Source of the DNA: an uncultured virus (IMG/VR IMGVR_UViG_3300036715_002448)
Lineage: Duplodnaviria > Heunggongvirae > Uroviricota > Caudoviricetes
IMG/VR virus record: IMGVR_UViG_3300036715_002448
Location: 30,164 to 94,163 of that record
Strand: one strand, 5' to 3'
DNA length: 64,000 nt
How positions within the stretch are numbered: position 1 is the first letter of the stretch; each line of letters begins with the position of its first letter. Positions 1 to 64,000 of the stretch are shown piece after piece. Below the pieces are notes generated by a model that was given only the letters and a program-made list of their open reading frames with translations, was not told where the DNA came from and did not search any database. The position numbers and the translations under genes are program-made.

Positions 1-100
1 GGTTAATGGCAAAAAGTGTGCCTGTTAATATAGGACTTCCGTCCTTATTACTTTTAAATTTTTTAGATCTACTACAAGGAGTTATTATATTTAAGAACAT
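1..100 (-). CDS. 5' part of a probable glycosyltransferase-like gene running off the window edge
   Basis: Manual translation from ATG at 100: MFLNIITPCSRSKKFKSNKDGSPILTGTLFAIN; IITPCSR resembles a GT2 first beta-strand; adjacent to a GT2 gene. Confidence 0.4.
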   Translation of the reverse strand, partial: MFLNIITPCSRSKKFKSNKDGSPILTGTLFAIN

Positions 101-102
101 AA

Positions 103-747
103 TTAATTTATTCCTTCTTCAGGCAATCCTGGTACATGCATTACAATATATGTATAATCTTCTGAATTTGCTTTTTTTATTTTGCCTCTATAGTTAATTA
201 TTCTTTGTATAAATCGCCAATCATGTCCATAATAATAGTCATGTTTAAATCTTCTGACAAAGTCTGTTTTAACTATTATTTCTGAATGTCCTATATAGCC
301 TTCTTTTAATTCTGTATTTCTAATTACATTAGATGGATTTATTATTGTATTAAAATATACCATATCAAAATCAGTTCCTTCAATTTCACTTAAATAGTGT
401 TCAAAATGATTAAGTAAAATTATATCATCATTGCCACAAAAAATTAAATACTTTCCTTTTGCAAAATCTAATGCCTTATTAATAATATAAGCGCCATAAC
501 CACCGTGGTGCTTTTTTAAATTGTAAATATGTAATATGTTACCTGTTTCTTTTGCAATCGTTTGATATTTTTTAGCATCGCCAGAATCAATAATTTTTTG
601 AAAGTCAGAACATCCATCTCCTATTATAAAAGCTTCCCAATTATTTATTGTTTGTGCTAATATATTTTCGATAGTTCTTCTTGTTCGTAGAGGACGTCCA
701 TAACACGGAACTACAATTGTTATTCTAGGCTGACTTAATTTTTTCAT
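103..747 (-). CDS. Glycosyltransferase family 2
   Basis: ITIVVPCYGRP N-terminus, GDGCS, AKGKYLIFCGNDD (DXD-like), HDWRF. Confidence 0.85.
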   Translation of the reverse strand: MKKLSQPRITIVVPCYGRPLRTRRTIENILAQTINNWEAFIIGDGCSDFQKIIDSGDAKKYQTIAKETGNILHIYNLKKHHGGYGAYIINKALDFAKGKYLIFCGNDDIILLNHFEHYLSEIEGTDFDMVYFNTIINPSNVIRNTELKEGYIGHSEIIVKTDFVRRFKHDYYYGHDWRFIQRIINYRGKIKKANSEDYTYIVMHVPGLPEEGIN

Positions 748-1447
748 GATAGTTTTTAACTAATTCGTAAAATTCTTCAAAATTTTCCATTATTTGTTTT
801 TTGTCCATTTCAAACATTTGAACGTCTCCAGTTTCACAACTTATCCATATTTCATTGGATTCTGGAAAACTACCAAGTCTTTCAAACATTGCAACTGAAT
901 AAGCAGCAGTTTGCATTTTGTAATTTTTAATCCATTCTTCTTTTTTAGGCCTTTTACTTGATTTAAAGTCAATTATTTTTAATTTATTAGTTTTAGACTT
1001 AACTGCCAAGTCAAGCCTTCCAGCATAACCGCCTCCTTTAAGAGACCAAACAGGAACTTCTTGACAAACAATAGATCCAATTCTATCATAAAAGTCTGAA
1101 TTACTTTTAAATTGCAAGAAAAGATTTTTCCCACATTCAATTTCTTCTTTTGTTAAATCTTTAGATAATTCTAATGCGGTTTGGAATGTTTGTTGTAGTG
1201 GATTTTCAACATGGCTTACAAAAGTATAAATAAGGTACTGTTCGTGCAATGTATGCATAAAAGTACCTCTATTTGCTGAATACTTTGATATTTGTGCAGC
1301 TTTTTCTTTACCAACATCTTGTTCCCATTTAAGTAAAGAAGTTTTGTCAGTCATTGCACCTAATACCGTGGTAACACTGGGTAACATTAACCCAGAAGAT
1401 TCATCAACCACGTAATACCTGCCATTATTTTTTGAAACAGTTCTCAA
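725..1447 (-). CDS. PD-(D/E)XK exonuclease (Cas4-like phage exonuclease)
   Basis: PSVTTVL, RGTFMH, AGRLDL, IIDFKSS, QTAAY motifs. Confidence 0.8.
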   Translation of the reverse strand: MRTVSKNNGRYYVVDESSGLMLPSVTTVLGAMTDKTSLLKWEQDVGKEKAAQISKYSANRGTFMHTLHEQYLIYTFVSHVENPLQQTFQTALELSKDLTKEEIECGKNLFLQFKSNSDFYDRIGSIVCQEVPVWSLKGGGYAGRLDLAVKSKTNKLKIIDFKSSKRPKKEEWIKNYKMQTAAYSVAMFERLGSFPESNEIWISCETGDVQMFEMDKKQIMENFEEFYELVKNYHEKIKSA

Positions 1448-1450
1448 TTT

Positions 1451-1996
1451 TTAAAAAATAAAATCAAGGATAGATTTCCCTGAATAGTTAATAACTAACG
1501 TATTAATTGCCGTAAAAATACCTATGTACAATCCTAAATTTCCTATCCATCCAATAAATTTCCAAAATGATAAAAATTCAGTTGGTGGCGATAATAATAC
1601 CAAATAAGCAAAAGCGTCTTTGTCATTTATTCTTTCTATTTCTGGATAAACAAATTCATTTAATTGACATTGCATTAATACAATGTCTAATTCACGCAAT
1701 TGTTCTACCATCCATGCCCAAACCATTTTATGTTTATCTTCTTCATAGAATTCCTCAGGAACATTTATAACAGTATAAAGTCTTCCGATCTTATCAGTTC
1801 TTATTTCATATTTGAACTGTGCTAAAATAGCTTTTGTTGATTCTTCTTTAAGAGCTTTTCTTACTATATTCCAAGTTCTTATGTCATCTATTACTTCAGC
1901 TGGCCAAGACCAAACATTAAATAGTTTCATTTTTTTTCTTGATTTTAATGATTTTAATAATTGCGTTGTTGTTCTGGGCGACAAAATTTTCAACAT
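1451..1996 (-). CDS. Hypothetical protein with C-terminal membrane segment
   Basis: ORF in operon context; hydrophobic C-terminus; start uncertain. Confidence 0.6.
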   Translation of the reverse strand: MLKILSPRTTTQLLKSLKSRKKMKLFNVWSWPAEVIDDIRTWNIVRKALKEESTKAILAQFKYEIRTDKIGRLYTVINVPEEFYEEDKHKMVWAWMVEQLRELDIVLMQCQLNEFVYPEIERINDKDAFAYLVLLSPPTEFLSFWKFIGWIGNLGLYIGIFTAINTLVINYSGKSILDFIF

Positions 1997-2598
1997 ACAC
2001 TGCTTTCTAATTTTTCTTTTAATATTACTTTTGCACGAAAGATCCTATTTTTAATTGTTTGTAAAGGAAGATTATATTTTTCAGATATTTCTTCGTATTT
2101 TAGATTATTGTAATATCTATCTAATAATACTTCTTTGAATTTTTCAGGAAGTGCTTCAAGCAATTCATGCAATTTAATGATAACTTTTTCCTTTTCTTCA
2201 ACTTCTTCGCCATCTACTAAATGATCTTTAAATTCACCAAGTAAATCAAATTCTAGTTTAGATATTGAATTTTTGTTTTCATTGTCTTCTAATTCCGAAA
2301 AATGAATCATTGAGTCACGTTTTCTGTTTCTAAGTTCCATACAAGCGGAAGTGTAAGCAATTCTATAAACCCAGGTAGAAATATGCCATTCTGGGTTATA
2401 TTGATATATTTTTTCATGAACGGTTGTAAATGTATTTGCGACTATAACGTCAACATCTGAAGGGTTTTTGATTATTTTGCTTACATATTTTAGCAAACCC
2501 GGCTTTAATCTATTGTAAAGTTCTGTAAAAGATTGGTCCGAACCTGTGTTTTTAAATTCTAATCCTAATTCCTGCAAATTTTTTTGTCCTAAACTCAT
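1990..2598 (-). CDS. ECF-like sigma-70 family RNA polymerase sigma factor
   Basis: Region 2 (FTELYNR..ISTWVYRIA) and region 4 HTH (LKYEEISEKYNLPLQTIKNRIFRAK). Confidence 0.9.
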   Translation of the reverse strand: MSLGQKNLQELGLEFKNTGSDQSFTELYNRLKPGLLKYVSKIIKNPSDVDVIVANTFTTVHEKIYQYNPEWHISTWVYRIAYTSACMELRNRKRDSMIHFSELEDNENKNSISKLEFDLLGEFKDHLVDGEEVEEKEKVIIKLHELLEALPEKFKEVLLDRYYNNLKYEEISEKYNLPLQTIKNRIFRAKVILKEKLESSVC

Positions 2599-2695
2599 AA
2601 AGTTTTTATTTTAAAAGTGAATACTATTTTGTTATATTTTATACAATATAATCAAAAAACTCGATACATGAAAATAATTATCGTTTATTTAACAA

Positions 2696-5437
2696 TTAAA
2701 TTCCTTTTGCATATACAATTCTATTATCTCCAATTGCAATTTGCATACCTGATGTCCTTAAAGCTTCTATTAATGCTTTTGCAATATCTTGTGGAAGCTT
2801 GTCATTAATAGTATTGTTAACAATTGGCTCAATTTTTCCTTTTATAGGAGTTAAGGTTTTATCAGATTGTATAGTTGTATTAAGCGGCGTTATTGTTGGT
2901 TTAACTGTACTTGGTTCTGATGTATTTCCAACACTATTTCCAACATTTTTTCTTAAAACTTCCATAAGAATTCTTTGCATTTCTTCGGTCATTTTACTAA
3001 ATGCACTTTCTATAGATTCTTTGATTGCACCGGAAATTGCTTCAGGATTTTTAGAAAGAACAACAAGAGATTTCATCATAGAATCAGTTAATGTCAAGTT
3101 TTTAACGTCAATATCATTTATATTGTTTTTAATTTGTCCCATTGAATTTGCAATACGTTCAAAATTATTAGCAACGGTATTCAGTTGGTTAAACTTCTTA
3201 GTATCGTCATATTGCATCATCATATTCAATGCTCCTTGTAGTATTTGAGTATCTCTAAAGAACCAATTAGCATCTTTGAATTTTTTCAATCCAGTTGCAA
3301 ATACTACTAAAGAGTCTCCGATAGATGCTATCATAGGTGCAAATGAATCAGCTTTAACAGTTCCAACTGAGTCATTTATAGCACTTTGTACACCATTTAT
3401 CGCTCCTAATAAAGCCGCGTTATCTTTTGATCCATCCCATTTAACCGACTTAAATTTTAACAAAGCTTCGGAAAATAACCAAATAGCTGCCCCAGAAACA
3501 AATAATCCACCTGCACCTACCAGAGCTAAAATAGTTTGTAAAATTCCCATTGCTGGATTAACTTTAATATTTACAGAACCGCCTGCTAAAGTATTAGTAG
3601 TCATTGCAATAGCATTACCTAATGTGGCATTTAAAGTTGGATTCCAACCTACTGATTTAAATTTTATTAATGCTTCTGACATTAACCATATAGCAGCCGA
3701 ACCAATTATAATAGAACCAGCGCTAAATAATGATATAATAGTTCCCAACATAGATTGTCCTACAGTAGGTTGTCCGGTTATTGATGTTTTTCCACTAATA
3801 GAATCTATGACAGAAGTAATTACACCACTTAAAGTAACGGAATCTGCAGGTGTCCAATTAACTGTTTTAAACTTTTCTAAAGCAGTTGACATTAACCATA
3901 TAGCAGCCGAACCTAAAATGAGAGGTCCTATTGAAATTAATGACATTATAGCTTGCAATCCTTGTCCAACTGCTCCAGCTACATTACCCATTATTCCTTT
4001 ATTTGCACTAGTTCCACTTAATGCAAAAAGTACAGATTTTATTGTATATTGTAAATCATTTGAATTCTTTTGTGTCCAATTTAAAGATTGGAATTTCTCT
4101 AATGTATAAGACATAATTAAAATAGCTACTGCGCTAAGTCCTAAAGCTATTGCACCAGGTATAATTAATTCAGATGCTACTCCAGCAAGAGTCATAACAA
4201 GACCCACACCAGACATAAGTCCTAATACTAAAGCCGTATCTACTAAAGTTATGTCCATTTTTTTAAAAACGAACATCGCTAATGCCATTAAAATTATAGG
4301 AACACTTGATAACATCATCATAAATGCTCCTTTTTCTATTTCCGATGCAAATTTACCGGCAATTGCAAATACTAAAGCAGTTCCACCAATAACTAGCAAT
4401 GAAAATAATGCCATTCCTGGATCTACAATTGTATTAAATACCCAGAACGCACCCGCTAAAACTATTATAGAAATACCAATCCATGCTAAGTTTTTAATAC
4501 CGCTATCAACCGGCTTAGTACTTATTAATGAAAAAGCAAACGCTAATCCAACAATAATCATAACTGTTAAAAGAGCTCCAATTGTCATTTGCGGTGCTAT
4601 TAATGTTATGGCTGCTAATCCTAATCCAAATAATAAAATTCCTGCACCTATTTTAACAATAACAGAAAGACCTTTCAAACTTTTCTTATTATCTTTTGAT
4701 AAAAATACATCCAACATTTTTACAATTAGAACAAAAGCACCAGCGCCTAAAGCAGCAGGTATAGAAACTAATGCGAATCCAGCTAAAGCTAATCCGAATA
4801 AGAAAATATCCTTACCCATATCAACTAAAGTTTTTACATTTTTTAAGTTTTTACCTTTTATATTACCTAACGAATTTATTATGTAATCCACGGTTTTTAT
4901 AAAAACCTTTGTTCCTAAATTTATTAAAGGTGATAAAACCTTAAACATTACAATTGATTTTGCAAAAAGAAGTATATTTCCACCAATAGACAACAGTTCT
5001 CCTATAGCTTTTATAGATTCTGTAGATTTTTTCGCAGCATTACCACCAATATTCTTTAATCCATCACCTATAGCTTTAAATAATGCCCTAACAGTAGCGG
5101 CAATTCCTGGTTTAATACTATTTGATGCTTTAACAATCATTAAGTAAGCAGACCCAAACTGTTTAAAACTTTCACTATCACTTTTAGCCATTTTAGGTTC
5201 TGCTACAGCAGCATAATTTTTACCTTTGATAGTAATAGCTTTTTTAATTTCGGTTAAAATTTTAGTTTGGTTTTTTAATTCTATAGTAGTTTCGCTCTTA
5301 AGTATGTTTTTCATTGAACTTAAAATCGCAAAATTCGTATCGTTTGTTTCGACGATAGAATCAACCATCGCATCAATTTTTCTAAATATTGATGCGATGG
5401 CAGCTTGTGCTGAATTATCTTGTCTTGCTTGTGGCAT
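2696..5437 (-). CDS. Probable tape measure protein, with multiple hydrophobic segments and ~70-aa repeats
   Basis: 913 aa, Ala/Gly/Ile rich, repeated AAIWLMS..L.KFK.V.W units; follows gp26/gp51-like genes. Confidence 0.65.
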   Translation of the reverse strand: MPQARQDNSAQAAIASIFRKIDAMVDSIVETNDTNFAILSSMKNILKSETTIELKNQTKILTEIKKAITIKGKNYAAVAEPKMAKSDSESFKQFGSAYLMIVKASNSIKPGIAATVRALFKAIGDGLKNIGGNAAKKSTESIKAIGELLSIGGNILLFAKSIVMFKVLSPLINLGTKVFIKTVDYIINSLGNIKGKNLKNVKTLVDMGKDIFLFGLALAGFALVSIPAALGAGAFVLIVKMLDVFLSKDNKKSLKGLSVIVKIGAGILLFGLGLAAITLIAPQMTIGALLTVMIIVGLAFAFSLISTKPVDSGIKNLAWIGISIIVLAGAFWVFNTIVDPGMALFSLLVIGGTALVFAIAGKFASEIEKGAFMMMLSSVPIILMALAMFVFKKMDITLVDTALVLGLMSGVGLVMTLAGVASELIIPGAIALGLSAVAILIMSYTLEKFQSLNWTQKNSNDLQYTIKSVLFALSGTSANKGIMGNVAGAVGQGLQAIMSLISIGPLILGSAAIWLMSTALEKFKTVNWTPADSVTLSGVITSVIDSISGKTSITGQPTVGQSMLGTIISLFSAGSIIIGSAAIWLMSEALIKFKSVGWNPTLNATLGNAIAMTTNTLAGGSVNIKVNPAMGILQTILALVGAGGLFVSGAAIWLFSEALLKFKSVKWDGSKDNAALLGAINGVQSAINDSVGTVKADSFAPMIASIGDSLVVFATGLKKFKDANWFFRDTQILQGALNMMMQYDDTKKFNQLNTVANNFERIANSMGQIKNNINDIDVKNLTLTDSMMKSLVVLSKNPEAISGAIKESIESAFSKMTEEMQRILMEVLRKNVGNSVGNTSEPSTVKPTITPLNTTIQSDKTLTPIKGKIEPIVNNTINDKLPQDIAKALIEALRTSGMQIAIGDNRIVYAKGI
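3677..3913. repeat. Two identical 27-bp copies 210 bp apart inside the tape measure gene
   Basis: tgacattaaccatatagcagccgaacc at 3677-3703 and 3887-3913. Confidence 0.85.
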
Positions 5438-5448
5438 TCATAATTTAA

Positions 5449-5751
5449 TTATTTTAACTTCATTCCTGAAGGCATTGAAGGAAATTTAAAGTTATTCATT
5501 TTTGGCATATATTTTTCTACACCTTTCATCATACCATCAGGTGTCATATTGTTACTTCCACTCTTGCCATTTTCTGCATCAGCTTTTTCTTTAAGGATGT
5601 CTATTAAATCTTCAACCATGTATTCGTATTCATAATAAGGCAAACATTCTATTTCAGAAGGTTGTGTGTGAAAATGAAATTGAATATATGCCCTAGTTTT
5701 ATAGTAATTCCGAATCGATATCTGAAACAACGAAAAGAGATTTGATGCCAC
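5449..5751 (-). CDS. gp51-like baseplate hub/tail assembly chaperone, possibly made by +1 frameshift from the upstream gene
   Basis: HFHTQPSEIECLPYYEYEYMVEDL resembles T4-like gp51; overlaps upstream ORF by 53 nt; weak GTG start. Confidence 0.6.
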   Translation of the reverse strand: MASNLFSLFQISIRNYYKTRAYIQFHFHTQPSEIECLPYYEYEYMVEDLIDILKEKADAENGKSGSNNMTPDGMMKGVEKYMPKMNNFKFPSMPSGMKLK

Positions 5752-6673
5752 TGGGAAAGGAAATCGGAACGGTCACCTCCGCTTGACACTTTTCACATTC
5801 AACTGTCAGATTTTCTTTTACTCCAACTTTACACATGTCTATTAATGAATTCATTGTTTGGAATAACTTTAAATCCCATGACATGTATTCTATTTGCATG
5901 TTTGATATAATTTTTTCGTTCAATCCTCGCCAATCTTTTAACATATAAGGCAAAGTTTTCAAAAATGATTTATCAAGTTTTTTACCTTCTTGTTGTTGTT
6001 TTTGAATCCATTTAGTAACTTCCATCATAATACCGACGGATGGTGGTGCTATTACAATATTACCATTTGATTTTGTTTGAACAATAAATTTCCTAGAATC
6101 TTCATCATAGTACTTCATTATTTTATCACTTGGTTCATTAGACTCAAATGATGTACTTCTAACTTCTACTTTACCTGAAGTTCCGCATTCATTGCAAGTA
6201 TAATTTATAACCAAATCATTTTCTCCTTTAAGAAAAGTAAGCTCACGAACTGCCATTATAACGTAAATTCTATCTTCTTCTTTTAAATCTTTAAAACTAC
6301 GCATAGATGAACCTTCGCGATATGTTAAACAAGATTTAAGAACTTGGTTTAATGCTTCGTCAATTGAATAAGGATCATCTTCGCTAATTGTAGAAAATTG
6401 TTTAATTTCCGTAACAGTTGCTGCTCTAATTAAAAATCTCGCATCTTTACCATAAAAAATTCCTTTAGTCGGAAAGTTTTGTGCGTAAATTTCTATGTAA
6501 CCTGGTAAAAAACTTGGTTCATCAAGATCTTCTTCAAATCCTTTTGCTTTACCTAAAGAACTAGGTTTAGTAATAGGTTGTTCTTCTATTTGTGTACTAG
6601 AAATAGAACCATTGTTAAATTCCCTTTGGTCAAGATCATCTAAACCTGGATTTTTGTGTGTTTTGTTATTCAT
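5699..6673 (-). CDS. gp26-like baseplate hub/tail assembly protein
   Basis: IRAATVTEIK, DRIYVIMAVRELT, two CxxC pairs (CNEC, CEKC); gene order before tape measure. Confidence 0.65.
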   Translation of the reverse strand: MNNKTHKNPGLDDLDQREFNNGSISSTQIEEQPITKPSSLGKAKGFEEDLDEPSFLPGYIEIYAQNFPTKGIFYGKDARFLIRAATVTEIKQFSTISEDDPYSIDEALNQVLKSCLTYREGSSMRSFKDLKEEDRIYVIMAVRELTFLKGENDLVINYTCNECGTSGKVEVRSTSFESNEPSDKIMKYYDEDSRKFIVQTKSNGNIVIAPPSVGIMMEVTKWIQKQQQEGKKLDKSFLKTLPYMLKDWRGLNEKIISNMQIEYMSWDLKLFQTMNSLIDMCKVGVKENLTVECEKCQAEVTVPISFPSGIKSLFVVSDIDSELL

Positions 6674-6713
6674 AAAAAATAAGGTATTTGTTATTTTATT
6701 TATTTATATATCA

Positions 6714-7958
6714 TCATTTTGATGACTTTATCTTTTTCTTCAATTCAATCAAATCGGATTTATACATTTCGGTAGCAGTTAATTTTTGAATTTCTGCAAA
6801 TTGATTTCTATTTTCTTTTATGTTATTTAATAAATCTTCATATTTTTCTTTTGTTAAGTTGTAAATTGGTAAATTTAATAAATAGTCAAAAGAATCATTT
6901 ATTTTTTCAATTTTGGTAAGTTCTAAGTCTGTAATAATATCTATTTTAGGCCTATTATTAATCTTAAGTTTTCCGGTTATTACAAGCTTAATAAATTCAG
7001 CTTTATTAGTAAGAACCTTGTGGTCATAATCTAATTCATCTAATTTATATTGTTTTCTTTTATCATAAAAAGTTAATCTAAAATTGATAAAATAGTTTAT
7101 TAAAGCAGTAGCTGAGTCAAATTTAATTATCTTGTTGTGCTCATCTAAACAAGTAATGTTTTCTGTTTCAGTTTCCGTCATTTTCAAAAGCCAATCTAAT
7201 TGATTTTTTTTCTGACGGGTTTGCAATTCATTACGATTGAATTTAATTATATATTCAATCTTAGATTTTTTGCAGTTATTATCATAATATAAAATATGTC
7301 CTTTTTCTTCCAAGTTGTTTAAGTGAGCCTCGTATTTTTGGTATGTTAACGAAGGTGGTAATTCTGTTACTTTAACAGTTGATGTGTTAACAATTTCATA
7401 TTTTCCTTTTAGTTCAAATGTTGATGTATCATTATCTACTTTAATAATTTCACCAGTATATTCGCTCCACCAAGGTAAAGGTTCTTTGAATTTTTTACCA
7501 TCTAATGCTAACAAACAAGCATCTATAACATCATTAACATTTCTATTTAAAATATTTGTAGCAAAACCAACTGCAATACCAGAAGTACCATTTAATAAAA
7601 TAACTGGAATAATTGGCAAAAACCAATTTGGTTCTATTTCCAAGTCTTCTTCTATTTTATATTTCAAAAGATCAAAATCTTTATATAAAGTTCTAAAATT
7701 AGCATTTAATTTTACCGAAACATAACGTGCTGCACCTGGTTCGGTAGACCTTAAAGAACCAAATTGTCCAATACCATCAAATAATGGCATGGAATTTTTA
7801 AAAGTTTGCGCCATTCCAATAATAGCTCCATCCATAGAAGAATTATGCACTACTATGTTAGATTTTCCTATTACAAAATTCTCATATTTAGGGACAGTTA
7901 TATCATAAAATCGGTTTGGAGACTCTAATATATTTTTTTTAATGCTTTTTATTTTCAT
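6714..7958 (-). CDS. gp52: Split-intein C fragment (39 aa) + C-terminal part of topoisomerase II medium subunit (gp52/GyrA-like)
   Basis: MKIKSIKK..FYDITV..ENF..IVVHN|SSMDGAII, then catalytic GAARY and NGTSGIAVGFAT. Confidence 0.93.
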   Translation of the reverse strand: MKIKSIKKNILESPNRFYDITVPKYENFVIGKSNIVVHNSSMDGAIIGMAQTFKNSMPLFDGIGQFGSLRSTEPGAARYVSVKLNANFRTLYKDFDLLKYKIEEDLEIEPNWFLPIIPVILLNGTSGIAVGFATNILNRNVNDVIDACLLALDGKKFKEPLPWWSEYTGEIIKVDNDTSTFELKGKYEIVNTSTVKVTELPPSLTYQKYEAHLNNLEEKGHILYYDNNCKKSKIEYIIKFNRNELQTRQKKNQLDWLLKMTETETENITCLDEHNKIIKFDSATALINYFINFRLTFYDKRKQYKLDELDYDHKVLTNKAEFIKLVITGKLKINNRPKIDIITDLELTKIEKINDSFDYLLNLPIYNLTKEKYEDLLNNIKENRNQFAEIQKLTATEMYKSDLIELKKKIKSSK

Positions 7959-9306
7959 TTTTTATTAAAGTATTTATAAATTCTTTACATTTTACTAAAT
8001 TTTCTTCAGGTGTTTCAGTGTCCCAAATAACAAGAACTCTAAAACCTCTTTCTTCTGCTAATTCTATTTTATTATTAAAGTACTCATATGTTTTAATATA
8101 ATTTTCTTTAGTAAAAGGATGCACCCAATTCAATAAGGAATTATCATTTCTATAGTCAGGATGCCAATTAATGCCATTATATTCTATTATAATTTTTTTA
8201 CTTAAAATTGTAAAATCATAAAGTCTGAACATGTCATTTTTACACAAAAAGTATTCATTTTTATTATTTACAGGACTTGCATAAAACAAATCTTCTTTTA
8301 TTAAATTTAACTCCGTTGTCAAATAATCAAATAGTTTAATAAAAATTTTTTCTGCTTCTTTAGAATATCCATTAAATACTACTCTAGGGTCGTACCCATA
8401 TTTTTCAATACAAGTTAATCTACTTTTTTGATATGCTTTTTTGTAAAATAAAGGATCCTCTTCTAATCTTTTTTTAAGTGTATTATTTCTTTTTTCTACA
8501 ACTATAGGACTTTTTATTGCTGCTGTAACTCCTAAATGTTCTACTAGTGATTTTTTTATTTTTTCTTTTACATCAGCTCTTTGAAATACGTTTGTTATAC
8601 CTTCAGTTCTTAATAAATTACGCTCCCATGCTTCTCTAGATTTTGATTTTTTAGATAAGTTATGAGCCGTTCCACAAGATAATAAATATGATTGTTTTTT
8701 TAATTCTTTTGCACATACAATAGAGCATGTTTGTTGTCCACTTTTATTTTTAAATAAAGTTCCACATATTTTACAAGGTACTATTCTCTTACAAGAAGGG
8801 CACAATGTTAGATTTCTATGTAAATCTTTTTCAAAACAAGCATTACCTACATTTTTATAAGTATACTCGGTTCCACAATTAGTACATATCCTATTAGATT
8901 TTCTTAATATATTTAGTTCTATTGCATTCATATTGTTTTATTTTATATATCTTTGCAAACTTACCAAATATACCATCACGGCAATAGATATAATAATTTA
9001 TTTAATATATTTTAAAATATCATCAGATTCCAACAATTCATCTGCTCTTTTCCAAATGCCGTTAGTTAGTAAAAAAGGATGATTTGCTGTGCATTTTATT
9101 AATTCGCCGCTTTCTAATAGTATTTCATATTCTACATCTGTTATTTGTCCTAACCTAGGAAAACATCCTTCTGAAAAAACAAATTTGTTATTTTTTTCGT
9201 CAAAAGAAACAACTTTCATTTTTTTATTAGGAAATTTTTCTACCCAGTCACCTATTAGAATATAAGAACCATCTTCTAATAAAATAGGAGTATCATAAGC
9301 AAGACA
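7842..9306 (-). mobile_element. Split intein + nested endonuclease cassette in gp52 (IntN 9001-9306, IntC 7842-7958)
   Basis: Cys1 CLAYDT, block B CTANHPF, terminal HN, Ser+1; removal restores YHHGS-SSMDGA. Confidence 0.9.
7939..8931 (-). CDS. Free-standing Vsr-like/EDxHD homing endonuclease nested in gp52
   Basis: N-terminal CxxC motifs and repeats; C-terminal LYDF..KIIIEYNGINWHP..GFRVLVIWD. Confidence 0.85.
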   Translation of the reverse strand: MNAIELNILRKSNRICTNCGTEYTYKNVGNACFEKDLHRNLTLCPSCKRIVPCKICGTLFKNKSGQQTCSIVCAKELKKQSYLLSCGTAHNLSKKSKSREAWERNLLRTEGITNVFQRADVKEKIKKSLVEHLGVTAAIKSPIVVEKRNNTLKKRLEEDPLFYKKAYQKSRLTCIEKYGYDPRVVFNGYSKEAEKIFIKLFDYLTTELNLIKEDLFYASPVNNKNEYFLCKNDMFRLYDFTILSKKIIIEYNGINWHPDYRNDNSLLNWVHPFTKENYIKTYEYFNNKIELAEERGFRVLVIWDTETPEENLVKCKEFINTLIKNENKKH

Positions 9307-9540
9307 GCTTCCATGATGGTACATTTGATTTGCTGCACACCTACCACTTAATTGAAATACTTTTAGTGGTTTTTCATTTAAGGTTTTCCAAACTCTAATG
9401 GATTCGTTTATAATTTTCCTTTGAGTTGGTTTAAAACCATCTACAACAGATGGAATTGCTCTATTTTCTACAGTGTATTTACCATATTCAGCATATTCAC
9501 TGTCTAAATACTCCGTAATAGTTTTTTGTTGAGTGTTCAT
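8998..9540 (-). CDS. gp52: N-terminal 78 aa of gp52 topoisomerase + split-intein N fragment (102 aa)
   Basis: RAIPSVVDGFKPTQRKI and YHHG motifs followed by CLAYDTPILL..TANH. Confidence 0.93.
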   Translation of the reverse strand: MNTQQKTITEYLDSEYAEYGKYTVENRAIPSVVDGFKPTQRKIINESIRVWKTLNEKPLKVFQLSGRCAANQMYHHGSCLAYDTPILLEDGSYILIGDWVEKFPNKKMKVVSFDEKNNKFVFSEGCFPRLGQITDVEYEILLESGELIKCTANHPFLLTNGIWKRADELLESDDILKYIK

Positions 9541-9541
9541 A

Positions 9542-11404
9542 CTAAAAATTAATCAATTTGTCTTTGCGTAAATTTGAATTGTCACCAAACCAAATATCTA
9601 ATGATTCTGAAGATTGTTTGTCTGCTGTAAGTTTTAACAAAAATGGATTTTCAATTATTTCTTCGTACTCTGTATCTTCTAAAGCTGCAAGTCCTTTCTT
9701 ATATTCTATGCTCCATTTTGTAGTTTGTGTTTTACTTGCCCATTCTTCGAAATCTTGCATAGTATAAAAATTTAACGAATCTTTTTTGTTTTTTGCTACT
9801 ACAAGAGGAGTCATAACTTTATAAATCCTACCATCAGTAAACAATTCCGGCCAAAATTTGTAAAAGAAATTAGTAAGCAAAGAAGCGATAGAAGTGCCAT
9901 CTGGATCTGCATCTACGTAAAACAAAATCCTACCATATCTTAAATTTTCTGCTTTTTCACCAAATTTTAATCCTAAAGCACCCATTAAATTTTTAACTTC
10001 TTCATTTTTGATAATGTCGGTTGTTTTCATTTCATTAACATTCAAAAATTTACCACGTAATGGGAAAGCACCAAACAAATTAGGTTCCCTACATTTTCTA
10101 ACAGCCGAAAGAGCTGAATCCCCCTCAAATAAACCTAAAGAACATTGCTCCCTATGTGTTCTTGCTTTAGCATCTATAAGTTTTAGGATTTTTACATTAC
10201 TTACATCCTTGTTCAATTTTCTAATTTTTGAATTCAAGTCTGCTTCTTGTTTTCTTTGAATCCAATCTAAGATAGAAGCAACAACTTCAGATGCAAATAT
10301 ATTTTTAATAAGTTTATCAGAAACCTCATGAGAAGAACCAAAGTCTTTAGGTTCGGTAATAAGTTTTTCTTTAGTTTGCGAACTAAATGATGGGTTAATG
10401 ATTGTACAATTAACAAAAAGCATTATGTGATTTTTTATATCACCAGGTTTTATTTCAACTTTGTGTTTTTTCTTTATCAAAAATCGTAATTTTTCTACTA
10501 TTTGATTAGTTATATGTGAAACATGAGTACCTCCATCTTTAGTTTCATTAGAATTAACAAATGAAATTGTTTCGTATCCTGCTGCGGAATATCCTACTGC
10601 TACTTCCCAATTTTCAGAACGTTCTGTCCAAGTAGTAACAGTACTTCCATCCTCTGGATTATTAACATAAAGGTCGGCATATTCTTTAAAGGATTTAAAT
10701 CTAAACCTTTCATCGTTAAATGTTATTTTCAATTCAACATTACATGCAGCTATATCAAGCACTCTTTTCTTTAATAACAAATAATGGTCTTCATCTATTT
10801 TAGAAAGACCAAAGTATTTGAAGTCAGGAACATAAGATATTTCTGTAAAGTTTTTTGACGACTCTGTAATTTTAACAGCCGACCTATGAGACATGTTATC
10901 TGAAAACGTTTGTAAAAATTGTTTTTGGCCATCTGCTGTTTTAACAATGAATGTTTTAGAAAATATATTTGTTAATGTACTTCCTAATCCATTTGTTCCT
11001 GCTACAACTCTATCTTCACTATCGTCAAAATTAGAACCAGAACGAAGTTGTGAAAATATTAATTCCGGGATCCATTTTTTGTGTTGGGTATGTTGTATAA
11101 CAGGAATTCCACCATTATCCTTAACAGTAATGGTGTCATCGGTAACAGATACTACAATAGTGTTTAGATTCTTATTTCTTTTTGACTCATCTACTGCATT
11201 TGTAAGAATTTCATCAAAAATTTTAAGAAAAGCAGGATTATAAGTTACTGATTTTCTTTGAATTTTATTATTTTCATATACAAATTCATCGGATGTTTGT
11301 TGTTTTGTAGAGCCTATGTAAGTTGAAGGACGGTGTAATACGTGCTCTACGTCGGTTAAAACCTTGTATTTGCTTGATACTTCTTTTGCTACTTCTTTAG
11401 ACAT
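9542..11404 (-). CDS. gp39: DNA topoisomerase II large subunit (gp39+60, ATPase + TOPRIM)
   Basis: EHVLHRPSTYIGS, DEILTNAVDE, DNGGIP, GTNGLGS, EGDSA, PLRGK, DADPDG, KGL. Confidence 0.95.
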   Translation of the reverse strand: MSKEVAKEVSSKYKVLTDVEHVLHRPSTYIGSTKQQTSDEFVYENNKIQRKSVTYNPAFLKIFDEILTNAVDESKRNKNLNTIVVSVTDDTITVKDNGGIPVIQHTQHKKWIPELIFSQLRSGSNFDDSEDRVVAGTNGLGSTLTNIFSKTFIVKTADGQKQFLQTFSDNMSHRSAVKITESSKNFTEISYVPDFKYFGLSKIDEDHYLLLKKRVLDIAACNVELKITFNDERFRFKSFKEYADLYVNNPEDGSTVTTWTERSENWEVAVGYSAAGYETISFVNSNETKDGGTHVSHITNQIVEKLRFLIKKKHKVEIKPGDIKNHIMLFVNCTIINPSFSSQTKEKLITEPKDFGSSHEVSDKLIKNIFASEVVASILDWIQRKQEADLNSKIRKLNKDVSNVKILKLIDAKARTHREQCSLGLFEGDSALSAVRKCREPNLFGAFPLRGKFLNVNEMKTTDIIKNEEVKNLMGALGLKFGEKAENLRYGRILFYVDADPDGTSIASLLTNFFYKFWPELFTDGRIYKVMTPLVVAKNKKDSLNFYTMQDFEEWASKTQTTKWSIEYKKGLAALEDTEYEEIIENPFLLKLTADKQSSESLDIWFGDNSNLRKDKLINF

Positions 11405-11426
11405 TTATGCTTTATTTTTCTTAAAG

Positions 11427-11454
11427 ATTATATGAGTATTAATTTAAAAAGTTT
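11427..11454 (-). promoter_or_regulatory. Class B promoter motif AAACWWW-N13-CATATAAY (also 26760-26787, 55758-55785, 62798-62825)
   Basis: Same bipartite motif with identical 13-nt spacer, 22-27 nt upstream of gp39, gp44, gp41-N and gp45. Confidence 0.7.
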
Positions 11455-11535
11455 TATAATTGACTTTGAACAAGTTGTATTCATTTTTTATTTTTAGTTT
11501 GAATAGTATAAATATAAACAAAAAAATTGACATAA

Positions 11536-11568
11536 AAAAATCCTGATAGTACTATTATCAGGATTTTT
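11536..11568. terminator. Intrinsic terminator-like hairpin
   Basis: aaaaatcctgata-N7-tatcaggattttt. Confidence 0.75.
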
Positions 11569-11640
11569 CAATATTTAACTTATTTTATAAATTCCGTATT
11601 AAGATCAATTTAGGTATGTTTTTAAAAAAATATTTGCATT

Positions 11641-11667
11641 AAAAATTCCAGCAGTTTATACTAGAAT
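11641..11667 (-). terminator. Terminator after tail tube gene
   Basis: Minus strand ATTCTAGTA-taaac-TGCTGGAAT (G-U pairs) followed by TTTT. Confidence 0.55.
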
Positions 11668-11699
11668 CTTTGTATTACATGAAATATTAGTAGGAAATA

Positions 11700-12272
11700 T
11701 TAAACTATGTTTTCTTCCCACCAGTCAGAAGAGAATCCTACTTCAAAATCTTTTATAATTTCTCCACTTTCATAGTCTCCTTTAATTTCAGGAAGTGTTC
11801 CTAATGGTATAATAGCATGGAAAGTTCTTTGCCAGAAAATATCTCCTTTACGATTATAGTTTGTTACAATAATAGCAGCGTCGCCGCTATAATCTTTTTT
11901 CAAACCTTGTTCTCCTGTTAAAGGATTGTATGCTAATCTCCACCAGTTACGTAAAATTTTGTATACATAAAACTCATTTGCATCATTAAGATTAAGGTTA
12001 AAACCAATCTTAATTTCTTTAGTTGTTGTATCTTCAGGTCCTGATTTAAGATAAGTACGTTTAGCAAATTTATATGCTTGGGTTTCTGTTTCAAGTCCTT
12101 TGTCCATATCAAGTCCTTCTATTTTAGTAACGTGCTCTAAAATAACATCAGATCCAGCTCTAATTGCAGAAGGTAGTATAAGTTTTACTTCGAATAAGTT
12201 ACCATAAATTGGTTCTTCGTTTTTCATTGAAGCCTTACTACTTCTATAGTGAGGTAATCCTGTTTGTGCCAT
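11700..12272 (-). CDS. gp19: Tail tube protein
   Basis: NLFEV, WWRLAYNPLTGEQGLKKDY, FSSDWWEE; directly after sheath gene. Confidence 0.85.
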   Translation of the reverse strand: MAQTGLPHYRSSKASMKNEEPIYGNLFEVKLILPSAIRAGSDVILEHVTKIEGLDMDKGLETETQAYKFAKRTYLKSGPEDTTTKEIKIGFNLNLNDANEFYVYKILRNWWRLAYNPLTGEQGLKKDYSGDAAIIVTNYNRKGDIFWQRTFHAIIPLGTLPEIKGDYESGEIIKDFEVGFSSDWWEENIV

Positions 12273-12291
12273 ATTTTTATCTATGTTTTTA

Positions 12292-12302
12292 TTTTATATA
12301 TC
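12292..12302 (-). promoter_or_regulatory. Class A (late-type) promoter motif GATATATAAA(A/T)A, representative copy
   Basis: Other copies at 6701-6712, 8941-8951, 15587-15597, 18705-18716, 22325-22336, 33788-33799, 39406-39416, 41137-41148, 42744-42755, 46823-46834, 47699-47710, 50772-50783, 58825-58835, 61249-61260; variants at 34434-34443, 36234-36242, 54998-55006; many contain the T4 late element TATAAATA. Confidence 0.8.
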
Positions 12303-12312
12303 AAAACTTTTT

Positions 12313-12349
12313 TAAATTAGTACCTTCATTTTAGAAGGTACCAATTTTA
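12313..12349. terminator. Hairpin between sheath and tube genes
   Basis: taaattagtaccttc-atttta-gaaggtaccaatttta. Confidence 0.55.
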
Positions 12350-12350
12350 T

Positions 12351-15300
12351 TTAGTAAAGGCCTGTGGATATTTGACCTGTTTTAAGAATGGTTGTTCTAT
12401 GAACTAAAATTCCTAAACCTTGAACTGGTTCAATGTATGTGTCAAGTATACCATAGTGAGCTTGAATAATTTCGTTTGTATTATTTGTAGTGTCCATTAC
12501 ATTTGAATAACTATAAACTCCGCCATCAGAAAGTACTTGTGCCATGAAATTATCCGCAAGTGTTTTAATTTCTAAACGTACTTGGGCGGTATTGTATTCC
12601 CAACGATAATTTTTCAATATTCCTTCAATTTGGTCTTGTATGTAAATAAGTAATTCTCTTACATGTGCTTGAGAAAGAGCTGATTGTACATTTTGTTGAC
12701 CGGTTTGGTTAGCATTAATTACTAAACCAAATCCTTTTTTGTTAACTATTGCATTATAACCAAATGGTTCAATATAGTCAAGGTCTTGTTTGTCAAAGTT
12801 ATATTCAACACCTGCTAATCCATTACCAGAAACAACTCCTCTACGAGGACCAGCTATAATAGCATATGGATTTCCTTGATTATTTTTTTCAATAAACAAG
12901 TTAGAAACATGTGCTGCAGGTGGAATTGAAACATTTGTTCCAGCTTCTCTAATAATTAAATTAGGACCATACCAAGCCCCATAATTAGAACCTTCATCGA
13001 TTGTTGGTAAACTAAATACATTAGAAGGATTCAAATCAAGATTTCCACCTTGTGCAATATAATAAGTGTTAAACAATGAAGTAGAATTTGCTTTGAAAAG
13101 AGGATTAACACTTTCTTTAAATTGTTTTACAGATGGCATATTTAAAATTGCAAATACTGAGCCGCGATTTTTAGCAAGAGTAGTTAATCTAGATTTTGAA
13201 CTGCGTTCAATAGTACCTTCGAAACTATCTACAATATAACGGAATGATATGATTTCTCTATCAGTTAAAGCTTGTGCAATATTTGTATTGTACATTACAT
13301 CTAAAATTTCATTTTGACGGTCAAGTGTACCATTTGGTATTTGAGCATCTCTTAAAGTATAACCATTAAGATTAAAGAATGTATAATTTTGAGCAAAATC
13401 TTTAATATCTTTGTATCTTTGAATTTCCCAGTTACTATCAACATAAATAGGTTCGTTAGTTGTTACTTTAATAAATCCATAAGTTGGAGATAACGGATTA
13501 GTGTCATTAATAACAGAAGTTATTTTTGTCAATCTAGATTTTCCATTTATAGGAGAAATACTAGTTGCACCGGTTCCACCGAAATTTACTACAAGATATT
13601 GTCCTTTAACAAGACGTCCCGTAAAACCATCTTGGCCAAAAGGTCCATTAGGAGTATTATCTAACCAAACTATATTTGTTGGATTAGCTGGCGTTAAATT
13701 AGAAGATACTTTAAATTTTTCATTTATATCACCTGTTAAAGTTTTAATCAATACAACACCGCCGTTAAGATTTCCACTTAATGCATTTAAGGTTACATAA
13801 TTTATTTTTTTATTCAATTTAACATTTGTTAATCCTGAACCAATAACACCAAATAAATCATTTGTAAATGTTTTAGTAAAAGAAACAATACTTGTTGAGT
13901 CACCAGCCGCTCCTGTTACTATTTTATCACCATCTGTTATTAATCCTGATTGATAGTCAGCAAACAAGTCAGAGTCTGGACCTGCAAAAACATAATTATT
14001 TCCAGAAGCACCTATAATCCAATTCATATCTGATATAACTTTAAGGCTTCCTGTAGAACCGCTTGAAATAGCATCAATTTTATAAAAACCATCTACTAAA
14101 GAATTAACAGGACCAGCAATTCCTGAATTTGCATCAAGTGCAAGTTTAATTCCTAATAAAACAGTTTGTCCTGTCGCATCATACGTTTTAGTAACAATTT
14201 CAGAATAATTAACGGTAGAAGTAACACCTACAGCTACAGTTGGTAAATAAGTTTTACCAATTTGTAATGTATTTACCCAATTTTCAAAATCTGAAACAGT
14301 AGCAAATGCGCTTACATAACCTGCAGGTTTGTCGGCACTAGGTCCATAAACAGTCAAAGTATCATAACAACCCGGAACATATCCATTAGCACTTTGCATA
14401 GCTGCTGAAGATCTTAAAAGACCATTAGCAGCAACCCCGGAAGTACCACTAACGATAAAAGACATTGTGTTATTTGCAGCAGATGAATATTTCATATAAC
14501 TAATAGTTTCTACAATAGAACCAGAATAAGACAAGAAATTAACGGAAGTAGGTTGTTTCGAATTCATAGAATGTCCTACTAAGTCAATTAAGTCCCCGGA
14601 TAAAAATCTTTGTTTACCTGCAAAAGTTACAGGTTGTTCATCAAACACCGATTTGTTAATAGAAATAAGTAATCCGGTTTTTGGTGTTTCTAGATTGACA
14701 ATATCTTCAATAAATAAATTATTACCAACTTTATCAGAAGTTTCTGGGATTAAGCATCCTGTATAAACTCCTGCTATAGAAACTTGTGGTAAATTTAAGA
14801 AAGAAACTAATCCATCTTTTTGATTTCCATAAGCATCTATATAGATTTTTTTAAGACCATTATTATCAAAATAAGGACCAAAAATAGGGTCAATTGATAA
14901 GCTAGTGTAGTTAGAATAGTCACCGTCTAATACAATAACATCAATCATATAATCTGATATGTAGTCATTTTCATTTAAGAATACAGGAACCTTTCCATTA
15001 CCATACCATTCTTTAGCTGTAATATCAAATCCAATTGCATCAGATTTACGAATAATAACAGAAAGTTGTTTTCTACCGATATTTGCAATCGTAATTAATT
15101 TTTGGTTTGCTACACTTTGATAGTCAGAATTAGCTGCGGTGTCTTGCAAAGCTTCTGCATTTGCATACCAAAATTTATCTTTATTAAAGAATCCAGAAAC
15201 TGGTGCTAATACTGCAGGTGAATTAGCTTCTGTAGATGAACTTGAAATAGATTGGAATTGAGATTTATCAATATTGTCATCTAAGTTAAGTAAATTAAGA

Positions 15301-15569
15301 GCAATAATAGGGCCTTTTGTTAAACAAGTCAAGGCTGTTCTGTGGAAAAATGAACCTTTTCTTTCAAGAGAAGTATCACGATCTCCGTAAACAGAAGTGA
15401 AAAAATCTGTATCTGCGCAATATAATGGAGTGTTAAAAACTCCTTTTTTAGAGAACCCAATTACCAAACGAGTTGTTTGAGAAGGCACACTAATAGTTTG
15501 TGATTTGTCGAAAGTAAGACGGTACACACCGCTACTAACAAACTGTTTTAATGATGGAGATATTGCCAT
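12351..15569 (-). CDS. gp18: Tail sheath protein with a large internal insertion
   Basis: SSGVYRLTFDKS, GFSKKGVFNTP, IPPAAHVS, AGPRRG, HVRELLIYI, WEYNTAQVR. Confidence 0.9.
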   Translation of the reverse strand: MAISPSLKQFVSSGVYRLTFDKSQTISVPSQTTRLVIGFSKKGVFNTPLYCADTDFFTSVYGDRDTSLERKGSFFHRTALTCLTKGPIIALNLLNLDDNIDKSQFQSISSSSTEANSPAVLAPVSGFFNKDKFWYANAEALQDTAANSDYQSVANQKLITIANIGRKQLSVIIRKSDAIGFDITAKEWYGNGKVPVFLNENDYISDYMIDVIVLDGDYSNYTSLSIDPIFGPYFDNNGLKKIYIDAYGNQKDGLVSFLNLPQVSIAGVYTGCLIPETSDKVGNNLFIEDIVNLETPKTGLLISINKSVFDEQPVTFAGKQRFLSGDLIDLVGHSMNSKQPTSVNFLSYSGSIVETISYMKYSSAANNTMSFIVSGTSGVAANGLLRSSAAMQSANGYVPGCYDTLTVYGPSADKPAGYVSAFATVSDFENWVNTLQIGKTYLPTVAVGVTSTVNYSEIVTKTYDATGQTVLLGIKLALDANSGIAGPVNSLVDGFYKIDAISSGSTGSLKVISDMNWIIGASGNNYVFAGPDSDLFADYQSGLITDGDKIVTGAAGDSTSIVSFTKTFTNDLFGVIGSGLTNVKLNKKINYVTLNALSGNLNGGVVLIKTLTGDINEKFKVSSNLTPANPTNIVWLDNTPNGPFGQDGFTGRLVKGQYLVVNFGGTGATSISPINGKSRLTKITSVINDTNPLSPTYGFIKVTTNEPIYVDSNWEIQRYKDIKDFAQNYTFFNLNGYTLRDAQIPNGTLDRQNEILDVMYNTNIAQALTDREIISFRYIVDSFEGTIERSSKSRLTTLAKNRGSVFAILNMPSVKQFKESVNPLFKANSTSLFNTYYIAQGGNLDLNPSNVFSLPTIDEGSNYGAWYGPNLIIREAGTNVSIPPAAHVSNLFIEKNNQGNPYAIIAGPRRGVVSGNGLAGVEYNFDKQDLDYIEPFGYNAIVNKKGFGLVINANQTGQQNVQSALSQAHVRELLIYIQDQIEGILKNYRWEYNTAQVRLEIKTLADNFMAQVLSDGGVYSYSNVMDTTNNTNEIIQAHYGILDTYIEPVQGLGILVHRTTILKTGQISTGLY

Positions 15570-15607
15570 ATTTTTATTTAGTTTTATTTTATATATCTTT
15601 TTGATTT

Positions 15608-17491
15608 TTAAAAAATGTCATATATGTCTTCTACTTTTTCTCCATCTTCATAAGTTTCATAAATTTCATCTATTAATTTCTGTTTATCAGGATCTAATAA
15701 GTCAAAAAATTCTTCTACAATTTCTTCAAAGTCATTTGTTTCCAAGATTGCTGCCGCGGTTATAGAACTCATAAAAAGGTCATCATGACCTGCCTGTGCA
15801 GAATAGGTTCCATTTGGATTTCTTGAAAACATTTTAGCCTCATCTACTGTGTTCGTTTCTAATAATTGCATCCTTCCATTACCTATACATTCTCTTAAAA
15901 ATTCTGAATATAGTATTTTGTTTTCTTTTCCATAACGAATTCCTATAGATTTATGAATAGAAGTTACTCTATGTTTGAATTTAACAAAAGTTTCTTCATC
16001 AAAATCGTTTTTATGTGGATATAAAGTGATAAGATTTTTAACAAGTTCAGATCCATAAGTGTTATATTCTAACATTATTCGGATATTTTCTTGATTAAAA
16101 ATATTTACAGATAACTCATAAAGAATTTTTGCATAATCTTCACCACTAATTAAATTATTTCTAAAAACTCCAATTTGCTTTAATCCGAAAAATTTAGAAA
16201 AATTAGCCGCATTTTTGATATTCAAAATGTCACTATTTTCTAATGTAACAACTTCGAATATGTTAATAACAGAATAGTCACGTCCAACTCCTTCAGCTAA
16301 ATCAACTGAAAATACATAAAAATTAGGGGAATTGAAAAAATCATCTACATCAACATCAGGATCCCACTTTAAATTAGAATAATCTACATATATATCATCT
16401 AATGCATCAAATTCTCTAAATACAAAATCTTTTTTATTCCTATCTAAACGTAAAATTTGTTCAGCATTAAGCAATAATGAAGATGATGAAAGAAATTGGC
16501 AACCATATTGTTTGTTAAATTCTTCTTCTGACCCCAAATTGGCTATTTCACGTGCTTTCCAAGCTTCATCTCTACCTGGAACCTGCCACCAATCTACTCT
16601 TAACGGTTTATATTCGTTCATTCCGTCCAATGCATCTTGGAACAAGTCATGAAATAAATCATATCCATTAGGAGTTGATGAAATAATTACCCTTGATACT
16701 TTTGAAGAAGAAAGTGTAGGATAAATATTACCATAAAAAGGCCTTTTAATATTTTCTTGAATATGAGCAAACTCATCCAAGAATAATAAATGAATAGTAA
16801 AACTAATACCAGAAGTTTTTGTAGTGTTTTGTGTTATAATACGACATTTGTTATCAAATATCATAGTACCTACATCTTTTTTCATTATACCTGGTTTTAA
16901 GAAAAATGGAAGGCCTTCAATAATATTTCTAATTTTGTCCATAATTTCTTTTGTAGTAGCACCCTTATTCGCAATAAGTAGTGCATTTTTTTCAAATTGA
17001 AATAATGTAAACCAAATTAAAAAAATAGATGAAGTAATTGTATTATGGGAAAGTATATCATTAGTCCAATATCTGTGATCGTCTGAATTAACAGTTAAAT
17101 CAAACATTGCAACTTTTTTATTGTATTTTTCTAAAGAAGTAATAGTGGAAATTCCAGATTTTGTTATAATAGTAGACCCTATTTGAAGATCTTTAACAAA
17201 AACCTCTTTGTAATTTTTATCAAAAACTATGTGATTATCAGCACATTCTAAAAACTTACCACAGGAAGTTTTTAATTTATATATGGTGTATGGTTGTGTT
17301 TGATGTATGTTTGTAGCTGGTTGCCATCCTGAGTCAGTGTCGACAAAATAACCATCTAACTCAACAGTGTTTTGGATTTTTTTAGTTATGTCATCTTCAT
17401 CTAGTTTAGAATTTCTAAATTCATATTTTTCAATTAATTGTATAATTAATAATATAAAAAAAATTAATGGTCTTTTAAAAATTGTAAACAT
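15608..17491 (-). CDS. gp17: Split-intein C fragment (150 aa) + C-terminal part of terminase large subunit
   Basis: CADNH..FDLTV..HRYWTNDILSHN|TITSS, Walker B LFLDEFAH, SSTPNG, DLAEGVGRDYS, GHDDL. Confidence 0.95.
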   Translation of the reverse strand: MFTIFKRPLIFFILLIIQLIEKYEFRNSKLDEDDITKKIQNTVELDGYFVDTDSGWQPATNIHQTQPYTIYKLKTSCGKFLECADNHIVFDKNYKEVFVKDLQIGSTIITKSGISTITSLEKYNKKVAMFDLTVNSDDHRYWTNDILSHNTITSSIFLIWFTLFQFEKNALLIANKGATTKEIMDKIRNIIEGLPFFLKPGIMKKDVGTMIFDNKCRIITQNTTKTSGISFTIHLLFLDEFAHIQENIKRPFYGNIYPTLSSSKVSRVIISSTPNGYDLFHDLFQDALDGMNEYKPLRVDWWQVPGRDEAWKAREIANLGSEEEFNKQYGCQFLSSSSLLLNAEQILRLDRNKKDFVFREFDALDDIYVDYSNLKWDPDVDVDDFFNSPNFYVFSVDLAEGVGRDYSVINIFEVVTLENSDILNIKNAANFSKFFGLKQIGVFRNNLISGEDYAKILYELSVNIFNQENIRIMLEYNTYGSELVKNLITLYPHKNDFDEETFVKFKHRVTSIHKSIGIRYGKENKILYSEFLRECIGNGRMQLLETNTVDEAKMFSRNPNGTYSAQAGHDDLFMSSITAAAILETNDFEEIVEEFFDLLDPDKQKLIDEIYETYEDGEKVEDIYDIF

Positions 17492-18925
17492 GTGTTTATT
17501 ACATTATTTTTGTTTTGTTTTATATCGTTTTCCCAAACTTCTAAAACTTCAAATCCTTTAGAATTTGCAAATTCTATTTTTTGTTTATCATAATTCCATT
17601 TTTCCTGAGCAGTCATTTTTAAATTTTTATTATAATAATCAGCTTTATATTTTATTGGATTGCAGTGCCAATAGTCTCCATTAATTTCTATAATTTTTTT
17701 ACCAACTTTAAAATCAAACCCTATCCATTTTCCATGTTCTTCATCAAAAATTTCAAATTCATTTTCATAGCAAATTGCATCAGGATAAATTTTCAAAAGT
17801 TCACTAATAACAGTTTTTGACATGTTTGAAATTCTTGTTGAATTAATCTTTTTAGGTTTTCTAGAAAATTCACCATTTTTGTATTTTTCTTCAATCTTAG
17901 CCGACCATTTAGAATTTCTATCATTAAATCTTTTAGTTCCTTCAATTTCTCCTAGTTTAGCAATACATTTTTCTAAAGTAAATGTTTTTTGTCTTTCTGA
18001 TATTTTTTGTTTTGCTTCATCTTCCGAAAATCCTTTATTTAACCAGTATCTTTTTTGATTAGGATTAACAATATCAAATGTTTTTAAAAAATTATCTCTA
18101 TCTGTGTCATTTTTATATTTTTTAAATTTTTTTGAAAATGGACTTATAGACTGTCTTTGTTCTAAAGTTGTTTTTGATTTATGATTGTTATTCATTTCGC
18201 CAGTTCTATTAAATGATAGTCTTTTACTTTCATTTTTAGATACTATTAAAGAATTTGGATATTTTAATTTATATTTTTCAGTTGTCCAGTTGTCATGTCT
18301 TTGTAAATGAGAAAAAATTGATTTTGTAGCAACTCCGCAAATTTCACATTTAATATAATCATCAGGATATTTAATCAAAAGTTCTTTAGACTTTTCTAAT
18401 TCTATTAATTTTTTTTTAAGTTCTTTTTCTTTAGTATCATTTTTTCTACAATTGGATGAACAATATATTGCGTAACTTTTACCAAAAAAACTAGGTTCAT
18501 TGTCGCACATTTTACATTTTACAGTAGACGTTAAATTATTTTTTACATAGAAATATCTTTTTCTAATACTTGAATTAATAGGTAAAAATGATGTTAAATA
18601 GATTAGTTCATTTAACTCATTTTTGGATATTCTTGAAAATATATTACAAGATTTAGATTTTAAAATTTTTTCTTTTATGTCCATTTTGATATAAATTTGT
18701 ATTTTATTTATATATCTTTATGGATGCAAAGTTTTATGTTCTACAAGACAATTTAGTAAAAAAAGTGTATTATTTTTCTAGAATTTCTAGAATTTTATAT
18801 AATTTAACTTTTATTTTACCTAAAATAGATGGACTAATTGCACTATAATAAAAATCACCTATTGTAGTATCTTTAATTTCTCCATTAGGATATTTTATTT
18901 TAATTTTGCTATTATAAAAGGTACA
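17042..18925 (-). mobile_element. Atypically split intein + nested endonuclease cassette in terminase (IntN 18773-18925, IntC 17042-17491)
   Basis: Inserted in Walker A APRQCGK|T; Cys1, terminal HN, Thr+1. Confidence 0.9.
17464..18684 (-). CDS. Free-standing Vsr-like/EDxHD homing endonuclease nested in terminase
   Basis: Zn-finger N-terminus, YWLNKGFSEDEAK repeat, FDFKVGKKIIEINGDYWHCNP, VLEVWEND. Confidence 0.87.
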   Translation of the reverse strand: MDIKEKILKSKSCNIFSRISKNELNELIYLTSFLPINSSIRKRYFYVKNNLTSTVKCKMCDNEPSFFGKSYAIYCSSNCRKNDTKEKELKKKLIELEKSKELLIKYPDDYIKCEICGVATKSIFSHLQRHDNWTTEKYKLKYPNSLIVSKNESKRLSFNRTGEMNNNHKSKTTLEQRQSISPFSKKFKKYKNDTDRDNFLKTFDIVNPNQKRYWLNKGFSEDEAKQKISERQKTFTLEKCIAKLGEIEGTKRFNDRNSKWSAKIEEKYKNGEFSRKPKKINSTRISNMSKTVISELLKIYPDAICYENEFEIFDEEHGKWIGFDFKVGKKIIEINGDYWHCNPIKYKADYYNKNLKMTAQEKWNYDKQKIEFANSKGFEVLEVWENDIKQNKNNVINTCLQFLKDH

Positions 18926-19315
18926 CTTACCACATTGACGCGGGGCCATAAGAATATCCCATCTATTATGTTGAAATGTCCTAAGAATTTCCTCTTGGTA
19001 ATCACGGAGAGTAATTTGTTGATAACCATCATCAGTCATTACTTTACAATATGTATTTGCAAAATATACAATATCACGAGCACAATGCCTAAGTTCATCC
19101 AATTCAAATTGGCTATAATTAAATACTAATTGTCCTCGTCTAAAATTTTGGTCACCTTCATAAAAAGGATTATCTCTAGTGACATATCCTTCTTTCATCG
19201 CTAGTACAAGTTTATCAACTTTTTCAGTAGTCCATACTAGTTTATCTGCATTATCTAAGTTAATTTCTGTATCATCTTTTATTCCTGTGAATGAAGATGA
19301 TAGTGGATTTGCCAT
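18770..19315 (-). CDS. gp17: N-terminal 130 aa of terminase large subunit + split-intein N fragment (51 aa)
   Basis: CARDIVYFANTY, LRDYQEEIL, APRQCGK then CTFYNSKIKI. Confidence 0.93.
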   Translation of the reverse strand: MANPLSSSFTGIKDDTEINLDNADKLVWTTEKVDKLVLAMKEGYVTRDNPFYEGDQNFRRGQLVFNYSQFELDELRHCARDIVYFANTYCKVMTDDGYQQITLRDYQEEILRTFQHNRWDILMAPRQCGKCTFYNSKIKIKYPNGEIKDTTIGDFYYSAISPSILGKIKVKLYKILEILEK

Positions 19316-19330
19316 TTAAAGTTAATTATT

Positions 19331-19933
19331 TTATTCATCTTTTTCCTCGCCAAGCTCTTCTTGAATTTGTTGCATTAAATCACGGCTACCTCTAATAGTA
19401 ATACCATTATGGGATGAAATTTGCTTTGGACGAGATTGTCCGTTATCAGATTTATCATAGATGTCAATATCTCTTTTAAGCTTTTTCATCGATTCCTCTG
19501 TCGCAAGAATTTGAAGTGTTTGATGTTTCATAATATCAAGCATTGTACGTTGAAGCCCTGCCAAAACCTCGAACATACGAGGAGATGCATCCCCACCATC
19601 AATACTTACCATTAACAATGTAATAGCTCTATCAGCAATTTCCATTTGCTGGATTAATCCTGCCATGGTAGACGTTTCTATTTTTGCCCTAGCAGTTATA
19701 TAATCATTTTTGCTTATAAGTTCCTCGGAAAGGTAAAACTTCAACAAAGAATTCATCAAACTTTTAGCTTTATTAACTGACTTGGCTTTTATATCAACAT
19801 AATCAACTGGTTGTACAGTTTTAAATGTTGGCAATGAAGAATTCTTAGCCATTGGAAGTCCATCCGGTTCAAAATCATCTTGCAAAATAGAATCTAATGT
19901 TTCTTTTGCAATGTCTTGTTTAGTTATGTCCAT
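19331..19933 (-). CDS. Probable terminase small subunit (gp16-like)
   Basis: SPRMFEVLAGLQ motif, GSRDLMQQI tail; directly upstream of TerL. Confidence 0.65.
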   Translation of the reverse strand: MDITKQDIAKETLDSILQDDFEPDGLPMAKNSSLPTFKTVQPVDYVDIKAKSVNKAKSLMNSLLKFYLSEELISKNDYITARAKIETSTMAGLIQQMEIADRAITLLMVSIDGGDASPRMFEVLAGLQRTMLDIMKHQTLQILATEESMKKLKRDIDIYDKSDNGQSRPKQISSHNGITIRGSRDLMQQIQEELGEEKDE

Positions 19934-19981
19934 AATTTTTATTTAGTGTGCTAATCGTAGTATTCACGAAGTATTTATTAG

Positions 19982-21826
19982 TTATCTAACAAAAGAATGT
20001 TCTAATTTTATAGGAGGAATGGCATTGTCAATAACTAATGCTAATTCTTGTTCTTTAACTACGTATTGATTGAGTATGAGTGATTGTTGTTCTTCTTCTA
20101 TAGGTTCTGACCAAATCCTTATATTTGTTAAGTTTAATGTACCTGCTTTTAATTGATAAGGTGTTTCGGTTGGTAATATATCAACCGGCGTGTAATCCAA
20201 AGTTTTATTATATATTTGAAGAAGATTTGTTGTTCTGTTTTGTGTTGGATTTGATTCATCAAATTTAATTCCCCAAATATAAAAAGATAGTTGTTTAAAT
20301 TCTGGTTGCAAATTAAACACAATACCATACCAAATATCATTAGATAAAGTAGGCAAATTGGTAAATACATATTCGGCATTATTTATAATTACGGATATTG
20401 ATGTTGCTGCCAATCCTGTGTAATTTACTTTTATTTGTATTCCATTTGAATTAGATAAACCATCTAAAATTACATCATAAGAATTTTTGTCTAATGCTGA
20501 ATGGTTTAATTTAATCCATGCAGTAAATGCAAAATTATCTTTTTTTAATATGTTAACTAATTTTTTGTATTTTACTGCAATGTCACCAAAATTCATACCA
20601 GTTTTCAAGTCATAATAATGTTTTGAAATAATTGTATAATAATTTTGTAAAGTTTTAGCTTGTATTACTAATGAACTATTTACATGGCTTCTAACATAGT
20701 CATACCCGCCTATAGCAACTGTTGTATATTGGCTTGGTTTTGTTACTCTTAGATATTCTTTTTCTACAGCAGGTTGTAATGTAGTTTCAAAACTTTCATG
20801 CAAATCAGTAACATATTTATCAATATCTGGATTTTCACGCATAACATTAAGTTTATCGGCCCATTTATACAACATTATTTTGTAGTATGCTTCCATTCCC
20901 ATAAAGTCACGGAACATATAAGCCGAAGTCACTTCGTAAATACGATCTATTAATGGAAAATAAATATAATCCTTTTCTTCAGGTATTCCATTAACACCAA
21001 AAGCTCTTTCAAAATGTTCTCTTGTAATATGTCCTTCTATTCCTTCGGCAAACTCCATATCCATAGGAGTGTATTTGTCAGCATTATCCGGGAATGAGTT
21101 ATCTGGGATGGCCATTTTAATATCTTTTACGTCATATACTTCAAATAACGAGTATTCATGTAAAACTGGGTCACCTGAGTTTGATGTTGGCCTTGTTTTG
21201 AAATACCTAACAACATGTCCAAACATCTCATTAGTTGCGCAAGCCATTTGTTGATAAATAGCTTGAGCAGGCTTCATTATATCATAAGGCCTGAATAATG
21301 AATCTGTATTACTTACTAAAATTCCTGTTGAAAAATTACTACCTGGAGATGCTTTTGCTTTACAAGAATCTTGATTCATTGGATATGGTAAAGCCTCTGG
21401 CGATTCAGGTATTTTACCAGGTTCATAGTATATTTCTATTCTGTTAATTGAACGAGCTCCATTAGAAGTTCCTCTTCTAACAAACTTAAATTGTAAATCA
21501 AAAGAATCTGGATCTTGTCTAATTATTTTTGAATAAATATCATCAATTCCGGATACAGGTTTACCTCCATCTGTTATTTGTGTCCAAGCTGACCAAACAA
21601 TTCTAGGATTCCCTAATGATAAAGATGCTCTTGTTGCATTAATTATGTCATAACTCCATCTTATGTAAATATCATGACCTTGGTCCCAAGATTCAATAGG
21701 ATTTATGACAAATTGAATGTCTGTTATTGATTTTATGTATGTAAAAGTGCCAGTAAAGTCTACTCGTATAGTATCGCCTTCTGTATAAGTTATGTTATTA
21801 GAATCAATAAAGAATTCAAGTTTCAT
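19982..21826 (-). CDS. gp14-like neck protein with extra beta-rich domains
   Basis: FGHVVRYF, ITREHFERAFG, PEEKDYIYFPLIDRIYEV; LamG-like C-terminus. Confidence 0.65.
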   Translation of the reverse strand: MKLEFFIDSNNITYTEGDTIRVDFTGTFTYIKSITDIQFVINPIESWDQGHDIYIRWSYDIINATRASLSLGNPRIVWSAWTQITDGGKPVSGIDDIYSKIIRQDPDSFDLQFKFVRRGTSNGARSINRIEIYYEPGKIPESPEALPYPMNQDSCKAKASPGSNFSTGILVSNTDSLFRPYDIMKPAQAIYQQMACATNEMFGHVVRYFKTRPTSNSGDPVLHEYSLFEVYDVKDIKMAIPDNSFPDNADKYTPMDMEFAEGIEGHITREHFERAFGVNGIPEEKDYIYFPLIDRIYEVTSAYMFRDFMGMEAYYKIMLYKWADKLNVMRENPDIDKYVTDLHESFETTLQPAVEKEYLRVTKPSQYTTVAIGGYDYVRSHVNSSLVIQAKTLQNYYTIISKHYYDLKTGMNFGDIAVKYKKLVNILKKDNFAFTAWIKLNHSALDKNSYDVILDGLSNSNGIQIKVNYTGLAATSISVIINNAEYVFTNLPTLSNDIWYGIVFNLQPEFKQLSFYIWGIKFDESNPTQNRTTNLLQIYNKTLDYTPVDILPTETPYQLKAGTLNLTNIRIWSEPIEEEQQSLILNQYVVKEQELALVIDNAIPPIKLEHSFVR

Positions 21827-21835
21827 TAAGTTAGT

Positions 21836-22306
21836 TTATTTTACACTACTAGCTTCAATAACATGTTGAACAACTGTTTGAACAGCCTCAGGATTGATTG
21901 ACTGTTTTGAAAGGTATTGAATAAACATTGTTATAGCTAATCCTGCGATAGATCCAAAAACAATCCATAGTGCTTTATTTATTCCACCTTGCCATTTTTC
22001 AATATTATCTATCCTATTTAGTATTTTTGGTAATAGTTTATTAATATCTTCGTCTTCTGTAATATGGTCTTCTATTAATTCTGTATTTTTGTTAACTTTT
22101 ACAACGACTCCGTTATCAGGATCTAATAGTCTTTTACTCAAATCAGAAACCTTTTCTCTAATAACTTTTTGTTCTTCCATTATTTCATTAACACTATTTT
22201 TAATTGAATTTAATTCACCATTTGGCAACCTCTTACGAATTTCTTCCAATTTTTTAAAAATGTCATCAAATAAATCTCCTTGCATAGAGTCTGTACTATT
22301 TGCCAT
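21836..22306 (-). CDS. Coiled-coil protein with one TM helix (XhlA/holin-like)
   Basis: Heptad region followed by ALWIVFGSIAGLAITMFIQY; class A motif upstream. Confidence 0.45.
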   Translation of the reverse strand: MANSTDSMQGDLFDDIFKKLEEIRKRLPNGELNSIKNSVNEIMEEQKVIREKVSDLSKRLLDPDNGVVVKVNKNTELIEDHITEDEDINKLLPKILNRIDNIEKWQGGINKALWIVFGSIAGLAITMFIQYLSKQSINPEAVQTVVQHVIEASSVK

Positions 22307-22374
22307 GTTATCTACATAATTTTTTATTTATATATCTAAGACAATTTACTTAAACTATGTAAAAGCAATAAAAT

Positions 22375-22785
22375 CTACAATTCTGTTTGTTTTTTTAGTT
22401 TGTCAAATATGAGTTTTGTCTCTGTAGGATTAAATTTAATCATCATTTTCAAATCCTGTTCTGACATCTTATGAGTAGTTAGGTATAAAGACACAAGTTC
22501 TTTAGGAGGGTACCATTCTTTTTGAGATTCTGTTTTTTTCGTTTTTGTATAAACCCAATAAGGGACCTTATTATATCTAGAAGCAACCATTTGCCAAAGG
22601 TCGACAAGTACAGCCCCATTGATCCCATTAAAATTAAGAGATTGTGCCGTTGATGGGTATTTGATGGAAAAAAATCTGTTAACAATAAAACTATGTTTGC
22701 TCTTTGCTATATTAGATATTTCTGAATACTTTTTAGAGTCTGTAAACATTATTTTTATCAAATCAAATAATTCAATATTAGCCAT
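22375..22785 (-). CDS. Probable clamp-loader small subunit (gp62-like)
   Basis: ELFDLIK, SFIVNRFFS, size and context. Confidence 0.5.
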   Translation of the reverse strand: MANIELFDLIKIMFTDSKKYSEISNIAKSKHSFIVNRFFSIKYPSTAQSLNFNGINGAVLVDLWQMVASRYNKVPYWVYTKTKKTESQKEWYPPKELVSLYLTTHKMSEQDLKMMIKFNPTETKLIFDKLKKQTEL

Positions 22786-23029
22786 TTGTTTTTGTATCTT
22801 TAGTCTCGTTAATTCTAATTTCGTTAATAAATTTTTTCTTTTCTAACAAAAATTTCTTTTCGTTAAGCGTATTAGAGTCTTGTATTGCAGTTGAAAGTTT
22901 TTCTACTGCTAATATTAATCTTTTTATATCAAAATCTTTTTCAGATGATGTAGTATTTTTATTCGTAACTCTAAGAATTGTTTTAGAAGACCTATTGTTT
23001 TCATTGCTTCCTGTGTGTTCTCCAGCCAT
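22778..23029 (-). CDS. Hypothetical protein
   Basis: ORF coupled to neighbours. Confidence 0.55.
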   Translation of the reverse strand: MAGEHTGSNENNRSSKTILRVTNKNTTSSEKDFDIKRLILAVEKLSTAIQDSNTLNEKKFLLEKKKFINEIRINETKDTKTNG

Positions 23030-23043
23030 TATGTATAATTTAA

Positions 23044-24285
23044 TTATTTTAGTAATTCAGACCAATAGGAGTCATCAAATGAACCCTGTGTGTCTGTTAT
23101 GTTAACAGATGTTGTTGGTTTAATATTTTTTAATATACTTGTATCATTTGGATTTAAATCACTTTGATAAGTAGTAAGTTTTAAAATTTCTTCCTTTCTA
23201 ATCATAAGATCCAAATGTACTGCAGATATTTTTAAATTTATTTTATGTTCAATATCATCCATAATCGCATCAAAAATATCAGTTGGTAAACAATTTTTAT
23301 GCAAAAACATTAAATCACGATTCATTTTCCATTTAGCGACAAGCTCAGCATTAGTTTTGTCTTGTATGTTTAAATGAGTTTTTGTTAATTCACAAATCAA
23401 TTTAATAAATTCATCGGCGAAAAAATGATGTTGTTTGACTGAAAAATTTAATCCTTTAAACTTAGATAAAATATCTTCAGATTGTTTATCTGTTATTACA
23501 TATCTTTGTGGACCTCGTTTAGTTTCCTTAATCTTTACATACAAAGGAGAAACATTATCACCATCATCACCTTTTAGAATTTTTTTAAATAAAAAGTCAT
23601 TAGTATTAATTTCATCGATTTTTATTTTTTCCTTTTGTATTAAACTTGTTAAATCTGATTTAACAGTATCAAGTGATTGTGCACCAAGGTTAAAAATATC
23701 AGCAACATCTCCAGAATCTTCTATTTTTAACCAATTTGAAAATCCAGGAAATACATGTAAGTTTTTGTCAAACTTATTATAATACACTGTACTAGCATCT
23801 AAATTTTTGTCATAGTTAATCAATTGAAGAAGGTCATTATCACCAGATATAATAATTGCATTTTGCCCCATTTGGTTAAGATAACTTGACCAACCAAAAA
23901 TTAAGTCATCAGCTTCAGCATTTTTAACTTTAGAAGTTATAACACCCATTTTTTTGATAGCAGTAATAAATTCATCGTGAACAGCAAAAACAGCAGCCCA
24001 ATCAACATTAGTAGATTGAACTCTATTTCCTTTGTAATCTTGGTCTGTTGTCATTTGTTTACGCCAAGACGAGTAATCCATACAATAAACAATTTGGTTT
24101 GTTACATCCCTAAAACGACGTATTTCAGCTGCAAAATCAACCGATAATTTCCAAAGCAATAATTGTTTATCTGCTTCTGGGTCATCTATAAAATTCATTC
24201 CTTTTCCCATTTTCATACGTTGGCAAACATGGAATGTTTTAAGCAGCCAAAAATTTCCATCCAGAAGTAGCGTAAATTTATTCAT
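23044..24285 (-). CDS. rnh: RNase H / 5'-3' exonuclease (T4 rnh family)
   Basis: LLDGN, SSWRK, YKGNR, EADDLI, SGDNDLLQL, GDDGDNV. Confidence 0.9.
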   Translation of the reverse strand: MNKFTLLLDGNFWLLKTFHVCQRMKMGKGMNFIDDPEADKQLLLWKLSVDFAAEIRRFRDVTNQIVYCMDYSSWRKQMTTDQDYKGNRVQSTNVDWAAVFAVHDEFITAIKKMGVITSKVKNAEADDLIFGWSSYLNQMGQNAIIISGDNDLLQLINYDKNLDASTVYYNKFDKNLHVFPGFSNWLKIEDSGDVADIFNLGAQSLDTVKSDLTSLIQKEKIKIDEINTNDFLFKKILKGDDGDNVSPLYVKIKETKRGPQRYVITDKQSEDILSKFKGLNFSVKQHHFFADEFIKLICELTKTHLNIQDKTNAELVAKWKMNRDLMFLHKNCLPTDIFDAIMDDIEHKINLKISAVHLDLMIRKEEILKLTTYQSDLNPNDTSILKNIKPTTSVNITDTQGSFDDSYWSELLK

Positions 24286-24378
24286 AATTTAATAATTTTT
24301 ATATTTTTTGTGGCATTTTTTTTATTTTATTCTCTTTTAAAATTTAAGATAAGTTAAATTAAAAATATATCAAAAAGA

Positions 24379-25161
24379 CTAAATAGTTTTTAAAAATTCA
24401 TGCAATTGTTTATTCCACTTAGCATCTTCAAGTGCATTGTGTTCATTAGTTTGAACAGGATATCCAGGTAGTTCACTAATATCTAAATTGACACCTTTTG
24501 ATTTTATGCTACGTTCTATTAGTTTTTCATCCAATATTTGTTTCAAATCATTACAGTACATTGGGAACCCTTTAGGCAAATCTGTCATAAGTCCAAACAA
24601 CCAACAGAATACAACCCAGTCATAATCTGAATAATATCCATAAAATGTTGGAAATAAACTAGGACTTACAGGTTCATATTTTTGAGCTTCCTGTAAAGGG
24701 GTTAAACCAAACTGGTTATCCGATTTTCCATAAACAAATTCTATTACTTCATTTGCTATTTGAATATTAGATTTTCCATATTTTTTTACAAGCATTTTTA
24801 ACCTATTTAACGTGAAAGCTTTAACAGGTGTTTTTGTTTCTTCGGTTCCTTTTTTAACTATAATATATGAATAACCATATTCTTTTATACAAAGTTCTTC
24901 AAAAATAGGTTTAAGAACATTGTCCCTAATCCAATATATCTTTTTTCCTGAAAATCCATTGTATTTTTCAAAAGAAGTTAATTCGGCAACATAATATCTA
25001 TTCCAAGCTTCTTTTATATTAAATTCATTTGAAATAGAATAGTATTGTTTATCATCTTCCGAAACAATTCCAATAGAAATTAAATCTATAGTAGGTTTTG
25101 ACTTTCCTATAATGCTCTTTTGCGGCCCTTCTATGAACTCGGTATCTAAGTAGTATTTCAT
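24379..25161 (-). CDS. DEDD 3'-5' exoribonuclease (Rv2179c-like)
   Basis: YLDTEFIE, DLISIG, DYDWV, HNALEDAKWN. Confidence 0.85.
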   Translation of the reverse strand: MKYYLDTEFIEGPQKSIIGKSKPTIDLISIGIVSEDDKQYYSISNEFNIKEAWNRYYVAELTSFEKYNGFSGKKIYWIRDNVLKPIFEELCIKEYGYSYIIVKKGTEETKTPVKAFTLNRLKMLVKKYGKSNIQIANEVIEFVYGKSDNQFGLTPLQEAQKYEPVSPSLFPTFYGYYSDYDWVVFCWLFGLMTDLPKGFPMYCNDLKQILDEKLIERSIKSKGVNLDISELPGYPVQTNEHNALEDAKWNKQLHEFLKTI

Positions 25162-25162
25162 A

Positions 25163-25585
25163 TTAAATTATTTTATTTAATTTTAAAAGTTCTTCGACTT
25201 TAACCCAATCAACAAAAGGTTTATTAGAAAGTTCTAAGTTAAAATTCAAAGGACATCCCAAAGACGCATCATCAATATACATTTGGGCAAATGCCTTTGG
25301 ACTAGATGTCCATGATTTTTGAGTAGGATTTGTATTTATTCCAAACAGAGGAATTTCATTTTCTTTAAACCATTCTACTGCTTCTGTTAAGTACTGTCCG
25401 GGAATTCCAAAAATACTTGCATCAGGAGCTGCTACTACTTTATCATCACTTCTCATCGTAAATAAAATTAATTTATGCCCAGCTTCTATTAATTTTTTTA
25501 AAACAGGAACAGCTCCAATATCTTTACCTATTCTTGGAAACTCGTGCGTTACGCAAGTTCCATCAAAGTCAATACATACCACCAT
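25163..25585 (-). CDS. HAD-superfamily hydrolase (BT0820-like)
   Basis: IDFDGTCV, LILFTMR, KAFAQMYIDD. Confidence 0.85.
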   Translation of the reverse strand: MVVCIDFDGTCVTHEFPRIGKDIGAVPVLKKLIEAGHKLILFTMRSDDKVVAAPDASIFGIPGQYLTEAVEWFKENEIPLFGINTNPTQKSWTSSPKAFAQMYIDDASLGCPLNFNLELSNKPFVDWVKVEELLKLNKII

Positions 25586-25783
25586 ATTTTTTCCATTTAA
25601 AATTTTTATGTGTCATTCTTTTTCCATTCACACAATAAGCAATACAAAATGCTATAAAACTACCTTTTTCGTCTGATTCATTTGTGCTATTCCATATTTT
25701 AATTATATTTTTATTGACAAGTCATATTATATTAATAGAATAGAAAGTGCTTTACTTAATTTTTCTTTTTGATTATTTATCAC
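25570..25783 (-). pseudogene. Relic of a NUMOD1-containing homing endonuclease
   Basis: Manual translation QKEKLSKALSILLI*YDLS then frameshift NIIKIWNSTNESDEKGSFIAFCIAYCVNGKRMTHKNFKWKK. Confidence 0.7.
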
Positions 25784-26733
25784 GCATTAAGAATAGCTTT
25801 TAATTTAAACACTAAAGAAACCATACAAACAACAGGGTCAATAACAAATTTTAATTCAAATGAATGTTTATTAACTTCATAAGCAACTTCACCAATTTTT
25901 CTAATGTAATTTGGTTGTTCTAATTGAATATAATCAATAAAGTCTGTTCCTAATGACTTAATAATATCATCTACCTTTGTTGAGTAGTTTGATACAAGGA
26001 ATTGGTAAGATTTTACTTCATCATAAGATTTATCAAATAACATTTCGTAAACATCTTTAAAAACTCCATGGAATTTTTTAATATCAACCAATGTTATTTT
26101 CATTTTTCCTTCTGTATAAAATCCTTGTAAAATGTTAATAATAGAACGCATATCAGGAAATTTACGTTTTGTCAATTCAATTAATGCATCCTTTTCAATT
26201 GACATTCCTTCAATTTTAAGAATTTCAAATATTCTTACATAATATTTCTTTTCGATTTCTGCTTCTTCTTCAGCCGTAAAATCAAAATTTATACAATCAA
26301 AACGAGACTGAATATTATCAGGAATTTTGTTGAAATAATTACAAGTTGCTATGAATCTAGCGGTTGACTCAAATTGTTCAATTGTACCACGAAGAGCTTT
26401 CATGTATGCATCAGATACACCATCAAACTCATCAAGAATAACATATTTCAATTGGCGGTTACCATCCAAAACAGATAAAGAAGAACAAAATTCGGTTATT
26501 TTTGTTCTAACATTTTCAACAGAAGTATCAAGTGAACAGTTAACAAAAAGAGTTGCATTATGTTTGCATAGTACTTTAGCTGTTGTCGATTTTCCGGTTC
26601 CAGGGCTAGAATATAAAAGTAAATTATTTTGCACTCCTTTGGAGAGTTTGTTCATAACCCTAGATGGTAAAATAATTTCAGATAATTCGGTCGGACGATA
26701 CCTTTCAGTCCATAATAATTTTTTTGGATTCAT
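25780..26733 (-). CDS. gp44: Clamp loader large subunit (RFC-like AAA+)
   Basis: LWTERYRP, SPGTGKS, ILDEFD, SRF, FPDMRSIIN. Confidence 0.93.
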   Translation of the reverse strand: MNPKKLLWTERYRPTELSEIILPSRVMNKLSKGVQNNLLLYSSPGTGKSTTAKVLCKHNATLFVNCSLDTSVENVRTKITEFCSSLSVLDGNRQLKYVILDEFDGVSDAYMKALRGTIEQFESTARFIATCNYFNKIPDNIQSRFDCINFDFTAEEEAEIEKKYYVRIFEILKIEGMSIEKDALIELTKRKFPDMRSIINILQGFYTEGKMKITLVDIKKFHGVFKDVYEMLFDKSYDEVKSYQFLVSNYSTKVDDIIKSLGTDFIDYIQLEQPNYIRKIGEVAYEVNKHSFELKFVIDPVVCMVSLVFKLKAILNA

Positions 26734-26769
26734 TTACTTTAAATTTTTCTATTTTTTAAATTATATGTC

Positions 26770-26799
26770 AAAAGGACGGATTTGTTTATCCGTCCTTTT
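26770..26799. terminator. Intrinsic terminator overlapping the class B promoter of gp44
   Basis: aaaaggacggat-ttgttt-atccgtcctttt. Confidence 0.8.
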
Positions 26800-26988
26800 A
26801 AGTATTTAGAAATATAAAATAAGAATGAGTATTGTCTTTCGTATTGAACTGTGTCCGCCTAATTCAAATAAATGGCCCATTAAGACTTTTAAAGTAAATC
26901 ACTGATAAGAATGCTAATCACTTAATTTGATTTTTTCAATGGTATTATCAATAGTGTTGCTCATTGCTAGTAATTTAGAATGTTCAAT

Positions 26989-27162
26989 TTATTTTGGCTG
27001 GCATACAGTTAATAATACTAAAAATGCAATCAAAGAAACTACAAAAAACCAACTTAGTAAAGTTATATGTTTTTCACGTGCTTCTTGTTTTAGCCTAATA
27101 GCTTTTAGTCGTTCAATGTCATTTCTTTGCCATTCACGAAAAGCTTCGAGTGTATTTTTCAT
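26989..27162 (-). CDS. Small membrane protein (57 aa, not in ORF track)
   Basis: MKNTLEAFREWQRNDIERLKAIRLKQEAREKHITLLSWFFVVSLIAFLVLLTVCQPK. Confidence 0.6.
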   Translation of the reverse strand: MKNTLEAFREWQRNDIERLKAIRLKQEAREKHITLLSWFFVVSLIAFLVLLTVCQPK

Positions 27163-27219
27163 ATTTACATTAATTTATATTTGAATTTTTATATGACATA
27201 AAATACTTCCACTTAATTT

Positions 27220-27468
27220 TTATAATTTGTTTAATGGAACTTCATCAATCTTTTTAAAAATTATTCGCTTTTTATCAACTCTTTCCGAAGGCAAACATTT
27301 AGGACAATTTTGAGTAAACAATGACCTAAAAATACAACCAGCACATCCATAATATGCTTCTGTTATTTGTACTTTGGCGAGATGGTCAACATATTTAACA
27401 TAAGCCAAGCTTCCTAAAGACCAATCTGTCCCAGCATACTGTGTTAATTCTTTGTTTATTACTGACAT
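27220..27468 (-). CDS. Small Cys-rich hypothetical protein
   Basis: GCAGCIF..CPKC..ERVDKKRIIF. Confidence 0.65.
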   Translation of the reverse strand: MSVINKELTQYAGTDWSLGSLAYVKYVDHLAKVQITEAYYGCAGCIFRSLFTQNCPKCLPSERVDKKRIIFKKIDEVPLNKL

Positions 27469-27527
27469 ATTTAAAATATATTACAAAACAATTTTTCTGA
27501 AAAACTTTTGATGTTCATGTTTTTAAA

Positions 27528-27959
27528 TTAATGATTAGCACAGATTGGACCAAGACCTCTTTCAATACTTTTAGCATCAGTTAATTTCTTTCCACAACAA
27601 AGACATTTGCCAGTATGCATGAGTTCAATGTTATTGTCCAGGTAATCGAATTCTTTACGTTCTACTTTATCTAATACGAATGCTATTGCAATTGCTGAAG
27701 GAGTGTTAACGATTGATTTTTTGTTAAAAATCTTGCCATTAAAATAAGTTCCAACTCGTTTGAATTTTGAGTACTCAGTTTCAACTTTAACGTGAGTGTA
27801 CCAATTACCATTGAATTCAGAACGAGAAATTCGGTAAGTGTAATCTTTGCCGGTTCTCTTTGACTTAATAGTGAATTCGGCACCATTGTTATTTTTTTCT
27901 GAAGAAAGTGTTGCACCTAATGCATAAGAAGAAATGAGATGAGAATTAGCCGAGTTCAT
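27528..27959 (-). CDS. DUF6011-like Zn-ribbon protein
   Basis: CLCCGKKLTDAKSIERGLGPICA. Confidence 0.8.
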   Translation of the reverse strand: MNSANSHLISSYALGATLSSEKNNNGAEFTIKSKRTGKDYTYRISRSEFNGNWYTHVKVETEYSKFKRVGTYFNGKIFNKKSIVNTPSAIAIAFVLDKVERKEFDYLDNNIELMHTGKCLCCGKKLTDAKSIERGLGPICANH

Positions 27960-27985
27960 AATGAAGTATTATTATGTATGATTAA

Positions 27986-28004
27986 TTTGATGTATAAAAA
28001 TAAT
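27986..28004 (-). promoter_or_regulatory. 19-bp element duplicated upstream of two accessory genes (second copy 28885-28903); possible early promoter
   Basis: tttgatgtataaaaataat in both places; minus strand resembles the Bacteroidetes -7 element TANNTTTG. Confidence 0.5.
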
Positions 28005-28064
28005 ATTTTTTCACAAAATAATACTTCAAATATAGTTAAACTTTGTTAAAAGTAAAGTTAAAAT

Positions 28065-28304
28065 TTATTTCTTTGTTTCAGCATAAATAATGTAGTATGC
28101 ACTAACTACATTTATAACAAAGAAAAAACCAAATAAAAAAGTACTTTAATTAAAAATAGGATTTAACAATGGAATTCCAGCAAAACCATTAATTTCCATT
28201 TTAGAATAATGAAAAAATAATTCTACTGCCCAAACTATGGCACTTAGTACATTAAATGCCATAAAGAAAATAACTAATAAACCGTGAAAAATTTCACTCT
28301 TCAT
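28065..28304 (-). pseudogene. Two-TM membrane protein interrupted by an in-frame TAA (28146-28148)
   Basis: MKSEIFHGLLVIFFMAFNVLSAIVWAVELFFH..NPIFN*STFLFGFFFVINVVSAYYIIYAETKK. Confidence 0.55.
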
Positions 28305-28310
28305 TTTGTT

Positions 28311-28871
28311 TTATTTAATGATAAAATTCTTGACAATTAAATTTTGTACTAAATGATTACCTTTTTTGTTAAAGTATGGTGTTCTTGCTTCTACTTCTAA
28401 AACTACGTAGTGTCCTTTTATACGTTTTCCAACATTTCCTATCATAGGTAGTACATATTCATAACCTCCATATTCAGCTTTTTTATAAGTTCCTTTGGCA
28501 AAAATAACATTATAAATCAAACCAGAAGGTTCATATTGTTTATAGTATGCGAATTTTTCTACTCGATAATCATCATAAAAAACAGTTAGGTTTTTAACAA
28601 AAAGAATTTCAACTTTATGAATTTCATTAGGAGTTAACGAAGGAATTGAAATAAGCTTATTGTTTTTGTCTGTTGTATATTTTTCAATTTCATCATAATA
28701 TACAACAGACATATCTTGGGCAATACTTTTTAGTTTGTCAATGGTACAAGTGTCTTTTAACCAAAGAAAATAATCAATGTCTATGTCGTAAATCTCTTTT
28801 AGTGTTTTACCTTGATATTTACCATAAGGATAAATAGTATCTTCGCCTTTAAAATCTATTCTTGTTGCCAT
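28311..28871 (-). CDS. Hypothetical protein with DUF3820/ExoX-C-like N-terminal motif
   Basis: PYGKYQGKTLKEI..DYFLWL. Confidence 0.65.
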   Translation of the reverse strand: MATRIDFKGEDTIYPYGKYQGKTLKEIYDIDIDYFLWLKDTCTIDKLKSIAQDMSVVYYDEIEKYTTDKNNKLISIPSLTPNEIHKVEILFVKNLTVFYDDYRVEKFAYYKQYEPSGLIYNVIFAKGTYKKAEYGGYEYVLPMIGNVGKRIKGHYVVLEVEARTPYFNKKGNHLVQNLIVKNFIIK

Positions 28872-28945
28872 AACTTTAATTAATTTTGATGTATAAAAAT
28901 AATAAAATTATCCTATATATAAAAATACTGCACAAAAAGTTTTGC

Positions 28946-29356
28946 TTATTTAACCTTATTTAACCATTCATTTATTATTTTAAGGTCATTAATATGTTTT
29001 TCTTTAGATGGTGAATTATTATAAATGTATTTATTTTTTGCATTTATCAAATTATAAATATCGCCACATTTAATAAGTCCTATCATTTGTCTGTTTTCTA
29101 ATGAATACAAAATGTCTAAGTTAATATTTAATAGTGGATTCTTATAAGCAACGGAATTGATCGTTTTTCCTTGTGTTTGAATCCAACCTTCGGGAATTTT
29201 CAAATCTAATTCAATTATAGGTTTGTCAACTATAATGTCTATGTCCGCGTTTTTCCTGCCTAGGTCAATACCAAGCAATTGTAAAAAAAGAGAGCCACTA
29301 AGCGCTGCATCGTGACTCTCGTTTAATTTAATTATTTCTTTTGCAATATTTAGCAA
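28946..29356 (-). CDS. Minimal nucleotidyltransferase-like protein
   Basis: LSGSLFL..GRKNADIDII (GS..DxD), KHINDL. Confidence 0.65.
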   Translation of the reverse strand: MLNIAKEIIKLNESHDAALSGSLFLQLLGIDLGRKNADIDIIVDKPIIELDLKIPEGWIQTQGKTINSVAYKNPLLNINLDILYSLENRQMIGLIKCGDIYNLINAKNKYIYNNSPSKEKHINDLKIINEWLNKVK

Positions 29357-29363
29357 GTTCGTA

Positions 29364-29810
29364 TTATCTTATTTTTTTTTCAATATCCCATTGTATTCTT
29401 TCTAATGGTTTTTCATCACCACCGTTTTTGTAAATTTGTTTCCTTACATAGTCAATAAGTCCTGGTTCATATCTGGCATTTTGGGCCATTTCAAAAGACT
29501 CTCCATAGCTATTATCTGCCATAGATTTAATCCATTTGTTGTAACTTGTTTGATTCCATGAAGAACTACCACCTCCTCTAATTTTCTTAAATTTTTCTAT
29601 TGCATTTTTATCTGGTGGCGTAGCCTTTACTTTAGTTGACATAAATTTTTTATCACCAGAAATATAAACATCAAATCCATGATGAGGTTCTACTTCTTCT
29701 ATATAATAATCTTTACCTTCTGTGTGCACTGTACCTCCTAACATCGGGTGGTTTTTTTCATTTATTTCTGACTCATTAACAAAATCAGAAAATCTTAAAA
29801 AATTTTCCAT
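29364..29810 (-). CDS. Putative internal head protein
   Basis: N-terminal CTS-like MENFLRFSDFVNE. Confidence 0.55.
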   Translation of the reverse strand: MENFLRFSDFVNESEINEKNHPMLGGTVHTEGKDYYIEEVEPHHGFDVYISGDKKFMSTKVKATPPDKNAIEKFKKIRGGGSSSWNQTSYNKWIKSMADNSYGESFEMAQNARYEPGLIDYVRKQIYKNGGDEKPLERIQWDIEKKIR

Positions 29811-29819
29811 TGTATATTT

Positions 29820-31310
29820 TTATTTTTCGAATTTTATTCCCATGTGATTATTACCTTTAGCTTCTCTTGGGTTATATTCACCGTCAAAACTAGAACAAGT
29901 AAAAGTTTTGTAAGGATTTATACTTACACCAAGAATTTCCATAAATTTACGATTTACTAAAAATTTAGTACTTTTATCAGTTCTATCAACTAATGATACT
30001 AATACATTTTTATACCTTTTACCTAAAAATACAACATCCATTTCAATTATTGGCCTTTCGTGTACATTAGGTCCTACTTCAGCATTAGAAATTCCTACTA
30101 CTTTACTTGTAAAATGTTTTCCATTAATAGACCATTCAACAGTTTTCTTATTATCTGAAACTTCCATTTTATCATAAGTCATTGAACAAGAAATAGCACC
30201 ATTACCTGTATCAAATTTGGCTACAAATTCACCAATTCCTGGAACTTGAACAACTTCACGGAATCCAATAACTTTTCTTGAACGAATCCAGTTAGACTTA
30301 TCGGTAAAATAGTCAATTATATTTTTAACCACATCTATTCCTGTAGCATCTTTAAGTCCTTGTGTACCTGGTGAAGAATTAACTTCTAACACGTAATTTT
30401 GTTTTGATTTTTTATCAACAATAATATCTACACCAGCCCAATTACATCCAACTGCCCTCGCTGCATCAATTGCCATTTGTGATTGCTCTGGTGTTATTTT
30501 AACCTTTTCTGCTTTTCCACCTAAAGAAACATTTGTACGAAAATCTTTATCAATTTTATTTCTACGCATAAAACCTAAAACAACAGAGTCATCTTCAGAA
30601 GGTTTTGGTGAATTAAATTTACGAGTAAGAACATGTATTCTTAAATCATAGTCGGAGTCAATTTTTTCTTGAATAAGAGTTTCGATATCTGCGTCAACTT
30701 TCCAAAGTGTTTGAAGAACTGATTTAAGAGAAGCTTCCGATTCAATAACAGAAACACCAATACCATGTGAACCAGATAACATTTTAAGAATAACTGGAAA
30801 TTTTCCACCTATTTTTTTAACAGCTCCATCGATAGAGTCCTCCCCGTTGATTAGCGCTGTTCTTGGTGTTTGAATTCCGGAATTTTCTAGGATTTTTGCA
30901 GTAACCCATTTATTTTCACAATTTAAAGTAGATTGTAAAGTATTAACTACAAAGAAATTTAAGTCTTCTAATCTTTCTACTAAGTCACGTGTACGAGTAT
31001 TTCTTACAATACCGCGGCGTGTTAAAATTGCTGTATAATCTGAATCAATTTTTACAGAATTTTCTTTATCTGCTAAAAGTAATCCACCATTTTTTAAAAT
31101 TGTTAAAGTTGCTGTATTAATATCAATTACATAAAAAGGAATTCCTCTAGAATCACATTCCTTTTTAACAGCAGGAACAGTATAAGATTCTTCGCTAACA
31201 TTTGATAAAAGAACAATTTCTGCTTTTTGTTTTTTAGAAGCATTTGTTTTTTTTACAGTATTTATTGCTTCATTTACAAACTCGTCATAATAGTTAAATT
31301 TATTTTTCAT
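29820..31310 (-). CDS. RimK-family ATP-grasp ligase fused to a retropepsin-like (DTG) protease domain
   Basis: GSHGIGV, QEKI, DLRIHV, DFRTNVSLGG, AGVDII, LEVNSSPG; C-terminal AKFDTGNG; CTS-like N-terminus. Confidence 0.88.
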   Translation of the reverse strand: MKNKFNYYDEFVNEAINTVKKTNASKKQKAEIVLLSNVSEESYTVPAVKKECDSRGIPFYVIDINTATLTILKNGGLLLADKENSVKIDSDYTAILTRRGIVRNTRTRDLVERLEDLNFFVVNTLQSTLNCENKWVTAKILENSGIQTPRTALINGEDSIDGAVKKIGGKFPVILKMLSGSHGIGVSVIESEASLKSVLQTLWKVDADIETLIQEKIDSDYDLRIHVLTRKFNSPKPSEDDSVVLGFMRRNKIDKDFRTNVSLGGKAEKVKITPEQSQMAIDAARAVGCNWAGVDIIVDKKSKQNYVLEVNSSPGTQGLKDATGIDVVKNIIDYFTDKSNWIRSRKVIGFREVVQVPGIGEFVAKFDTGNGAISCSMTYDKMEVSDNKKTVEWSINGKHFTSKVVGISNAEVGPNVHERPIIEMDVVFLGKRYKNVLVSLVDRTDKSTKFLVNRKFMEILGVSINPYKTFTCSSFDGEYNPREAKGNNHMGIKFEK

Positions 31311-31857
31311 TATTTCGTTTAATATATTTTATAATTTTTTTATTTTGTCTTAAAATTTTTTCTTTTATTTCCGCAGTAAATCTATAAGATGAATCAACAA
31401 TTTTACTATTAATTTCTTTACTATCTTTTATATAAGTTTCAAAACACTTGTCACAAGTAAAATTCCTTGCCGTAATTTGATTTATTTTTGAAATTATTGG
31501 TTTGTTACAATACGCACAATGCCATGGATATTCTTTATATGTTCTTTTTATATATTCTTTAGATGATACTTCTTTTGTTTCAGGATTGAAATAAATTCTA
31601 TTAATTTTTTGGTATTTTAAATTTTCTCTTTCTATCTTAAAAATACATTTAAGAAACAAATCATCCTCTAAATACTTAGCTATTACTTTGTTATAATCAA
31701 GTATCATTTTATAAGAAGTAGGAATACCAACTAATGATATTCCATGTTTTGATTTGCTTCCTTTTATTTTCTTTTTAACTATAGTAACATTACCAATACG
31801 AATAGAACCAGTACCAAATTGGTTGCCATATTTAATCCAACTATTATTGTTAGCCAT
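31300..31857 (-). CDS. Hypothetical Zn-binding basic protein
   Basis: CAYC...CDKC. Confidence 0.6.
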   Translation of the reverse strand: MANNNSWIKYGNQFGTGSIRIGNVTIVKKKIKGSKSKHGISLVGIPTSYKMILDYNKVIAKYLEDDLFLKCIFKIERENLKYQKINRIYFNPETKEVSSKEYIKRTYKEYPWHCAYCNKPIISKINQITARNFTCDKCFETYIKDSKEINSKIVDSSYRFTAEIKEKILRQNKKIIKYIKRNNEK

Positions 31858-33232
31858 AAATCATTAAATCATCAAGTTGTTTTCCTATATCATTTATTAT
31901 AAAATCAGTGGTTAACGTTTCCATTTCTAATTCTAGTAAAAGTGTGTGAATTTCATCCATTGTTACACCTTCATTTTTTGCCGACTCTATTTTATTTCGT
32001 AATGCGGCCATTTTGCTAGCTAATTCATTTCTTCCAGCTTGTACAGTTTTAAAAGTATCATGTAATTGGGCTATTTCCTTTTCGCTTAATTTGCCCATTG
32101 CTTTAGAATCACTCATCGTATTAGTTAATTCTTTAAGTTTTTTAGCAAGATTATCCTTTTTAACTCTTAAAACAGCATGTTCGTTTCTTAATGATTTAAT
32201 TTCATCCGTATCTTTATCATCTTCTTTTTCTGCATAAATATCTCTTTGGTCAGTTGGTTTTATTTTTTTAGCGGCTTCTATTTCATCAGCTTTATCTTTA
32301 GCTTCTTTATCTAATTTTTCTGCCTCTTCTCTTTTAGATTTATCTCCAGGAGATTCTTCTAATTTGTTTTCTTGTTTTCCGGTTTCTTCAGGTTTTTTAA
32401 TAGAGCTACCATTGCTGGCATTACCAGCTTCATTATTTATAACTGATATATCATTTGAATTAGTTTCTGTTTTACCTCTTTTATCTACTTCAGCCTCATT
32501 TTTTTCAGATTCACCAAGTTTTTTTTTCGCTTCCTCTAATCGAGATGTTATTTCCCTTAGTGATTCATTACTTATATGAGCCTTCGACAATTCTTGTAAA
32601 AATTTTACTTTGTATTTAAGTTTTTTAGATGTTATATATGCTTTTAAATATGGATTTTCATCCTCTGTCATAGCATTTAAAAAATCTATTTGAGCTTTAA
32701 TAGAATAAGAATTTGATTTTTGCAATTTCTTGTATTTGTCCTCCAAAGTTTTAACAACTTCCTTTAACGATTCTATTTTTTTAGTTTCACGGTCAGACGG
32801 TTCTTCATCTTTATTAGGACCAGTAGTTCCTTTAGGTTCTTCATCTTTATTAGGACCAGTAGTTCCTTTAGGTTCTTCATCTTTATTAGGACCAGTAGTT
32901 CCTTTAGGTTCTTCATCTTTATTAGGACCAGTAGTTCCTTTAGGTTCTTCATCTTTATGTGATAATGCTTTTTTCTTTTTTCTTAATACATATAATGCAT
33001 TATCTATTGATTTATTCTTTTTTGCAATAGCAGGATTTCTTCCAGGATTTTTTTGTTTTTTAGATATTAAACTAGCTATTTTATCATCTAAGCTATCTTC
33101 CGATTCAAAAAGTACTCCTTCACATAATAATTCTTGGATTATTTCTAATTCTTTTTGTTCAGAAAGTTCATAAGACTCAAATAAAATTCGGTCATATTCT
33201 TTTATTAAAAAATTACTTAATTGTTCTTTCAT
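31850..33232 (-). CDS. Charged coiled-coil protein with tandem repeat; probable head protein
   Basis: Lys/Glu rich, (KDEEPKGTTGPN)x4, LFES putative protease sites. Confidence 0.6.
   Translation of the reverse strand: MKEQLSNFLIKEYDRILFESYELSEQKELEIIQELLCEGVLFESEDSLDDKIASLISKKQKNPGRNPAIAKKNKSIDNALYVLRKKKKALSHKDEEPKGTTGPNKDEEPKGTTGPNKDEEPKGTTGPNKDEEPKGTTGPNKDEEPSDRETKKIESLKEVVKTLEDKYKKLQKSNSYSIKAQIDFLNAMTEDENPYLKAYITSKKLKYKVKFLQELSKAHISNESLREITSRLEEAKKKLGESEKNEAEVDKRGKTETNSNDISVINNEAGNASNGSSIKKPEETGKQENKLEESPGDKSKREEAEKLDKEAKDKADEIEAAKKIKPTDQRDIYAEKEDDKDTDEIKSLRNEHAVLRVKKDNLAKKLKELTNTMSDSKAMGKLSEKEIAQLHDTFKTVQAGRNELASKMAALRNKIESAKNEGVTMDEIHTLLLELEMETLTTDFIINDIGKQLDDLMIYG
32799..32958. repeat. 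Perfect 36-bp tandem repeat, 4.4 copies, in frame
   Basis: ggttcttcatctttattaggaccagtagttccttta starting at 32799, 32835, 32871, 32907, partial at 32943. Confidence 0.95.
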
Positions 33233-33248
33233 ATTTTTATTTGATTTT

Positions 33249-33767
33249 TTATCTCCAAGTTGGTATTAAATTTGACAATCCAGGTAATTCAGTTCCTTCT
33301 AATTTAGCAATTTGTGCTTTTTTATCTGCTATATCTAAAAACATTTCTAATTCTTTTTTATGCATATCGTAAATATGTTGTAATGCAGCTTTTGCTTTTC
33401 CTCTAGTAAAAAGATACATTAAATATTTAAAAGCACCACCTGTAGCTTTGGTTGTTTTTTTAATAACAGAAGCTCCGGCATTAAATACAGATGATGCATC
33501 CAAGTCTCCAATTGGAACTGATCCACTACTTCCTCGTTCATTTAATGCTTCATAATTTTCTTCAAAACTTTCTAACAAATAATTCATAGTAGAGTTACTT
33601 ATAGATTCAGTCATAATACCTGACGCCGAATACTGTGTAAGCATCAAATAATTAATAAGTTCTTTCATTTCATCTGTCGTAGGTTTGTATTGATATTGAC
33701 TACAAAGTTTAGAAAATTGGCTTATATCCATTTGTAGGCCAATTATAAGTGAGGGTTTTGCAAACAT
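33249..33767 (-). CDS. Hypothetical late protein
   Basis: ORF with class A motif upstream. Confidence 0.6.
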   Translation of the reverse strand: MFAKPSLIIGLQMDISQFSKLCSQYQYKPTTDEMKELINYLMLTQYSASGIMTESISNSTMNYLLESFEENYEALNERGSSGSVPIGDLDASSVFNAGASVIKKTTKATGGAFKYLMYLFTRGKAKAALQHIYDMHKKELEMFLDIADKKAQIAKLEGTELPGLSNLIPTWR

Positions 33768-33815
33768 AACTTAACTAATTTATTGTTTATTTATATATCA
33801 TAGAATTTTTTGACA

Positions 33816-34413
33816 CTATTTATAGTACTTAATAAAAACATCTGATCCTGCATCATATATTCTTCTATAACCATTTAATTGAATACAAATAACTTGAAGT
33901 ACCATTGTTTTTTAAAAATGTTTTAGCTCTTTTATCTTGTATTAATTTAGATTGTAGTGGACTTTCTACCCCATATTTATTTAACATGGTTTTTTTATTT
34001 TCATTTGTACTTCTTTGTTTTGTAAAGAACAAGTACTCCCGTATTTTAATAGATTAGTTTTTTGTATTTTATCTTTAGTTGATTGTAGTACACTTGTATT
34101 TTTTATACCATATCGTTCCATGTTAGATTTAACATATGATTCAGTTCTATTTCTATCTACACAAATTTTAGAATTACATGTTTTCAAATAACCTTTTGAA
34201 AAACTATTGAATTTTTTAGGTTTGCCACAACTACATAAAGGTATTTGATCTAATTTTTCTTTTATTAACCACAATTTTTTCACTATAACAAGACGCTCCT
34301 ACAAACATATTATCAATATATTCTTTGTTGTGTTTATATATTGATAAAGTAGATTTTGGAGAGGCTATTAGTCTATTAATAATATCATTCAATTTGAAAG
34401 TATCTTGGCTCAT
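33816..34413 (-). pseudogene. Decayed stand-alone homing endonuclease downstream of the major capsid gene
   Basis: Frameshifted pieces: MSQDTFK.., PLCSCGK..KTCNSKIC, ERYGIKNTS/LKYGSTCSLQ repeats, and a detached tail NGYRRIYDAGSDVFIKYYK; nuclease core apparently deleted. Confidence 0.75.
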
Positions 34414-34476
34414 AAAGTTTAATATATTGTTTTTATTTATATCAAAATTTAATAAAAGTTTTAGATTTTTAAACAA

Positions 34477-34512
34477 AAAAATAGCTACTTAAATAAATAA
34501 GTAGCTATTTTT
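34477..34512 (-). terminator. Terminator after major capsid gene
   Basis: aaaaatagctactta-aataaa-taagtagctattttt. Confidence 0.8.
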
Positions 34513-34532
34513 AATAAAGTTTATCTAAATGG

Positions 34533-36158
34533 TTACACTAAACCATTGAAAGCGGCATTCATGAATACACCTGATGTAAGATACATAGTTTCTGGGTGGA
34601 AACCTGCTTCAACCAACGCATAGCGAGATTTTACAGCTACTTTAGGTGCCATAGTACCTTCAGCGATAGTTTGAACTGATTCAGCCATTAAGTAAGGCAT
34701 AAATACCAAACCTGGAGAATTTCCATCACCTTTACGTCCAACTAAGAAACGAGTATCATTCCAAGCCATGTTAGGGTCATTATAGATCGCAAGACCTGCA
34801 AGAGTACCAACTGGATAAAGTGATCCACTCATTTGATTAATTGTGTTTGCCATAGGAGCAGCGATGAAACCTGCAACATCTTGCAATGCTGAACAAACTT
34901 GTCCGTTAGTTACTACGAAAGTAGCTGGACCTCTACGGCCACGGATAGCGATTAAGTTAGCAATAGCTAAGATTTTAGACAAGATTTTACGTTGACGACT
35001 ATGAAGATTTTCAGATGCTGAGTTAACAACTTCAGTTGGATTCATCCAAGCAGCTTTCAATAATGCTGAGTTTATATAAGCTCCAAATGCAGTAGTAGAA
35101 TTAGCAGTAGCAGAAGCTGATACTGTAGCACCAGTAGCACCGATATTTACGAAGAAGTTAGTACCTTGAGTACGCATTATTGCTTCGTGATTAGTTTCAC
35201 CAAGACGGAACAAATATCCAAGGATATTTTTGTTCAATGATTGAGTTACTTCATTAATAAGAACAGATTCTACTTGAGAAACTGCATCAATACCAAATTG
35301 TTTCAAATCTTGAACTTGTTCACGAGTAACGGCAGCTGCAACTTGGAAAGTTTTAGCTTCAACTGACTTGTTGAATAAAGTCAAGTTCATTACATTATCT
35401 TGAGTAGATTCACCTTGAGCACGGCTATAAGGATCATTAACAGCATTGGTATAATCTTGGTTAGCAAGAGAAGAACCAGAGAAACCTGTAATGTGATCTT
35501 CAAGAGCTTTTACTAATTCAATAGTTAAACCAGATGTTGGACCAGTTACACCACCAATACCAGTAGTTCCGATTGCACTTGTAACAACTGCAAGAAGAGT
35601 ACCTGCTGTAAGAGTTCCTTGTACGTGGAAGATAGGATAACCATCAAGACGAGAAGCTCCAACATAAGCAAGAGTTACGCCATTGATAGGTGTAGAAGTT
35701 GCACCGGCTACGAAAGCAGGAATCGCAGTTGAACCATAGTTAACTTTGATTAACAATGGAAGATTTGCACCTGTTCCATTAGTTTGTCCACCAGCGTATA
35801 CGAAATCTAAATAAGTTAATACACCCATTGGACCGGGCATTGGAACAACAGGAAGCAAGTCAAGACCTACAGTTTGAGCAGCAACTTGCATTGCCAAAGG
35901 AAGCAAAGTATGAGCTTTGTCACCTGAACCTTTATCTGCACCAGCGAATTGGTTTTGAAGACCTGGGTCTCCTGGGAAACGAGTTGCTCCCATACCGTTA
36001 ACCGAACCTAACTGAGCATAAGCGTTGTTTTCGTAAAGTTCGTGGTAGTGGCAATATTTTGACATCCAATTTACTTTTTCTCTTTCAGAGATTCCAGTGT
36101 TAGATTCAATAATAGGTGCCCATTTTCCAACGACTTCAGATTCGTTAATTAAATACAT
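34533..36158 (-). CDS. gp23: Major capsid protein
   Basis: KWAPIIE, VPMPGPMG, VEAKT, QDLK, RRGPATF, FMPYLM, PKVAVKSRYAL; strongly biased codons. Confidence 0.95.
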   Translation of the reverse strand: MYLINESEVVGKWAPIIESNTGISEREKVNWMSKYCHYHELYENNAYAQLGSVNGMGATRFPGDPGLQNQFAGADKGSGDKAHTLLPLAMQVAAQTVGLDLLPVVPMPGPMGVLTYLDFVYAGGQTNGTGANLPLLIKVNYGSTAIPAFVAGATSTPINGVTLAYVGASRLDGYPIFHVQGTLTAGTLLAVVTSAIGTTGIGGVTGPTSGLTIELVKALEDHITGFSGSSLANQDYTNAVNDPYSRAQGESTQDNVMNLTLFNKSVEAKTFQVAAAVTREQVQDLKQFGIDAVSQVESVLINEVTQSLNKNILGYLFRLGETNHEAIMRTQGTNFFVNIGATGATVSASATANSTTAFGAYINSALLKAAWMNPTEVVNSASENLHSRQRKILSKILAIANLIAIRGRRGPATFVVTNGQVCSALQDVAGFIAAPMANTINQMSGSLYPVGTLAGLAIYNDPNMAWNDTRFLVGRKGDGNSPGLVFMPYLMAESVQTIAEGTMAPKVAVKSRYALVEAGFHPETMYLTSGVFMNAAFNGLV

Positions 36159-36288
36159 ATTATTTTTTTATTTTTTTTTGTTTATTTTAAACTTTTTTGC
36201 TTTTGTTCTGTTAGCAAATTATTATTAGTTAAAGTATATATCACTTTGTTTTTTAGAAAAGTTCACTTTTTTGTAATTTTTTGATATT

Positions 36289-36510
36289 TTATCTATTTTT
36301 ATTTGGAATTTTATACATATCCTCTAAAATATCAAACAAAAGCATTGCTGCATCTTTTTCATTCTTAACATAACCTTTAGATTTTGCTATAACAATATCA
36401 TTAAGGAATGTTTTTATATTATCTTGGATTGCTATTTTAACATCAACAAATCCTTCATTTAATGGTATTTGTTCTTTAATGAACTCATTAAATTTTTGTA
36501 GGTTTTTCAT
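36289..36510 (-). CDS. Small putative internal head protein
   Basis: ATG at 36510 gives CTS-like MKNLQKFNEFIKE. Confidence 0.55.
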   Translation of the reverse strand: MKNLQKFNEFIKEQIPLNEGFVDVKIAIQDNIKTFLNDIVIAKSKGYVKNEKDAAMLLFDILEDMYKIPNKNR

Positions 36511-36514
36511 AGTA

Positions 36515-37486
36515 TTAAGCATTTGCTAATAAAGCATTTAACCTTTCTTCGGCTGTATCAGCCCATGTTTTATAAGAATCAGAATTATTTCGTATGTATG
36601 ATTTGTATTCATTATACCAATAGTTAAATGCACTTACAATATCATTATATTTTCTTGTTAAAGCTTCAAGTTTACTATAATCAATTTTGTTTAAATAAGC
36701 CGATTCCATTTCACCTTCTTTACCAAATTTTCCTGTAGAAAATGTTACTAAGTCATTAAATGGTATTTTAGACGCTTCTTCAATTTCTTTTCGTATTTTA
36801 GAGATAACTGACTCAACTTTTTCTGCAATTGGTTTAGAACCTTTATTTAGTTTGCTTGCTTTAATTGCATCATCATATCTACGTTGATTTGCATAAAGAA
36901 TATCTGTTTCTTTCATAAGAGCTATAGCACCTTTTTGAGCTATTGCTCTATCTGTTCTTAAACTAGAAGAAGAATACTGTTCCAAAGTCGACCATTTAAT
37001 AGCAAATGCAGCACATTCAATATCATCAAATAGTCTAGAAACTGCTAGTGCTCCTTCTAATGGTTTTTCATACTTATTAGTAGCAACACGAGAGTCAAGA
37101 ATATCATAATAACCTCCATAAAGAAAATTCATACCTTTTGTAATTAACAAACTATTTGCTCTTAAATAAATATTATTATCTCGTTTTACTCCCCATTTTG
37201 TATAAGTGGTTTGATTCCATTTAACAGTTTGTTGTTTTGAATTATACCAAAAAATAACATAATCGGTGTCTTTGGCTAATTTTTTATTAAAACGTTCGTC
37301 TTCTTTTGGTATAATCTCGGAATCAGGTATTTGGTCCCAAAGAATTCCTTTAGGTAATTTAGTTGCAAAATTTCCTTTGCTACCCCCTATAAAATTAGAT
37401 TTAAAATCTGCAAGTATTTGACTTTTAAAAGACTCTAAAAGAAGGCTTTCATTAACAAATTCATCAAATGTTATAATATTTTTCAT
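36515..37486 (-). CDS. Putative internal head protein
   Basis: CTS-like MKNIITFDEFVNE; lies between protease and capsid genes. Confidence 0.6.
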   Translation of the reverse strand: MKNIITFDEFVNESLLLESFKSQILADFKSNFIGGSKGNFATKLPKGILWDQIPDSEIIPKEDERFNKKLAKDTDYVIFWYNSKQQTVKWNQTTYTKWGVKRDNNIYLRANSLLITKGMNFLYGGYYDILDSRVATNKYEKPLEGALAVSRLFDDIECAAFAIKWSTLEQYSSSSLRTDRAIAQKGAIALMKETDILYANQRRYDDAIKASKLNKGSKPIAEKVESVISKIRKEIEEASKIPFNDLVTFSTGKFGKEGEMESAYLNKIDYSKLEALTRKYNDIVSAFNYWYNEYKSYIRNNSDSYKTWADTAEERLNALLANA

Positions 37487-37505
37487 GTTTAAATCTTTTA
37501 TTTAG

Positions 37506-37543
37506 TAAATAAAGTCAGACTTATTAAGGCCTAACTTTATTTA
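37506..37543 (-). terminator. Terminator-like hairpin after protease-scaffold gene
   Basis: Minus strand TAAATAAAGTTAGGC..GTCTGACTTTATTTA with G-U pairs. Confidence 0.6.
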
Positions 37544-37559
37544 AGTTTTTATTATTTTA

Positions 37560-39392
37560 TTAACGATTAAATCTGCGTTTCAAACCTTCTTGAACAGCTT
37601 CCATATATGCATTTGGAGTTTCATATGAGTGAGTTTCGTTTAAATTCAAACCAGCTCTCAATTCAGACTCATTAACAACTTCTACTTTAGAAGGACGTAA
37701 GTCACGTGTCGACCAGAAGTTTTCAATTTTATAAGCAGTATCTAATGATCTAATAGATGCTTGTAAAATAATTTGATTTTTTTGCGATTCATTTAAGTTT
37801 GACCAACTTTCAAGATACTGAGCTGGCATATCAGTTAACCAATTCAATGCAACAGGTGCTTTACGTGTAGCATTTTCATAAATAGCTTCAACATCAGCGG
37901 TTCCATAGAATTTACTGTTTTCAAAAATTGTTATAATTCTTTTTTGTTCTTTTTCATCTAAAGCAGCAAATTCTGCTTTTTTACTTGCTGACATAAAATT
38001 CATGAAAGGTAATTTAACAGGACTTGGTTCTGTTTTTGCTTTTTCAAGAATAAGATCAAGTTTAGAAGTAATACTAGCTTTGTAGTCATCTACACTTTCT
38101 ACTATAGGAACAACTTTTTCATTAACAGTTTTAGTAGAAGGTATATGTGATTCTAAACCTTCATTCATTTCATTAATAACGTGGTCTACATAATTAATCA
38201 AGTTTTGAGTGTTTTCTTTCATATATTCCGTATAAGATACAGCCGAAGAAAGTCCTTCAATTATATAGTCATTATGAGAAATAATATTATCAACGTTTTC
38301 ATTGATATAGGTTTGATAAGCCCAACGGTTGTTTGATTCATTAGCAACATATTTACTAAATTCAATAACTTGATCAGTTTTTTCTGCAATAATCTTGCTA
38401 TATTCAATTCCTTTATCCGCTGATTCTGCTACCAATTTCACATACTCAATAAGTTTATCTGTCGACTCAGCAATTTTTTCGGTATAGTTAATACCATTTT
38501 CTACATTTTCTACAGCATAAGTTGCATAGTTTTTTACATTTTCAAGACCTTCGATTATATAATCATTATGTGAAATAAGATTATCAACAGTTTCAGCTAA
38601 ATGTTTAACATATCCTGTTAAAGCATTTACACGATCTGCTGTTGCTTCGGAATATCTTATAATACCTTCATTTAACTGAGTTCCTTTGTTTTCATTCAAT
38701 GAAGATAACATTTCGTTCAACTTAGCAATTTCATTTTTAGTATATTTGGTATACTCGTTGAAATCTTCTAAGGTGATAAATTTAACGTCATCCATATTAG
38801 TTCCTTTGTTTATTTTATTTTCGTTTTGTTGATTTTCTTCTAAATAAGGTAATTCATAAATTTGTATCAAATCATCATTTGATAAACCAAAGTTTTCATT
38901 AACTCTATTTAATTCAGCATTTGCAAAACCTGGGTCCGCAACCAAATCATAAGTAAAAACTTTCTTGATTTGTACATGATTATCTGAACTTACAACACCA
39001 GCAGCACGACTTGAAATATGCAAAGGTACACCAGCATCCACTAATGCCATTGCTTGTTTACCTGCATCGGTGTTTAATAATCTAATTTTTCCGTAAACTT
39101 TATTAGTAGCTTCATCATATCTTAATTCTTCGATAATATGTGAAGCATTTTTAAGAGAAATATCAAAAGACTTTGGATGGTCAAGCTCTCCTAAAAGTTT
39201 GTTACCTTTTATTTTTTCTTGGAGTTCTTTTATATGAGGCATCATTTCTGATTTGTCATAAATCCTGTTGTTTTTATTTTTTACTCCAAATTCAGTAAAT
39301 ACTCCTTCCAAGCAATACTTACCAGAATTACTTGTGTTAGCAACTAAATTACCTTCAGAACGTTCAAGAACTAATAAATAGTTATTATTCAT
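37560..39392 (-). CDS. gp21: Prohead protease fused to a coiled-coil scaffold/core domain
   Basis: NKNNRIY, GELDHP, ISSRAAG, TYDLVADPGF; then ~400 aa helical region with duplicated VDN(L/I)ISHNDYIIEGL. Confidence 0.88.
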   Translation of the reverse strand: MNNNYLLVLERSEGNLVANTSNSGKYCLEGVFTEFGVKNKNNRIYDKSEMMPHIKELQEKIKGNKLLGELDHPKSFDISLKNASHIIEELRYDEATNKVYGKIRLLNTDAGKQAMALVDAGVPLHISSRAAGVVSSDNHVQIKKVFTYDLVADPGFANAELNRVNENFGLSNDDLIQIYELPYLEENQQNENKINKGTNMDDVKFITLEDFNEYTKYTKNEIAKLNEMLSSLNENKGTQLNEGIIRYSEATADRVNALTGYVKHLAETVDNLISHNDYIIEGLENVKNYATYAVENVENGINYTEKIAESTDKLIEYVKLVAESADKGIEYSKIIAEKTDQVIEFSKYVANESNNRWAYQTYINENVDNIISHNDYIIEGLSSAVSYTEYMKENTQNLINYVDHVINEMNEGLESHIPSTKTVNEKVVPIVESVDDYKASITSKLDLILEKAKTEPSPVKLPFMNFMSASKKAEFAALDEKEQKRIITIFENSKFYGTADVEAIYENATRKAPVALNWLTDMPAQYLESWSNLNESQKNQIILQASIRSLDTAYKIENFWSTRDLRPSKVEVVNESELRAGLNLNETHSYETPNAYMEAVQEGLKRRFNR

Positions 39393-39460
39393 TATTTATA
39401 TTTTATTTTATATATCTTTTTGCTTTTTGAAATTTTTAATCATTTTTGTGATAAATTTTC

Positions 39461-41110
39461 TTAAAATCCATCATCACCACTAGCTTGGCTATTGTCAACT
39501 TGACCGATTGCTATAGAGTCTTCTTTAGCCTTTTTAAGTTTAGCTTCATCTTCAAGTTTCTTATAATGTGCATTAGCACGTAAATCTTCTTCGGACATAC
39601 CGAGATAACGTTTAACAAGCCATTCAGAAGACCAGAATTTTACTTCATTCATATTAGCATCTTGTTCAACTAAAGAGTCTTTCATAGCAGTAATAAATTC
39701 AATTTTCTTTTGAAGAATTTCAATTTCTTTCATTTCTTCAAAAATGTTCATTTTATTAAATCTAATACCAATTTGATTTTTAAATGCATCATCTTCTCTT
39801 AATTCAGGATAGTCTAAACACATTTGCAACCATATAGGTTTAACAAGCATTTCTTGAAATACTGAACGAAGTCTTGTAATAAATCTTGAGAATTTTATTT
39901 CATCACGAGTAGTACCTTCTGCATTTAGTTCCCACGACGGAGGAGACTCTTGGTCAAAACGTGACATTGGAATTTTAGAAACTTTGATAAGTTTTTCACG
40001 GAAGTATTTAAGAGCATCAGTGTCAGATAAATCTGGTCCATCATTACCAATAGTTTCTATTTGTGGCTCACCTGAGTCACTTGAAGGCAGCCAGTATTCT
40101 TTGTTGAATGGCATCATTGATTTACCATTAACTTTTAATTCACCAGATTCTGTATCAAAGTCTATTTGTTCTCGATAGTTTTGCATCAAAACACCAAGGG
40201 ATTGTTTTGCTCTTGTTTTTGATTTACCACCTACCGGAATAACAAATTTAGTTTTAAATGAAGAGTTTACAGTAGCCCAAATAACACGAGAATGTTCCAT
40301 AATCCTTAAAAGATTAAAAGAACGAATAAGACGTTCTACATAAGAAACTCTTGAGCTTGTATTTGATTGAGAATATGAAATATAAAGGATTTGCGAATCA
40401 TAAAGCTTACGTTCTTTCCCGGGTTGATCTTTGTATTGTTTCCAGATTTTTTTACCTTCGTTATCAAGTCCTGGTTCCAAAGAAATTGGATCAAGTTCTT
40501 TAAAGCCAATAATTTTTGTTTGTTTTGTATTATAAATAATTTCAAATGCTAAAAAACCATCAATTAACCATTTTCTAAAAAATGACCATGCCGAAATATC
40601 ATTGTTAAAACCGAAGTATTGATAAATCTTTTTGAAATTATCATCTAGTGACATTTTTATATTAGCAAGAGTTTCGGGTTGAAGAGTTTCATCATCAACA
40701 GTTATAGGGTAACAAAAATAATTTTTATCATCATATACAATTGCTTCATCGCAAAGCGTATCTAAAATTTCTTCAATTTCATCTTGTACTGCAAATTTTC
40801 TTAAGTCTTCTCGTTTTTTAGGATATGATTTATCAAAAATAGAAATTGCTTTTCTTAAATTTATATCAGTCATTGATAAATTTGCAAATAATGCATAATC
40901 ATCATAGTCGCCGCCCATAATTCCAGTTGGATCCATTTTCCAACCGAAATTGTTTTCATTTGAACCAATAGCCTTTGAATTCCTCAACACCATATCATCA
41001 TATTTCATCCCGAAAGATGATAATGATTTAAGTAAGCTTGATACATTATTTTTAGATGCAGATGAAGTTTTTTCATTGAATAATGCATCTCTGTTTATAA
41101 AACCAGCCAT
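39461..41110 (-). CDS. gp20: Portal protein
   Basis: EIEEILDTLCDEAIV, KWLIDG, NLLRIME, EYWLP, YFREKL..SKIPMSR, TRDEIKFSRFITRLR. Confidence 0.93.
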   Translation of the reverse strand: MAGFINRDALFNEKTSSASKNNVSSLLKSLSSFGMKYDDMVLRNSKAIGSNENNFGWKMDPTGIMGGDYDDYALFANLSMTDINLRKAISIFDKSYPKKREDLRKFAVQDEIEEILDTLCDEAIVYDDKNYFCYPITVDDETLQPETLANIKMSLDDNFKKIYQYFGFNNDISAWSFFRKWLIDGFLAFEIIYNTKQTKIIGFKELDPISLEPGLDNEGKKIWKQYKDQPGKERKLYDSQILYISYSQSNTSSRVSYVERLIRSFNLLRIMEHSRVIWATVNSSFKTKFVIPVGGKSKTRAKQSLGVLMQNYREQIDFDTESGELKVNGKSMMPFNKEYWLPSSDSGEPQIETIGNDGPDLSDTDALKYFREKLIKVSKIPMSRFDQESPPSWELNAEGTTRDEIKFSRFITRLRSVFQEMLVKPIWLQMCLDYPELREDDAFKNQIGIRFNKMNIFEEMKEIEILQKKIEFITAMKDSLVEQDANMNEVKFWSSEWLVKRYLGMSEEDLRANAHYKKLEDEAKLKKAKEDSIAIGQVDNSQASGDDGF

Positions 41111-41153
41111 ATTTATGTTATTTTAAGGTTGTCATTTATTTATATATCACTCT

Positions 41154-41915
41154 TTATTTTCTTAACTTGAACAATCCTTTTCTGTGGTTTTCCTCGAGTT
41201 TATCCCTCATCGAACCTATATTTTTATTATAGTATGATATGTATCTAATAAAATTCAAGTAAATTCTTCTTAAAGAATAACCTTCTGTTACAAGTTGTGG
41301 ATATTTAGGTGGAGTATTCATTCTTGCAACAGTTTTCCATTCCTCGTAAGCTATACAAGTTAAAGTTGGTTGTATATTTTCCATTTTGTATATTCGCATA
41401 CCAAATGAAAATCCTACTTTATCCATTAATTTTTTAATTTTATACAAGTTTAACAACACATAACCTTGATTTTTGGCATCATTAGGTGCTTTTTTAATTT
41501 CTGCATCATATTTAGATTTATATAGAGTCCTTATTGTTTTAAGGAAAAACAATCTTGCTCTTAAAGGGTACCAACTAAGATTAATTCCTAACAAAACTGG
41601 TCCATTTGTTGTATCTTTTAATCCAAAAATAAGAGCTATGGGATGCCTATCCCAGTACGATAAGTTTTCACCAGTTTCTGCATTGTATTTAAAAATGTAA
41701 ATTTTTCCTGGTAATAATCTACGGTTTGTTACAACTTGAACTTTTGTGGATTTGTTTTTAAGTTCATTTTCATACCAAGCAATGGCTTCGGAAGAAGTCA
41801 TTTTATTTTTAGTTGAAAATTCATCTTCAATACTAGCTTCTCTTGGTTTAACAATATCATTTGTAGCATTATCTACTGCATTAAAAATAATATTTAATTC
41901 ATCTTCAATATGCAT
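41154..41915 (-). CDS. gp2-like DNA end protector
   Basis: PGKIYIFKY, YWDRHPIAL, GINLSWYP. Confidence 0.7.
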   Translation of the reverse strand: MHIEDELNIIFNAVDNATNDIVKPREASIEDEFSTKNKMTSSEAIAWYENELKNKSTKVQVVTNRRLLPGKIYIFKYNAETGENLSYWDRHPIALIFGLKDTTNGPVLLGINLSWYPLRARLFFLKTIRTLYKSKYDAEIKKAPNDAKNQGYVLLNLYKIKKLMDKVGFSFGMRIYKMENIQPTLTCIAYEEWKTVARMNTPPKYPQLVTEGYSLRRIYLNFIRYISYYNKNIGSMRDKLEENHRKGLFKLRK

Positions 41916-41927
41916 GATTATTAAATT

Positions 41928-42401
41928 TTATTTTGCCGTAGAGAAAAACTCCTCAGTAACAAAAGTAAATTCCCAACCTCTAGATTCTGCAAATTTAACT
42001 GCTGCTTGATGTTTACTCATGTTCATTAACCAAGTGTTATATGCCCACTTATAAGCTGCTACTGTTTTAGGTGTTTTTCTCTTAGGTTCTGTAGGTTTTT
42101 TTAATTGTGCCTTTGGTTTAATTTCAACTAAAAGAACCTTCCCGGTATCTAATTTAACTAAATAGTCCGGATAGTATGTGTGGTATTTATTGTCTACTAA
42201 ATTAAAATACTTAATTGCTACTGACTCTGACGTCCATCCTATAATTTGAGGATTCCTTTCACAATATAAACAAAATTTTCTTTCCCAAGATGATCTAAAA
42301 ATAACAGGTCCCGTACCTAGATATTTTTTGCACTCATTTAAGGCAAAATACCCCTGCACGAAACCTGATTTTTTTGATGGCTTAAGTTGTTTAATGTCCA
42401 T
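41928..42401 (-). CDS. gp4: Head completion nuclease (gp4/TnsA-like)
   Basis: FRSSWERKF, WTSE, YYPDY, VEIKP, GWEFTFVTE. Confidence 0.88.
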   Translation of the reverse strand: MDIKQLKPSKKSGFVQGYFALNECKKYLGTGPVIFRSSWERKFCLYCERNPQIIGWTSESVAIKYFNLVDNKYHTYYPDYLVKLDTGKVLLVEIKPKAQLKKPTEPKRKTPKTVAAYKWAYNTWLMNMSKHQAAVKFAESRGWEFTFVTEEFFSTAK

Positions 42402-42418
42402 CTAAAATGTTAATAATT

Positions 42419-42718
42419 TTATTCTGCTACTTCTACAACACCATTAGCAGCAATAACTGCTTGCATTTCTTCATCATTTAAAGAAATATCATGAGCTTCA
42501 TCTTCTCCATTAAAAATGTAAGAACCATCAGTTACACCTTGGTATAACATGTCAGTGTTTTTAACACCATCAATAGTCAAAACATACTCTTTACCAGGTA
42601 CTAATTCATCTATAGAAGACAATACTTTAGCAATTGGATCTTCATCAATTGTTTTAGATGGATCAAAAACGTCGTATTGTTCGTTTACAAATTCGTCAAA
42701 TGATAATAATTTTTTCAT
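42419..42718 (-). CDS. Putative internal head protein (acidic)
   Basis: CTS-like MKKLLSFDEFVNE; class A motif upstream. Confidence 0.6.
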   Translation of the reverse strand: MKKLLSFDEFVNEQYDVFDPSKTIDEDPIAKVLSSIDELVPGKEYVLTIDGVKNTDMLYQGVTDGSYIFNGEDEAHDISLNDEEMQAVIAANGVVEVAE

Positions 42719-42834
42719 ATTGTTTATTTTTTTTAGTTATTTTAATTTATATATCTCTGTTATTTTTTGTGTATTATAAATTCATATTGTCATTACATTA
42801 TATCAGAAGTATATGCGTAAGTTCCTGTTCCTAC

Positions 42835-43557
42835 CTACCCCATTTCTGATATTCTAGAATTTACTTTATCTACAATTGAAATTAAAATGTTATATTCAAT
42901 TTCATCTAATGATTTTTCAACATGTACTGCAATTTGTCTAATTAGGCTTTTGCGATTGTTATTAATTTGTGCTATTTTATTAAACTCCCTTTTATTTATG
43001 TAGTATTTTTTAATACTTAAATCTGTGTAAGGGTTTTTAGCAAGTTCCGAAAACAAATTTGATAATTTATCATCATGAATAAACTTATCCGTTATTTTAT
43101 CACAAGTTGCCTTGATTTGAATATATTGAGGATCTTTTGCAATGTCCTTTAATTTACCTTCAACTTTAGCTCTCCATGCCGGAAAAAGTTTTTCACTATT
43201 TACAATACCACCACTAGAATAATTTTTTGATTTAATTATATCAATTGCTATAATTCCTTTAATGATATTATACCAATGCATTTTTTTAGGCATTTCCGTA
43301 ACAGTTCCATCGACAAACTCAGAAACTTCTTTGTTGTTTTGTGTAATCATTAATTCTTCTGGATTTGCTACCCAAGTATCACCATTTTGGTCTTTATAAG
43401 TAACAATCCCTTCATTAGAAGTTTTAGAAATAATTATACCAGAAGTTCCATCAACAGAAAGAACCCTTTTTCCTATTCCTAAGAGGTCTCCATCTATAGA
43501 GTACATTTTAGTCGACTCATTAGTAAATTCTTCGTAACAAATTATTTTTTTCATCAT
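42835..43557 (-). CDS. Putative internal head protein
   Basis: CTS-like MKKIICYEEFTNE. Confidence 0.55.
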   Translation of the reverse strand: MMKKIICYEEFTNESTKMYSIDGDLLGIGKRVLSVDGTSGIIISKTSNEGIVTYKDQNGDTWVANPEELMITQNNKEVSEFVDGTVTEMPKKMHWYNIIKGIIAIDIIKSKNYSSGGIVNSEKLFPAWRAKVEGKLKDIAKDPQYIQIKATCDKITDKFIHDDKLSNLFSELAKNPYTDLSIKKYYINKREFNKIAQINNNRKSLIRQIAVHVEKSLDEIEYNILISIVDKVNSRISEMG

Positions 43558-43937
43558 TCTTCTTCAGGTACGTTGGACGCTTCTCCTTCTTTTTTTTCGT
43601 TTGGTTTTTCTTTTTCTTTTGGTTTTTTTGGAACTAAATCCTTAGAAACATCTTTTTTATCTTTTTGTAATTCAGTTGGAGAAATATTAGTATCTTTTAT
43701 GTCAAAAAAACTAGATTTTTCATTTGAAAAAACTTTTTTTCTACCATAATCAAATACAAATAAATCCTTACCATCTTTATCTTTAACTTCATAAGTTTTT
43801 TCTACTGCATTTTGTTTAATTATTACTTTGCTGGCATTTTGTTTTTTCCAAATTGCCCACCAAGAAAGTTCAACATCAATTACATTTTTAAAATTAGTTG
43901 ATTCAAGTAATAAAAATTCTTTGTATTTTAAAAACAT
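43554..43937 (-). CDS. Putative internal head protein
   Basis: CTS-like MFLKYKEFLLLE. Confidence 0.5.
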   Translation of the reverse strand: MFLKYKEFLLLESTNFKNVIDVELSWWAIWKKQNASKVIIKQNAVEKTYEVKDKDGKDLFVFDYGRKKVFSNEKSSFFDIKDTNISPTELQKDKKDVSKDLVPKKPKEKEKPNEKKEGEASNVPEEE

Positions 43938-43954
43938 TCCTTTTTTTAATATTT

Positions 43955-44305
43955 TTATATTGTATAAATCCCATTTCCGCTTTTAGAATTTGACATAGAA
44001 ACAGTACCTTTATATTTAGGTGGATGTAATTTTCCCCATCCTTTAGCATAACCATGTTTTGCTATTTGTGTATAATATGCAAATGCATTAGTATATTTAG
44101 CAGGGTCAAATTTTTTCCAGTACTTTAACAAATCGAAAATTGCAAATGAAATGCAGTCTTCTTTATCTACTGGATTTTTAAAAACTAATTTATTACTAGC
44201 TTCTTGTGCAATTAATATGAGCATGTTTATTGCTTTTGGCGTTAGCTCATCCTTTTCCAACGAAATACAAATTTCATCGTATAATTCTTTAGGATCTACG
44301 TACAT
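43955..44305 (-). CDS. gp55: Late-transcription sigma factor, short gp55-like
   Basis: YVDPKEL, KEDCIS, KFDPAKYTNAFAYYTQI. Confidence 0.8.
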   Translation of the reverse strand: MYVDPKELYDEICISLEKDELTPKAINMLILIAQEASNKLVFKNPVDKEDCISFAIFDLLKYWKKFDPAKYTNAFAYYTQIAKHGYAKGWGKLHPPKYKGTVSMSNSKSGNGIYTI

Positions 44306-44316
44306 TTATTTAAAAT

Positions 44317-45828
44317 TTAAAGTTTAACACTAATTAATGATTTTTCTATTTGAAACTTTTTACCAGTAGATGTTATTATATCAATTTTATCAAGATTACC
44401 TGCTTTAGCATACTGTAATGCATGTACTTTTACAACATTAGTACCACCTAAACCAGCTAATTTAACTCCCTTATTTAATTCGCCATTGACGTAATCTTCG
44501 TCATTAATTTTTTCAATTAAAGTGTTTTTTTTAAGTTCTTCTTGAACTGCTAATTCATCAACTAAAATTTGACGTGCTTCTTTGATGCTTTCTGTTAAAC
44601 CATTAGTTTTTTCAAATTCATCAATTTTAGTCAAATTTTCTCGTAAAAAGTCAATTTTTTCTTGAATTGCACTAATTGCTTTTTCTTTTTCAACTTCGAT
44701 TTTGTGTTCTTCATCAATTAAGTATTTAACAGATTCTGAAATATCAAAGTTCATGAATTCTTTAACAGTTGCTATTGCATCATTAGCTGATTCACATTCA
44801 ACAATCCTGTTTTCTTTCATTCCATGATTAGTCAATTGCAAGAACAATTTATCTTCTACATTGAATACGGTAGCAGAAACTCCTTCATAAATTTTACTTT
44901 TAACATTGTAGGCAAAATCAATTTCTTTGATTTTATTACCTTCATTAATAGCACGTTGAAGAGAACCAAGTTTAGCAGATTCATTGAAAGATACAATACC
45001 TTTAGTAACAAGATAAGTATCAAGGTCTTTTGCAGCAATTTCTTTATTATCTAACATAACTTTAGCACCTTCCGCAAGGAATTCAATATCTAAAACATGT
45101 TGATTGTTAGGATAAACTCTCATAACATCTTTATCAAATTTTGCATTTTCAGCTATTTGACAAAGAGATGCAAATGAATTAGAAGCAGCTTCTTTATAAA
45201 CTTCAATTTTACCTTCTGTTAAAGTAAGATTCAAACCATTAGAGTGGAATAAATAAGAAGATTCGTTAACTATTTCTACTGGTGAATAAACTTTTGAAAC
45301 TTCAAAATTAGGATTTTTACCATTGTAAGAACCTTTTAAAGTTTCGGCATATTCATATAATCTTTTAACAAGTGGAATCCATTTTTCAGTTTTCAAAGTT
45401 TCTAAAATCATTTCAACAGGTTTTTCAGCTTCAGAGCATTCTTGAATCTTTTTAATTGTTCCTGTGTAATAATTAGAATTTTTATCATTCTTCAAATCAA
45501 AGACCATACTTTCAAGAATAATAAGCATAGAATTGTCTGCCAAAAATTTTGTAGCTTCATTTATAAAAGCTAAAATATCTTTATGCCAATCATAAATTTT
45601 AAGTTCTTTTGTCAAACTTTCAAGAACTTGAAGACGATTAACAAGAATGTCATTTTCTTGTGTCTCGGAAATAACTTTCATATTTTCTATAATCATATCT
45701 TCTTGATTAAGATTTTTGTATGCTCTTTCTAAAATAATTTTAGAAGAATTATTTTCTACTTGACCAAGTAAAGATGCCAACTTTGATTTAAGATCGAAAT
45801 CGTTAAATTTGTTTTTTAATTGTTGCAT
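44317..45828 (-). CDS. Hypothetical, probably structural protein
   Basis: 503-aa ORF with many (I/V/F)NE sites in a late operon. Confidence 0.6.
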   Translation of the reverse strand: MQQLKNKFNDFDLKSKLASLLGQVENNSSKIILERAYKNLNQEDMIIENMKVISETQENDILVNRLQVLESLTKELKIYDWHKDILAFINEATKFLADNSMLIILESMVFDLKNDKNSNYYTGTIKKIQECSEAEKPVEMILETLKTEKWIPLVKRLYEYAETLKGSYNGKNPNFEVSKVYSPVEIVNESSYLFHSNGLNLTLTEGKIEVYKEAASNSFASLCQIAENAKFDKDVMRVYPNNQHVLDIEFLAEGAKVMLDNKEIAAKDLDTYLVTKGIVSFNESAKLGSLQRAINEGNKIKEIDFAYNVKSKIYEGVSATVFNVEDKLFLQLTNHGMKENRIVECESANDAIATVKEFMNFDISESVKYLIDEEHKIEVEKEKAISAIQEKIDFLRENLTKIDEFEKTNGLTESIKEARQILVDELAVQEELKKNTLIEKINDEDYVNGELNKGVKLAGLGGTNVVKVHALQYAKAGNLDKIDIITSTGKKFQIEKSLISVKL

Positions 45829-45843
45829 TGTATTTATATTTTT

Positions 45844-46806
45844 TTATTTTTTGATGTTTTTTTCCCAATAAGCTTTAAGTCTTTCAAATTCTGCTTTGCC
45901 CATATTTGACTTCATATAATCTACTATGTCATTGTCATAATCTTCCTTTTCCTCAGAATACATTCCAGGAGTATCAATATAATCAGAACCCATTATCTTT
46001 TTAATAGCAGATTCAGGCATACCGTCGATTTCTTCTAAAAATTTATTAAAATCTTTGGTATTTTTAAAAGAAACTCCTTCATAAAGACTTGACTCAGCTA
46101 AAATTTCTTTAATTTTTTGAAGTTTTTCAGCATCTTTTAACACAGCTTGCAATGCATCTAAATTGGCTTTTGCTGTATTATTTTCTTTTTTATCAGTATC
46201 TTCTTTTTTATCCGTATCTTCTTTTTTATCTACATCTTCTGGTTTTTCTTTTAACTTATCTAGTGATTTTGATAAATCTGTATCTGGTTTAGCTTTTTTA
46301 GGATCAATTCCTTTAGTTAAATCTTGCGATGATGCATTTAACACATCATCGATATCTGACTGTGAAACTTTTTTATCTTCTTCAAATAAACTAGATTCAT
46401 TTAATTCATCTGCTTTAGTATTAGCTTCAACAAGAGTATCAAATCTGTATATACCAGTTTTAAACGTAGGTAAATTTTTAGAACCTGATTTAACTTCATA
46501 TTTATTAATAGAAGTATTTTTTACAAGATAGAAAACTTTGTCATCTTCATTCAAAAGATCTTCATCAAGAATATCATTTTGCATAGTTTCATAGTCAATA
46601 GATTCACCTAAGAATACTTGACTAATAACTTTTCGTTTTCTTTCTTCATCAATTCCTAAAGTTGTCAAATACACATAAACTACTTTAGCATTTTTTCCTT
46701 CTGCTTGTAGTTTTTTAACAATAGGATATAAAGATCCAGCACCATAGTAATTATACTGTCCTGCTAAGTCTTCATTCAAATATTGATTATATGATTTTAA
46801 ATTCAT
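45844..46806 (-). CDS. Putative internal head protein
   Basis: CTS-like MNLKSYNQYLNE, multiple LNE sites, class A motif upstream. Confidence 0.6.
   Translation of the reverse strand: MNLKSYNQYLNEDLAGQYNYYGAGSLYPIVKKLQAEGKNAKVVYVYLTTLGIDEERKRKVISQVFLGESIDYETMQNDILDEDLLNEDDKVFYLVKNTSINKYEVKSGSKNLPTFKTGIYRFDTLVEANTKADELNESSLFEEDKKVSQSDIDDVLNASSQDLTKGIDPKKAKPDTDLSKSLDKLKEKPEDVDKKEDTDKKEDTDKKENNTAKANLDALQAVLKDAEKLQKIKEILAESSLYEGVSFKNTKDFNKFLEEIDGMPESAIKKIMGSDYIDTPGMYSEEKEDYDNDIVDYMKSNMGKAEFERLKAYWEKNIKK
46183..46236. repeat. Imperfect 18-bp tandem repeat x3 (D[T/V]DKKE)
   Basis: ttcttttttatc(agt/cgt/tac)atc. Confidence 0.8.
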
Positions 46807-46847
46807 AGTTGAACTTTATTTTTATTTATATATCATTCTAATTTTTT

Positions 46848-47684
46848 TTAATTTTTTACCTCATTTATAAACCCAAGTTGTCCACTTGCACCTGGAATTC
46901 CAGTGTTTGTTACTAAAGGAGTAGGACCTGATACATCCGATGATGCTACATATCCAGTACTAATAATTTTATCCATTTTATCACCAACGAAAAATCTACC
47001 ACAATCACCGGTTTGTCCCATAATTGATATATGTTCTTCTTTGTAAACTGGCATACTGCATTTTATTTCTATAGCAAAAGACAATTTAAATTCCTTTTTG
47101 TCTTCGAATGAATACTCTAAAGTTTGTTCTCTTGTCACATCTTCAGGAAATATAGCATAACAAGGAATCATGTTGTTTTGATATTCTATGTTAAAAGGAA
47201 GTGATTTATAAAATCCTTTAAAAATAACTTCCGATGCTTTTAATTGATCTAAAATAGTATCAACTAATATAGAAACATTTAAGTTAATAAGTAATGGAAT
47301 AAAAAATGTTTCCGAGTTATAAGTGTTTAATGTACCATCATCTTCTTGTACAATATGGTCAGTTCTAACATACTTATTTACAACTGACTGAGAGTCTATA
47401 GAAATTCCTTCTAATTCAACAATTCCTCTAGGTATTTGATTATAAACTGTTTCAGAATATTGATTCGCTGGATCATAATCAAAAGTATTTAAAAACGCGT
47501 CATTTAAATAACGTTCTGATCCAGTAGTAGACATATAAAAAGGTATGTCAATATACTTCTTATCTTCAATATTTGGTCCGACTTGATTAATCCAAGACAT
47601 ACCATTTATCTTAGCAAGAAAGCCTACTATAACACTTCTTAAAAATGAAAGGTCTTTATTAGAATGAACATCATAAACCGCCAT
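46848..47684 (-). CDS. gp15-like tail terminator / sheath stabiliser
   Basis: IDIPFYM..ERYL, IPRGIVEL, PLLINLNV..DQLKASEVI. Confidence 0.7.
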   Translation of the reverse strand: MAVYDVHSNKDLSFLRSVIVGFLAKINGMSWINQVGPNIEDKKYIDIPFYMSTTGSERYLNDAFLNTFDYDPANQYSETVYNQIPRGIVELEGISIDSQSVVNKYVRTDHIVQEDDGTLNTYNSETFFIPLLINLNVSILVDTILDQLKASEVIFKGFYKSLPFNIEYQNNMIPCYAIFPEDVTREQTLEYSFEDKKEFKLSFAIEIKCSMPVYKEEHISIMGQTGDCGRFFVGDKMDKIISTGYVASSDVSGPTPLVTNTGIPGASGQLGFINEVKN

Positions 47685-47712
47685 TTAAAATTTACTTTTA
47701 TTTATATATCTA

Positions 47713-49629
47713 TTATTGAATAGCTTCTTTTTGCAATTGGCTAAAACCACCAACTTTAATAATTTCAACTCTTTTATCAAAAAGTTCCATAGGCAATTCG
47801 CTATGATTTATTACCCAAGTATTCAATTCATATTCTTTAGTAATTTCTTGAAGAATTTTTATTATTTCATATACACCTGCTGCATCAACAGAAGAGAAAA
47901 TCTCATCAAGGAAAAGTAAATTAAGTGTAGGATATTGAATTTTTAAAATTTTAAGTAATGCAATAATAATAATAAAGTCGGCACGTTTCCTTTCGCCAGT
48001 TGACATGCTTAATGGATTTATTTGTTCACCGATTGAAGTAATTACACAGTCAAACTTATCATCAAATTTAATAACATAAGGTAAGTGAACTTGATTAATC
48101 ATCATATTAATATTTTGATTAAGAGTAGGTAGTATAGTTTTCATTGCTAAATTCTTAACACCATCATCGCCTAAAATGTATTCAAGAATTTCCAAGAAAG
48201 AATCTTCCGTTAAATACTCTGTTTGTTTAACTTTCCTGTCGCTTATTTTAACTGTATTTTCGTCTAATAATTCATTAAGACTGTTTTTATCAGTTTCTTT
48301 ATCTTCATTAACTATTTTTTCCGCTTCTTCTCTGTATTGAGTTATTAAAATAGATGATTTTGTAGAAATACCATATTGTTCTTTTACTTTTATTGCTATA
48401 GCTTTTATTTTTTTATCTAATTCTAATAGCTCATTTTTTACTTCATTTACAATAAATTCCTTTTCTCCTAATTGTTGTTCTAATGTTTGTTTATTATGAA
48501 CATGTGAATCTGTTGTTAAAGGTGCTCCACATGTAGGACAAGTGTCATTTTGATATAATCTAATTTTTTCTTTAATTGTTTTTAGTTCATGGTGTAAATT
48601 ACCTAATGATTGTTTTTTGTTTTCCAATAATTCTGTTACCTTAGTCTCTAATTGAGTCAATTTAGCATAGTCTTCATCTACTAATTTTTTAGAGTTTAAC
48701 AATTCTTGAATTTTGGTTTTGTAATCAGCAATTAGCTTATTTTTATCATTTTTTTTAAAATTTTCTAATTTTTTAATTCGATCTGTTATAGAAATTATCG
48801 TCGAATCAATGATATTTAACTCGTCATAAATTGTTTTAAGTTTTTCTTTTATTTCTTTTCTTTCATTTTTTATTTGGTCCTTCATTTCATTAATTACAGA
48901 AAATCCAAACAACCTATCAATAATATTTCTTTTATCAAGAGGCGTCATTGTTAAAAATGAACGAAAGTCATTTATAGAAAGAACAACTATATTCTTGAAA
49001 ACGTGATAAGGAATGTCGAAAATTTCATTGTCAAGATAATCTTGCACGTTATTGTTACCTGCCGTATCATACTCAATTCCATCAATTTCTACTTTTAGAA
49101 ATGTGGGAGCAATACCTCTTGTAATTTCTACACTTTTATTTTTAGATAAAAGATGTATTTTGCATTGAAGATTTTTGTTAATTCTATTAGGTAAGTCAGT
49201 TTTCTTTTTCTTTTCAATACGACCATACATAGCATATATAATAGCTTCCGCAATGGTTGAATTGTGGGATACAAATCCATTAGCATAAAATTCTTTTACA
49301 TCTGAAACTTGTATATCTAATAAATCTTTAGTTTCATTTAATAATTCAATACTTGTTATTATTTCTATGCCATCTATAGTTTCAATACTATCACCTACTT
49401 TAAAATCTTTTATTTTTTTCCAATTTTTATAAAATAATAAATGATCCGGCGAACCTATTATTGATTTATTTTTTGTTGATATTTTTATACATTTGCTATT
49501 TTTTGCAGTTATTGCAATAGCTTCAACATGTTTTAATCCAATTCTTGTATTAACCTCTATTTTATTATTAGATATTGCATTTGTCAATTTTTCAAATTCC
49601 AACAAATCTCCTAATGTACAATTTATCAT
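47713..49629 (-). CDS. gp46: Split-intein C fragment (123 aa) + C-terminal part of gp46 (Rad50/SbcC-like ATPase)
   Basis: SPDH..DIQV..FYANGFVSHN|STIAEAI; zinc hook CPTCG; MSTGE; LFLDEIFSSVD; INH. Confidence 0.93.
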   Translation of the reverse strand: MINCTLGDLLEFEKLTNAISNNKIEVNTRIGLKHVEAIAITAKNSKCIKISTKNKSIIGSPDHLLFYKNWKKIKDFKVGDSIETIDGIEIITSIELLNETKDLLDIQVSDVKEFYANGFVSHNSTIAEAIIYAMYGRIEKKKKTDLPNRINKNLQCKIHLLSKNKSVEITRGIAPTFLKVEIDGIEYDTAGNNNVQDYLDNEIFDIPYHVFKNIVVLSINDFRSFLTMTPLDKRNIIDRLFGFSVINEMKDQIKNERKEIKEKLKTIYDELNIIDSTIISITDRIKKLENFKKNDKNKLIADYKTKIQELLNSKKLVDEDYAKLTQLETKVTELLENKKQSLGNLHHELKTIKEKIRLYQNDTCPTCGAPLTTDSHVHNKQTLEQQLGEKEFIVNEVKNELLELDKKIKAIAIKVKEQYGISTKSSILITQYREEAEKIVNEDKETDKNSLNELLDENTVKISDRKVKQTEYLTEDSFLEILEYILGDDGVKNLAMKTILPTLNQNINMMINQVHLPYVIKFDDKFDCVITSIGEQINPLSMSTGERKRADFIIIIALLKILKIQYPTLNLLFLDEIFSSVDAAGVYEIIKILQEITKEYELNTWVINHSELPMELFDKRVEIIKVGGFSQLQKEAIQ

Positions 49630-50910
49630 TTTAATTTTAATTTTTTAAGTAATTTAAGCATTTTTGTAAAGTATTTTCTTTGTTTTCATTATAATCGATT
49701 TCCCAAATAGTAAGAACATCATATCCATTTATTTTAGCTAATTCTATTTTTAAATTATCCATGTCCCATTTTTCTTTGGCTGTTATTTTCAAACCTCTTA
49801 TAACATCAGTTGATTTATGCATTAATGGATTAGCATGCCAATAGTCACCATTAAATTCTATTATCTTATTATTATATGTAAAATCATAGGAACATTTTAG
49901 CTTACCATCCTTAGAACTAATCCACTTTTCTTTTTTAGGAATTTCTATGTTTAATTCTTTACAAATTAATGCAATTATTTCATTAGCAAATTTAGAAGAA
50001 GGAGACCTACTGTCACCTTGTTCATTAAAATTTTTATGTAATGATTTAATCCATTTTTCCTGCCTATTATTATATTTTTTTGTTCCTTCAATAATTCCTA
50101 GTTTTTCAATACATTTTTCAAGAGTAAATGTTGATTGACGTTCTTTTAATTTTTGTTTAGCTTCTTCTATTGAAAACCCTTTTTTAATCCAGTAATTTAG
50201 TTGAGTTGGCAACGTGGCAATATATTTTTCTGGATTTTCCTTTCTTTTCTTAGAAAATTTTAAAGCTTGTTTTCGTTGAAATTCAGAAACCTTTAAAATA
50301 GATTCTTCCTTAGAAAATCCTTTTTTGATATAATAGTAAATACTATTTGGTGAATTTTCTAATTGCTTTATAGCAGAATCTTCTGTAGAAAATCCTTTCG
50401 CTTTCCAGTATTTTAAACAAATCGGACCTCCATTAGACTTGTACCTTTCTGGATTAATTAAACGTTTTTTTATCAGTTTATCAGAATTATTTTTTTGCAA
50501 GTCACTTATTACCTTTTTTGCATATTCAATAGAATGTCCTCGTAATGTATAGTATTCAGTATTTAGTGACGAAGGTTGTTTTCCATTATTTTCAGATTTA
50601 ATATAATTACTTAATGTTTTTATTAAAATATAAGTAGGAATTTCATCTACTGATAATCCTAATTTTTCTATAGTATCAAATAATTTTACAGAATTCCATT
50701 TTTTAAAAAAATCAATTTCTAATAAATTCCTATTTTTTAACTTTGCTAAGTCAGTTTTCATTATGCTTTTTTATTTATATATCTTTTAAAGCATGGATAT
50801 TCTGGTATAGGCAAACAAAATAATTATTTATTTTTTAGAAATTCTAAAAATTGGTTTCTTACTATATCATCTTTTATATTAATTTCTAATTTTGTACTAG
50901 GGTCTAGACA
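49261..50910 (-). mobile_element. Atypically split intein + nested endonuclease cassette in gp46 (IntN 50827-50910, IntC 49261-49629)
   Basis: Inserted in Walker A GQSGIGK|S; Cys1, HN, Ser+1. Confidence 0.9.
49637..50761 (-). CDS. Free-standing Vsr-like/EDxHD homing endonuclease nested in gp46
   Basis: Four Y(W/Y)xx(K/R)G(F/H)S repeats, FTLEKCIEKLG, YDFTYNNKIIEFNGDYWHANP, VLTIWE. Confidence 0.87.
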   Translation of the reverse strand: MKTDLAKLKNRNLLEIDFFKKWNSVKLFDTIEKLGLSVDEIPTYILIKTLSNYIKSENNGKQPSSLNTEYYTLRGHSIEYAKKVISDLQKNNSDKLIKKRLINPERYKSNGGPICLKYWKAKGFSTEDSAIKQLENSPNSIYYYIKKGFSKEESILKVSEFQRKQALKFSKKRKENPEKYIATLPTQLNYWIKKGFSIEEAKQKLKERQSTFTLEKCIEKLGIIEGTKKYNNRQEKWIKSLHKNFNEQGDSRSPSSKFANEIIALICKELNIEIPKKEKWISSKDGKLKCSYDFTYNNKIIEFNGDYWHANPLMHKSTDVIRGLKITAKEKWDMDNLKIELAKINGYDVLTIWEIDYNENKENTLQKCLNYLKN

Positions 50911-51033
50911 TTTACCAATACCTGATTGTCCGTGTAATAAATATAACATACCTTCTTTTGTGTCGAAGTTAAGTTCTTGTTCTACATTGCCATAGCTATT
51001 AAAATTTTTGAAACGTAAGTTCAAAATTCTCAT
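50824..51033 (-). CDS. gp46: N-terminal 41 aa of gp46 + split-intein N fragment (28 aa)
   Basis: FKNFNSYGN, GQSGIGK then CLDPSTKLEI. Confidence 0.92.
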   Translation of the reverse strand: MRILNLRFKNFNSYGNVEQELNFDTKEGMLYLLHGQSGIGKCLDPSTKLEINIKDDIVRNQFLEFLKNK

Positions 51034-51083
51034 TGTTTTAATTTTTAGTTTTTAATCTTCTATTCAAGTTTAATATACACATG

Positions 51084-52169
51084 TCATCTCATTTCTTTTA
51101 AAATAGAATTGTACATAGATTCAATTCTATCAATTAATTTAGTTTTAACATCATCTGTATATGTTAACGATTTAACATAACGTTCACATAATCCTAAAAT
51201 ATTAAAATTTTGTTCAAGTTTTTCATCATCTAATCCAACTTCACCATTTGACTCGAATGGAATAATTTCTAGTTTAATAGCAACTTTACTTAAAATGTCA
51301 ATTATTTGCGCTATTTGAATTTGATATTTCAACAAAACAGAATCAATGTACAAATCTACTTTGTTATTTTTACAAACAGCCATTAATTCTTCTATTGTAT
51401 TATCTAAATACTTATGCAAATAAACTCTTATAAATTTAGGTGATCTTTTATTTTCAAAAAATTTTTCTTTATCTGTTTGAAAATCAATTAAATAAAATCC
51501 TTTTTTATTATTTGCATCAGACCTAGTCATTTGGTATGAATTGCCTAAAACGACTACATTTTTATGCTTTTGCGCAGTGTGTATATGACCCGTATAAACT
51601 TTTTTGAATTTGACTAAATGTTTAAGCTCCAATCCTTCTTCTATTTTTCTGGATTTATCAAAATCAAATGTTTTAATATCTGTATGACAAAACAAGTATT
51701 CAGGTTTAAAAGAATCAAATTTTTGTATTTCTGCTATTTCATCAGCAGCAGAAGTTTGCCAAGGCATAAGCATCAAATTCTTGTTCTCTAATTCAAGTAT
51801 AAGAGTTTCTTTAACAATAGTAACTCTTGGTATATATTTAAAAGAATCTAACGAAGTTATTTCGTTAGAAGTCTTTCGAAAAATGTCATGATTACCTGCT
51901 AGTACGTAAACTCCATCCTTAAAAATAGATGAAAAAATTTCCATTAATTTTATGGATTCGTGCAATACTGACAAATTAATCGATTGTCTATTGTCAAAAA
52001 AGTCCCCACAATGAATAAGTATGTCTCCTTCTCGATATTCTGCTTTAACCCTTGGTATAAAATCATTGTAAAAGTAATCTAAAATCAATTCCAGCCATTC
52101 ATTTGAGTTTGATCGAGCACCAAAATGTGAATCAGTAACTAAGAATGCTCTTTTTGCATTTATCTTCAT
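51084..52169 (-). CDS. gp47: Mre11/SbcD-like nuclease
   Basis: TDSHFG, GDFFDNR, GNHD, GHIH. Confidence 0.93.
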   Translation of the reverse strand: MKINAKRAFLVTDSHFGARSNSNEWLELILDYFYNDFIPRVKAEYREGDILIHCGDFFDNRQSINLSVLHESIKLMEIFSSIFKDGVYVLAGNHDIFRKTSNEITSLDSFKYIPRVTIVKETLILELENKNLMLMPWQTSAADEIAEIQKFDSFKPEYLFCHTDIKTFDFDKSRKIEEGLELKHLVKFKKVYTGHIHTAQKHKNVVVLGNSYQMTRSDANNKKGFYLIDFQTDKEKFFENKRSPKFIRVYLHKYLDNTIEELMAVCKNNKVDLYIDSVLLKYQIQIAQIIDILSKVAIKLEIIPFESNGEVGLDDEKLEQNFNILGLCERYVKSLTYTDDVKTKLIDRIESMYNSILKEMR

Positions 52170-52170
52170 C

Positions 52171-52599
52171 TTAAAATAATCTGTAATTTTTTTGTAGAAA
52201 GCCTCTAGTTCTTAATTCCTTAATAAGCTCATCTTTAAATGTATTAGAAAGAGACTCATAAAATTTAGATTGATTTAAATCTAAAATCTCTACCAATACT
52301 GAAAAAATTTCAATTAAATATTCTTGGTTAAATTTGTTTTTGCAAAAGCTGTAAATTTCATTTAATTCTAATTTAGAAATTTTTGAAAATTTACGTTCTT
52401 TGTTTGGCGTTATGTATTTTTTTAATTTTTCATCTGCTTCAAAATATTCCATAATTTTTTCATAGACCTTTTCTTCATCCATTTTTGTATCATAGGAATC
52501 TACTTTAGCAAAATCATCTACATCAAATGAAATTGGAGATCCATCTCCATACGATTCATAAAATGAGTTAAAAAATATTTTATCGTTATCTTGAACCAT
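52171..52599 (-). CDS. Hypothetical protein, possibly a gp33-like late co-activator
   Basis: YLIEIF..FYESLSNTFKDELIKEL weakly resembles the gp33 core. Confidence 0.4.
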   Translation of the reverse strand: MVQDNDKIFFNSFYESYGDGSPISFDVDDFAKVDSYDTKMDEEKVYEKIMEYFEADEKLKKYITPNKERKFSKISKLELNEIYSFCKNKFNQEYLIEIFSVLVEILDLNQSKFYESLSNTFKDELIKELRTRGFLQKNYRLF

Positions 52600-52613
52600 T
52601 ATTTTATTTTATT

Positions 52614-53768
52614 TTATACAATATTGTCAGCCATTATTACTTCATCAGTTTCTATCAGTCTCATATAGCTGTATTGAACATTATATTTACACTTCATATT
52701 CTTCCCTGCACCATTCCTTACTTTAAGAAGCTTAAGCCAATACTCGTTTCTAATTTGCATTTCTGGTATTTGGATAATTCCTAACAATACATCCACAGTG
52801 TGAGCTAGTGCTGCAGATTCAGAAATATCCGACATATTAACATTAGCAGAGTCCCATCCTTGTTTTCCAAATTGTGTTGCAGTTATAACTAACCAATTAT
52901 TTCTAATTGCCATAGCTCTTAAATCTTCGGCAATTTGTTTAATTTTCATATAAGTATTTTCTGAATTAGGATTACGATAATTCATCAAAATATTTATATA
53001 ATCGATTATTATAACTTGAAATTTTATTCCTTTAGCTACTTCTAATTCTCTTAAATATAATTCAACATCCGGGACTGATGCAGCTGATGTTGCAAATTCT
53101 TTAACATGAAGTTGACCTGGTGGAATAATTCCATTTGATATATTCAAAAGCTTATTTTTTATATAATCTTGCTTTTTAGACATTTTTTCATAATCTTCTA
53201 TTTTAATATCTAATAAATTAGCACCCATACGTTGATTATAATTAACTTCCGACATTTCAGCAGTTATAACAGCAACATTATTCCCAGCTCTTGAGTGATT
53301 TACTGCTTCGTTTGCCAAGAAAATAGAATTGTGTGAAAGTATATCATTTGTCCAATATCTATGATTTTCATCATCAACTTGAATGTCATACATATTTTCA
53401 AAATATCCTAAATTAGAGACTTTTTCTACCGTATCTAATCCTGTTTTTGTAACAATTTTATCATATCTTGGATCTTTACTAAAATTATTTAAATCTTTTA
53501 CAAAAGTTTCCCTCCACAATTCATTAAAAACAATATGAGTATCGGCACACTTTAATTTTTTACCTTGATTAGTTTCCAATTCCCAAACTTCATAAGGAAC
53601 AGTTTTTCCAATTCCTTTAATCGAAGACCATCCTTTATCGGTTTCTATTTCCCAATCATAAATTTCAAAATAGTCTTCGTATTTATGTTCTACTAAGTCA
53701 GAAGGTTTTATTTCTAAATTAGGTTTTGTAAAAAGTTCTAACAACTCATTAAATTGATTATCGGTCAT
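52614..53768 (-). CDS. gp41: Split-intein C fragment (147 aa) + C-terminal part of DnaB-like replicative helicase
   Basis: CADTH..YDIQV..HRYWTNDILSHN|SIFLANEA; TAEMSE, IIDYINI, IAEDLR, TATQ, SESAAL. Confidence 0.94.
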   Translation of the reverse strand: MTDNQFNELLELFTKPNLEIKPSDLVEHKYEDYFEIYDWEIETDKGWSSIKGIGKTVPYEVWELETNQGKKLKCADTHIVFNELWRETFVKDLNNFSKDPRYDKIVTKTGLDTVEKVSNLGYFENMYDIQVDDENHRYWTNDILSHNSIFLANEAVNHSRAGNNVAVITAEMSEVNYNQRMGANLLDIKIEDYEKMSKKQDYIKNKLLNISNGIIPPGQLHVKEFATSAASVPDVELYLRELEVAKGIKFQVIIIDYINILMNYRNPNSENTYMKIKQIAEDLRAMAIRNNWLVITATQFGKQGWDSANVNMSDISESAALAHTVDVLLGIIQIPEMQIRNEYWLKLLKVRNGAGKNMKCKYNVQYSYMRLIETDEVIMADNIV

Positions 53769-55139
53769 TTATATTTAATTTAAAAATTCTATGCATTTTT
53801 CTATAACTTGTTTTTTATCTTGTTTAAAATCTGATTCCCAAATAGTCAAAACTGTATAATTATAAGAATTAGCTAATTCAACTTTTTGCTTATCTATCTC
53901 CCATTTTTCATAAGCAAATTTTTTAGTTCGTTTATTAAAATAGTCTTTGTCGTATATACTGGGATTCATGTGCCAAAAGTCGCCATTAATTTCTATAATT
54001 TTTTTGCCAACTTTAAAATCAAAACCCATCCGTTTTCCACGTTCTTCATCGAAAATTTCAAATTCATTTTTATAACACATTGCATCTGGATAAAATTTTA
54101 ATAATTCATCAATAACAGTTTTTGAAATGTTTGAAATTCTAGTAGAATTAATCGATTTTGGTTTTTTTGAAAACTCTCCATTTTTATACTTAGATTCAAT
54201 TTTAGCAGACCATTTAGAATTTCTATCATTATATTTTTTTATTCCTAATTCTTCTCCATATTTAGCAATACATTTTTCTAAAGTGAAAGTTTTTTGACGT
54301 TCTTTAACAAATTGTTTAGATTCTTCCTCGGAAAATCCTTTATTTAACCAATACTGTATTTGATTTGGTCTTTTAGCATTTTTAAAATAATTTGGGTTTC
54401 GTTTGTTCCATTTTATTATTCCAGCACTTCGTTTTTTGCCAATTTCTAACATTTTTTGTTTAGCTTCATTTTCAGTTAAACCCATTTTAATATAAGTTTC
54501 AACCGTTTGTCGGCCAAAATTACCAGTTTCTTTTTTTGTTTTTAAAGATTTTTCTTGAATTTTATTAGTTGTAATCTTTAATTTATTTTTTGCATCTTCT
54601 AGTGAAAACCCTTTATTAAGTAAAAAATCTATTGAACAAGTTCCAAACTTTTTAGAACGAATATCTTTAATTTGCTCGATATTCCAACCTCTATCCAACC
54701 AATATGCTTCATTTTGTGCATGTGTCGAATAAATTCCTAAACAATTAAATGCACTAAAACGAGTGTTGTATGTTTTAAAGTCTTGTTTTGTTATAAGTTC
54801 AAAATACTTAGTTGAATATGACTCGTATAAATTTTCAAAATATGTATGATTTTCTAAATTTAAGTTTAAAATACAAGATTGTACTATAGTAACAAATTCA
54901 GTAAAACAAACAGGAATAGTTTTCCAATTAGTATATTTTTTTCGTAATTTGTTTAATTTAAAATCACAGTATAAATCTTGAAGTACCATAAGTTTTATTT
55001 TATATCTAAGCAAGTGAACGAAATATAGGGAAAAAGCCAATTATTTCTTAACTAAGTTGTAAAATTTTTCTATAGATATATTTAAAATTTCTAGTGTTTT
55101 TGTATTACGGATTTTAATAATAGTATCTTTATGGGCACA
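53328..55139 (-). mobile_element. Atypically split intein + nested endonuclease cassette in gp41 (IntN 55044-55139, IntC 53328-53768)
   Basis: Inserted in Walker A GEPNIGK|S; Cys1, HN, Ser+1. Confidence 0.9.
53775..54989 (-). CDS. Free-standing Vsr-like/EDxHD homing endonuclease nested in gp41
   Basis: YWLNKGFS repeats, FDFKVGKKIIEINGDFWHMNP; ATG 54989 preferred over TTG 55040 because a class A variant lies just upstream. Confidence 0.87.
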   Translation of the reverse strand: MVLQDLYCDFKLNKLRKKYTNWKTIPVCFTEFVTIVQSCILNLNLENHTYFENLYESYSTKYFELITKQDFKTYNTRFSAFNCLGIYSTHAQNEAYWLDRGWNIEQIKDIRSKKFGTCSIDFLLNKGFSLEDAKNKLKITTNKIQEKSLKTKKETGNFGRQTVETYIKMGLTENEAKQKMLEIGKKRSAGIIKWNKRNPNYFKNAKRPNQIQYWLNKGFSEEESKQFVKERQKTFTLEKCIAKYGEELGIKKYNDRNSKWSAKIESKYKNGEFSKKPKSINSTRISNISKTVIDELLKFYPDAMCYKNEFEIFDEERGKRMGFDFKVGKKIIEINGDFWHMNPSIYDKDYFNKRTKKFAYEKWEIDKQKVELANSYNYTVLTIWESDFKQDKKQVIEKCIEFLN

Positions 55140-55730
55140 CTTACCTATATTGGGTTCACCAGCGTAAGCAACTAAAGTTCCTAATGAATATCCGCCTAAT
55201 AAAGAATCTATCCAATTGTGATTAGAAGAAAATTTAGTACCAGCAGGAGTTATATGTGACTCAGGATTAAAAAAGTCACTACCTAAATTTGTATTAAAAG
55301 ATATCGAATTTCTTTCATTAATAAGTGTTTTTACTTTGTTAATAACATCCTTTACATTATTTGGGTCTACTTTAACAGTCTTTACATATTCAATTGTATC
55401 TACCAATGATTTATCTAATGACTTCCATAGTACCCAAGCTTGACAAGTTTCAGTCAACCAATCTGGATCATAGTCACTTAACTTTTCATCAAAAACAACA
55501 TTTATAATACTTTCTGATATTTGGGTTTTAAATTGTGCTTGATTAGCTAATGTTTTTAATTGAGCTACCGAAGGAACCTGGTTAAACCTTTCATAAAATT
55601 GTTTTGTAATATTATGAAGGACTGAAAGCTGTTTATTTTCATAAAAAGACTCAACTACGTTTTTTAAGTATTTTGGATTTTCTCTTGTATAAAGATAAAA
55701 AATTTTTTCAAAAGCATCAGAACCAACCAT
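55041..55730 (-). CDS. gp41: N-terminal 197 aa of gp41 helicase + split-intein N fragment (32 aa)
   Basis: LGSDFF, IDSLLGG, AGEPNIGK then CAHKDTIIKI. Confidence 0.92.
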   Translation of the reverse strand: MVGSDAFEKIFYLYTRENPKYLKNVVESFYENKQLSVLHNITKQFYERFNQVPSVAQLKTLANQAQFKTQISESIINVVFDEKLSDYDPDWLTETCQAWVLWKSLDKSLVDTIEYVKTVKVDPNNVKDVINKVKTLINERNSISFNTNLGSDFFNPESHITPAGTKFSSNHNWIDSLLGGYSLGTLVAYAGEPNIGKCAHKDTIIKIRNTKTLEILNISIEKFYNLVKK

Positions 55731-55796
55731 ATAAGATATTTATTAAGTTATTTAGAAATTATATGCACCAGAATGACTAAAGTTTACAAAAATAAC

Positions 55797-55820
55797 AAAA
55801 GGTACTCTTTCGAGTACCTT
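55797..55820 (-). terminator. Intrinsic terminator
   Basis: Minus strand AAGGTACTC-GAAA-GAGTACCTTTT. Confidence 0.8.
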
Positions 55821-56130
55821 AATAATCAAATTTTAAAATTTTATAAACCTTTTTCCTTGGTGGGGCTACATTACCGGACTCTATGAGAGTGTTAAGAAGT
55901 TTATCGGTTTTTTCTTTGTCATTATCCAGATATTGCAATAAAAAATTGTATACAAAAAAATGACCCGTTGGATCATTTTCACTAATCCTTCGTTGTTCTA
56001 ACGCCGCCATTTGTGTTGAACTACTTATCCAATCTAAATAAAAGTATTCAAAATCTTCTATTGTTGGAAAATTAGGGTCACTTTTATATGACCCTAATAT
56101 GTACTTTAATTTTAAGTTTTTCAAATCCAT
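55819..56130 (-). CDS. Hypothetical protein
   Basis: ORF start overlaps the UvsX stop codon. Confidence 0.6.
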   Translation of the reverse strand: MDLKNLKLKYILGSYKSDPNFPTIEDFEYFYLDWISSSTQMAALEQRRISENDPTGHFFVYNFLLQYLDNDKEKTDKLLNTLIESGNVAPPRKKVYKILKFDY

Positions 56131-57602
56131 TAGTCAACATTTAGTTCTCCTGAGTCATCAATTAAGTCATCTAGATATTCATCTGTAATTTCATCATCTA
56201 ATCCATAAGTAAACCTTGGTTTGATGCATTTTTCATTAATGGCTTCTAATACTTCTTGGTTAAAAACTTCCGCGGTAAACAATTTACTTGGAGGAATTCC
56301 TTCTCCTAAATGTTTAACAATAAAATTACGAGCAGTTTCTTTAGGTGTAAAATACACTAATTCCCCTGTTTTAGCATTAAAAGGTTGTGCTAAAGTTTTG
56401 TCTTTATCATTTAGCTTTTCATATTCTTTTGCTGTTAGTATGTTTCCTTTTTGAATTCCACAAACATTCCAAGAAATATATTCTTCCATTCCAATATAAG
56501 GATTCATACCCATATCCCATCTAATATGTAGTTTAATAGATTGAGGTTTAACATAACGATTTTTTAACGCAGTTGCAGTAACAATAATGCCTGTTTGAAC
56601 AGCCCCATCTTTTAATTTTGCTTTTGATAAATTAACAATAATAGAAGGTGCGTAAATAATACCTCCACCACCTGAAATATTAACAGAAGGAAAAATTCCA
56701 ACTGACGCGTATGTATGGTTCGACATAATCATGGGAATACCTAAACAAGATAAGTCAGAAGTAATAATACGAAACAATGATCTAATTATCTTAGCACGTG
56801 TCATATCTGCAGCAGTATTACCACCTAATGCATCATCAATTTCTTTAGTAGTCGCTAACATACCTAAAGAGTCTAAGAAAATTGCAATCTTTGGAATTTG
56901 AAAACCTTTTTCTTTAGCTTCCATTAATTTTTTAACTAAAGTAGTAATAGAAGTTCTAAACTTAGCTAAATCTGACATTGGTTGATGATCAAATTTTGTA
57001 CCATCAATATCAAATCCTTTAATAGAGTCAACATCAATAGCACCTTCAGTATCATAATAAACTACATAATAACCAAGTTCTTGTGCATTTCTTGCTATAT
57101 TTAACATTGCAAAAGTTTTTGCTGTGTTATGTGAAGATATTCCATCACACCAATATCTATGATTTTCATGTAAAACTTCCCAATCATACACTTCTTCTTC
57201 CCCAATTTCAACATTGCTAATTACCTTTTGATAGCCTGTATTAGTTAAAATTAAGTCACCAACTTTTAAATTTTTAGTAAATTCAAAATCGAGATTAAAT
57301 CTACTTTCTATTAAATGATCTTCCGAAACTTTGATTTTTTTATCAATTGTTTCTAATTGAAAAATCTTCCTTGGTTTTTTAATAAAAAAGTCACCTAACA
57401 ATTGATAACCATCTGGTGTATCTATTAAAAAATTAGAATTTGTATAATTTAAAACTAAATCGCCTGCTTCAACAAATTCGCTGTATTTTTCACAATGCAA
57501 ATCAAAAATACGGTCAAAGTCTTCACTTGCAATAGCTTGAATTTTTTCAATATCCCATTCAGGATACATTAGCAATTCTTTTATTTTTTCTTTTTTTGTC
57601 AT
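56130..57602 (-). CDS. uvsX: Split-intein C fragment (~159 aa) + C-terminal part of UvsX/RecA-like recombinase
   Basis: SEDH..VYDWEV..HRYWCDGISSHN|TAKT; YDTEGA, FLDSLGML, DMTRAK, NHTY, SGGGG; ATG 57602 or TTG 57611. Confidence 0.93.
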   Translation of the reverse strand: MTKKEKIKELLMYPEWDIEKIQAIASEDFDRIFDLHCEKYSEFVEAGDLVLNYTNSNFLIDTPDGYQLLGDFFIKKPRKIFQLETIDKKIKVSEDHLIESRFNLDFEFTKNLKVGDLILTNTGYQKVISNVEIGEEEVYDWEVLHENHRYWCDGISSHNTAKTFAMLNIARNAQELGYYVVYYDTEGAIDVDSIKGFDIDGTKFDHQPMSDLAKFRTSITTLVKKLMEAKEKGFQIPKIAIFLDSLGMLATTKEIDDALGGNTAADMTRAKIIRSLFRIITSDLSCLGIPMIMSNHTYASVGIFPSVNISGGGGIIYAPSIIVNLSKAKLKDGAVQTGIIVTATALKNRYVKPQSIKLHIRWDMGMNPYIGMEEYISWNVCGIQKGNILTAKEYEKLNDKDKTLAQPFNAKTGELVYFTPKETARNFIVKHLGEGIPPSKLFTAEVFNQEVLEAINEKCIKPRFTYGLDDEITDEYLDDLIDDSGELNVD

Positions 57603-58861
57603 TTTATACAATTTTATTTTTTATAAATTCTATGCATTTTTCTAATTTAAAAGGATCATCATCCCATACAACAAGCAAATCGTATCCTTTTTGAATTATT
57701 AAATTATTTTTATAATTATCGAAAATTAAATTATCAAAATAATTCATTTTTTTTAATGGGTTAAACCAAGTTAATTTTTCTTCTTCGGTTGCATCTGGTT
57801 TAGGATGAAATGTTGTTCCATTGTATTCTATTGCTATTTTTTTAGAAGGTATAACAAAATCATAAAAATATAATCGTTTTGTTAAATCATCATAAATAAA
57901 ATATTCAGGGTTATTAAAATATACATCATCAATACATAAATTTAAAGAAGAAATAATAGACTCAAATAATTTAATTGAAACACTTGATACTCTAGGTAAT
58001 CTTAGCCTTTGTTTTATTTTAATTTGGTTTTTATCTTCATCGGATTTGGAATTCATTGTAGATCTCCATTTAATCTGCCTTTCTATAAATTTATTAGTTC
58101 CTATTTCCTTTCCATATTTTAATATACAATTTTCTAATGTAAAAGCACCTTGTAACTTTCTTTCTACTAATGCATTTTTAGCATCTTGTAAGTCCAGTCC
58201 TTTGTTTAAATAATACTTTAATTGCATGTTTGTTAACATTTCTTTGGTACCATTTTTATGATTTTTCCAAAGATTAACAAATCCAGTTCTTTGTTTATTA
58301 TAAATTTTTTCTCTTGCTTCTATTTCGGTAAATAACAAATTAGTATTAGGATTAATTTTGTCTAAATAAAATTCCCATCTATTGCTATTACCCTTAGACT
58401 TATTTATTTTATCTAAATTTGGATTATTTTTTAATGTTGATTGTATTTTTTTTGCTATTTCTATATTACAAGTTGCCTGCAATTTTTTTATTTTTGATAA
58501 TCCAAATTCTTCGCTATATCCTCTATCTAAATAGTACTTTAAATTTCTACAATTAGGATGTAATTTTAAAAGTTTATAAGGATTACCAAAATTACGTTTT
58601 TTATAATTATCATACAAATGGAAATTTTCACAATAAAACTTATATAAATTTTTTAAAACAGTTAAATTAGGATTATCTGAAAAATTACAACTTATTTGTA
58701 TATTTTTATGAAATTCTAAAATATCTACAGGATTTTTTTTATGTATTGTTTTATTTTTAACAGAGTTTTCAAAATATAAATCACATATTGATAATTTTGT
58801 GTTTTGCATTAGGATTAGATTTTATTTTATATATCTTTATCCTTTGATTTTTTTGTACACA
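57126..58861 (-). mobile_element. Atypically split intein + nested endonuclease cassette in uvsX (IntN 58784-58861, IntC 57126-57602)
   Basis: Inserted in Walker A GESG|TAKT; Cys1, HN, Thr+1. Confidence 0.88.
57604..58809 (-). CDS. Free-standing Vsr-like/EDxHD homing endonuclease nested in uvsX
   Basis: YYLDRGYS/YYLNKGLD repeats, FYDFVIPSKKIAIEYNGTTFHP, LLVVWD. Confidence 0.85.
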   Translation of the reverse strand: MQNTKLSICDLYFENSVKNKTIHKKNPVDILEFHKNIQISCNFSDNPNLTVLKNLYKFYCENFHLYDNYKKRNFGNPYKLLKLHPNCRNLKYYLDRGYSEEFGLSKIKKLQATCNIEIAKKIQSTLKNNPNLDKINKSKGNSNRWEFYLDKINPNTNLLFTEIEAREKIYNKQRTGFVNLWKNHKNGTKEMLTNMQLKYYLNKGLDLQDAKNALVERKLQGAFTLENCILKYGKEIGTNKFIERQIKWRSTMNSKSDEDKNQIKIKQRLRLPRVSSVSIKLFESIISSLNLCIDDVYFNNPEYFIYDDLTKRLYFYDFVIPSKKIAIEYNGTTFHPKPDATEEEKLTWFNPLKKMNYFDNLIFDNYKNNLIIQKGYDLLVVWDDDPFKLEKCIEFIKNKIV

Positions 58862-59074
58862 GCCTGATTCACCAACAATAGCAACCCCTTTATTACAAGG
58901 AATTCCTTTAAATAAGTCTCCTGAAAATAACGCATTTAAATGATAATTTCCAGTACCAATATATTCTAACGTTTTCGTAAAATCAGTACTAGAAATTACA
59001 CCACCAAATTGATTAATCGTTTTTAATTCTTTTCTTACTTCATCAAGAGAAAAAGTTTTTAATTCCTTTGCCAT
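58781..59074 (-). CDS. uvsX: N-terminal 71 aa of UvsX + split-intein N fragment (26 aa)
   Basis: IGTGNYHLNALFSGDLFKGIP..IVGESG then CVQKNQRIKI. Confidence 0.9.
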   Translation of the reverse strand: MAKELKTFSLDEVRKELKTINQFGGVISSTDFTKTLEYIGTGNYHLNALFSGDLFKGIPCNKGVAIVGESGCVQKNQRIKIYKIKSNPNAKHKIINM

Positions 59075-59090
59075 ATTTAATTTTTATTTT

Positions 59091-60047
59091 TTAAAAAAGA
59101 GTATTTTTGTAATATGAAAGTACTGGATTTAGCGGAGGTAATCCTGCAGCAACAATAACTCTATTAAGAGGATTGATTATAACATTTTCAAATTGTTTAT
59201 CAATATCCATTTTTGGAGCTATTTCAGATGGGAAAATACCTGGTTTAAATGCAAATACATCACAAGCATTTTCATTTGTGTAATAAAATTTAATTTTATC
59301 ACCTGTATGTATTAATTCATATTTTGTTTTTAAGTTTGCTTTATTTACAAGATAATTGAAATTTCCTGCTGCCCTAACATGAACTGGACATTTTGAAGCA
59401 ATTTCTAATTTATCAACATCATTTAAAATGTATTTATTATAATCAGAAATTGAAAAAGAAACAGATAATTTTTCCAGATTTGTTAATTTGAATTCTTCTT
59501 TAATTGATTTAAGAAGTTTTACTAAATCTGCATTGTCTTCATATTTAAGCGTTTTCTTTTTGAATATTACTTTAATAACTTCAATCAACTTTTGTCTTGC
59601 AAATGGAGGTGATGATGATTGAACAATTTCAAGTCCTGTTGTTTTAATATAAGTTAATGGATCAAAGTTTTTGCCATCTTTCCAAACTATGTTTTGTACA
59701 TATTTTTTCTTTGCAACAAAAATTGCTGATTCAGCAATAGTTTCAAGTTCAAAATCCAAAAAGTTATTTGTATTTCTAACAGTAGCAAAATCATTTAATA
59801 CATTTTTAATGAACTTAGCAAGTCTAAAATCATTAAGAGCCATAACAAAGTCTTTTTCAGTTCCTTGCCATTTAACAGCTTCCATAACTTCACCAAAAGA
59901 AAGATAACCAGAATTGTGAACTAATAAATTATTTGCGATAAATGTATGCGTATCATCGTGCATTTCTATATCATAAACATATTCATCTTCAAAATCTCCT
60001 AAACATTCAACTGATTCTATTTCCTCAAATTCATAGTCAAATTCCAT
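59091..60047 (-). CDS. gp43: Split-intein C fragment (45 aa) + palm/thumb of family B DNA polymerase
   Basis: VYDIEM..HTFIANNLLVHN|SGY; AKKKY, TGLEIVQSSSP, PVHVRAA, GDKIKF. Confidence 0.94.
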   Translation of the reverse strand: MEFDYEFEEIESVECLGDFEDEYVYDIEMHDDTHTFIANNLLVHNSGYLSFGEVMEAVKWQGTEKDFVMALNDFRLAKFIKNVLNDFATVRNTNNFLDFELETIAESAIFVAKKKYVQNIVWKDGKNFDPLTYIKTTGLEIVQSSSPPFARQKLIEVIKVIFKKKTLKYEDNADLVKLLKSIKEEFKLTNLEKLSVSFSISDYNKYILNDVDKLEIASKCPVHVRAAGNFNYLVNKANLKTKYELIHTGDKIKFYYTNENACDVFAFKPGIFPSEIAPKMDIDKQFENVIINPLNRVIVAAGLPPLNPVLSYYKNTLF

Positions 60048-61654
60048 ATTTTTTCTTTAAGATTATTAATAATTTGTGTTTTGTTTAAATTGTAATCTGA
60101 TTCCCAAATTACTATAGTTGTTATATTATGTTCTTCGTTTAAAGTTTTATACCTTTCTAAATCATTTTTCCAAATATCAATAGCTTTTAATTTCTTATTA
60201 AAGAAAAATGCTTTATCGTTAGCTGAATAAATTTCTGGATTAGCGTGATATAAGTCTCCATTGAATTCAATACATAAATTTAATTCATTTATAAAATAGT
60301 CAAGTTTAACATATTTTCCTAATGATTTTAAATATTTACCAAATTCCATATTTTTAGTTGCATAATATGTAGTTAAATTTAATTCTTCTATTGATTTATC
60401 TAAAGTAGAAAAAAGCTCTTGAGACACATTAGAATATAAATGACTAGTAGTTTTTTCTATAAATTCTTTGTATTTTTTTAAACCAATTTCATTACCATAT
60501 AATCTAATAAGATTGCTAGATGTAATACCTTTTTGTTTACAAACATTTGCATATTTCTTTAATCCTTCAACATAACCATATTTTTCAATAAAATAATCTT
60601 TTGAATTTCCGACATAGGCTTGCTTAGCTTTGTAATTTTCAAACCTTATTTTACCTTCAGTATCACCATATTTACTTATTAAATTTTTTTCTGTTATAGC
60701 TCTTGATTTATTAAATTCATCAAATTCTGATTTTGTCCAACCGTACTTTAATTTTTTATATTCAAATTTATTTTTTTCTGCTTGTAATTTACAATAATTT
60801 TCATATATTTCTCTACCTTTAATATCACCATGTCTATTTATAGAATTTTCTAACGTTATACCTAATTTTTTCCTTTGTATTTGCTTATCAGATTCATTTA
60901 TATTAAAAGCAAAACAAGTTATATCATTTAGTGTATTAAATACTCTATTTTTTGTTTTTAATTTATATGAAGGAAATTTATCTATTAAACAACTTTCACA
61001 AACACATAAATTATAAGTAGTTTCATTTACTTTTTTAGTTAGTTCATCTGATTTACCTATTTTTTTAATAGTAGAATTGCTTATTTTATATGAACTACCA
61101 TCATAAAATATACTATTATTACAAATAATACACTTAGCAGAATTAGGAAAAAATTTTAAGTCAATATAAGCATAAATATTTTTATCATTAGTTGATTTTT
61201 GTTTTTTAATTAATTTCTTTAAATCGAGTATCTCCATATTATATGTTTTATTTATATATCACAAAGATACTTAATAAAGTGATTAAATTTACAACTTTTT
61301 TACACCAATAAGTAAATCATTTTTAACATCTATTTCAGATGCTTTTATTTTTATTTTTGCACCATTTCGCAAAACCATTATACTATGGTCATCTGTTATT
61401 TCAATAAATTTACCACTTTTTGATATAACTTTCCATTTTTGTTTTTTGACTTTGTGTCTAATGATATGTTTTACTGACGACCATTTTAATTTATCATCCC
61501 AATTTAGTATTTTTACAAAACCTTCATTTAATGTTACAACTTCATTTTGATTCAAATCTATTGTGTAGCCATTTTTTGAATAAAATTTAAAAAACTCTTC
61601 TATTGACAATTCTCCTAAAATATTATCAATTACAGTAGATGATTTTTCAACACT
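59913..61654 (-). mobile_element. Ser1/Ser+1 split intein + nested endonuclease cassette in DNA polymerase (IntN 61292-61654, IntC 59913-60047)
   Basis: Inserted in motif C YGDTD|S; block B ITDDHS. Confidence 0.9.
60017..61237 (-). CDS. Free-standing Vsr-like/EDxHD homing endonuclease nested in gp43
   Basis: CIIC/CESC, IT..N.I..(Y/H)G...G repeats, LDYFINELNLCIEFNGDLYHANP, IVIWESD. Confidence 0.85.
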   Translation of the reverse strand: MEILDLKKLIKKQKSTNDKNIYAYIDLKFFPNSAKCIICNNSIFYDGSSYKISNSTIKKIGKSDELTKKVNETTYNLCVCESCLIDKFPSYKLKTKNRVFNTLNDITCFAFNINESDKQIQRKKLGITLENSINRHGDIKGREIYENYCKLQAEKNKFEYKKLKYGWTKSEFDEFNKSRAITEKNLISKYGDTEGKIRFENYKAKQAYVGNSKDYFIEKYGYVEGLKKYANVCKQKGITSSNLIRLYGNEIGLKKYKEFIEKTTSHLYSNVSQELFSTLDKSIEELNLTTYYATKNMEFGKYLKSLGKYVKLDYFINELNLCIEFNGDLYHANPEIYSANDKAFFFNKKLKAIDIWKNDLERYKTLNEEHNITTIVIWESDYNLNKTQIINNLKEKIWNLTMNLRK

Positions 61655-62026
61655 ATCCGTGTCACCATATTTGTAAATAGTTCCTTTTATTTTTGGCACT
61701 TTAAATCCTTCTGGTACTCCTAATTTTCTATGAAGTTCAACATCTTTATGAAAAATTTCATGAAAATACATTTCAATCATTTTTTCTGTATGTCTAATTG
61801 CTTCTTGTCCTTGAAGTGTAATAGTTTCAGCAATATCTGAATTGTAAAAATGAAAAAATTCATTTCCGAACGCTCCGTAAATAGAATTAATAGTTAATTT
61901 AATGGATTGTTCTTGTGATGCGCAATTTTTTGCAAAAGTCTTGAAGGCTTCAAGTTCTTCATTACTAAGCGTAGAATAGTCAAGGTCTTCAAGTTCTTGT
62001 TGTGTTAACGATTGAGGGTTTATCAT
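61289..62026 (-). CDS. gp43: Fingers/motif B-C part of family B DNA polymerase (124 aa) + split-intein N fragment (121 aa)
   Basis: KLTINSIYGAFGN, ITLQGQ, YGDTD then SVEKSSTV. Confidence 0.93.
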   Translation of the reverse strand: MINPQSLTQQELEDLDYSTLSNEELEAFKTFAKNCASQEQSIKLTINSIYGAFGNEFFHFYNSDIAETITLQGQEAIRHTEKMIEMYFHEIFHKDVELHRKLGVPEGFKVPKIKGTIYKYGDTDSVEKSSTVIDNILGELSIEEFFKFYSKNGYTIDLNQNEVVTLNEGFVKILNWDDKLKWSSVKHIIRHKVKKQKWKVISKSGKFIEITDDHSIMVLRNGAKIKIKASEIDVKNDLLIGVKKL

Positions 62027-62027
62027 T

Positions 62028-62774
62028 TTAATCTATAACTACTAAATTTGTTGCTAATTTTGTATTAGATTCAGTTGAATAGTAAAGAATTTTTTGGTCA
62101 CATACAATAACATCGTATGTTTCTTTATCCATTTTTTGAAGATGTGTTTTGAAAAATACAGAGTCTTTACTTGTTTTTGGTTGTGTATATTTATCATCTA
62201 AAATAATATCAAATGAATCACATTTGGCATGTACTCCTTCGGAATCTGCATATATTGTTAAATATTCATTTTTATCAAGTGATTGAAGTGATGCAATTTT
62301 TCCAAGATTTTCTAATGATAATTTAAAATCATACATTTTAGTACTTTCGTCAAATACTTTTTTAATTTGATCTGGTGTCATTGAAGTAAATCCCATTGAA
62401 ATATCTTGGCAAAAGATTGTAATTTTCAAAGTATTATCTTTCAATATAATTTTTTCTGCATAAACAACATTTTCTTCTTCGAAAGTTTCAATTTCGGCCG
62501 AAATTTGGTTTTTATCAAAAAAACCTAAACTTTGTAAAAGTTTTTGTCCTGAATAAAAAGACAATTTAATTGTTTCCGTTAATGGTTTTTCAAATTCCAT
62601 AACAGTTGATAATTTCATCGCAACAGATTTAACAACATCTCTAGTTGGTGTATAAACAGAAGACCATATTTGATCTTTGTCAATGTTTAAATACACAGCC
62701 GTGTCCATTGTACTAACACGTTTAATAAGTGACACTAAATTAGTTAAATCAATTTTTTTAATTTGATGTTTCAT
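62028..62774 (-). CDS. Probable sliding clamp (gp45-like)
   Basis: 248 aa with PCNA-like alpha/beta pattern; directly upstream of polymerase; class B motif upstream. Confidence 0.6.
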   Translation of the reverse strand: MKHQIKKIDLTNLVSLIKRVSTMDTAVYLNIDKDQIWSSVYTPTRDVVKSVAMKLSTVMEFEKPLTETIKLSFYSGQKLLQSLGFFDKNQISAEIETFEEENVVYAEKIILKDNTLKITIFCQDISMGFTSMTPDQIKKVFDESTKMYDFKLSLENLGKIASLQSLDKNEYLTIYADSEGVHAKCDSFDIILDDKYTQPKTSKDSVFFKTHLQKMDKETYDVIVCDQKILYYSTESNTKLATNLVVID

Positions 62775-62884
62775 AAGGTTTAAAATAAATTTTTATTGTT
62801 ATATGTTGATTTTTGAATAAAGTTTTGCTTATTTTTATGTTCATGTATTCTGTTAATAGAAATATCATAAAGTACAAAAACTAT

Positions 62885-64000
62885 TTAATTGAATGAACAA
62901 TTATGATAAAAAGTCAAACTTTTTACACAGTTTAGGCTAAAAACTCGTCCTAATTGTTCATTAGGTAAAGAAACTCTATACTTCATTTTAGAGTTTTTTA
63001 GATTAAGAAATATTTCTTTCCAGTCTTTACACTCACTAAATTGTTCCTTCCATTGGTGCTTTAATGAGCTTATTTTAAATTCCGGATAGAATTTTCTTTT
63101 ATTTTTTTCTTTTTCAAATATGACTTGTGCGCCACGTCTAGCAATTTCTATAGAAGCATTTATTGGGTCAGTGTAATCATACATTAAATTACCTATAATT
63201 GATGAATACATTGGACTGACTTCATAAAAAGTTAAGCCACTTAAATGAGCACGTTTCTTTAAATTTTGACTAAACATTTCACGTTTCCATAAATTCTTTG
63301 TTAATCTATTGAAAGAATGGGATTTATAATCACTAGTTTCACCAGTTTTGTCTTTGAATTTTAAGTCCTCGATGAATATTCCTTTACAATGGTACTCTTT
63401 AGCAAGTTCATTTATGGACTTTGCTATTTGAATGGATTCAAAGTTCAATTTATTGTTTAAATGTTTAAACTTTGGATCAGAAGAAGCAACATTTAAGTTC
63501 TTTATCTTGTCTATTAATACTTTAACAGAATATTCTCTAACAGCAATGACTTTAACCGAACCATCTTTTGTATTTTCAATGATTGAACATCCAATATTTG
63601 ATGGGTTCATGTCAATGCCTAAATAACGATTTTCAATGACTTTTGGTTTAGGTTCTTTAACCTCATCAAAAGAAATGTAAATAAAATTCTCATTTAGCTC
63701 TACTTGAAAAGGTTGTTCTTTTAAGGAAGTCCTAAGTTGAAGAATTTCAAGCTTTTTCCTGTAATTGGACTTTAAGTTTGGTAAATGCAAAGTAAATTTA
63801 ACTTTATTGCCTGGTTTAAAAATCAATTGGTTATCCTCGATTTTAAGTTCAAAGTGTCTGTTTCCTTTTTGAAGAGCTTCGCCTTGAACTTTTAAGTTAG
63901 AAAGTCTTTTTGCTTTCCATTGATCGTTAGTTATTTCATTTTTAAGTCGTTTAAGTAAATTATGTTTGCCTCCAAAAATGAACTTTTTACCTTTTGACTT
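62885..64000 (-). CDS. tnpB: TnpB-related RuvC protein (IS200/IS605-like), 5' end beyond the window
   Basis: Frame open to the window edge (KFIFGGK..QGEALQKGNRHF); YLGIDMNP, IFIEDL, PMYSSIIG..DPINASIEIARRG. Confidence 0.75.
   Translation of the reverse strand, partial: KSKGKKFIFGGKHNLLKRLKNEITNDQWKAKRLSNLKVQGEALQKGNRHFELKIEDNQLIFKPGNKVKFTLHLPNLKSNYRKKLEILQLRTSLKEQPFQVELNENFIYISFDEVKEPKPKVIENRYLGIDMNPSNIGCSIIENTKDGSVKVIAVREYSVKVLIDKIKNLNVASSDPKFKHLNNKLNFESIQIAKSINELAKEYHCKGIFIEDLKFKDKTGETSDYKSHSFNRLTKNLWKREMFSQNLKKRAHLSGLTFYEVSPMYSSIIGNLMYDYTDPINASIEIARRGAQVIFEKEKNKRKFYPEFKISSLKHQWKEQFSECKDWKEIFLNLKNSKMKYRVSLPNEQLGRVFSLNCVKSLTFYHNCSFN

Follow-up and report, generated by a model that had tools for sequence, protein, structure and literature searches.

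In the window (the whole stretch of DNA that was analysed, 64,000 nucleotides), six conserved phage genes are each broken into a triad consisting of an N-extein fused to the N-terminal half of a split intein (IntN), an intact nuclease ORF, and the C-terminal intein half (IntC) fused to the C-extein (Table 1). The hosts are gp52, the large terminase TerL (gp17), gp46, gp41, UvsX, and the C-terminal half of PolB, and every gene lies on the minus strand. With extein boundaries taken from the translations, the joined products measure 453 (gp52), 607 (gp17), 556 (gp46), 434 (gp41), 402 (UvsX), and 397 aa (PolB-C), and the junctions read YHHGS/SS, RQCGK/T, GIGK/S, NIGK/S, GESG/TAKT, and YGDTD/S, respectively. 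These triads, sizes, and motifs, as well as the nuclease lengths of 330 - 406 aa, agreed exactly with those of a preliminary description made from the sequence. The latter assumed one shared architecture, which holds for the triad layout only. Indeed, gp52 and PolB carry canonically split inteins, whereas in the other four hosts (gp17, gp46, gp41, and uvsX) the intein lies inside a Walker-A loop and the split is atypical, with a short IntN and a long IntC, so that two architectures are present. One more split intein, the seventh, is located 15 kb outside the window and has no nuclease gene. Of the 56-kb stretch, intein and nuclease inserts make up about 10.3 kb (18%), showing the load of selfish elements that a phage can tolerate in its replication, recombination, and packaging enzymes. 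The contig represents approximately one third of the genome of a roughly 300-kb jumbo phage with a T4 core, originating from microbial-mat and sediment metagenomes; this size is estimated from relatives of 294 kb (91% completeness), 254 kb (83%), and 69.9 kb (23%).

Table 1 Positions of the fractured genes, the nested homing endonuclease genes (HEG), and the promoter-like sites in the window
Feature	Position	Strand	Description	Evidence
gp52 (topoisomerase II GyrA-like) N piece	8998..9540	-	N-extein 9307-9540 (78 aa, end YHHGS); IntN 9001-9306 (102 aa, start CLAYDTPILL), canonical split	Pfam DNA_topoisoIV 1-56, Intein_splicing 47-92
gp52-nested HEG, 330 aa	7939..8931	-	core common to other five	Pfam DUF7487; PHROG 22677 and a homing-endonuclease PHROG
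gp52 C piece	6714..7958	-	IntC 7842-7958 (39 aa, end VVHN); C-extein 6717-7841 (375 aa, start SSMDG); 20-nt overlap with nuclease ORF end	Pfam Intein_splicing 122-155, then DNA_topoisoIV 51-429
TerL (gp17) N piece	18770..19315	-	N-extein 18926-19315 (130 aa, end RQCGK); IntN 18773-18925 (51 aa), atypical split	PHROG 5989 terminase positions 91-169
TerL-nested HEG, 406 aa	17464..18684	-		Pfam DUF559 22.0 bits; AF2 and Foldseek
TerL C piece	15608..17491	-	IntC 17042-17491 (150 aa, end ILSHN); C-extein 15611-17041 (477 aa, start TITSS)	Pfam Terminase_6N; PHROG 5989 at 170-334
gp46 (SbcC/Rad50-like) N piece	50824..51033	-	N-extein 50911-51033 (41 aa, end GIGK); IntN 50827-50910 (28 aa), atypical split	translation
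gp46-nested HEG, 374 aa	49637..50761	-		PHROG 22677; six-nuclease alignment
gp46 C piece	47713..49629	-	IntC 49261-49629 (123 aa, end FVSHN); C-extein 47716-49260 (515 aa, start STIAE)	Pfam Intein_splicing, SbcC_Walker_B, SMC_N; PHROG 77 SbcC-like E 3e-66
gp41 (DnaB-like helicase) N piece	55041..55730	-	N-extein 55140-55730 (197 aa, end NIGK); IntN 55044-55139 (32 aa), atypical split	translation
gp41-nested HEG, 404 aa	53775..54989	-	likely ATG 54989; ORF open from TTG 55040 (421 aa if read from TTG)	
gp41 C piece	52614..53768	-	IntC 53328-53768 (147 aa, end ILSHN); C-extein 52617-53327 (237 aa, start SIFLA)	Pfam Intein_splicing 121-155, then DnaB_C
UvsX N piece	58781..59074	-	N-extein 58862-59074 (71 aa, end VGESG); IntN 58784-58861 (26 aa), atypical split; final 29 nt overlap with nuclease ORF start	PHROG 97 UvsX-like positions 16-83; translation
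uvsX-nested HEG, 401 aa	57604..58809	-		PHROG 22677; nuclease motif scan; six-nuclease alignment
UvsX C piece	56130..57602	-	ATG 57602, 1 nt past nuclease stop; IntC 57126-57602 (159 aa, end ISSHN); C-extein 56133-57125 (331 aa, start TAKTF)	PHROG 97 at 84-331
PolB C-half ('gp43B'-like) N piece	61289..62026	-	N-extein 61655-62026 (124 aa, end YGDTD); IntN 61292-61654 (121 aa, Ser1), canonical split	Pfam DNA_pol_B, Intein_splicing 11-92
PolB-nested HEG, 406 aa	60017..61237	-	homologues in Aes508 and PTm1	PHROG 22677 E 5e-61
PolB C piece	59091..60047	-	IntC 59913-60047 (45 aa, end LLVHN); C-extein 59094-59912 (273 aa, start SGYLSF)	Pfam Intein_splicing 117-155; PHROG 1918 at 107-367 (N-extein 6-106)
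Late-promoter-like motif	8937..8951	-	GATATATAAA[TA][TA]AAA, upstream of gp52 nuclease ATG	
Equivalent promoter-like sites	18702-18716, 50769-50783, 58821-58835, 61246-61260	-	plus one-base-shorter variant before ATG 54989	

Each host gene is a fractured gene, i.e., two ORFs on the same strand whose exteins are collinear with uninterrupted homologues. The survey of uninterrupted alleles proposed in the preliminary description bore this out, as the two exteins were directly contiguous where the junctions had been predicted in 275 of the 291 gene copies that could be scored on related IMG/VR contigs, a total that takes gp52 as 11 different uninterrupted and three fractured copies. For gp52, the exteins adjoined in 12 out of 15 relatives, the other three being fractured at the same site; for gp46 and gp41, they did so in 69 of 72 and in 71 of 79 relatives, respectively; and the junction was uninterrupted in 16 of 18 relatives for TerL and in all relatives for uvsX (67/67) and PolB (51/51). 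Furthermore, PHROG profiles continued across the junctions of UvsX (83/84), TerL (169/170), and PolB (106/107), and the C piece of UvsX matched UvsX structures in the PDB (E 1e-38 to 3e-28). The host previously labelled 'gp43' corresponds only to the C-terminal half of a PolB, which is divided among separate genes across the whole clade.

All six pairs keep the catalytic residues of class-1 inteins, namely Cys1, replaced by Ser1 in PolB, the His of block B, the His-Asn at the terminus, and Ser or Thr at +1. As anticipated, where a piece was long enough, Pfam Intein_splicing matched with its N-blocks near the end of the N piece and with its C-blocks near the beginning of the C piece; these placements are correct, although every match scored under the gathering score. 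In TerL, Cys1 (invariant in 13 relatives), the block-B His, the His-Asn, and Thr+1 were invariant or nearly so across relatives of 34 - 58% identity. Matches to inteins of known structure were found for the IntN of gp52 (DnaE inteins, E 1e-5), the IntC of TerL (gp41-1, VidaL, and CatC inteins; VidaL 6vgv E 2e-3, CatC 6dsl E 0.05), and the IntN of PolB (Aes123 PolB1 intein 9hth, E 3e-6). The type of IntC found in uvsX opens about 80 public proteins, many of which have a RecA domain next. Judging from these sequences, the inteins of gp17, gp46, gp41, and uvsX belong to the atypical class of AceL-TerL and VidaL, with IntN of 51, 28, 32, and 26 aa and IntC of 150, 123, 147, and 159 aa, respectively. 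Their IntC possess conserved N-terminal extensions. The IntN of TerL exceeds the published range of 15 - 37 aa, yet its length is kept in relatives and its tail is conserved and helical-looking. The PolB intein, inserted at PolB motif C, combines Ser1 with a +1 Ser and lacks a catalytic Cys; it is not fully Cys-free, as one Cys occurs in the IntC, away from the junction. It may be assumed that the halves trans-splice post-translationally into full-length enzymes; for the four inteins in Walker-A loops, a nearly complete IntC would then be completed by an IntN peptide of 26 - 51 aa.

The six nucleases form one Vsr-like, I-Bth0305I-type family, as shown by mutual homology, a profile match, and a fold match, the class assignment being carried by the ranking of the matches, as their E-values are weak. 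Indeed, an invariant core D...ExNG...H...P...K...W was present in the alignment of all six, all six matched PHROG 22677, and over all 94 kb of the contig the motif NG..[WYF]H occurred exactly six times on the coding strand, each triad having one. The profile search returned 3r3p as top match (E 0.04). Likewise, the C-terminal domain of the AF2 model of the TerL nuclease (pLDDT 85 - 94) had I-Bth0305I as its top Foldseek match (3r3p; probability 1.0, TMt 0.60, E 0.011), followed by Vsr (1vsr/1cw0); the weak E-value is due to the low confidence of 210 of the 406 model residues. The match to DUF559 that was foreseen for these nucleases was reached only by that of gp17 (22.0 bits versus a cut-off of 20.6). 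The N-terminal regions are long and variable, with Cys clusters and repeated helical modules. The nucleases of gp41 and TerL share 72% identity over the C-terminal 196 aa, whereas their N-terminal halves are unrelated. The HEG are modular, with N-terminal halves that track the target gene and nuclease halves that are swapped between cassettes. An HEG would cut the intein-less allele of a co-infecting relative and then be transferred into it along with the intein halves (homing). The relatives display several stages, namely empty alleles, fractured genes with an HEG, fractured genes with an HEG remnant (L001, L027, and L189), and fractured genes without an HEG (L021/G001). This indirect pattern suggests a homing cycle made visible, from the invasion by an intein and its HEG through to the way in which a gene ends up permanently broken.

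The late-promoter-like motif found upstream of the HEG (Table 1) is also present upstream of the genes for sheath, portal, prohead protease, a gp15-like protein, and baseplate proteins, with 25 matches versus 10 expected and no shuffle reaching 25. Hairpins were found in the HEG leaders of gp17 (z -4.2), PolB (z -2.7), and uvsX (z -2.4); the gp46 leader was marginal, and those of gp52 and gp41 showed no hairpin exceeding shuffles. Transcription of the HEG would be late and driven by a virion-type promoter. This promoter lies within the loop of a predicted hairpin in three or four leaders, and on early transcripts, which are longer, such a hairpin would hide the start of the HEG. With a spacing of -31 to +7 nt, translation of the C pieces would be coupled to the HEG stop.

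Since the contig was assembled from a metagenome and covers only about a third of the predicted genome, the triads might be decaying pseudogenes or an assembly artefact, with working copies in the unsampled part. This is extremely unlikely, however, as all 18 triad ORFs are intact, the host genes occupy the syntenic positions of single copies in relatives, and independent contigs as well as cultured phages show this architecture again. Moreover, 92% of the 31-mers sampled from a 6.5-kb stretch were present in the contigs of a sequencing run that belongs to another study. Intact copies elsewhere, which the preliminary description considered to be contrary evidence, were sought, and no second copy of any extein was found in the 94-kb contig. 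It is scarcely conceivable that the inserts are removed at the RNA level, the nuclease ORF being harboured by a group I or II intron. Vsr-like nucleases are also known from group I introns (Dassa 2009, PMC2677866), and PolB of Aes508 is annotated with an intron plus an intein, but at every break the HINT blocks share the reading frame of the exteins on either side, and no Rfam family reached the gathering score anywhere in the window. There is also a small chance that the intein halves are splicing-dead and act only as non-covalent docking domains for the enzyme halves, as is reported for an Aeromonas phage whose fragmented NrdA assembles via interaction domains of mobile-element origin (PMC3045599). 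Against such docking stand the catalytic residues, all kept in the six pairs and nearly unchanged in TerL relatives as divergent as noted above, and the homologues gp41-1, VidaL, Cat-TerL, and Aes123 PolB1, which are proven splicers.

The six pairs were previously considered a co-evolved, mutually orthogonal set, which would have been selected within this genome. Chimeric cross-splicing of essential enzymes should indeed be counter-selected, the pairs fall into two structural classes (canonical and atypical), their IntN sequences are divergent, and the canonical pairs are opposite in charge (gp52 IntN -6 and IntC +4; PolB IntN +6 and IntC -15). Nevertheless, such a set is unlikely, as gp41 and uvsX have the same charge polarity, the first strand C-x4-6-IKI is common to the IntN of gp17, gp41, and uvsX (three of the four short IntN), and IntN fragments of related TerL inteins can be exchanged in vitro (PMC11766414). 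Furthermore, in an IntC tree of 78 sequences the four atypical inteins all clustered by insertion site with those of other phages and not with their genome-mates, the host-gene label changing eight times versus a shuffled mean of 41; this tree stems from a quick search over 107 columns, with many 'uvsX' labels derived from Pfam RecA matches or default assignment. Similarly, each of these inteins was 50 - 55% identical to same-site inteins of other phages, whereas IntC identity within the genome was 23 - 38%, indicating that their divergence is older than this genome. The set appears to be an accumulation of independent, old, site-specific lineages rather than a co-evolved system. The best explanation as a whole, with a probability of approximately 85%, is that seven selfish intein elements have built up in conserved enzymes, six of these elements keeping an intact free-standing HEG.

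Split inteins are workhorses of protein engineering. Mutually orthogonal sets of them are sought after (PMC7090010), and natural atypical split inteins with a short IntN have been called rare (PMC11766414). The contig offers seven linked pairs that are presumably forced to work side by side. That all seven are active together in one infected cell without harmful cross-splicing can be proposed only tentatively, at slightly below even odds. If true, no larger natural set of co-functional split inteins would be known. It would be a ready panel for multi-fragment protein ligation that includes four members with a short IntN (26 - 51 aa) and one Ser1/Ser+1 member, and the origin of orthogonality could be studied in it as in a natural experiment.

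The closest known systems are the fractured genes described by Dassa, London, Stoddard, Schueler-Furman & Pietrokovski (2009) from GOS metagenomes, comprising gp41-1 to gp41-9, IMPDH, DnaE, NrdA, NrdJ, DNA ligase, and terminase (PMC2677866). The correspondence with these loci, already pointed out in the preliminary description, is upheld by the layout, the nuclease alignment, and the profile and fold matches. In both cases a free-standing, often Vsr-like endonuclease ORF separates N-extein-IntN from IntC-C-extein in genes of phage origin, T4-late-promoter-like elements and hairpins occur in the nuclease leader, and, as for the seventh intein here, gp41-7 lacks an endonuclease. However, the earlier loci were short, unlinked metagenome fragments, whereas six are linked here within 56 kb; gp52, gp46, UvsX, and PolB are outside the enzyme types listed; and the gp41 break is in the P-loop, unlike the cyanophage gp41-1 site. 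Known natural atypical split inteins have an IntN of 25 (AceL-TerL), 37 (GOS-TerL), 16 (VidaL), or 15 aa (PolB16) (PMC13014065, PMC11766414, PMC10189870). The four atypical inteins resemble AceL-TerL, GOS-TerL, and VidaL in their short IntN, an IntC of more than 100 aa, the TerL host, and the Cys1 nucleophile. They differ in occurring four to a genome, in their extended IntC of 123 - 159 aa, in the 51-aa, tailed IntN of TerL, and in Ser or Thr instead of Cys at +1.

The PolB case has already been annotated in the cultured Aeromonas phage Aes508 and Tenacibaculum phage PTm1. In Aes508/Aes123, PTm1, and MIJ3, a Ser1/Ser+1 intein occupies the same YGDTD/S site of a PolB already split into A and B genes, and Aes123 PolB1 is the source of the 'CL' intein (PDB 9hth). 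The nuclease between the halves is Vsr-like in Aes508 and PTm1 (annotated 'VSR endonuclease') and is replaced by an HNH nuclease in Pseudomonas phage MIJ3 (PMC6892783); Aes508 and PTm1 carry one nuclease of this Vsr-like family per genome. The ExNG..W/Y-H core is shared with I-Bth0305I (3r3p) and E. coli Vsr of the EDxHD/Vsr-like family (PMC3239194); I-Bth0305I is intron-encoded, unlike the predicted free-standing homing nucleases of 330 - 406 aa found here, which have long variable N-terminal regions. Each type of locus is already widespread in metagenomes, and it is the density (six plus a seventh) that is unusual, yet not unique. The literature searched contained no description of six fractured genes in one genome, in line with the lack of precedent claimed initially, but in a related phage (IMGVR_UViG_3300036670_000250, 69.9 kb; L021, L152, L205, and L206; 40 - 55% amino acid identity) five of these genes contain inteins, and for four of them the insertion site is shared. 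These are same-site split inteins in TerL, gp46, gp41, and PolB, and intein matches at another site inside uvsX. Only its TerL cassette has kept a nuclease gene, and this phage looks like a later, post-HEG stage of the same process.

The virus record consists of a single contig of 94,163 bp (approximately 28% G+C), the last 64 kb of which form the window, where every gene is carried by the minus strand. Translation revealed six gene triads, each composed of an N-extein fused to an N-terminal intein fragment (IntN), a free-standing nuclease ORF, and a C-terminal intein fragment (IntC) fused to a C-extein, as claimed in the preliminary description. The junction motifs and the sizes of the joined exteins (453, 607, 556, 434, 402, and 397 amino acids for gp52, TerL/gp17, gp46, gp41, UvsX, and PolB, respectively) were identical to those given there. 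The N-blocks of Pfam Intein_splicing ended the N pieces and its C-blocks opened the C pieces. Pfam further named the host domains DNA_topoisoIV, Terminase_6N, SbcC Walker B/SMC_N, DnaB_C, and DNA_pol_B; UvsX was missed by Pfam and was named by PHROG 97 and PDB UvsX structures. A scan with the nuclease core motif returned exactly six coding-strand matches in 94 kb, one per triad. The inserts amounted to 10.3 kb, and both nucleases (23.4% G+C) and inteins (25.1%) were below the exteins (28.5%). The six triads are genuine and well documented, and there is more to them than first described.

Composition of the six fractured genes and location of further features (piece lengths in amino acids; C1, whole contig; L099, IMG/VR locus)
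Feature	Location	Strand	N-extein	IntN	Nuclease ORF	IntC	C-extein	Remark
gp52		minus	78	102	330	39	375	
TerL/gp17		minus	130	51	406	150	477	
gp46		minus	41	28	374	123	515	
gp41		minus	197	32	404	147	237	
UvsX		minus	71	26	401	159	331	
PolB		minus	124	121	406	45	273	
TerL nuclease	window 17464-18684	minus						
gp41 nuclease	window 53775-54989	minus						
496-aa protein	window 29820-31310	minus						RimK-type ATP-grasp domain (Pfam E 5e-38), among virion genes
Conserved ORF	window 62028-62774	minus						upstream of PolB C-terminal half
ORF at window end	window 62885-64000	minus						
Seventh split intein	C1 13960-15772 (L099, same coordinates)	minus						no nuclease gene; 15 kb outside window; Pfam Hint
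Seventh intein, N piece	L099:15245-15772	minus		99				ends ...VQTK, then IntN; Pfam Hint 30.9 bits (cut-off 29.7)
Seventh intein, C piece	L099:13960-15180	minus				42		IntC ends HN/TDGQN; 64-nt spacer from N piece

The position of the breaks was supported by a survey of uninterrupted alleles, as proposed in the preliminary description. In related IMG/VR contigs, in which the gene order PolB-C, uvsX, gp41, (gp47), gp46 is conserved, the tblastn match of the N-extein ended one base before that of the C-extein started. Such abutting exteins were found for TerL (16/18 relatives), gp46 (69/72), gp41 (71/79), uvsX (67/67), PolB (51/51), and gp52 (12/15). The UvsX relatives were collected from sequence flanking gp41 loci and by a protein search; patterns from the UvsX C piece, used as query for related loci, retrieved no relative. 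Similarly, the PHROG profiles continued across the breaks of UvsX (positions 83/84), TerL (169/170), and PolB (106/107). All six pairs possessed the full class-1 splicing set, namely Cys1 (Ser1 in PolB), the block-B His, the terminal His-Asn, and a Ser or Thr at position +1. Across 13 aligned fractured TerL genes sharing 34-58% identity, no substitution was seen at Cys1, the block-B His, or the His-Asn, and Thr+1 was almost invariant. Matches to solved inteins were found for the TerL IntC (gp41-1, VidaL [PDB 6vgv], and the TerL consensus CatC [PDB 6dsl]), the PolB IntN (Aes123 PolB1), and the gp52 IntN (DnaE inteins). No Rfam family was detected in the window, and hence no intron, and the 94-kb contig contained no second copy of any extein; intact copies of these genes elsewhere in the genome had been named in the preliminary description as evidence that would count against it.

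The inteins belonged to two split classes. Those of gp52 and PolB were split at the canonical position, and those of TerL, gp46, gp41, and UvsX atypically, with an IntN of 26-51 amino acids and an IntC of 123-159 amino acids. The latter class is known from AceL-TerL, GOS-TerL, VidaL, and PolB16 (PMC13014065, PMC11766414, PMC10189870). All four atypically split inteins were located within Walker-A loops, P-loops being a known intein hot spot (PMC4760082). Among the TerL relatives, the IntN was consistently 44-62 amino acids long with a conserved tail R-K-L-T-x-L-E-K-x-K-x-x-L-Y, and a conserved hydrophobic, helix-like stretch opened the IntC.

The preliminary description regarded these inteins as a co-evolved orthogonal set. 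When host genes were mapped onto a quick maximum-likelihood tree of 78 IntC sequences, 8 label changes were required, versus a mean of 41 after shuffling, and the four atypical inteins of the window fell into four separate site-specific groups. The gp46 IntC grouped with those of loci L019/L021 (support 99), and the uvsX IntC with that of public protein P0002 (support 98), which is 84% identical to the UvsX C piece. Inteins were 50-55% identical to same-site inteins elsewhere, versus 23-38% between genome-mates. Recent intragenomic duplication was rejected, given the site-specific groups and the low identity between genome-mates. The tree and the identities indicate that the inteins arrived or were inherited separately and that their divergence predates this genome, which argues against co-evolution of the set. 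Mutual orthogonality is a different matter, and the pairs may be orthogonal: two split classes are present among the candidates, and the canonical gp52 and PolB pairs show opposite charge polarity. However, the first IntN strand is similar in gp17, gp41, and uvsX, the charge polarity of gp41 and uvsX is identical, and TerL IntN fragments from related inteins are interchangeable in vitro (PMC11766414).

The six nucleases aligned across their C-terminal approximately 200 residues, with an invariant core of D, E-x-N-G, H, P, K, and W. All six matched PHROG 22677, and one passed Pfam DUF559. The best PDB match of a six-nuclease profile was I-Bth0305I (3r3p; E 0.04). The nuclease domain was confident in an AlphaFold model (pLDDT 85-94), with which Foldseek ranked 3r3p first (prob 1.0, TMt 0.60), followed by E. 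coli Vsr. As judged from sequence and predicted structure, the nucleases can be assigned to the Vsr-like family of Dassa 2009 (PMC2677866), the E-values being weak and three independent rankings agreeing. The nucleases are modular proteins. The closest matches of their N-terminal halves were those of nucleases found in the corresponding target gene of other phages (gp52 with L192/L194, TerL with L101/L118, gp46 with L019, and PolB with Aes508). Unlike these, the nuclease halves were mixed between cassettes and did not track the target gene across loci. For example, the TerL and gp41 nucleases were 72% identical over 196 amino acids and unrelated before that stretch. This suggests domain exchange as a route to retargeting.

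Concerning expression, the plain T4 late-promoter octamer TATAAATA showed no enrichment across the window (22 matches versus 19.7 expected). An extended late-promoter-like motif, GATATATAAA[TA][TA]AAA, was enriched (25 matches versus 10 expected, a number reached by no shuffle). It preceded five nuclease ATGs by 8-25 nt and was also present upstream of the sheath, portal, prohead-protease, gp15-like, and baseplate genes; a variant one base shorter preceded the ATG of the gp41 nuclease (54989). Hairpins enclosing the motif and reaching or abutting the start codon were found for the TerL (z -4.2 versus shuffles), PolB (z -2.7), and uvsX (z -2.4) nucleases; the hairpin of the gp46 nuclease leader was marginal, and the gp52 and gp41 leaders had none beyond shuffles. 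The loci of Dassa 2009 have likewise been described with late-promoter-like elements and hairpins in the nuclease leader. Such hairpins at the nuclease starts suggest that nuclease translation is late-only. Furthermore, the C piece of each triad started -31 to +7 nt from the nuclease stop, suggesting that it is translationally coupled to the nuclease. None of the 18 gene starts examined was preceded by a Shine-Dalgarno-like sequence, which, together with affinities to Tenacibaculum phages (the best cultured TerL relatives, 33% identity), hints at a Bacteroidota-like host.

The source is probably a jumbo phage of approximately 300 kb, since its relatives measure 254-294 kb at 83-91% estimated completeness. 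Its DNA was present in metagenome runs of microbial mats (two) and sediment (two); one of these, from a different study, contained 92% of the sampled words, and no RNA run was among those found to contain it. The 397-aa gp43 represents the C-terminal half of PolB only (PHROG 1918, a family of 382 positions), and PolB occurs in separate genes across the clade (relatives L023, L033, L034, L204, and L205). The N-terminal exonuclease half was absent from the window. The conserved ORF upstream (58-61% identity in relatives) weakly resembles PTm1 ORF-237; it and the ORF at the window end were rejected as the missing half, as neither had a match in PDB, Pfam, or PHROG.

Within the sample seen, six intact nuclease genes set this contig apart: 17 other records contained 0-6 matches to the nuclease family per 27-348 kb, some degraded, and phages PTm1 and Aes508 one each. 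One relative came close in density, a 69.9-kb contig (23% of a genome, as estimated by CheckV) with a fractured TerL gene including a nuclease gene, split inteins without nuclease gene at the same sites of gp46, gp41, and PolB, and uvsX intein matches at a different site. In addition, a seventh split intein was present in the contig under study. Its junction K/TDG resembles nucleotidyltransferase motif I; no host family was found in Pfam, PHROGs, or PDB, an Atlas match to DUF6267 being the sole lead. Since this relative is nearly as dense and a seventh intein exists, multi-fractured genomes are a lineage trait. A literature search found no described genome with many split inteins, which does not prove their absence.

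Taken singly, every component occurs very commonly. IMG/VR contains at least 189 relatives of the nuclease family; in 73 of 80 loci fetched, a long IntC lay directly downstream of the nuclease, with TerL coming next in most cases and gp41 or gp46 in others. Approximately 80 public proteins open with a UvsX-type IntC, in many cases followed by a RecA domain; others carry PhoH(-like), AAA, UvrD, or DnaB(-type) domains (P0055, P0070, P0071, P0076, and P0080-P0085, from public metagenomes). P0055 is encoded on a 462-kb huge-phage record, which likewise supplied the best TerL match. In the IMG/VR loci L108, L135, L157, L179, and L180, a pair of HINT-like matches was seen, separated by a few kb; in L108, L135, and L180 both members of the pair fall within TerL. 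Fractured gp52 was found again in L189, L192, and L194. Split PolB with a nuclease has already been annotated in cultured phages: Aeromonas phage Aes508 contains gp43A, a homing endonuclease gene, gp43B-1 with an N-intein, a Vsr-like ORF, and gp43B-2 with a C-intein, this layout recurs in Tenacibaculum phage PTm1, and Pseudomonas phage MIJ3 (PMC6892783) carries an HNH nuclease instead of a Vsr-like one. Fractured genes being already known, the present contig is an extreme case and not a new kind.

Follow-up and report, generated by a model that had tools for sequence, protein, structure and literature searches.

In the window, i.e., the whole 64,000-nucleotide stretch of T4-like phage DNA that was analyzed, TerL, gp46 (Rad50-like), gp41, and UvsX are each encoded by two ORFs, of which the upstream one ends and the downstream one starts with one half of an intein. 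A further ORF of 374-421 aa is nested in each of the four breaks, on the same strand as the intein halves. The features, all on the minus strand, are as follows:

18770-19315, minus strand: N-part of TerL, ending in ...PRQCGK, then C and 50 aa
18773..18925, minus strand: TerL IntN, 51 aa (Cys1 ... EILEK), whose β1-β2-α1 core ends at about ...GDFYY
18773-18844, minus strand: tail of the TerL IntN, 24 aa, a predicted helix
17464..18684, minus strand: free-standing putative endonuclease gene in the TerL break, with a match to Pfam DUF559 (Vsr-like fold) above the cut-off (E=1.5e-4, 22 bits)
15608-17491, minus strand: C-part of TerL, IntC and then C-extein, junction ...SHN then T
17042..17491, minus strand: TerL IntC, 150 aa, a head, then β3, then blocks B, F, and G
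17360-17491, minus strand: head of the TerL IntC, ~44 aa, with two helices, one hydrophobic (...IIQLIEKYEFRN) and one a linker (DDITKKI)
50824-51033, minus strand: N-part of gp46, ending in GQSGIGK, then C
50827..50910, minus strand: gp46 IntN, 28 aa, β1-β2 (CLDPSTKLEINIK) plus tail, split at S1
50827-50874, minus strand: tail of the gp46 IntN, DDIVRNQFLEFLKNK, 15 aa, helix-like
49637..50761, minus strand: putative endonuclease gene in the gp46 break, homologous to the other nested ones
49261..49629, minus strand: gp46 IntC, 123 aa, with next to nothing ahead of the canonical strand and α1 (MINCTLGDLLEF), junction SHN then S
55041-55730, minus strand: N-part of gp41, ending in GEPNIGK, then C
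55044..55139, minus strand: gp41 IntN, 32 aa, β1-β2-α1 (...SIEKFYNLVKK), essentially tailless, split at S2
53775..55040, minus strand: putative endonuclease gene in the gp41 break, whose true start may be an internal ATG
53328..53768, minus strand: gp41 IntC, 147 aa, junction SHN then S
53664-53768, minus strand: head of the gp41 IntC, 35 aa, a lineage-specific helix (MTDNQFNELLELF) and a family-wide helix of the RKFxExF type (LVEHKYEDYFEI)
58781-59074, minus strand: N-part of UvsX, ending in GESG, then C
58784..58861, minus strand: UvsX IntN, 26 aa, β1-β2 (CVQKNQRIKIYKIK) plus tail, split at S1
58784-58819, minus strand: tail of the UvsX IntN, SNPNAKHKIINM, 12 aa
57604..58809, minus strand: putative endonuclease gene in the UvsX break, homologous to the other nested ones
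57126..57602, minus strand: UvsX IntC, 159 aa from the ATG at 57602, junction SHN then T
57483-57602, minus strand: predicted three-helix module, the first ~40 aa of the UvsX IntC, ahead of α1 and a VidaL-like HINT core

As the flanking motifs indicate, all four inteins interrupt the Walker A loop (P-loop) of their host ATPase, and the nucleophile Cys1 stands directly after GK (TerL, gp46, and gp41) or GESG (UvsX). At the opposite end, the terminal His-Asn is followed by Thr or Ser as the +1 residue. Blocks B, F, and G all reside on the long IntC, and the short IntN is devoid of block B. The block B His is found in each IntC (CADNH, SPDH, CADTH, and SEDH for TerL, gp46, gp41, and UvsX), with the Thr position of TxxH occupied by Ser in gp46 and UvsX and by Ala in TerL and gp41; VidaL aligns CAFNH there. 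The break falls after strand β2 in gp46 and UvsX and after helix α1 in TerL and gp41. These are the S1 and S2 positions of published natural atypical split sites (PMC13014065), so that the preliminary description, which had counted at least two split positions, was right. The published range for natural atypical IntN is 15-37 aa (PMC13014065), a range that the TerL IntN exceeds.

The horseshoe HINT fold is supported by a predicted structure for the UvsX IntC and by sequence homology for TerL, gp46, and gp41. By sequence, the TerL IntC matches gp41-1 (E=5e-4), VidaL, and Cat inteins (CatC weakly, E=0.05), and the UvsX IntC matches VidaL (E=1.3e-13, 32-36% identity) and gp41-1 (E=2.7e-6), while the gp46 and gp41 IntC give sub-threshold matches to Pfam Intein_splicing. 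Together, the VidaL/gp41-1/Cat and Intein_splicing matches place the HINT homology of these halves beyond chance. Folded alone with AlphaFold2, the UvsX IntC gives one compact domain (pLDDT 92, pTM 0.81), the best match of which is VidaL (Foldseek E=1.7e-10, rmsd 1.4 over 104 columns; VIA Z=18.8), with many other inteins at VIA Z 14-16. On the solved UvsX structure 9gbg the exteins abut, the N-part reaching residue 65 and the C-extein starting from residue 67. Thus ORF ends, catalytic residues, and HINT homology confirm the four atypically split P-loop inteins that had been proposed, and the fragment lengths and tail sequences given for them are all present as written. Probably all four belong to class 1 and to a single broad lineage of phage HINT inteins (VidaL/gp41-like), naturally split near the N-terminus and predicted to splice in trans, with mostly helical elaborations at the break site and a likely docking role for the TerL helices.

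A free-standing Vsr-like gene, putatively for a homing endonuclease as judged from its sequence, in every break makes these loci "fractured genes". This is the layout described by Dassa et al. in 2009 (PMC2677866), in which same-strand intein halves flank a free-standing Vsr-like or GIY-YIG endonuclease gene. The phage has six split inteins, i.e., these four and two canonical ones. The six nested ORFs of the window show 25-59% identical residues in pairwise local alignments over 235-372 aligned positions. The gp41-break and TerL-break endonucleases are 59% identical (157/265 aligned residues), visibly higher toward the C-terminus.

The segments at the break points were originally said not to look like HINT sequence, and indeed they are not part of the minimal HINT core: in the UvsX IntC, VIA alignments begin only at about residue 37-42, and neither Foldseek nor VIA, queried with the whole UvsX IntC model, returned a match covering residues 1-36. 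The translation starts of the IntC lie upstream of the tails, not downstream of them as would have spoken against the preliminary description; they are the sole ATG/GTG/TTG starts in that position, and relatives begin at the same Met (the listed UvsX IntC ORF begins at a TTG, 3 codons upstream, whereas its relatives start at Met). The tails at the new termini are real and translated, but they are substantial on both fragments only in TerL, being almost wholly on the IntC in UvsX and gp41 and on the IntN in gp46.

In TerL there would be one helix per half, most likely paired as a hairpin that adds docking affinity. The IntN tail motif L(T)xLEKIKxKLYxILYKL recurs in 12 or more distinct loci, and the head is present in 119/120 best relatives (the exception is P0156), a count made by inspection; strict motif regexes matched fewer (22, then 94). 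In rare contiguous relatives the tail helix is joined directly to the head helix. One of these, P0186, was folded as a whole protein: in the model, α1 spans residues 146-157, upstream of the junction, the tail-equivalent segment is a helix at 162-170, and the head-equivalent one a helix at 176-193 with pLDDT up to 86. The tail helix and turn reach a pLDDT of only ~60-66, which counts against the docking view. In addition, other TerL lineages (L082 and L100) have long, unrelated, non-helical IntN tails, so that a tail in this position can also be nothing more than a linker.

The gp46 elaboration would be a single helix on the IntN. This tail is family-wide: gp46-related loci have IntN of 26-29 aa with the tail pattern (I/V)xKxFxxF(L/A), and contiguous relatives such as P0297 carry the same tail helix upstream of α1. 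As in the contiguous relatives, α1 (TLGDLLEF) stands at the IntC start. Relatives of this IntC amount to 292 cluster representatives at E<=1e-3, and in split members its length is fixed at ~122-127 aa.

As for gp41, family members have IntN of 31-41 aa with the consensus C..xTxIKIRNKKTGxIxEIxIGDFFNLIK. Both this consensus and a contiguous relative (L070), in which α1 and the RKF helix stand in tandem, place α1 (SIEKFYNLV) within the IntN. The MTDNQFNELLELF part of the head occurs only in close relatives, most family members starting 0-5 residues before the RKFxExF helix. Absent from most relatives, this head is unconserved in the sense that the preliminary description had set against its own proposal, and the N-terminal helix would be lineage-specific and probably dispensable.

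UvsX appears to combine a folded three-helix module on the IntC with a co-occurring IntN tail of 8-20 aa. The model helices at 3-10, 18-22, and 26-39 reach pLDDT 95-97, and α1 follows at 46-52. The long head is found in 71/73 split relatives; a long IntC head goes with a tailed IntN of 22-34 aa (34/34 distinct pairs) and a short head with an IntN of 15 aa (5/5 pairs). The association could stem from no more than two clades, which tells against the docking view. When viral contigs were scanned for close relatives of the gp41 and UvsX IntC, none emerged; alignment-based scans found relatives.

Across the TerL, gp46, gp41, and UvsX families, the segments also occur as one continuous insert in contiguous relatives, and they are retained where no endonuclease ORF separates the halves (gaps of 6-150 nt). 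They are peculiar neither to this phage nor to the split state, and they appear to be old and family-wide, not additions made by the window's phage. On unrooted FastTree trees the contiguous forms are few and lie dispersed between split ones (6/120 TerL, 3/76 UvsX, and 18/81 gp46), with 6, 3, and 7-14 changes of state, respectively; for this reason they were rejected as firm proof that the segments predate the split, and they may equally well be secondary re-fusions. The claim that would have the segments conserved holds for TerL, UvsX, and gp46, where they are under protein-level selection, and fails for the gp41 head. A helical-moment test, itself of limited informative value, showed little amphipathicity: against shuffles, just two segments stand out, the gp41 head (p=0.015) and the TerL tail (p=0.07), a point against the docking view.

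How might these inteins work? After translation, the short IntN would dock into the nearly complete IntC and complete the HINT fold. Splicing activity is assumed from the intact motifs; it would follow the standard route, i.e., acyl shift at Cys1, transfer to Thr/Ser+1, and Asn cyclization, and it would rebuild the Walker A loop of an essential ATPase. It is plausible that the break-point segments help the halves to dock, and we infer that affinity is raised by contacts of the helices, either with one another or with the partner. A precedent calls for caution, as the GOS-TerL IntN was trimmed from 37 to 27 aa and is still active, according to a review (PMC11766414); tails of such kind can be dispensable.

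The preliminary description went further and saw in the tails putative dedicated partner-recognition modules that prevent cross-reaction of co-resident split inteins, a reading that is possible but doubtful. Six split inteins share one cytoplasm, the IntC of TerL, gp41, and UvsX have near-identical C-terminal blocks (HRYWTNDILSHN / HRYWCDGISSHN) and are 31-40% identical, and TerL and gp41, with the same split site, differ mainly by the TerL hairpin. Versions of these three co-occur elsewhere, e.g., on the 217,261-bp contig of P0004, P0093, and P0140, and cross-reaction is a real risk because the AceL and GOS TerL IntN fragments are interchangeable. However, segments are present on both halves in TerL only, most relatives dispense with the gp41 head, the UvsX module is predicted to fold onto its own IntC without the partner, and the four core IntN sequences are already strongly different.

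Another tentative explanation is that the helical segments serve the large fragment, either stabilizing or solubilizing the incomplete HINT domain or capping its empty groove until the IntN arrives, with no recognition involved. It draws on the compactness of the UvsX IntC and the confident helices of its module in the model, on the strong hydrophobicity of the TerL head (<H>=0.40), and on the persistence of the modules in contiguous forms, where a partner search is unnecessary. The TerL and gp46 IntN tails, however, sit on the small fragment, and the constant presence of the UvsX IntN tail alongside the long head suggests joint action.

It is improbable that insertion and occasional loss of the endonuclease gene left the segments behind as neutral scars or linkers, tolerated in a surface loop. 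The variable or absent gp41 head, the unrelated tails of other TerL lineages, the dispensable GOS-TerL tail, and the frequent interconversion of split and contiguous forms would all fit, but the TerL head of the IQLIEKYEFRN type ranks with the best-conserved stretches of the intein even though its codons change synonymously, the UvsX module combines conservation with a confident predicted fold, and the segments outlast the endonuclease. Most codons of the TerL head show synonymous variation and the residues are invariant, a sign of protein-level selection. This pattern, together with the 85-nt gap between the TerL IntN stop and the endonuclease start and the constancy of the tails in length and pattern at loci that lack an endonuclease ORF, makes it most unlikely that the conservation reflects a role of the DNA (endonuclease target, promoter, or start signals), even if the last 9 UvsX IntN codons overlap the endonuclease start and conserved coding DNA is the target of homing endonucleases.

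Returning to the docking view, one may speculate that the TerL hairpin and the UvsX module with its IntN tail are natural heterospecific docking devices, making up to six co-resident split inteins orthogonal to each other within an infected cell. If such putative devices are real, they would offer ready-made natural orthogonal short-IntN splicing pairs and a recognition principle unlike the electrostatic "capture and collapse" of DnaE-type inteins. Short-N atypically split inteins are wanted for protein semisynthesis and live-cell protein editing, and few natural ones have been characterized; the suitability for semisynthesis that had been suggested for all four does not extend to the TerL IntN, which is not short by that standard. 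In T4-like phages, P-loop inteins split at S1 or S2 make up large natural families (TerL, gp41, UvsX, and Rad50-like gp46), the last of which was not found among the cases described in the publications consulted. Many family members have conserved helical modules exactly at the break, and these are absent from the characterized examples. With several such inteins in one genome, one must ask how they escape cross-splicing, and the question becomes accessible to experiment. Moreover, inteins at a fixed site have often changed between the split and the contiguous state, which is relevant to the way in which endonuclease genes come to break them.

With regard to known systems, VidaL (UvsX, Lake Vida metagenome; PDB 6vgv) has the same host protein, P-loop site, and S1 break as the window's UvsX intein, and the two share the block F/G sequence HxNHRYxxDGIxSHN. 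VidaL, however, has a 16-aa IntN and no head, compared with 26 aa and ~36-40 extra residues predicted to form three helices; VidaL-like short forms (15-aa IntN and 26-29-aa head) are a separate group among the UvsX relatives. AceL-TerL, GOS-TerL, and the consensus Cat intein (PDB 6dsl) are S2-split TerL inteins with a short IntN and block B on the IntC, like the window's TerL, and GOS-TerL is derived from a fractured gene. They differ in having +1 Cys, an IntN of 25-37 aa, an IntC of 104-115 aa, and no two-helix insert, whereas the window's TerL has +1 Thr, 51+150 aa, and the insert; the sequence match is weak. Phage gp41-1 (PDB 6qaz) has a HINT core related to the TerL and UvsX IntC but a canonical split (long IntN and short IntC) at a different gp41 site. 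Taken together, the Aes123 PolB1 / CL and PolB16 OarG inteins are examples of optional insertions at the S2 region (Aes123 β4-β5) and of natural S1 splits with a 15-aa IntN. These are Ser1, cysteine-less polymerase inteins, unlike the Cys1 ATPase inteins of the window, and what is inserted in them is either β-strand or located away from the break (PolB16 T84-D101), with no helical modules at the break. In the fractured genes of Dassa et al., drawn from phage DNA metabolism, all but one intein is canonically split, and one terminase is broken at an unusual point (PMC2677866), while in the window's phage four of the six are atypical, all in P-loops. The kind of intein is already known, and the examples described here are variants of it with added helical segments at the break points.

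The window was taken from a 94-kb IMG/VR virus record. It has a G+C content of ~28%, carries all of its genes on the minus strand, and codes for proteins of T4-type replication, recombination, and packaging. In six genes, i.e., those for TerL, gp46, gp41, UvsX, the family-B DNA polymerase, and the gp52 topoisomerase subunit, the coding sequence is divided between two ORFs that flank a third, nested one of 330–421 aa. These nested ORFs are mutually homologous in pairwise comparison, and the one within TerL exceeds the Pfam threshold for DUF559 (Vsr-like). The polymerase and gp52 inteins are split in the ordinary manner, the IntN being long and the IntC short:

59091–62026, minus strand: family-B DNA polymerase fractured gene, canonically split intein
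60017–61237, minus strand: nested endonuclease ORF of the polymerase gene
6714–9540, minus strand: gp52 topoisomerase fractured gene, canonically split intein
7939–8931, minus strand: nested endonuclease ORF of the gp52 gene

As for the other four, translation of the ORFs bore out the fragment lengths of the preliminary description: for TerL, gp46, gp41, and UvsX, the IntN have 51, 28, 32, and 26 aa and the IntC 150, 123, 147, and 159 aa. The UvsX IntC figure takes the ATG at 57602 as the start, which relatives use as well. Every IntN opens with a Cys that immediately follows the Walker A sequence (RQCGK in TerL, GQSGIGK in gp46, GEPNIGK in gp41, GESG in UvsX), while every IntC has the block B histidine and closes with SHN, the next residue being Thr or Ser. 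When the UvsX exteins are aligned to the solved UvsX 9gbg, the N-part runs to residue 65 and the C-part starts from 67; these ends are adjacent, so the intein alone interrupts the P-loop. The UvsX IntC matches VidaL in sequence (E=1.3e-13), as does its AlphaFold2 model (pLDDT 92, pTM 0.81) in structure (Foldseek E=1.7e-10, VIA Z 18.8); the TerL IntC sequence matches the gp41-1, VidaL, and CatC inteins. Almost certainly, TerL, gp46, gp41, and UvsX are fractured genes, with four atypically split inteins in their P-loops.

The known natural breaks of the atypical kind fall at two sites, S1 after β2 (VidaL, PolB16) and S2 after α1 (AceL, GOS TerL), with IntN of 15–37 aa (PMC13014065, 2026). At least two break positions had been proposed for the window, and both sites are indeed present: S1 in UvsX and gp46, S2 in TerL and gp41. 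The UvsX break is assigned to S1 because α1 (IntC residues 46–52 in the AlphaFold2 model) sits within the IntC, downstream of the break. The gp46 IntC opens with a strand and α1 (TLGDLLEF), exactly matching contiguous relatives, i.e., those with the same intein in one ORF. For TerL, the model of the contiguous relative P0186 places α1 (146–157) upstream of the junction, and the gp41 IntN ends just past α1, as in ~25 related IntN sequences; both indicate S2.

The extra segments at the breaks, termed head at the IntC start and tail at the IntN end, had been described as helical, and for TerL, UvsX, and gp46 they are conserved among homologs. Sampling of the TerL head covered 30 loci in viruses and a listing of 120 protein clusters (718 hits at E≤1e-3). 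Its hydrophobic helix (LIxLIEKYEYRN type), after which comes LDEDDIxKKI, occurs in 119 of these 120 clusters, and relatives only ~48% identical overall have the window's IQLIEKYEFRN unchanged. The codons differ synonymously among relatives, and therefore selection acts on the protein. The tail (ILGKIKVKLYKILEILEK in the window, LTxLEKIKIKLYNILYKLQ in relatives, where the IntN has 53–56 aa) is likewise conserved. At two loci, L002 and L010, the halves lie 44–45 nt apart without an endonuclease, yet head and tail are both retained, and in the contiguous versions of six clusters the tail is fused head-to-tail with the head. A model of a contiguous version has the tail as helix 162–170 and the head as helix 176–193, joined by a five-residue turn, with pLDDT of ~60–66 in the first helix and up to 86 in the second. 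With one helix from each fragment, and both conserved and directly fusable, this pair stands out as the best candidate docking zipper. Other TerL lineages (L082:3001–3435, L100:1663–2100) have a short head and tails of 59 and 45 aa, unrelated in sequence and non-helical-looking.

In UvsX, 71 of 73 split relatives have a head of at least 45 aa before β3, with the consensus IIxELxxYxEYxxxxLxxLSxxELxxxFNxHCxKYS. AlphaFold2 predicts three helices for the head in the window (pLDDT 95–97), and solved inteins other than VidaL align to this IntC only from residue ~37. Among distinct pairs from viral and metagenome loci, a long head accompanies an IntN of 22–34 aa (34/34) and a VidaL-like short head an IntN of 15 aa (5/5). 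The same insert is found in contiguous relatives (P0054, P0067, P0076, L048, L147). Many UvsX C-parts (P0005, P0011, P0015, P0021, P0040, P0060) contain one or two more contiguous inteins downstream of the P-loop intein.

Related gp46 IntN have 26–29 aa and a conserved tail-helix pattern, and the split IntC is nearly constant in length (122–127 aa). The tail helix also stands upstream of α1 in contiguous relatives; minimal contiguous relatives are without it (P0349). In gp41, the segment is not conserved family-wide: the N-terminal helix MTDNQFNELLELF is common to close relatives only, the IntN has no tail, and the family-wide element is an RKFxExF helix directly before β3, within 5 residues of which most IntC of the family begin. 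Far longer heads, up to ~110 aa, occur in some gp41-type IntC (P0059, P0074, P0079, L068:3152-, L108/L118) and include a helix-turn-helix-like stretch, e.g., ...LSKYLNISEQTISKILN....

Contiguous forms are scattered on all three trees (FastTree, unrooted, intein core plus C-extein): TerL, 6 state changes with 6/120 rows contiguous; UvsX, 3 with 3/76; gp46, 14 (of which supported branches require no fewer than 7) with 18/81. Split and contiguous states have thus interchanged repeatedly while the site stayed the same, in a direction that unrooted trees do not show. On the sequences compared, the extra segments also occur outside this phage and in contiguous inteins; their addition at the break points, as in the preliminary description, is only one of the possible histories. 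Halves as separate ORFs 6–150 nt apart, without an endonuclease between them, occur at L002, L010, L044, L054, L143, L047, L075, L099, L102, L107, and L117; the nested gene has been lost from these split inteins or was never there.

The nested endonucleases of TerL (17464–18684) and gp41 (53775–55040) are 59% identical overall (157/265 aligned residues), the C-terminal part being visibly more alike while the N-terminal halves differ. Since, within the window, these two inteins are likewise most closely related to one another (IntC identity 40%), the sequences suggest that the cassette moved recently between the two P-loops. Small overlapping Cys-rich ORFs (…CSCGKPKKF…CNSKIC…) at 33865–34476 (minus strand) are similar to the nested endonucleases in their N-terminal portion. 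Close to the major capsid gene region, they may represent what is left of an endonuclease.

What, then, do the segments do? Those of TerL, UvsX, and gp46 are probably functional intein parts that would aid assembly of the halves, although the pLDDT of the TerL tail is modest, the amphipathicity statistics are weak, and the GOS-TerL tail is dispensable (PMC11766414). In UvsX, the segments could just as well stabilize the large fragment. They may plausibly also confer specificity among the six inteins of this phage, though this is less likely than not; such a role would suit the likeness of the TerL and gp41 IntC, with their same split site and recently duplicated common endonuclease, and the cross-reaction of AceL and GOS IntN fragments in the literature. 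That the UvsX tail serves solely to carry endonuclease start signals is countered by 26-aa IntN with no endonuclease after them (L044, L143).

In the literature examined, no description was found of conserved helical modules at an intein break, S2 IntN of 51–56 aa, an S1-split Rad50-like gp46 family, or four atypically split P-loop inteins in one genome, and earlier descriptions are possible. The literature already has the fractured-gene layout, both split sites, inteins inserted in P-loops, and an S1 intein in UvsX. Clustering of inteins in P-loops was reportedly noted by Novikova in 2016. The layout in the window corresponds to the "fractured genes" described by Dassa et al. 2009 (PMC2677866), where one terminase intein had already been seen broken at an unusual point.
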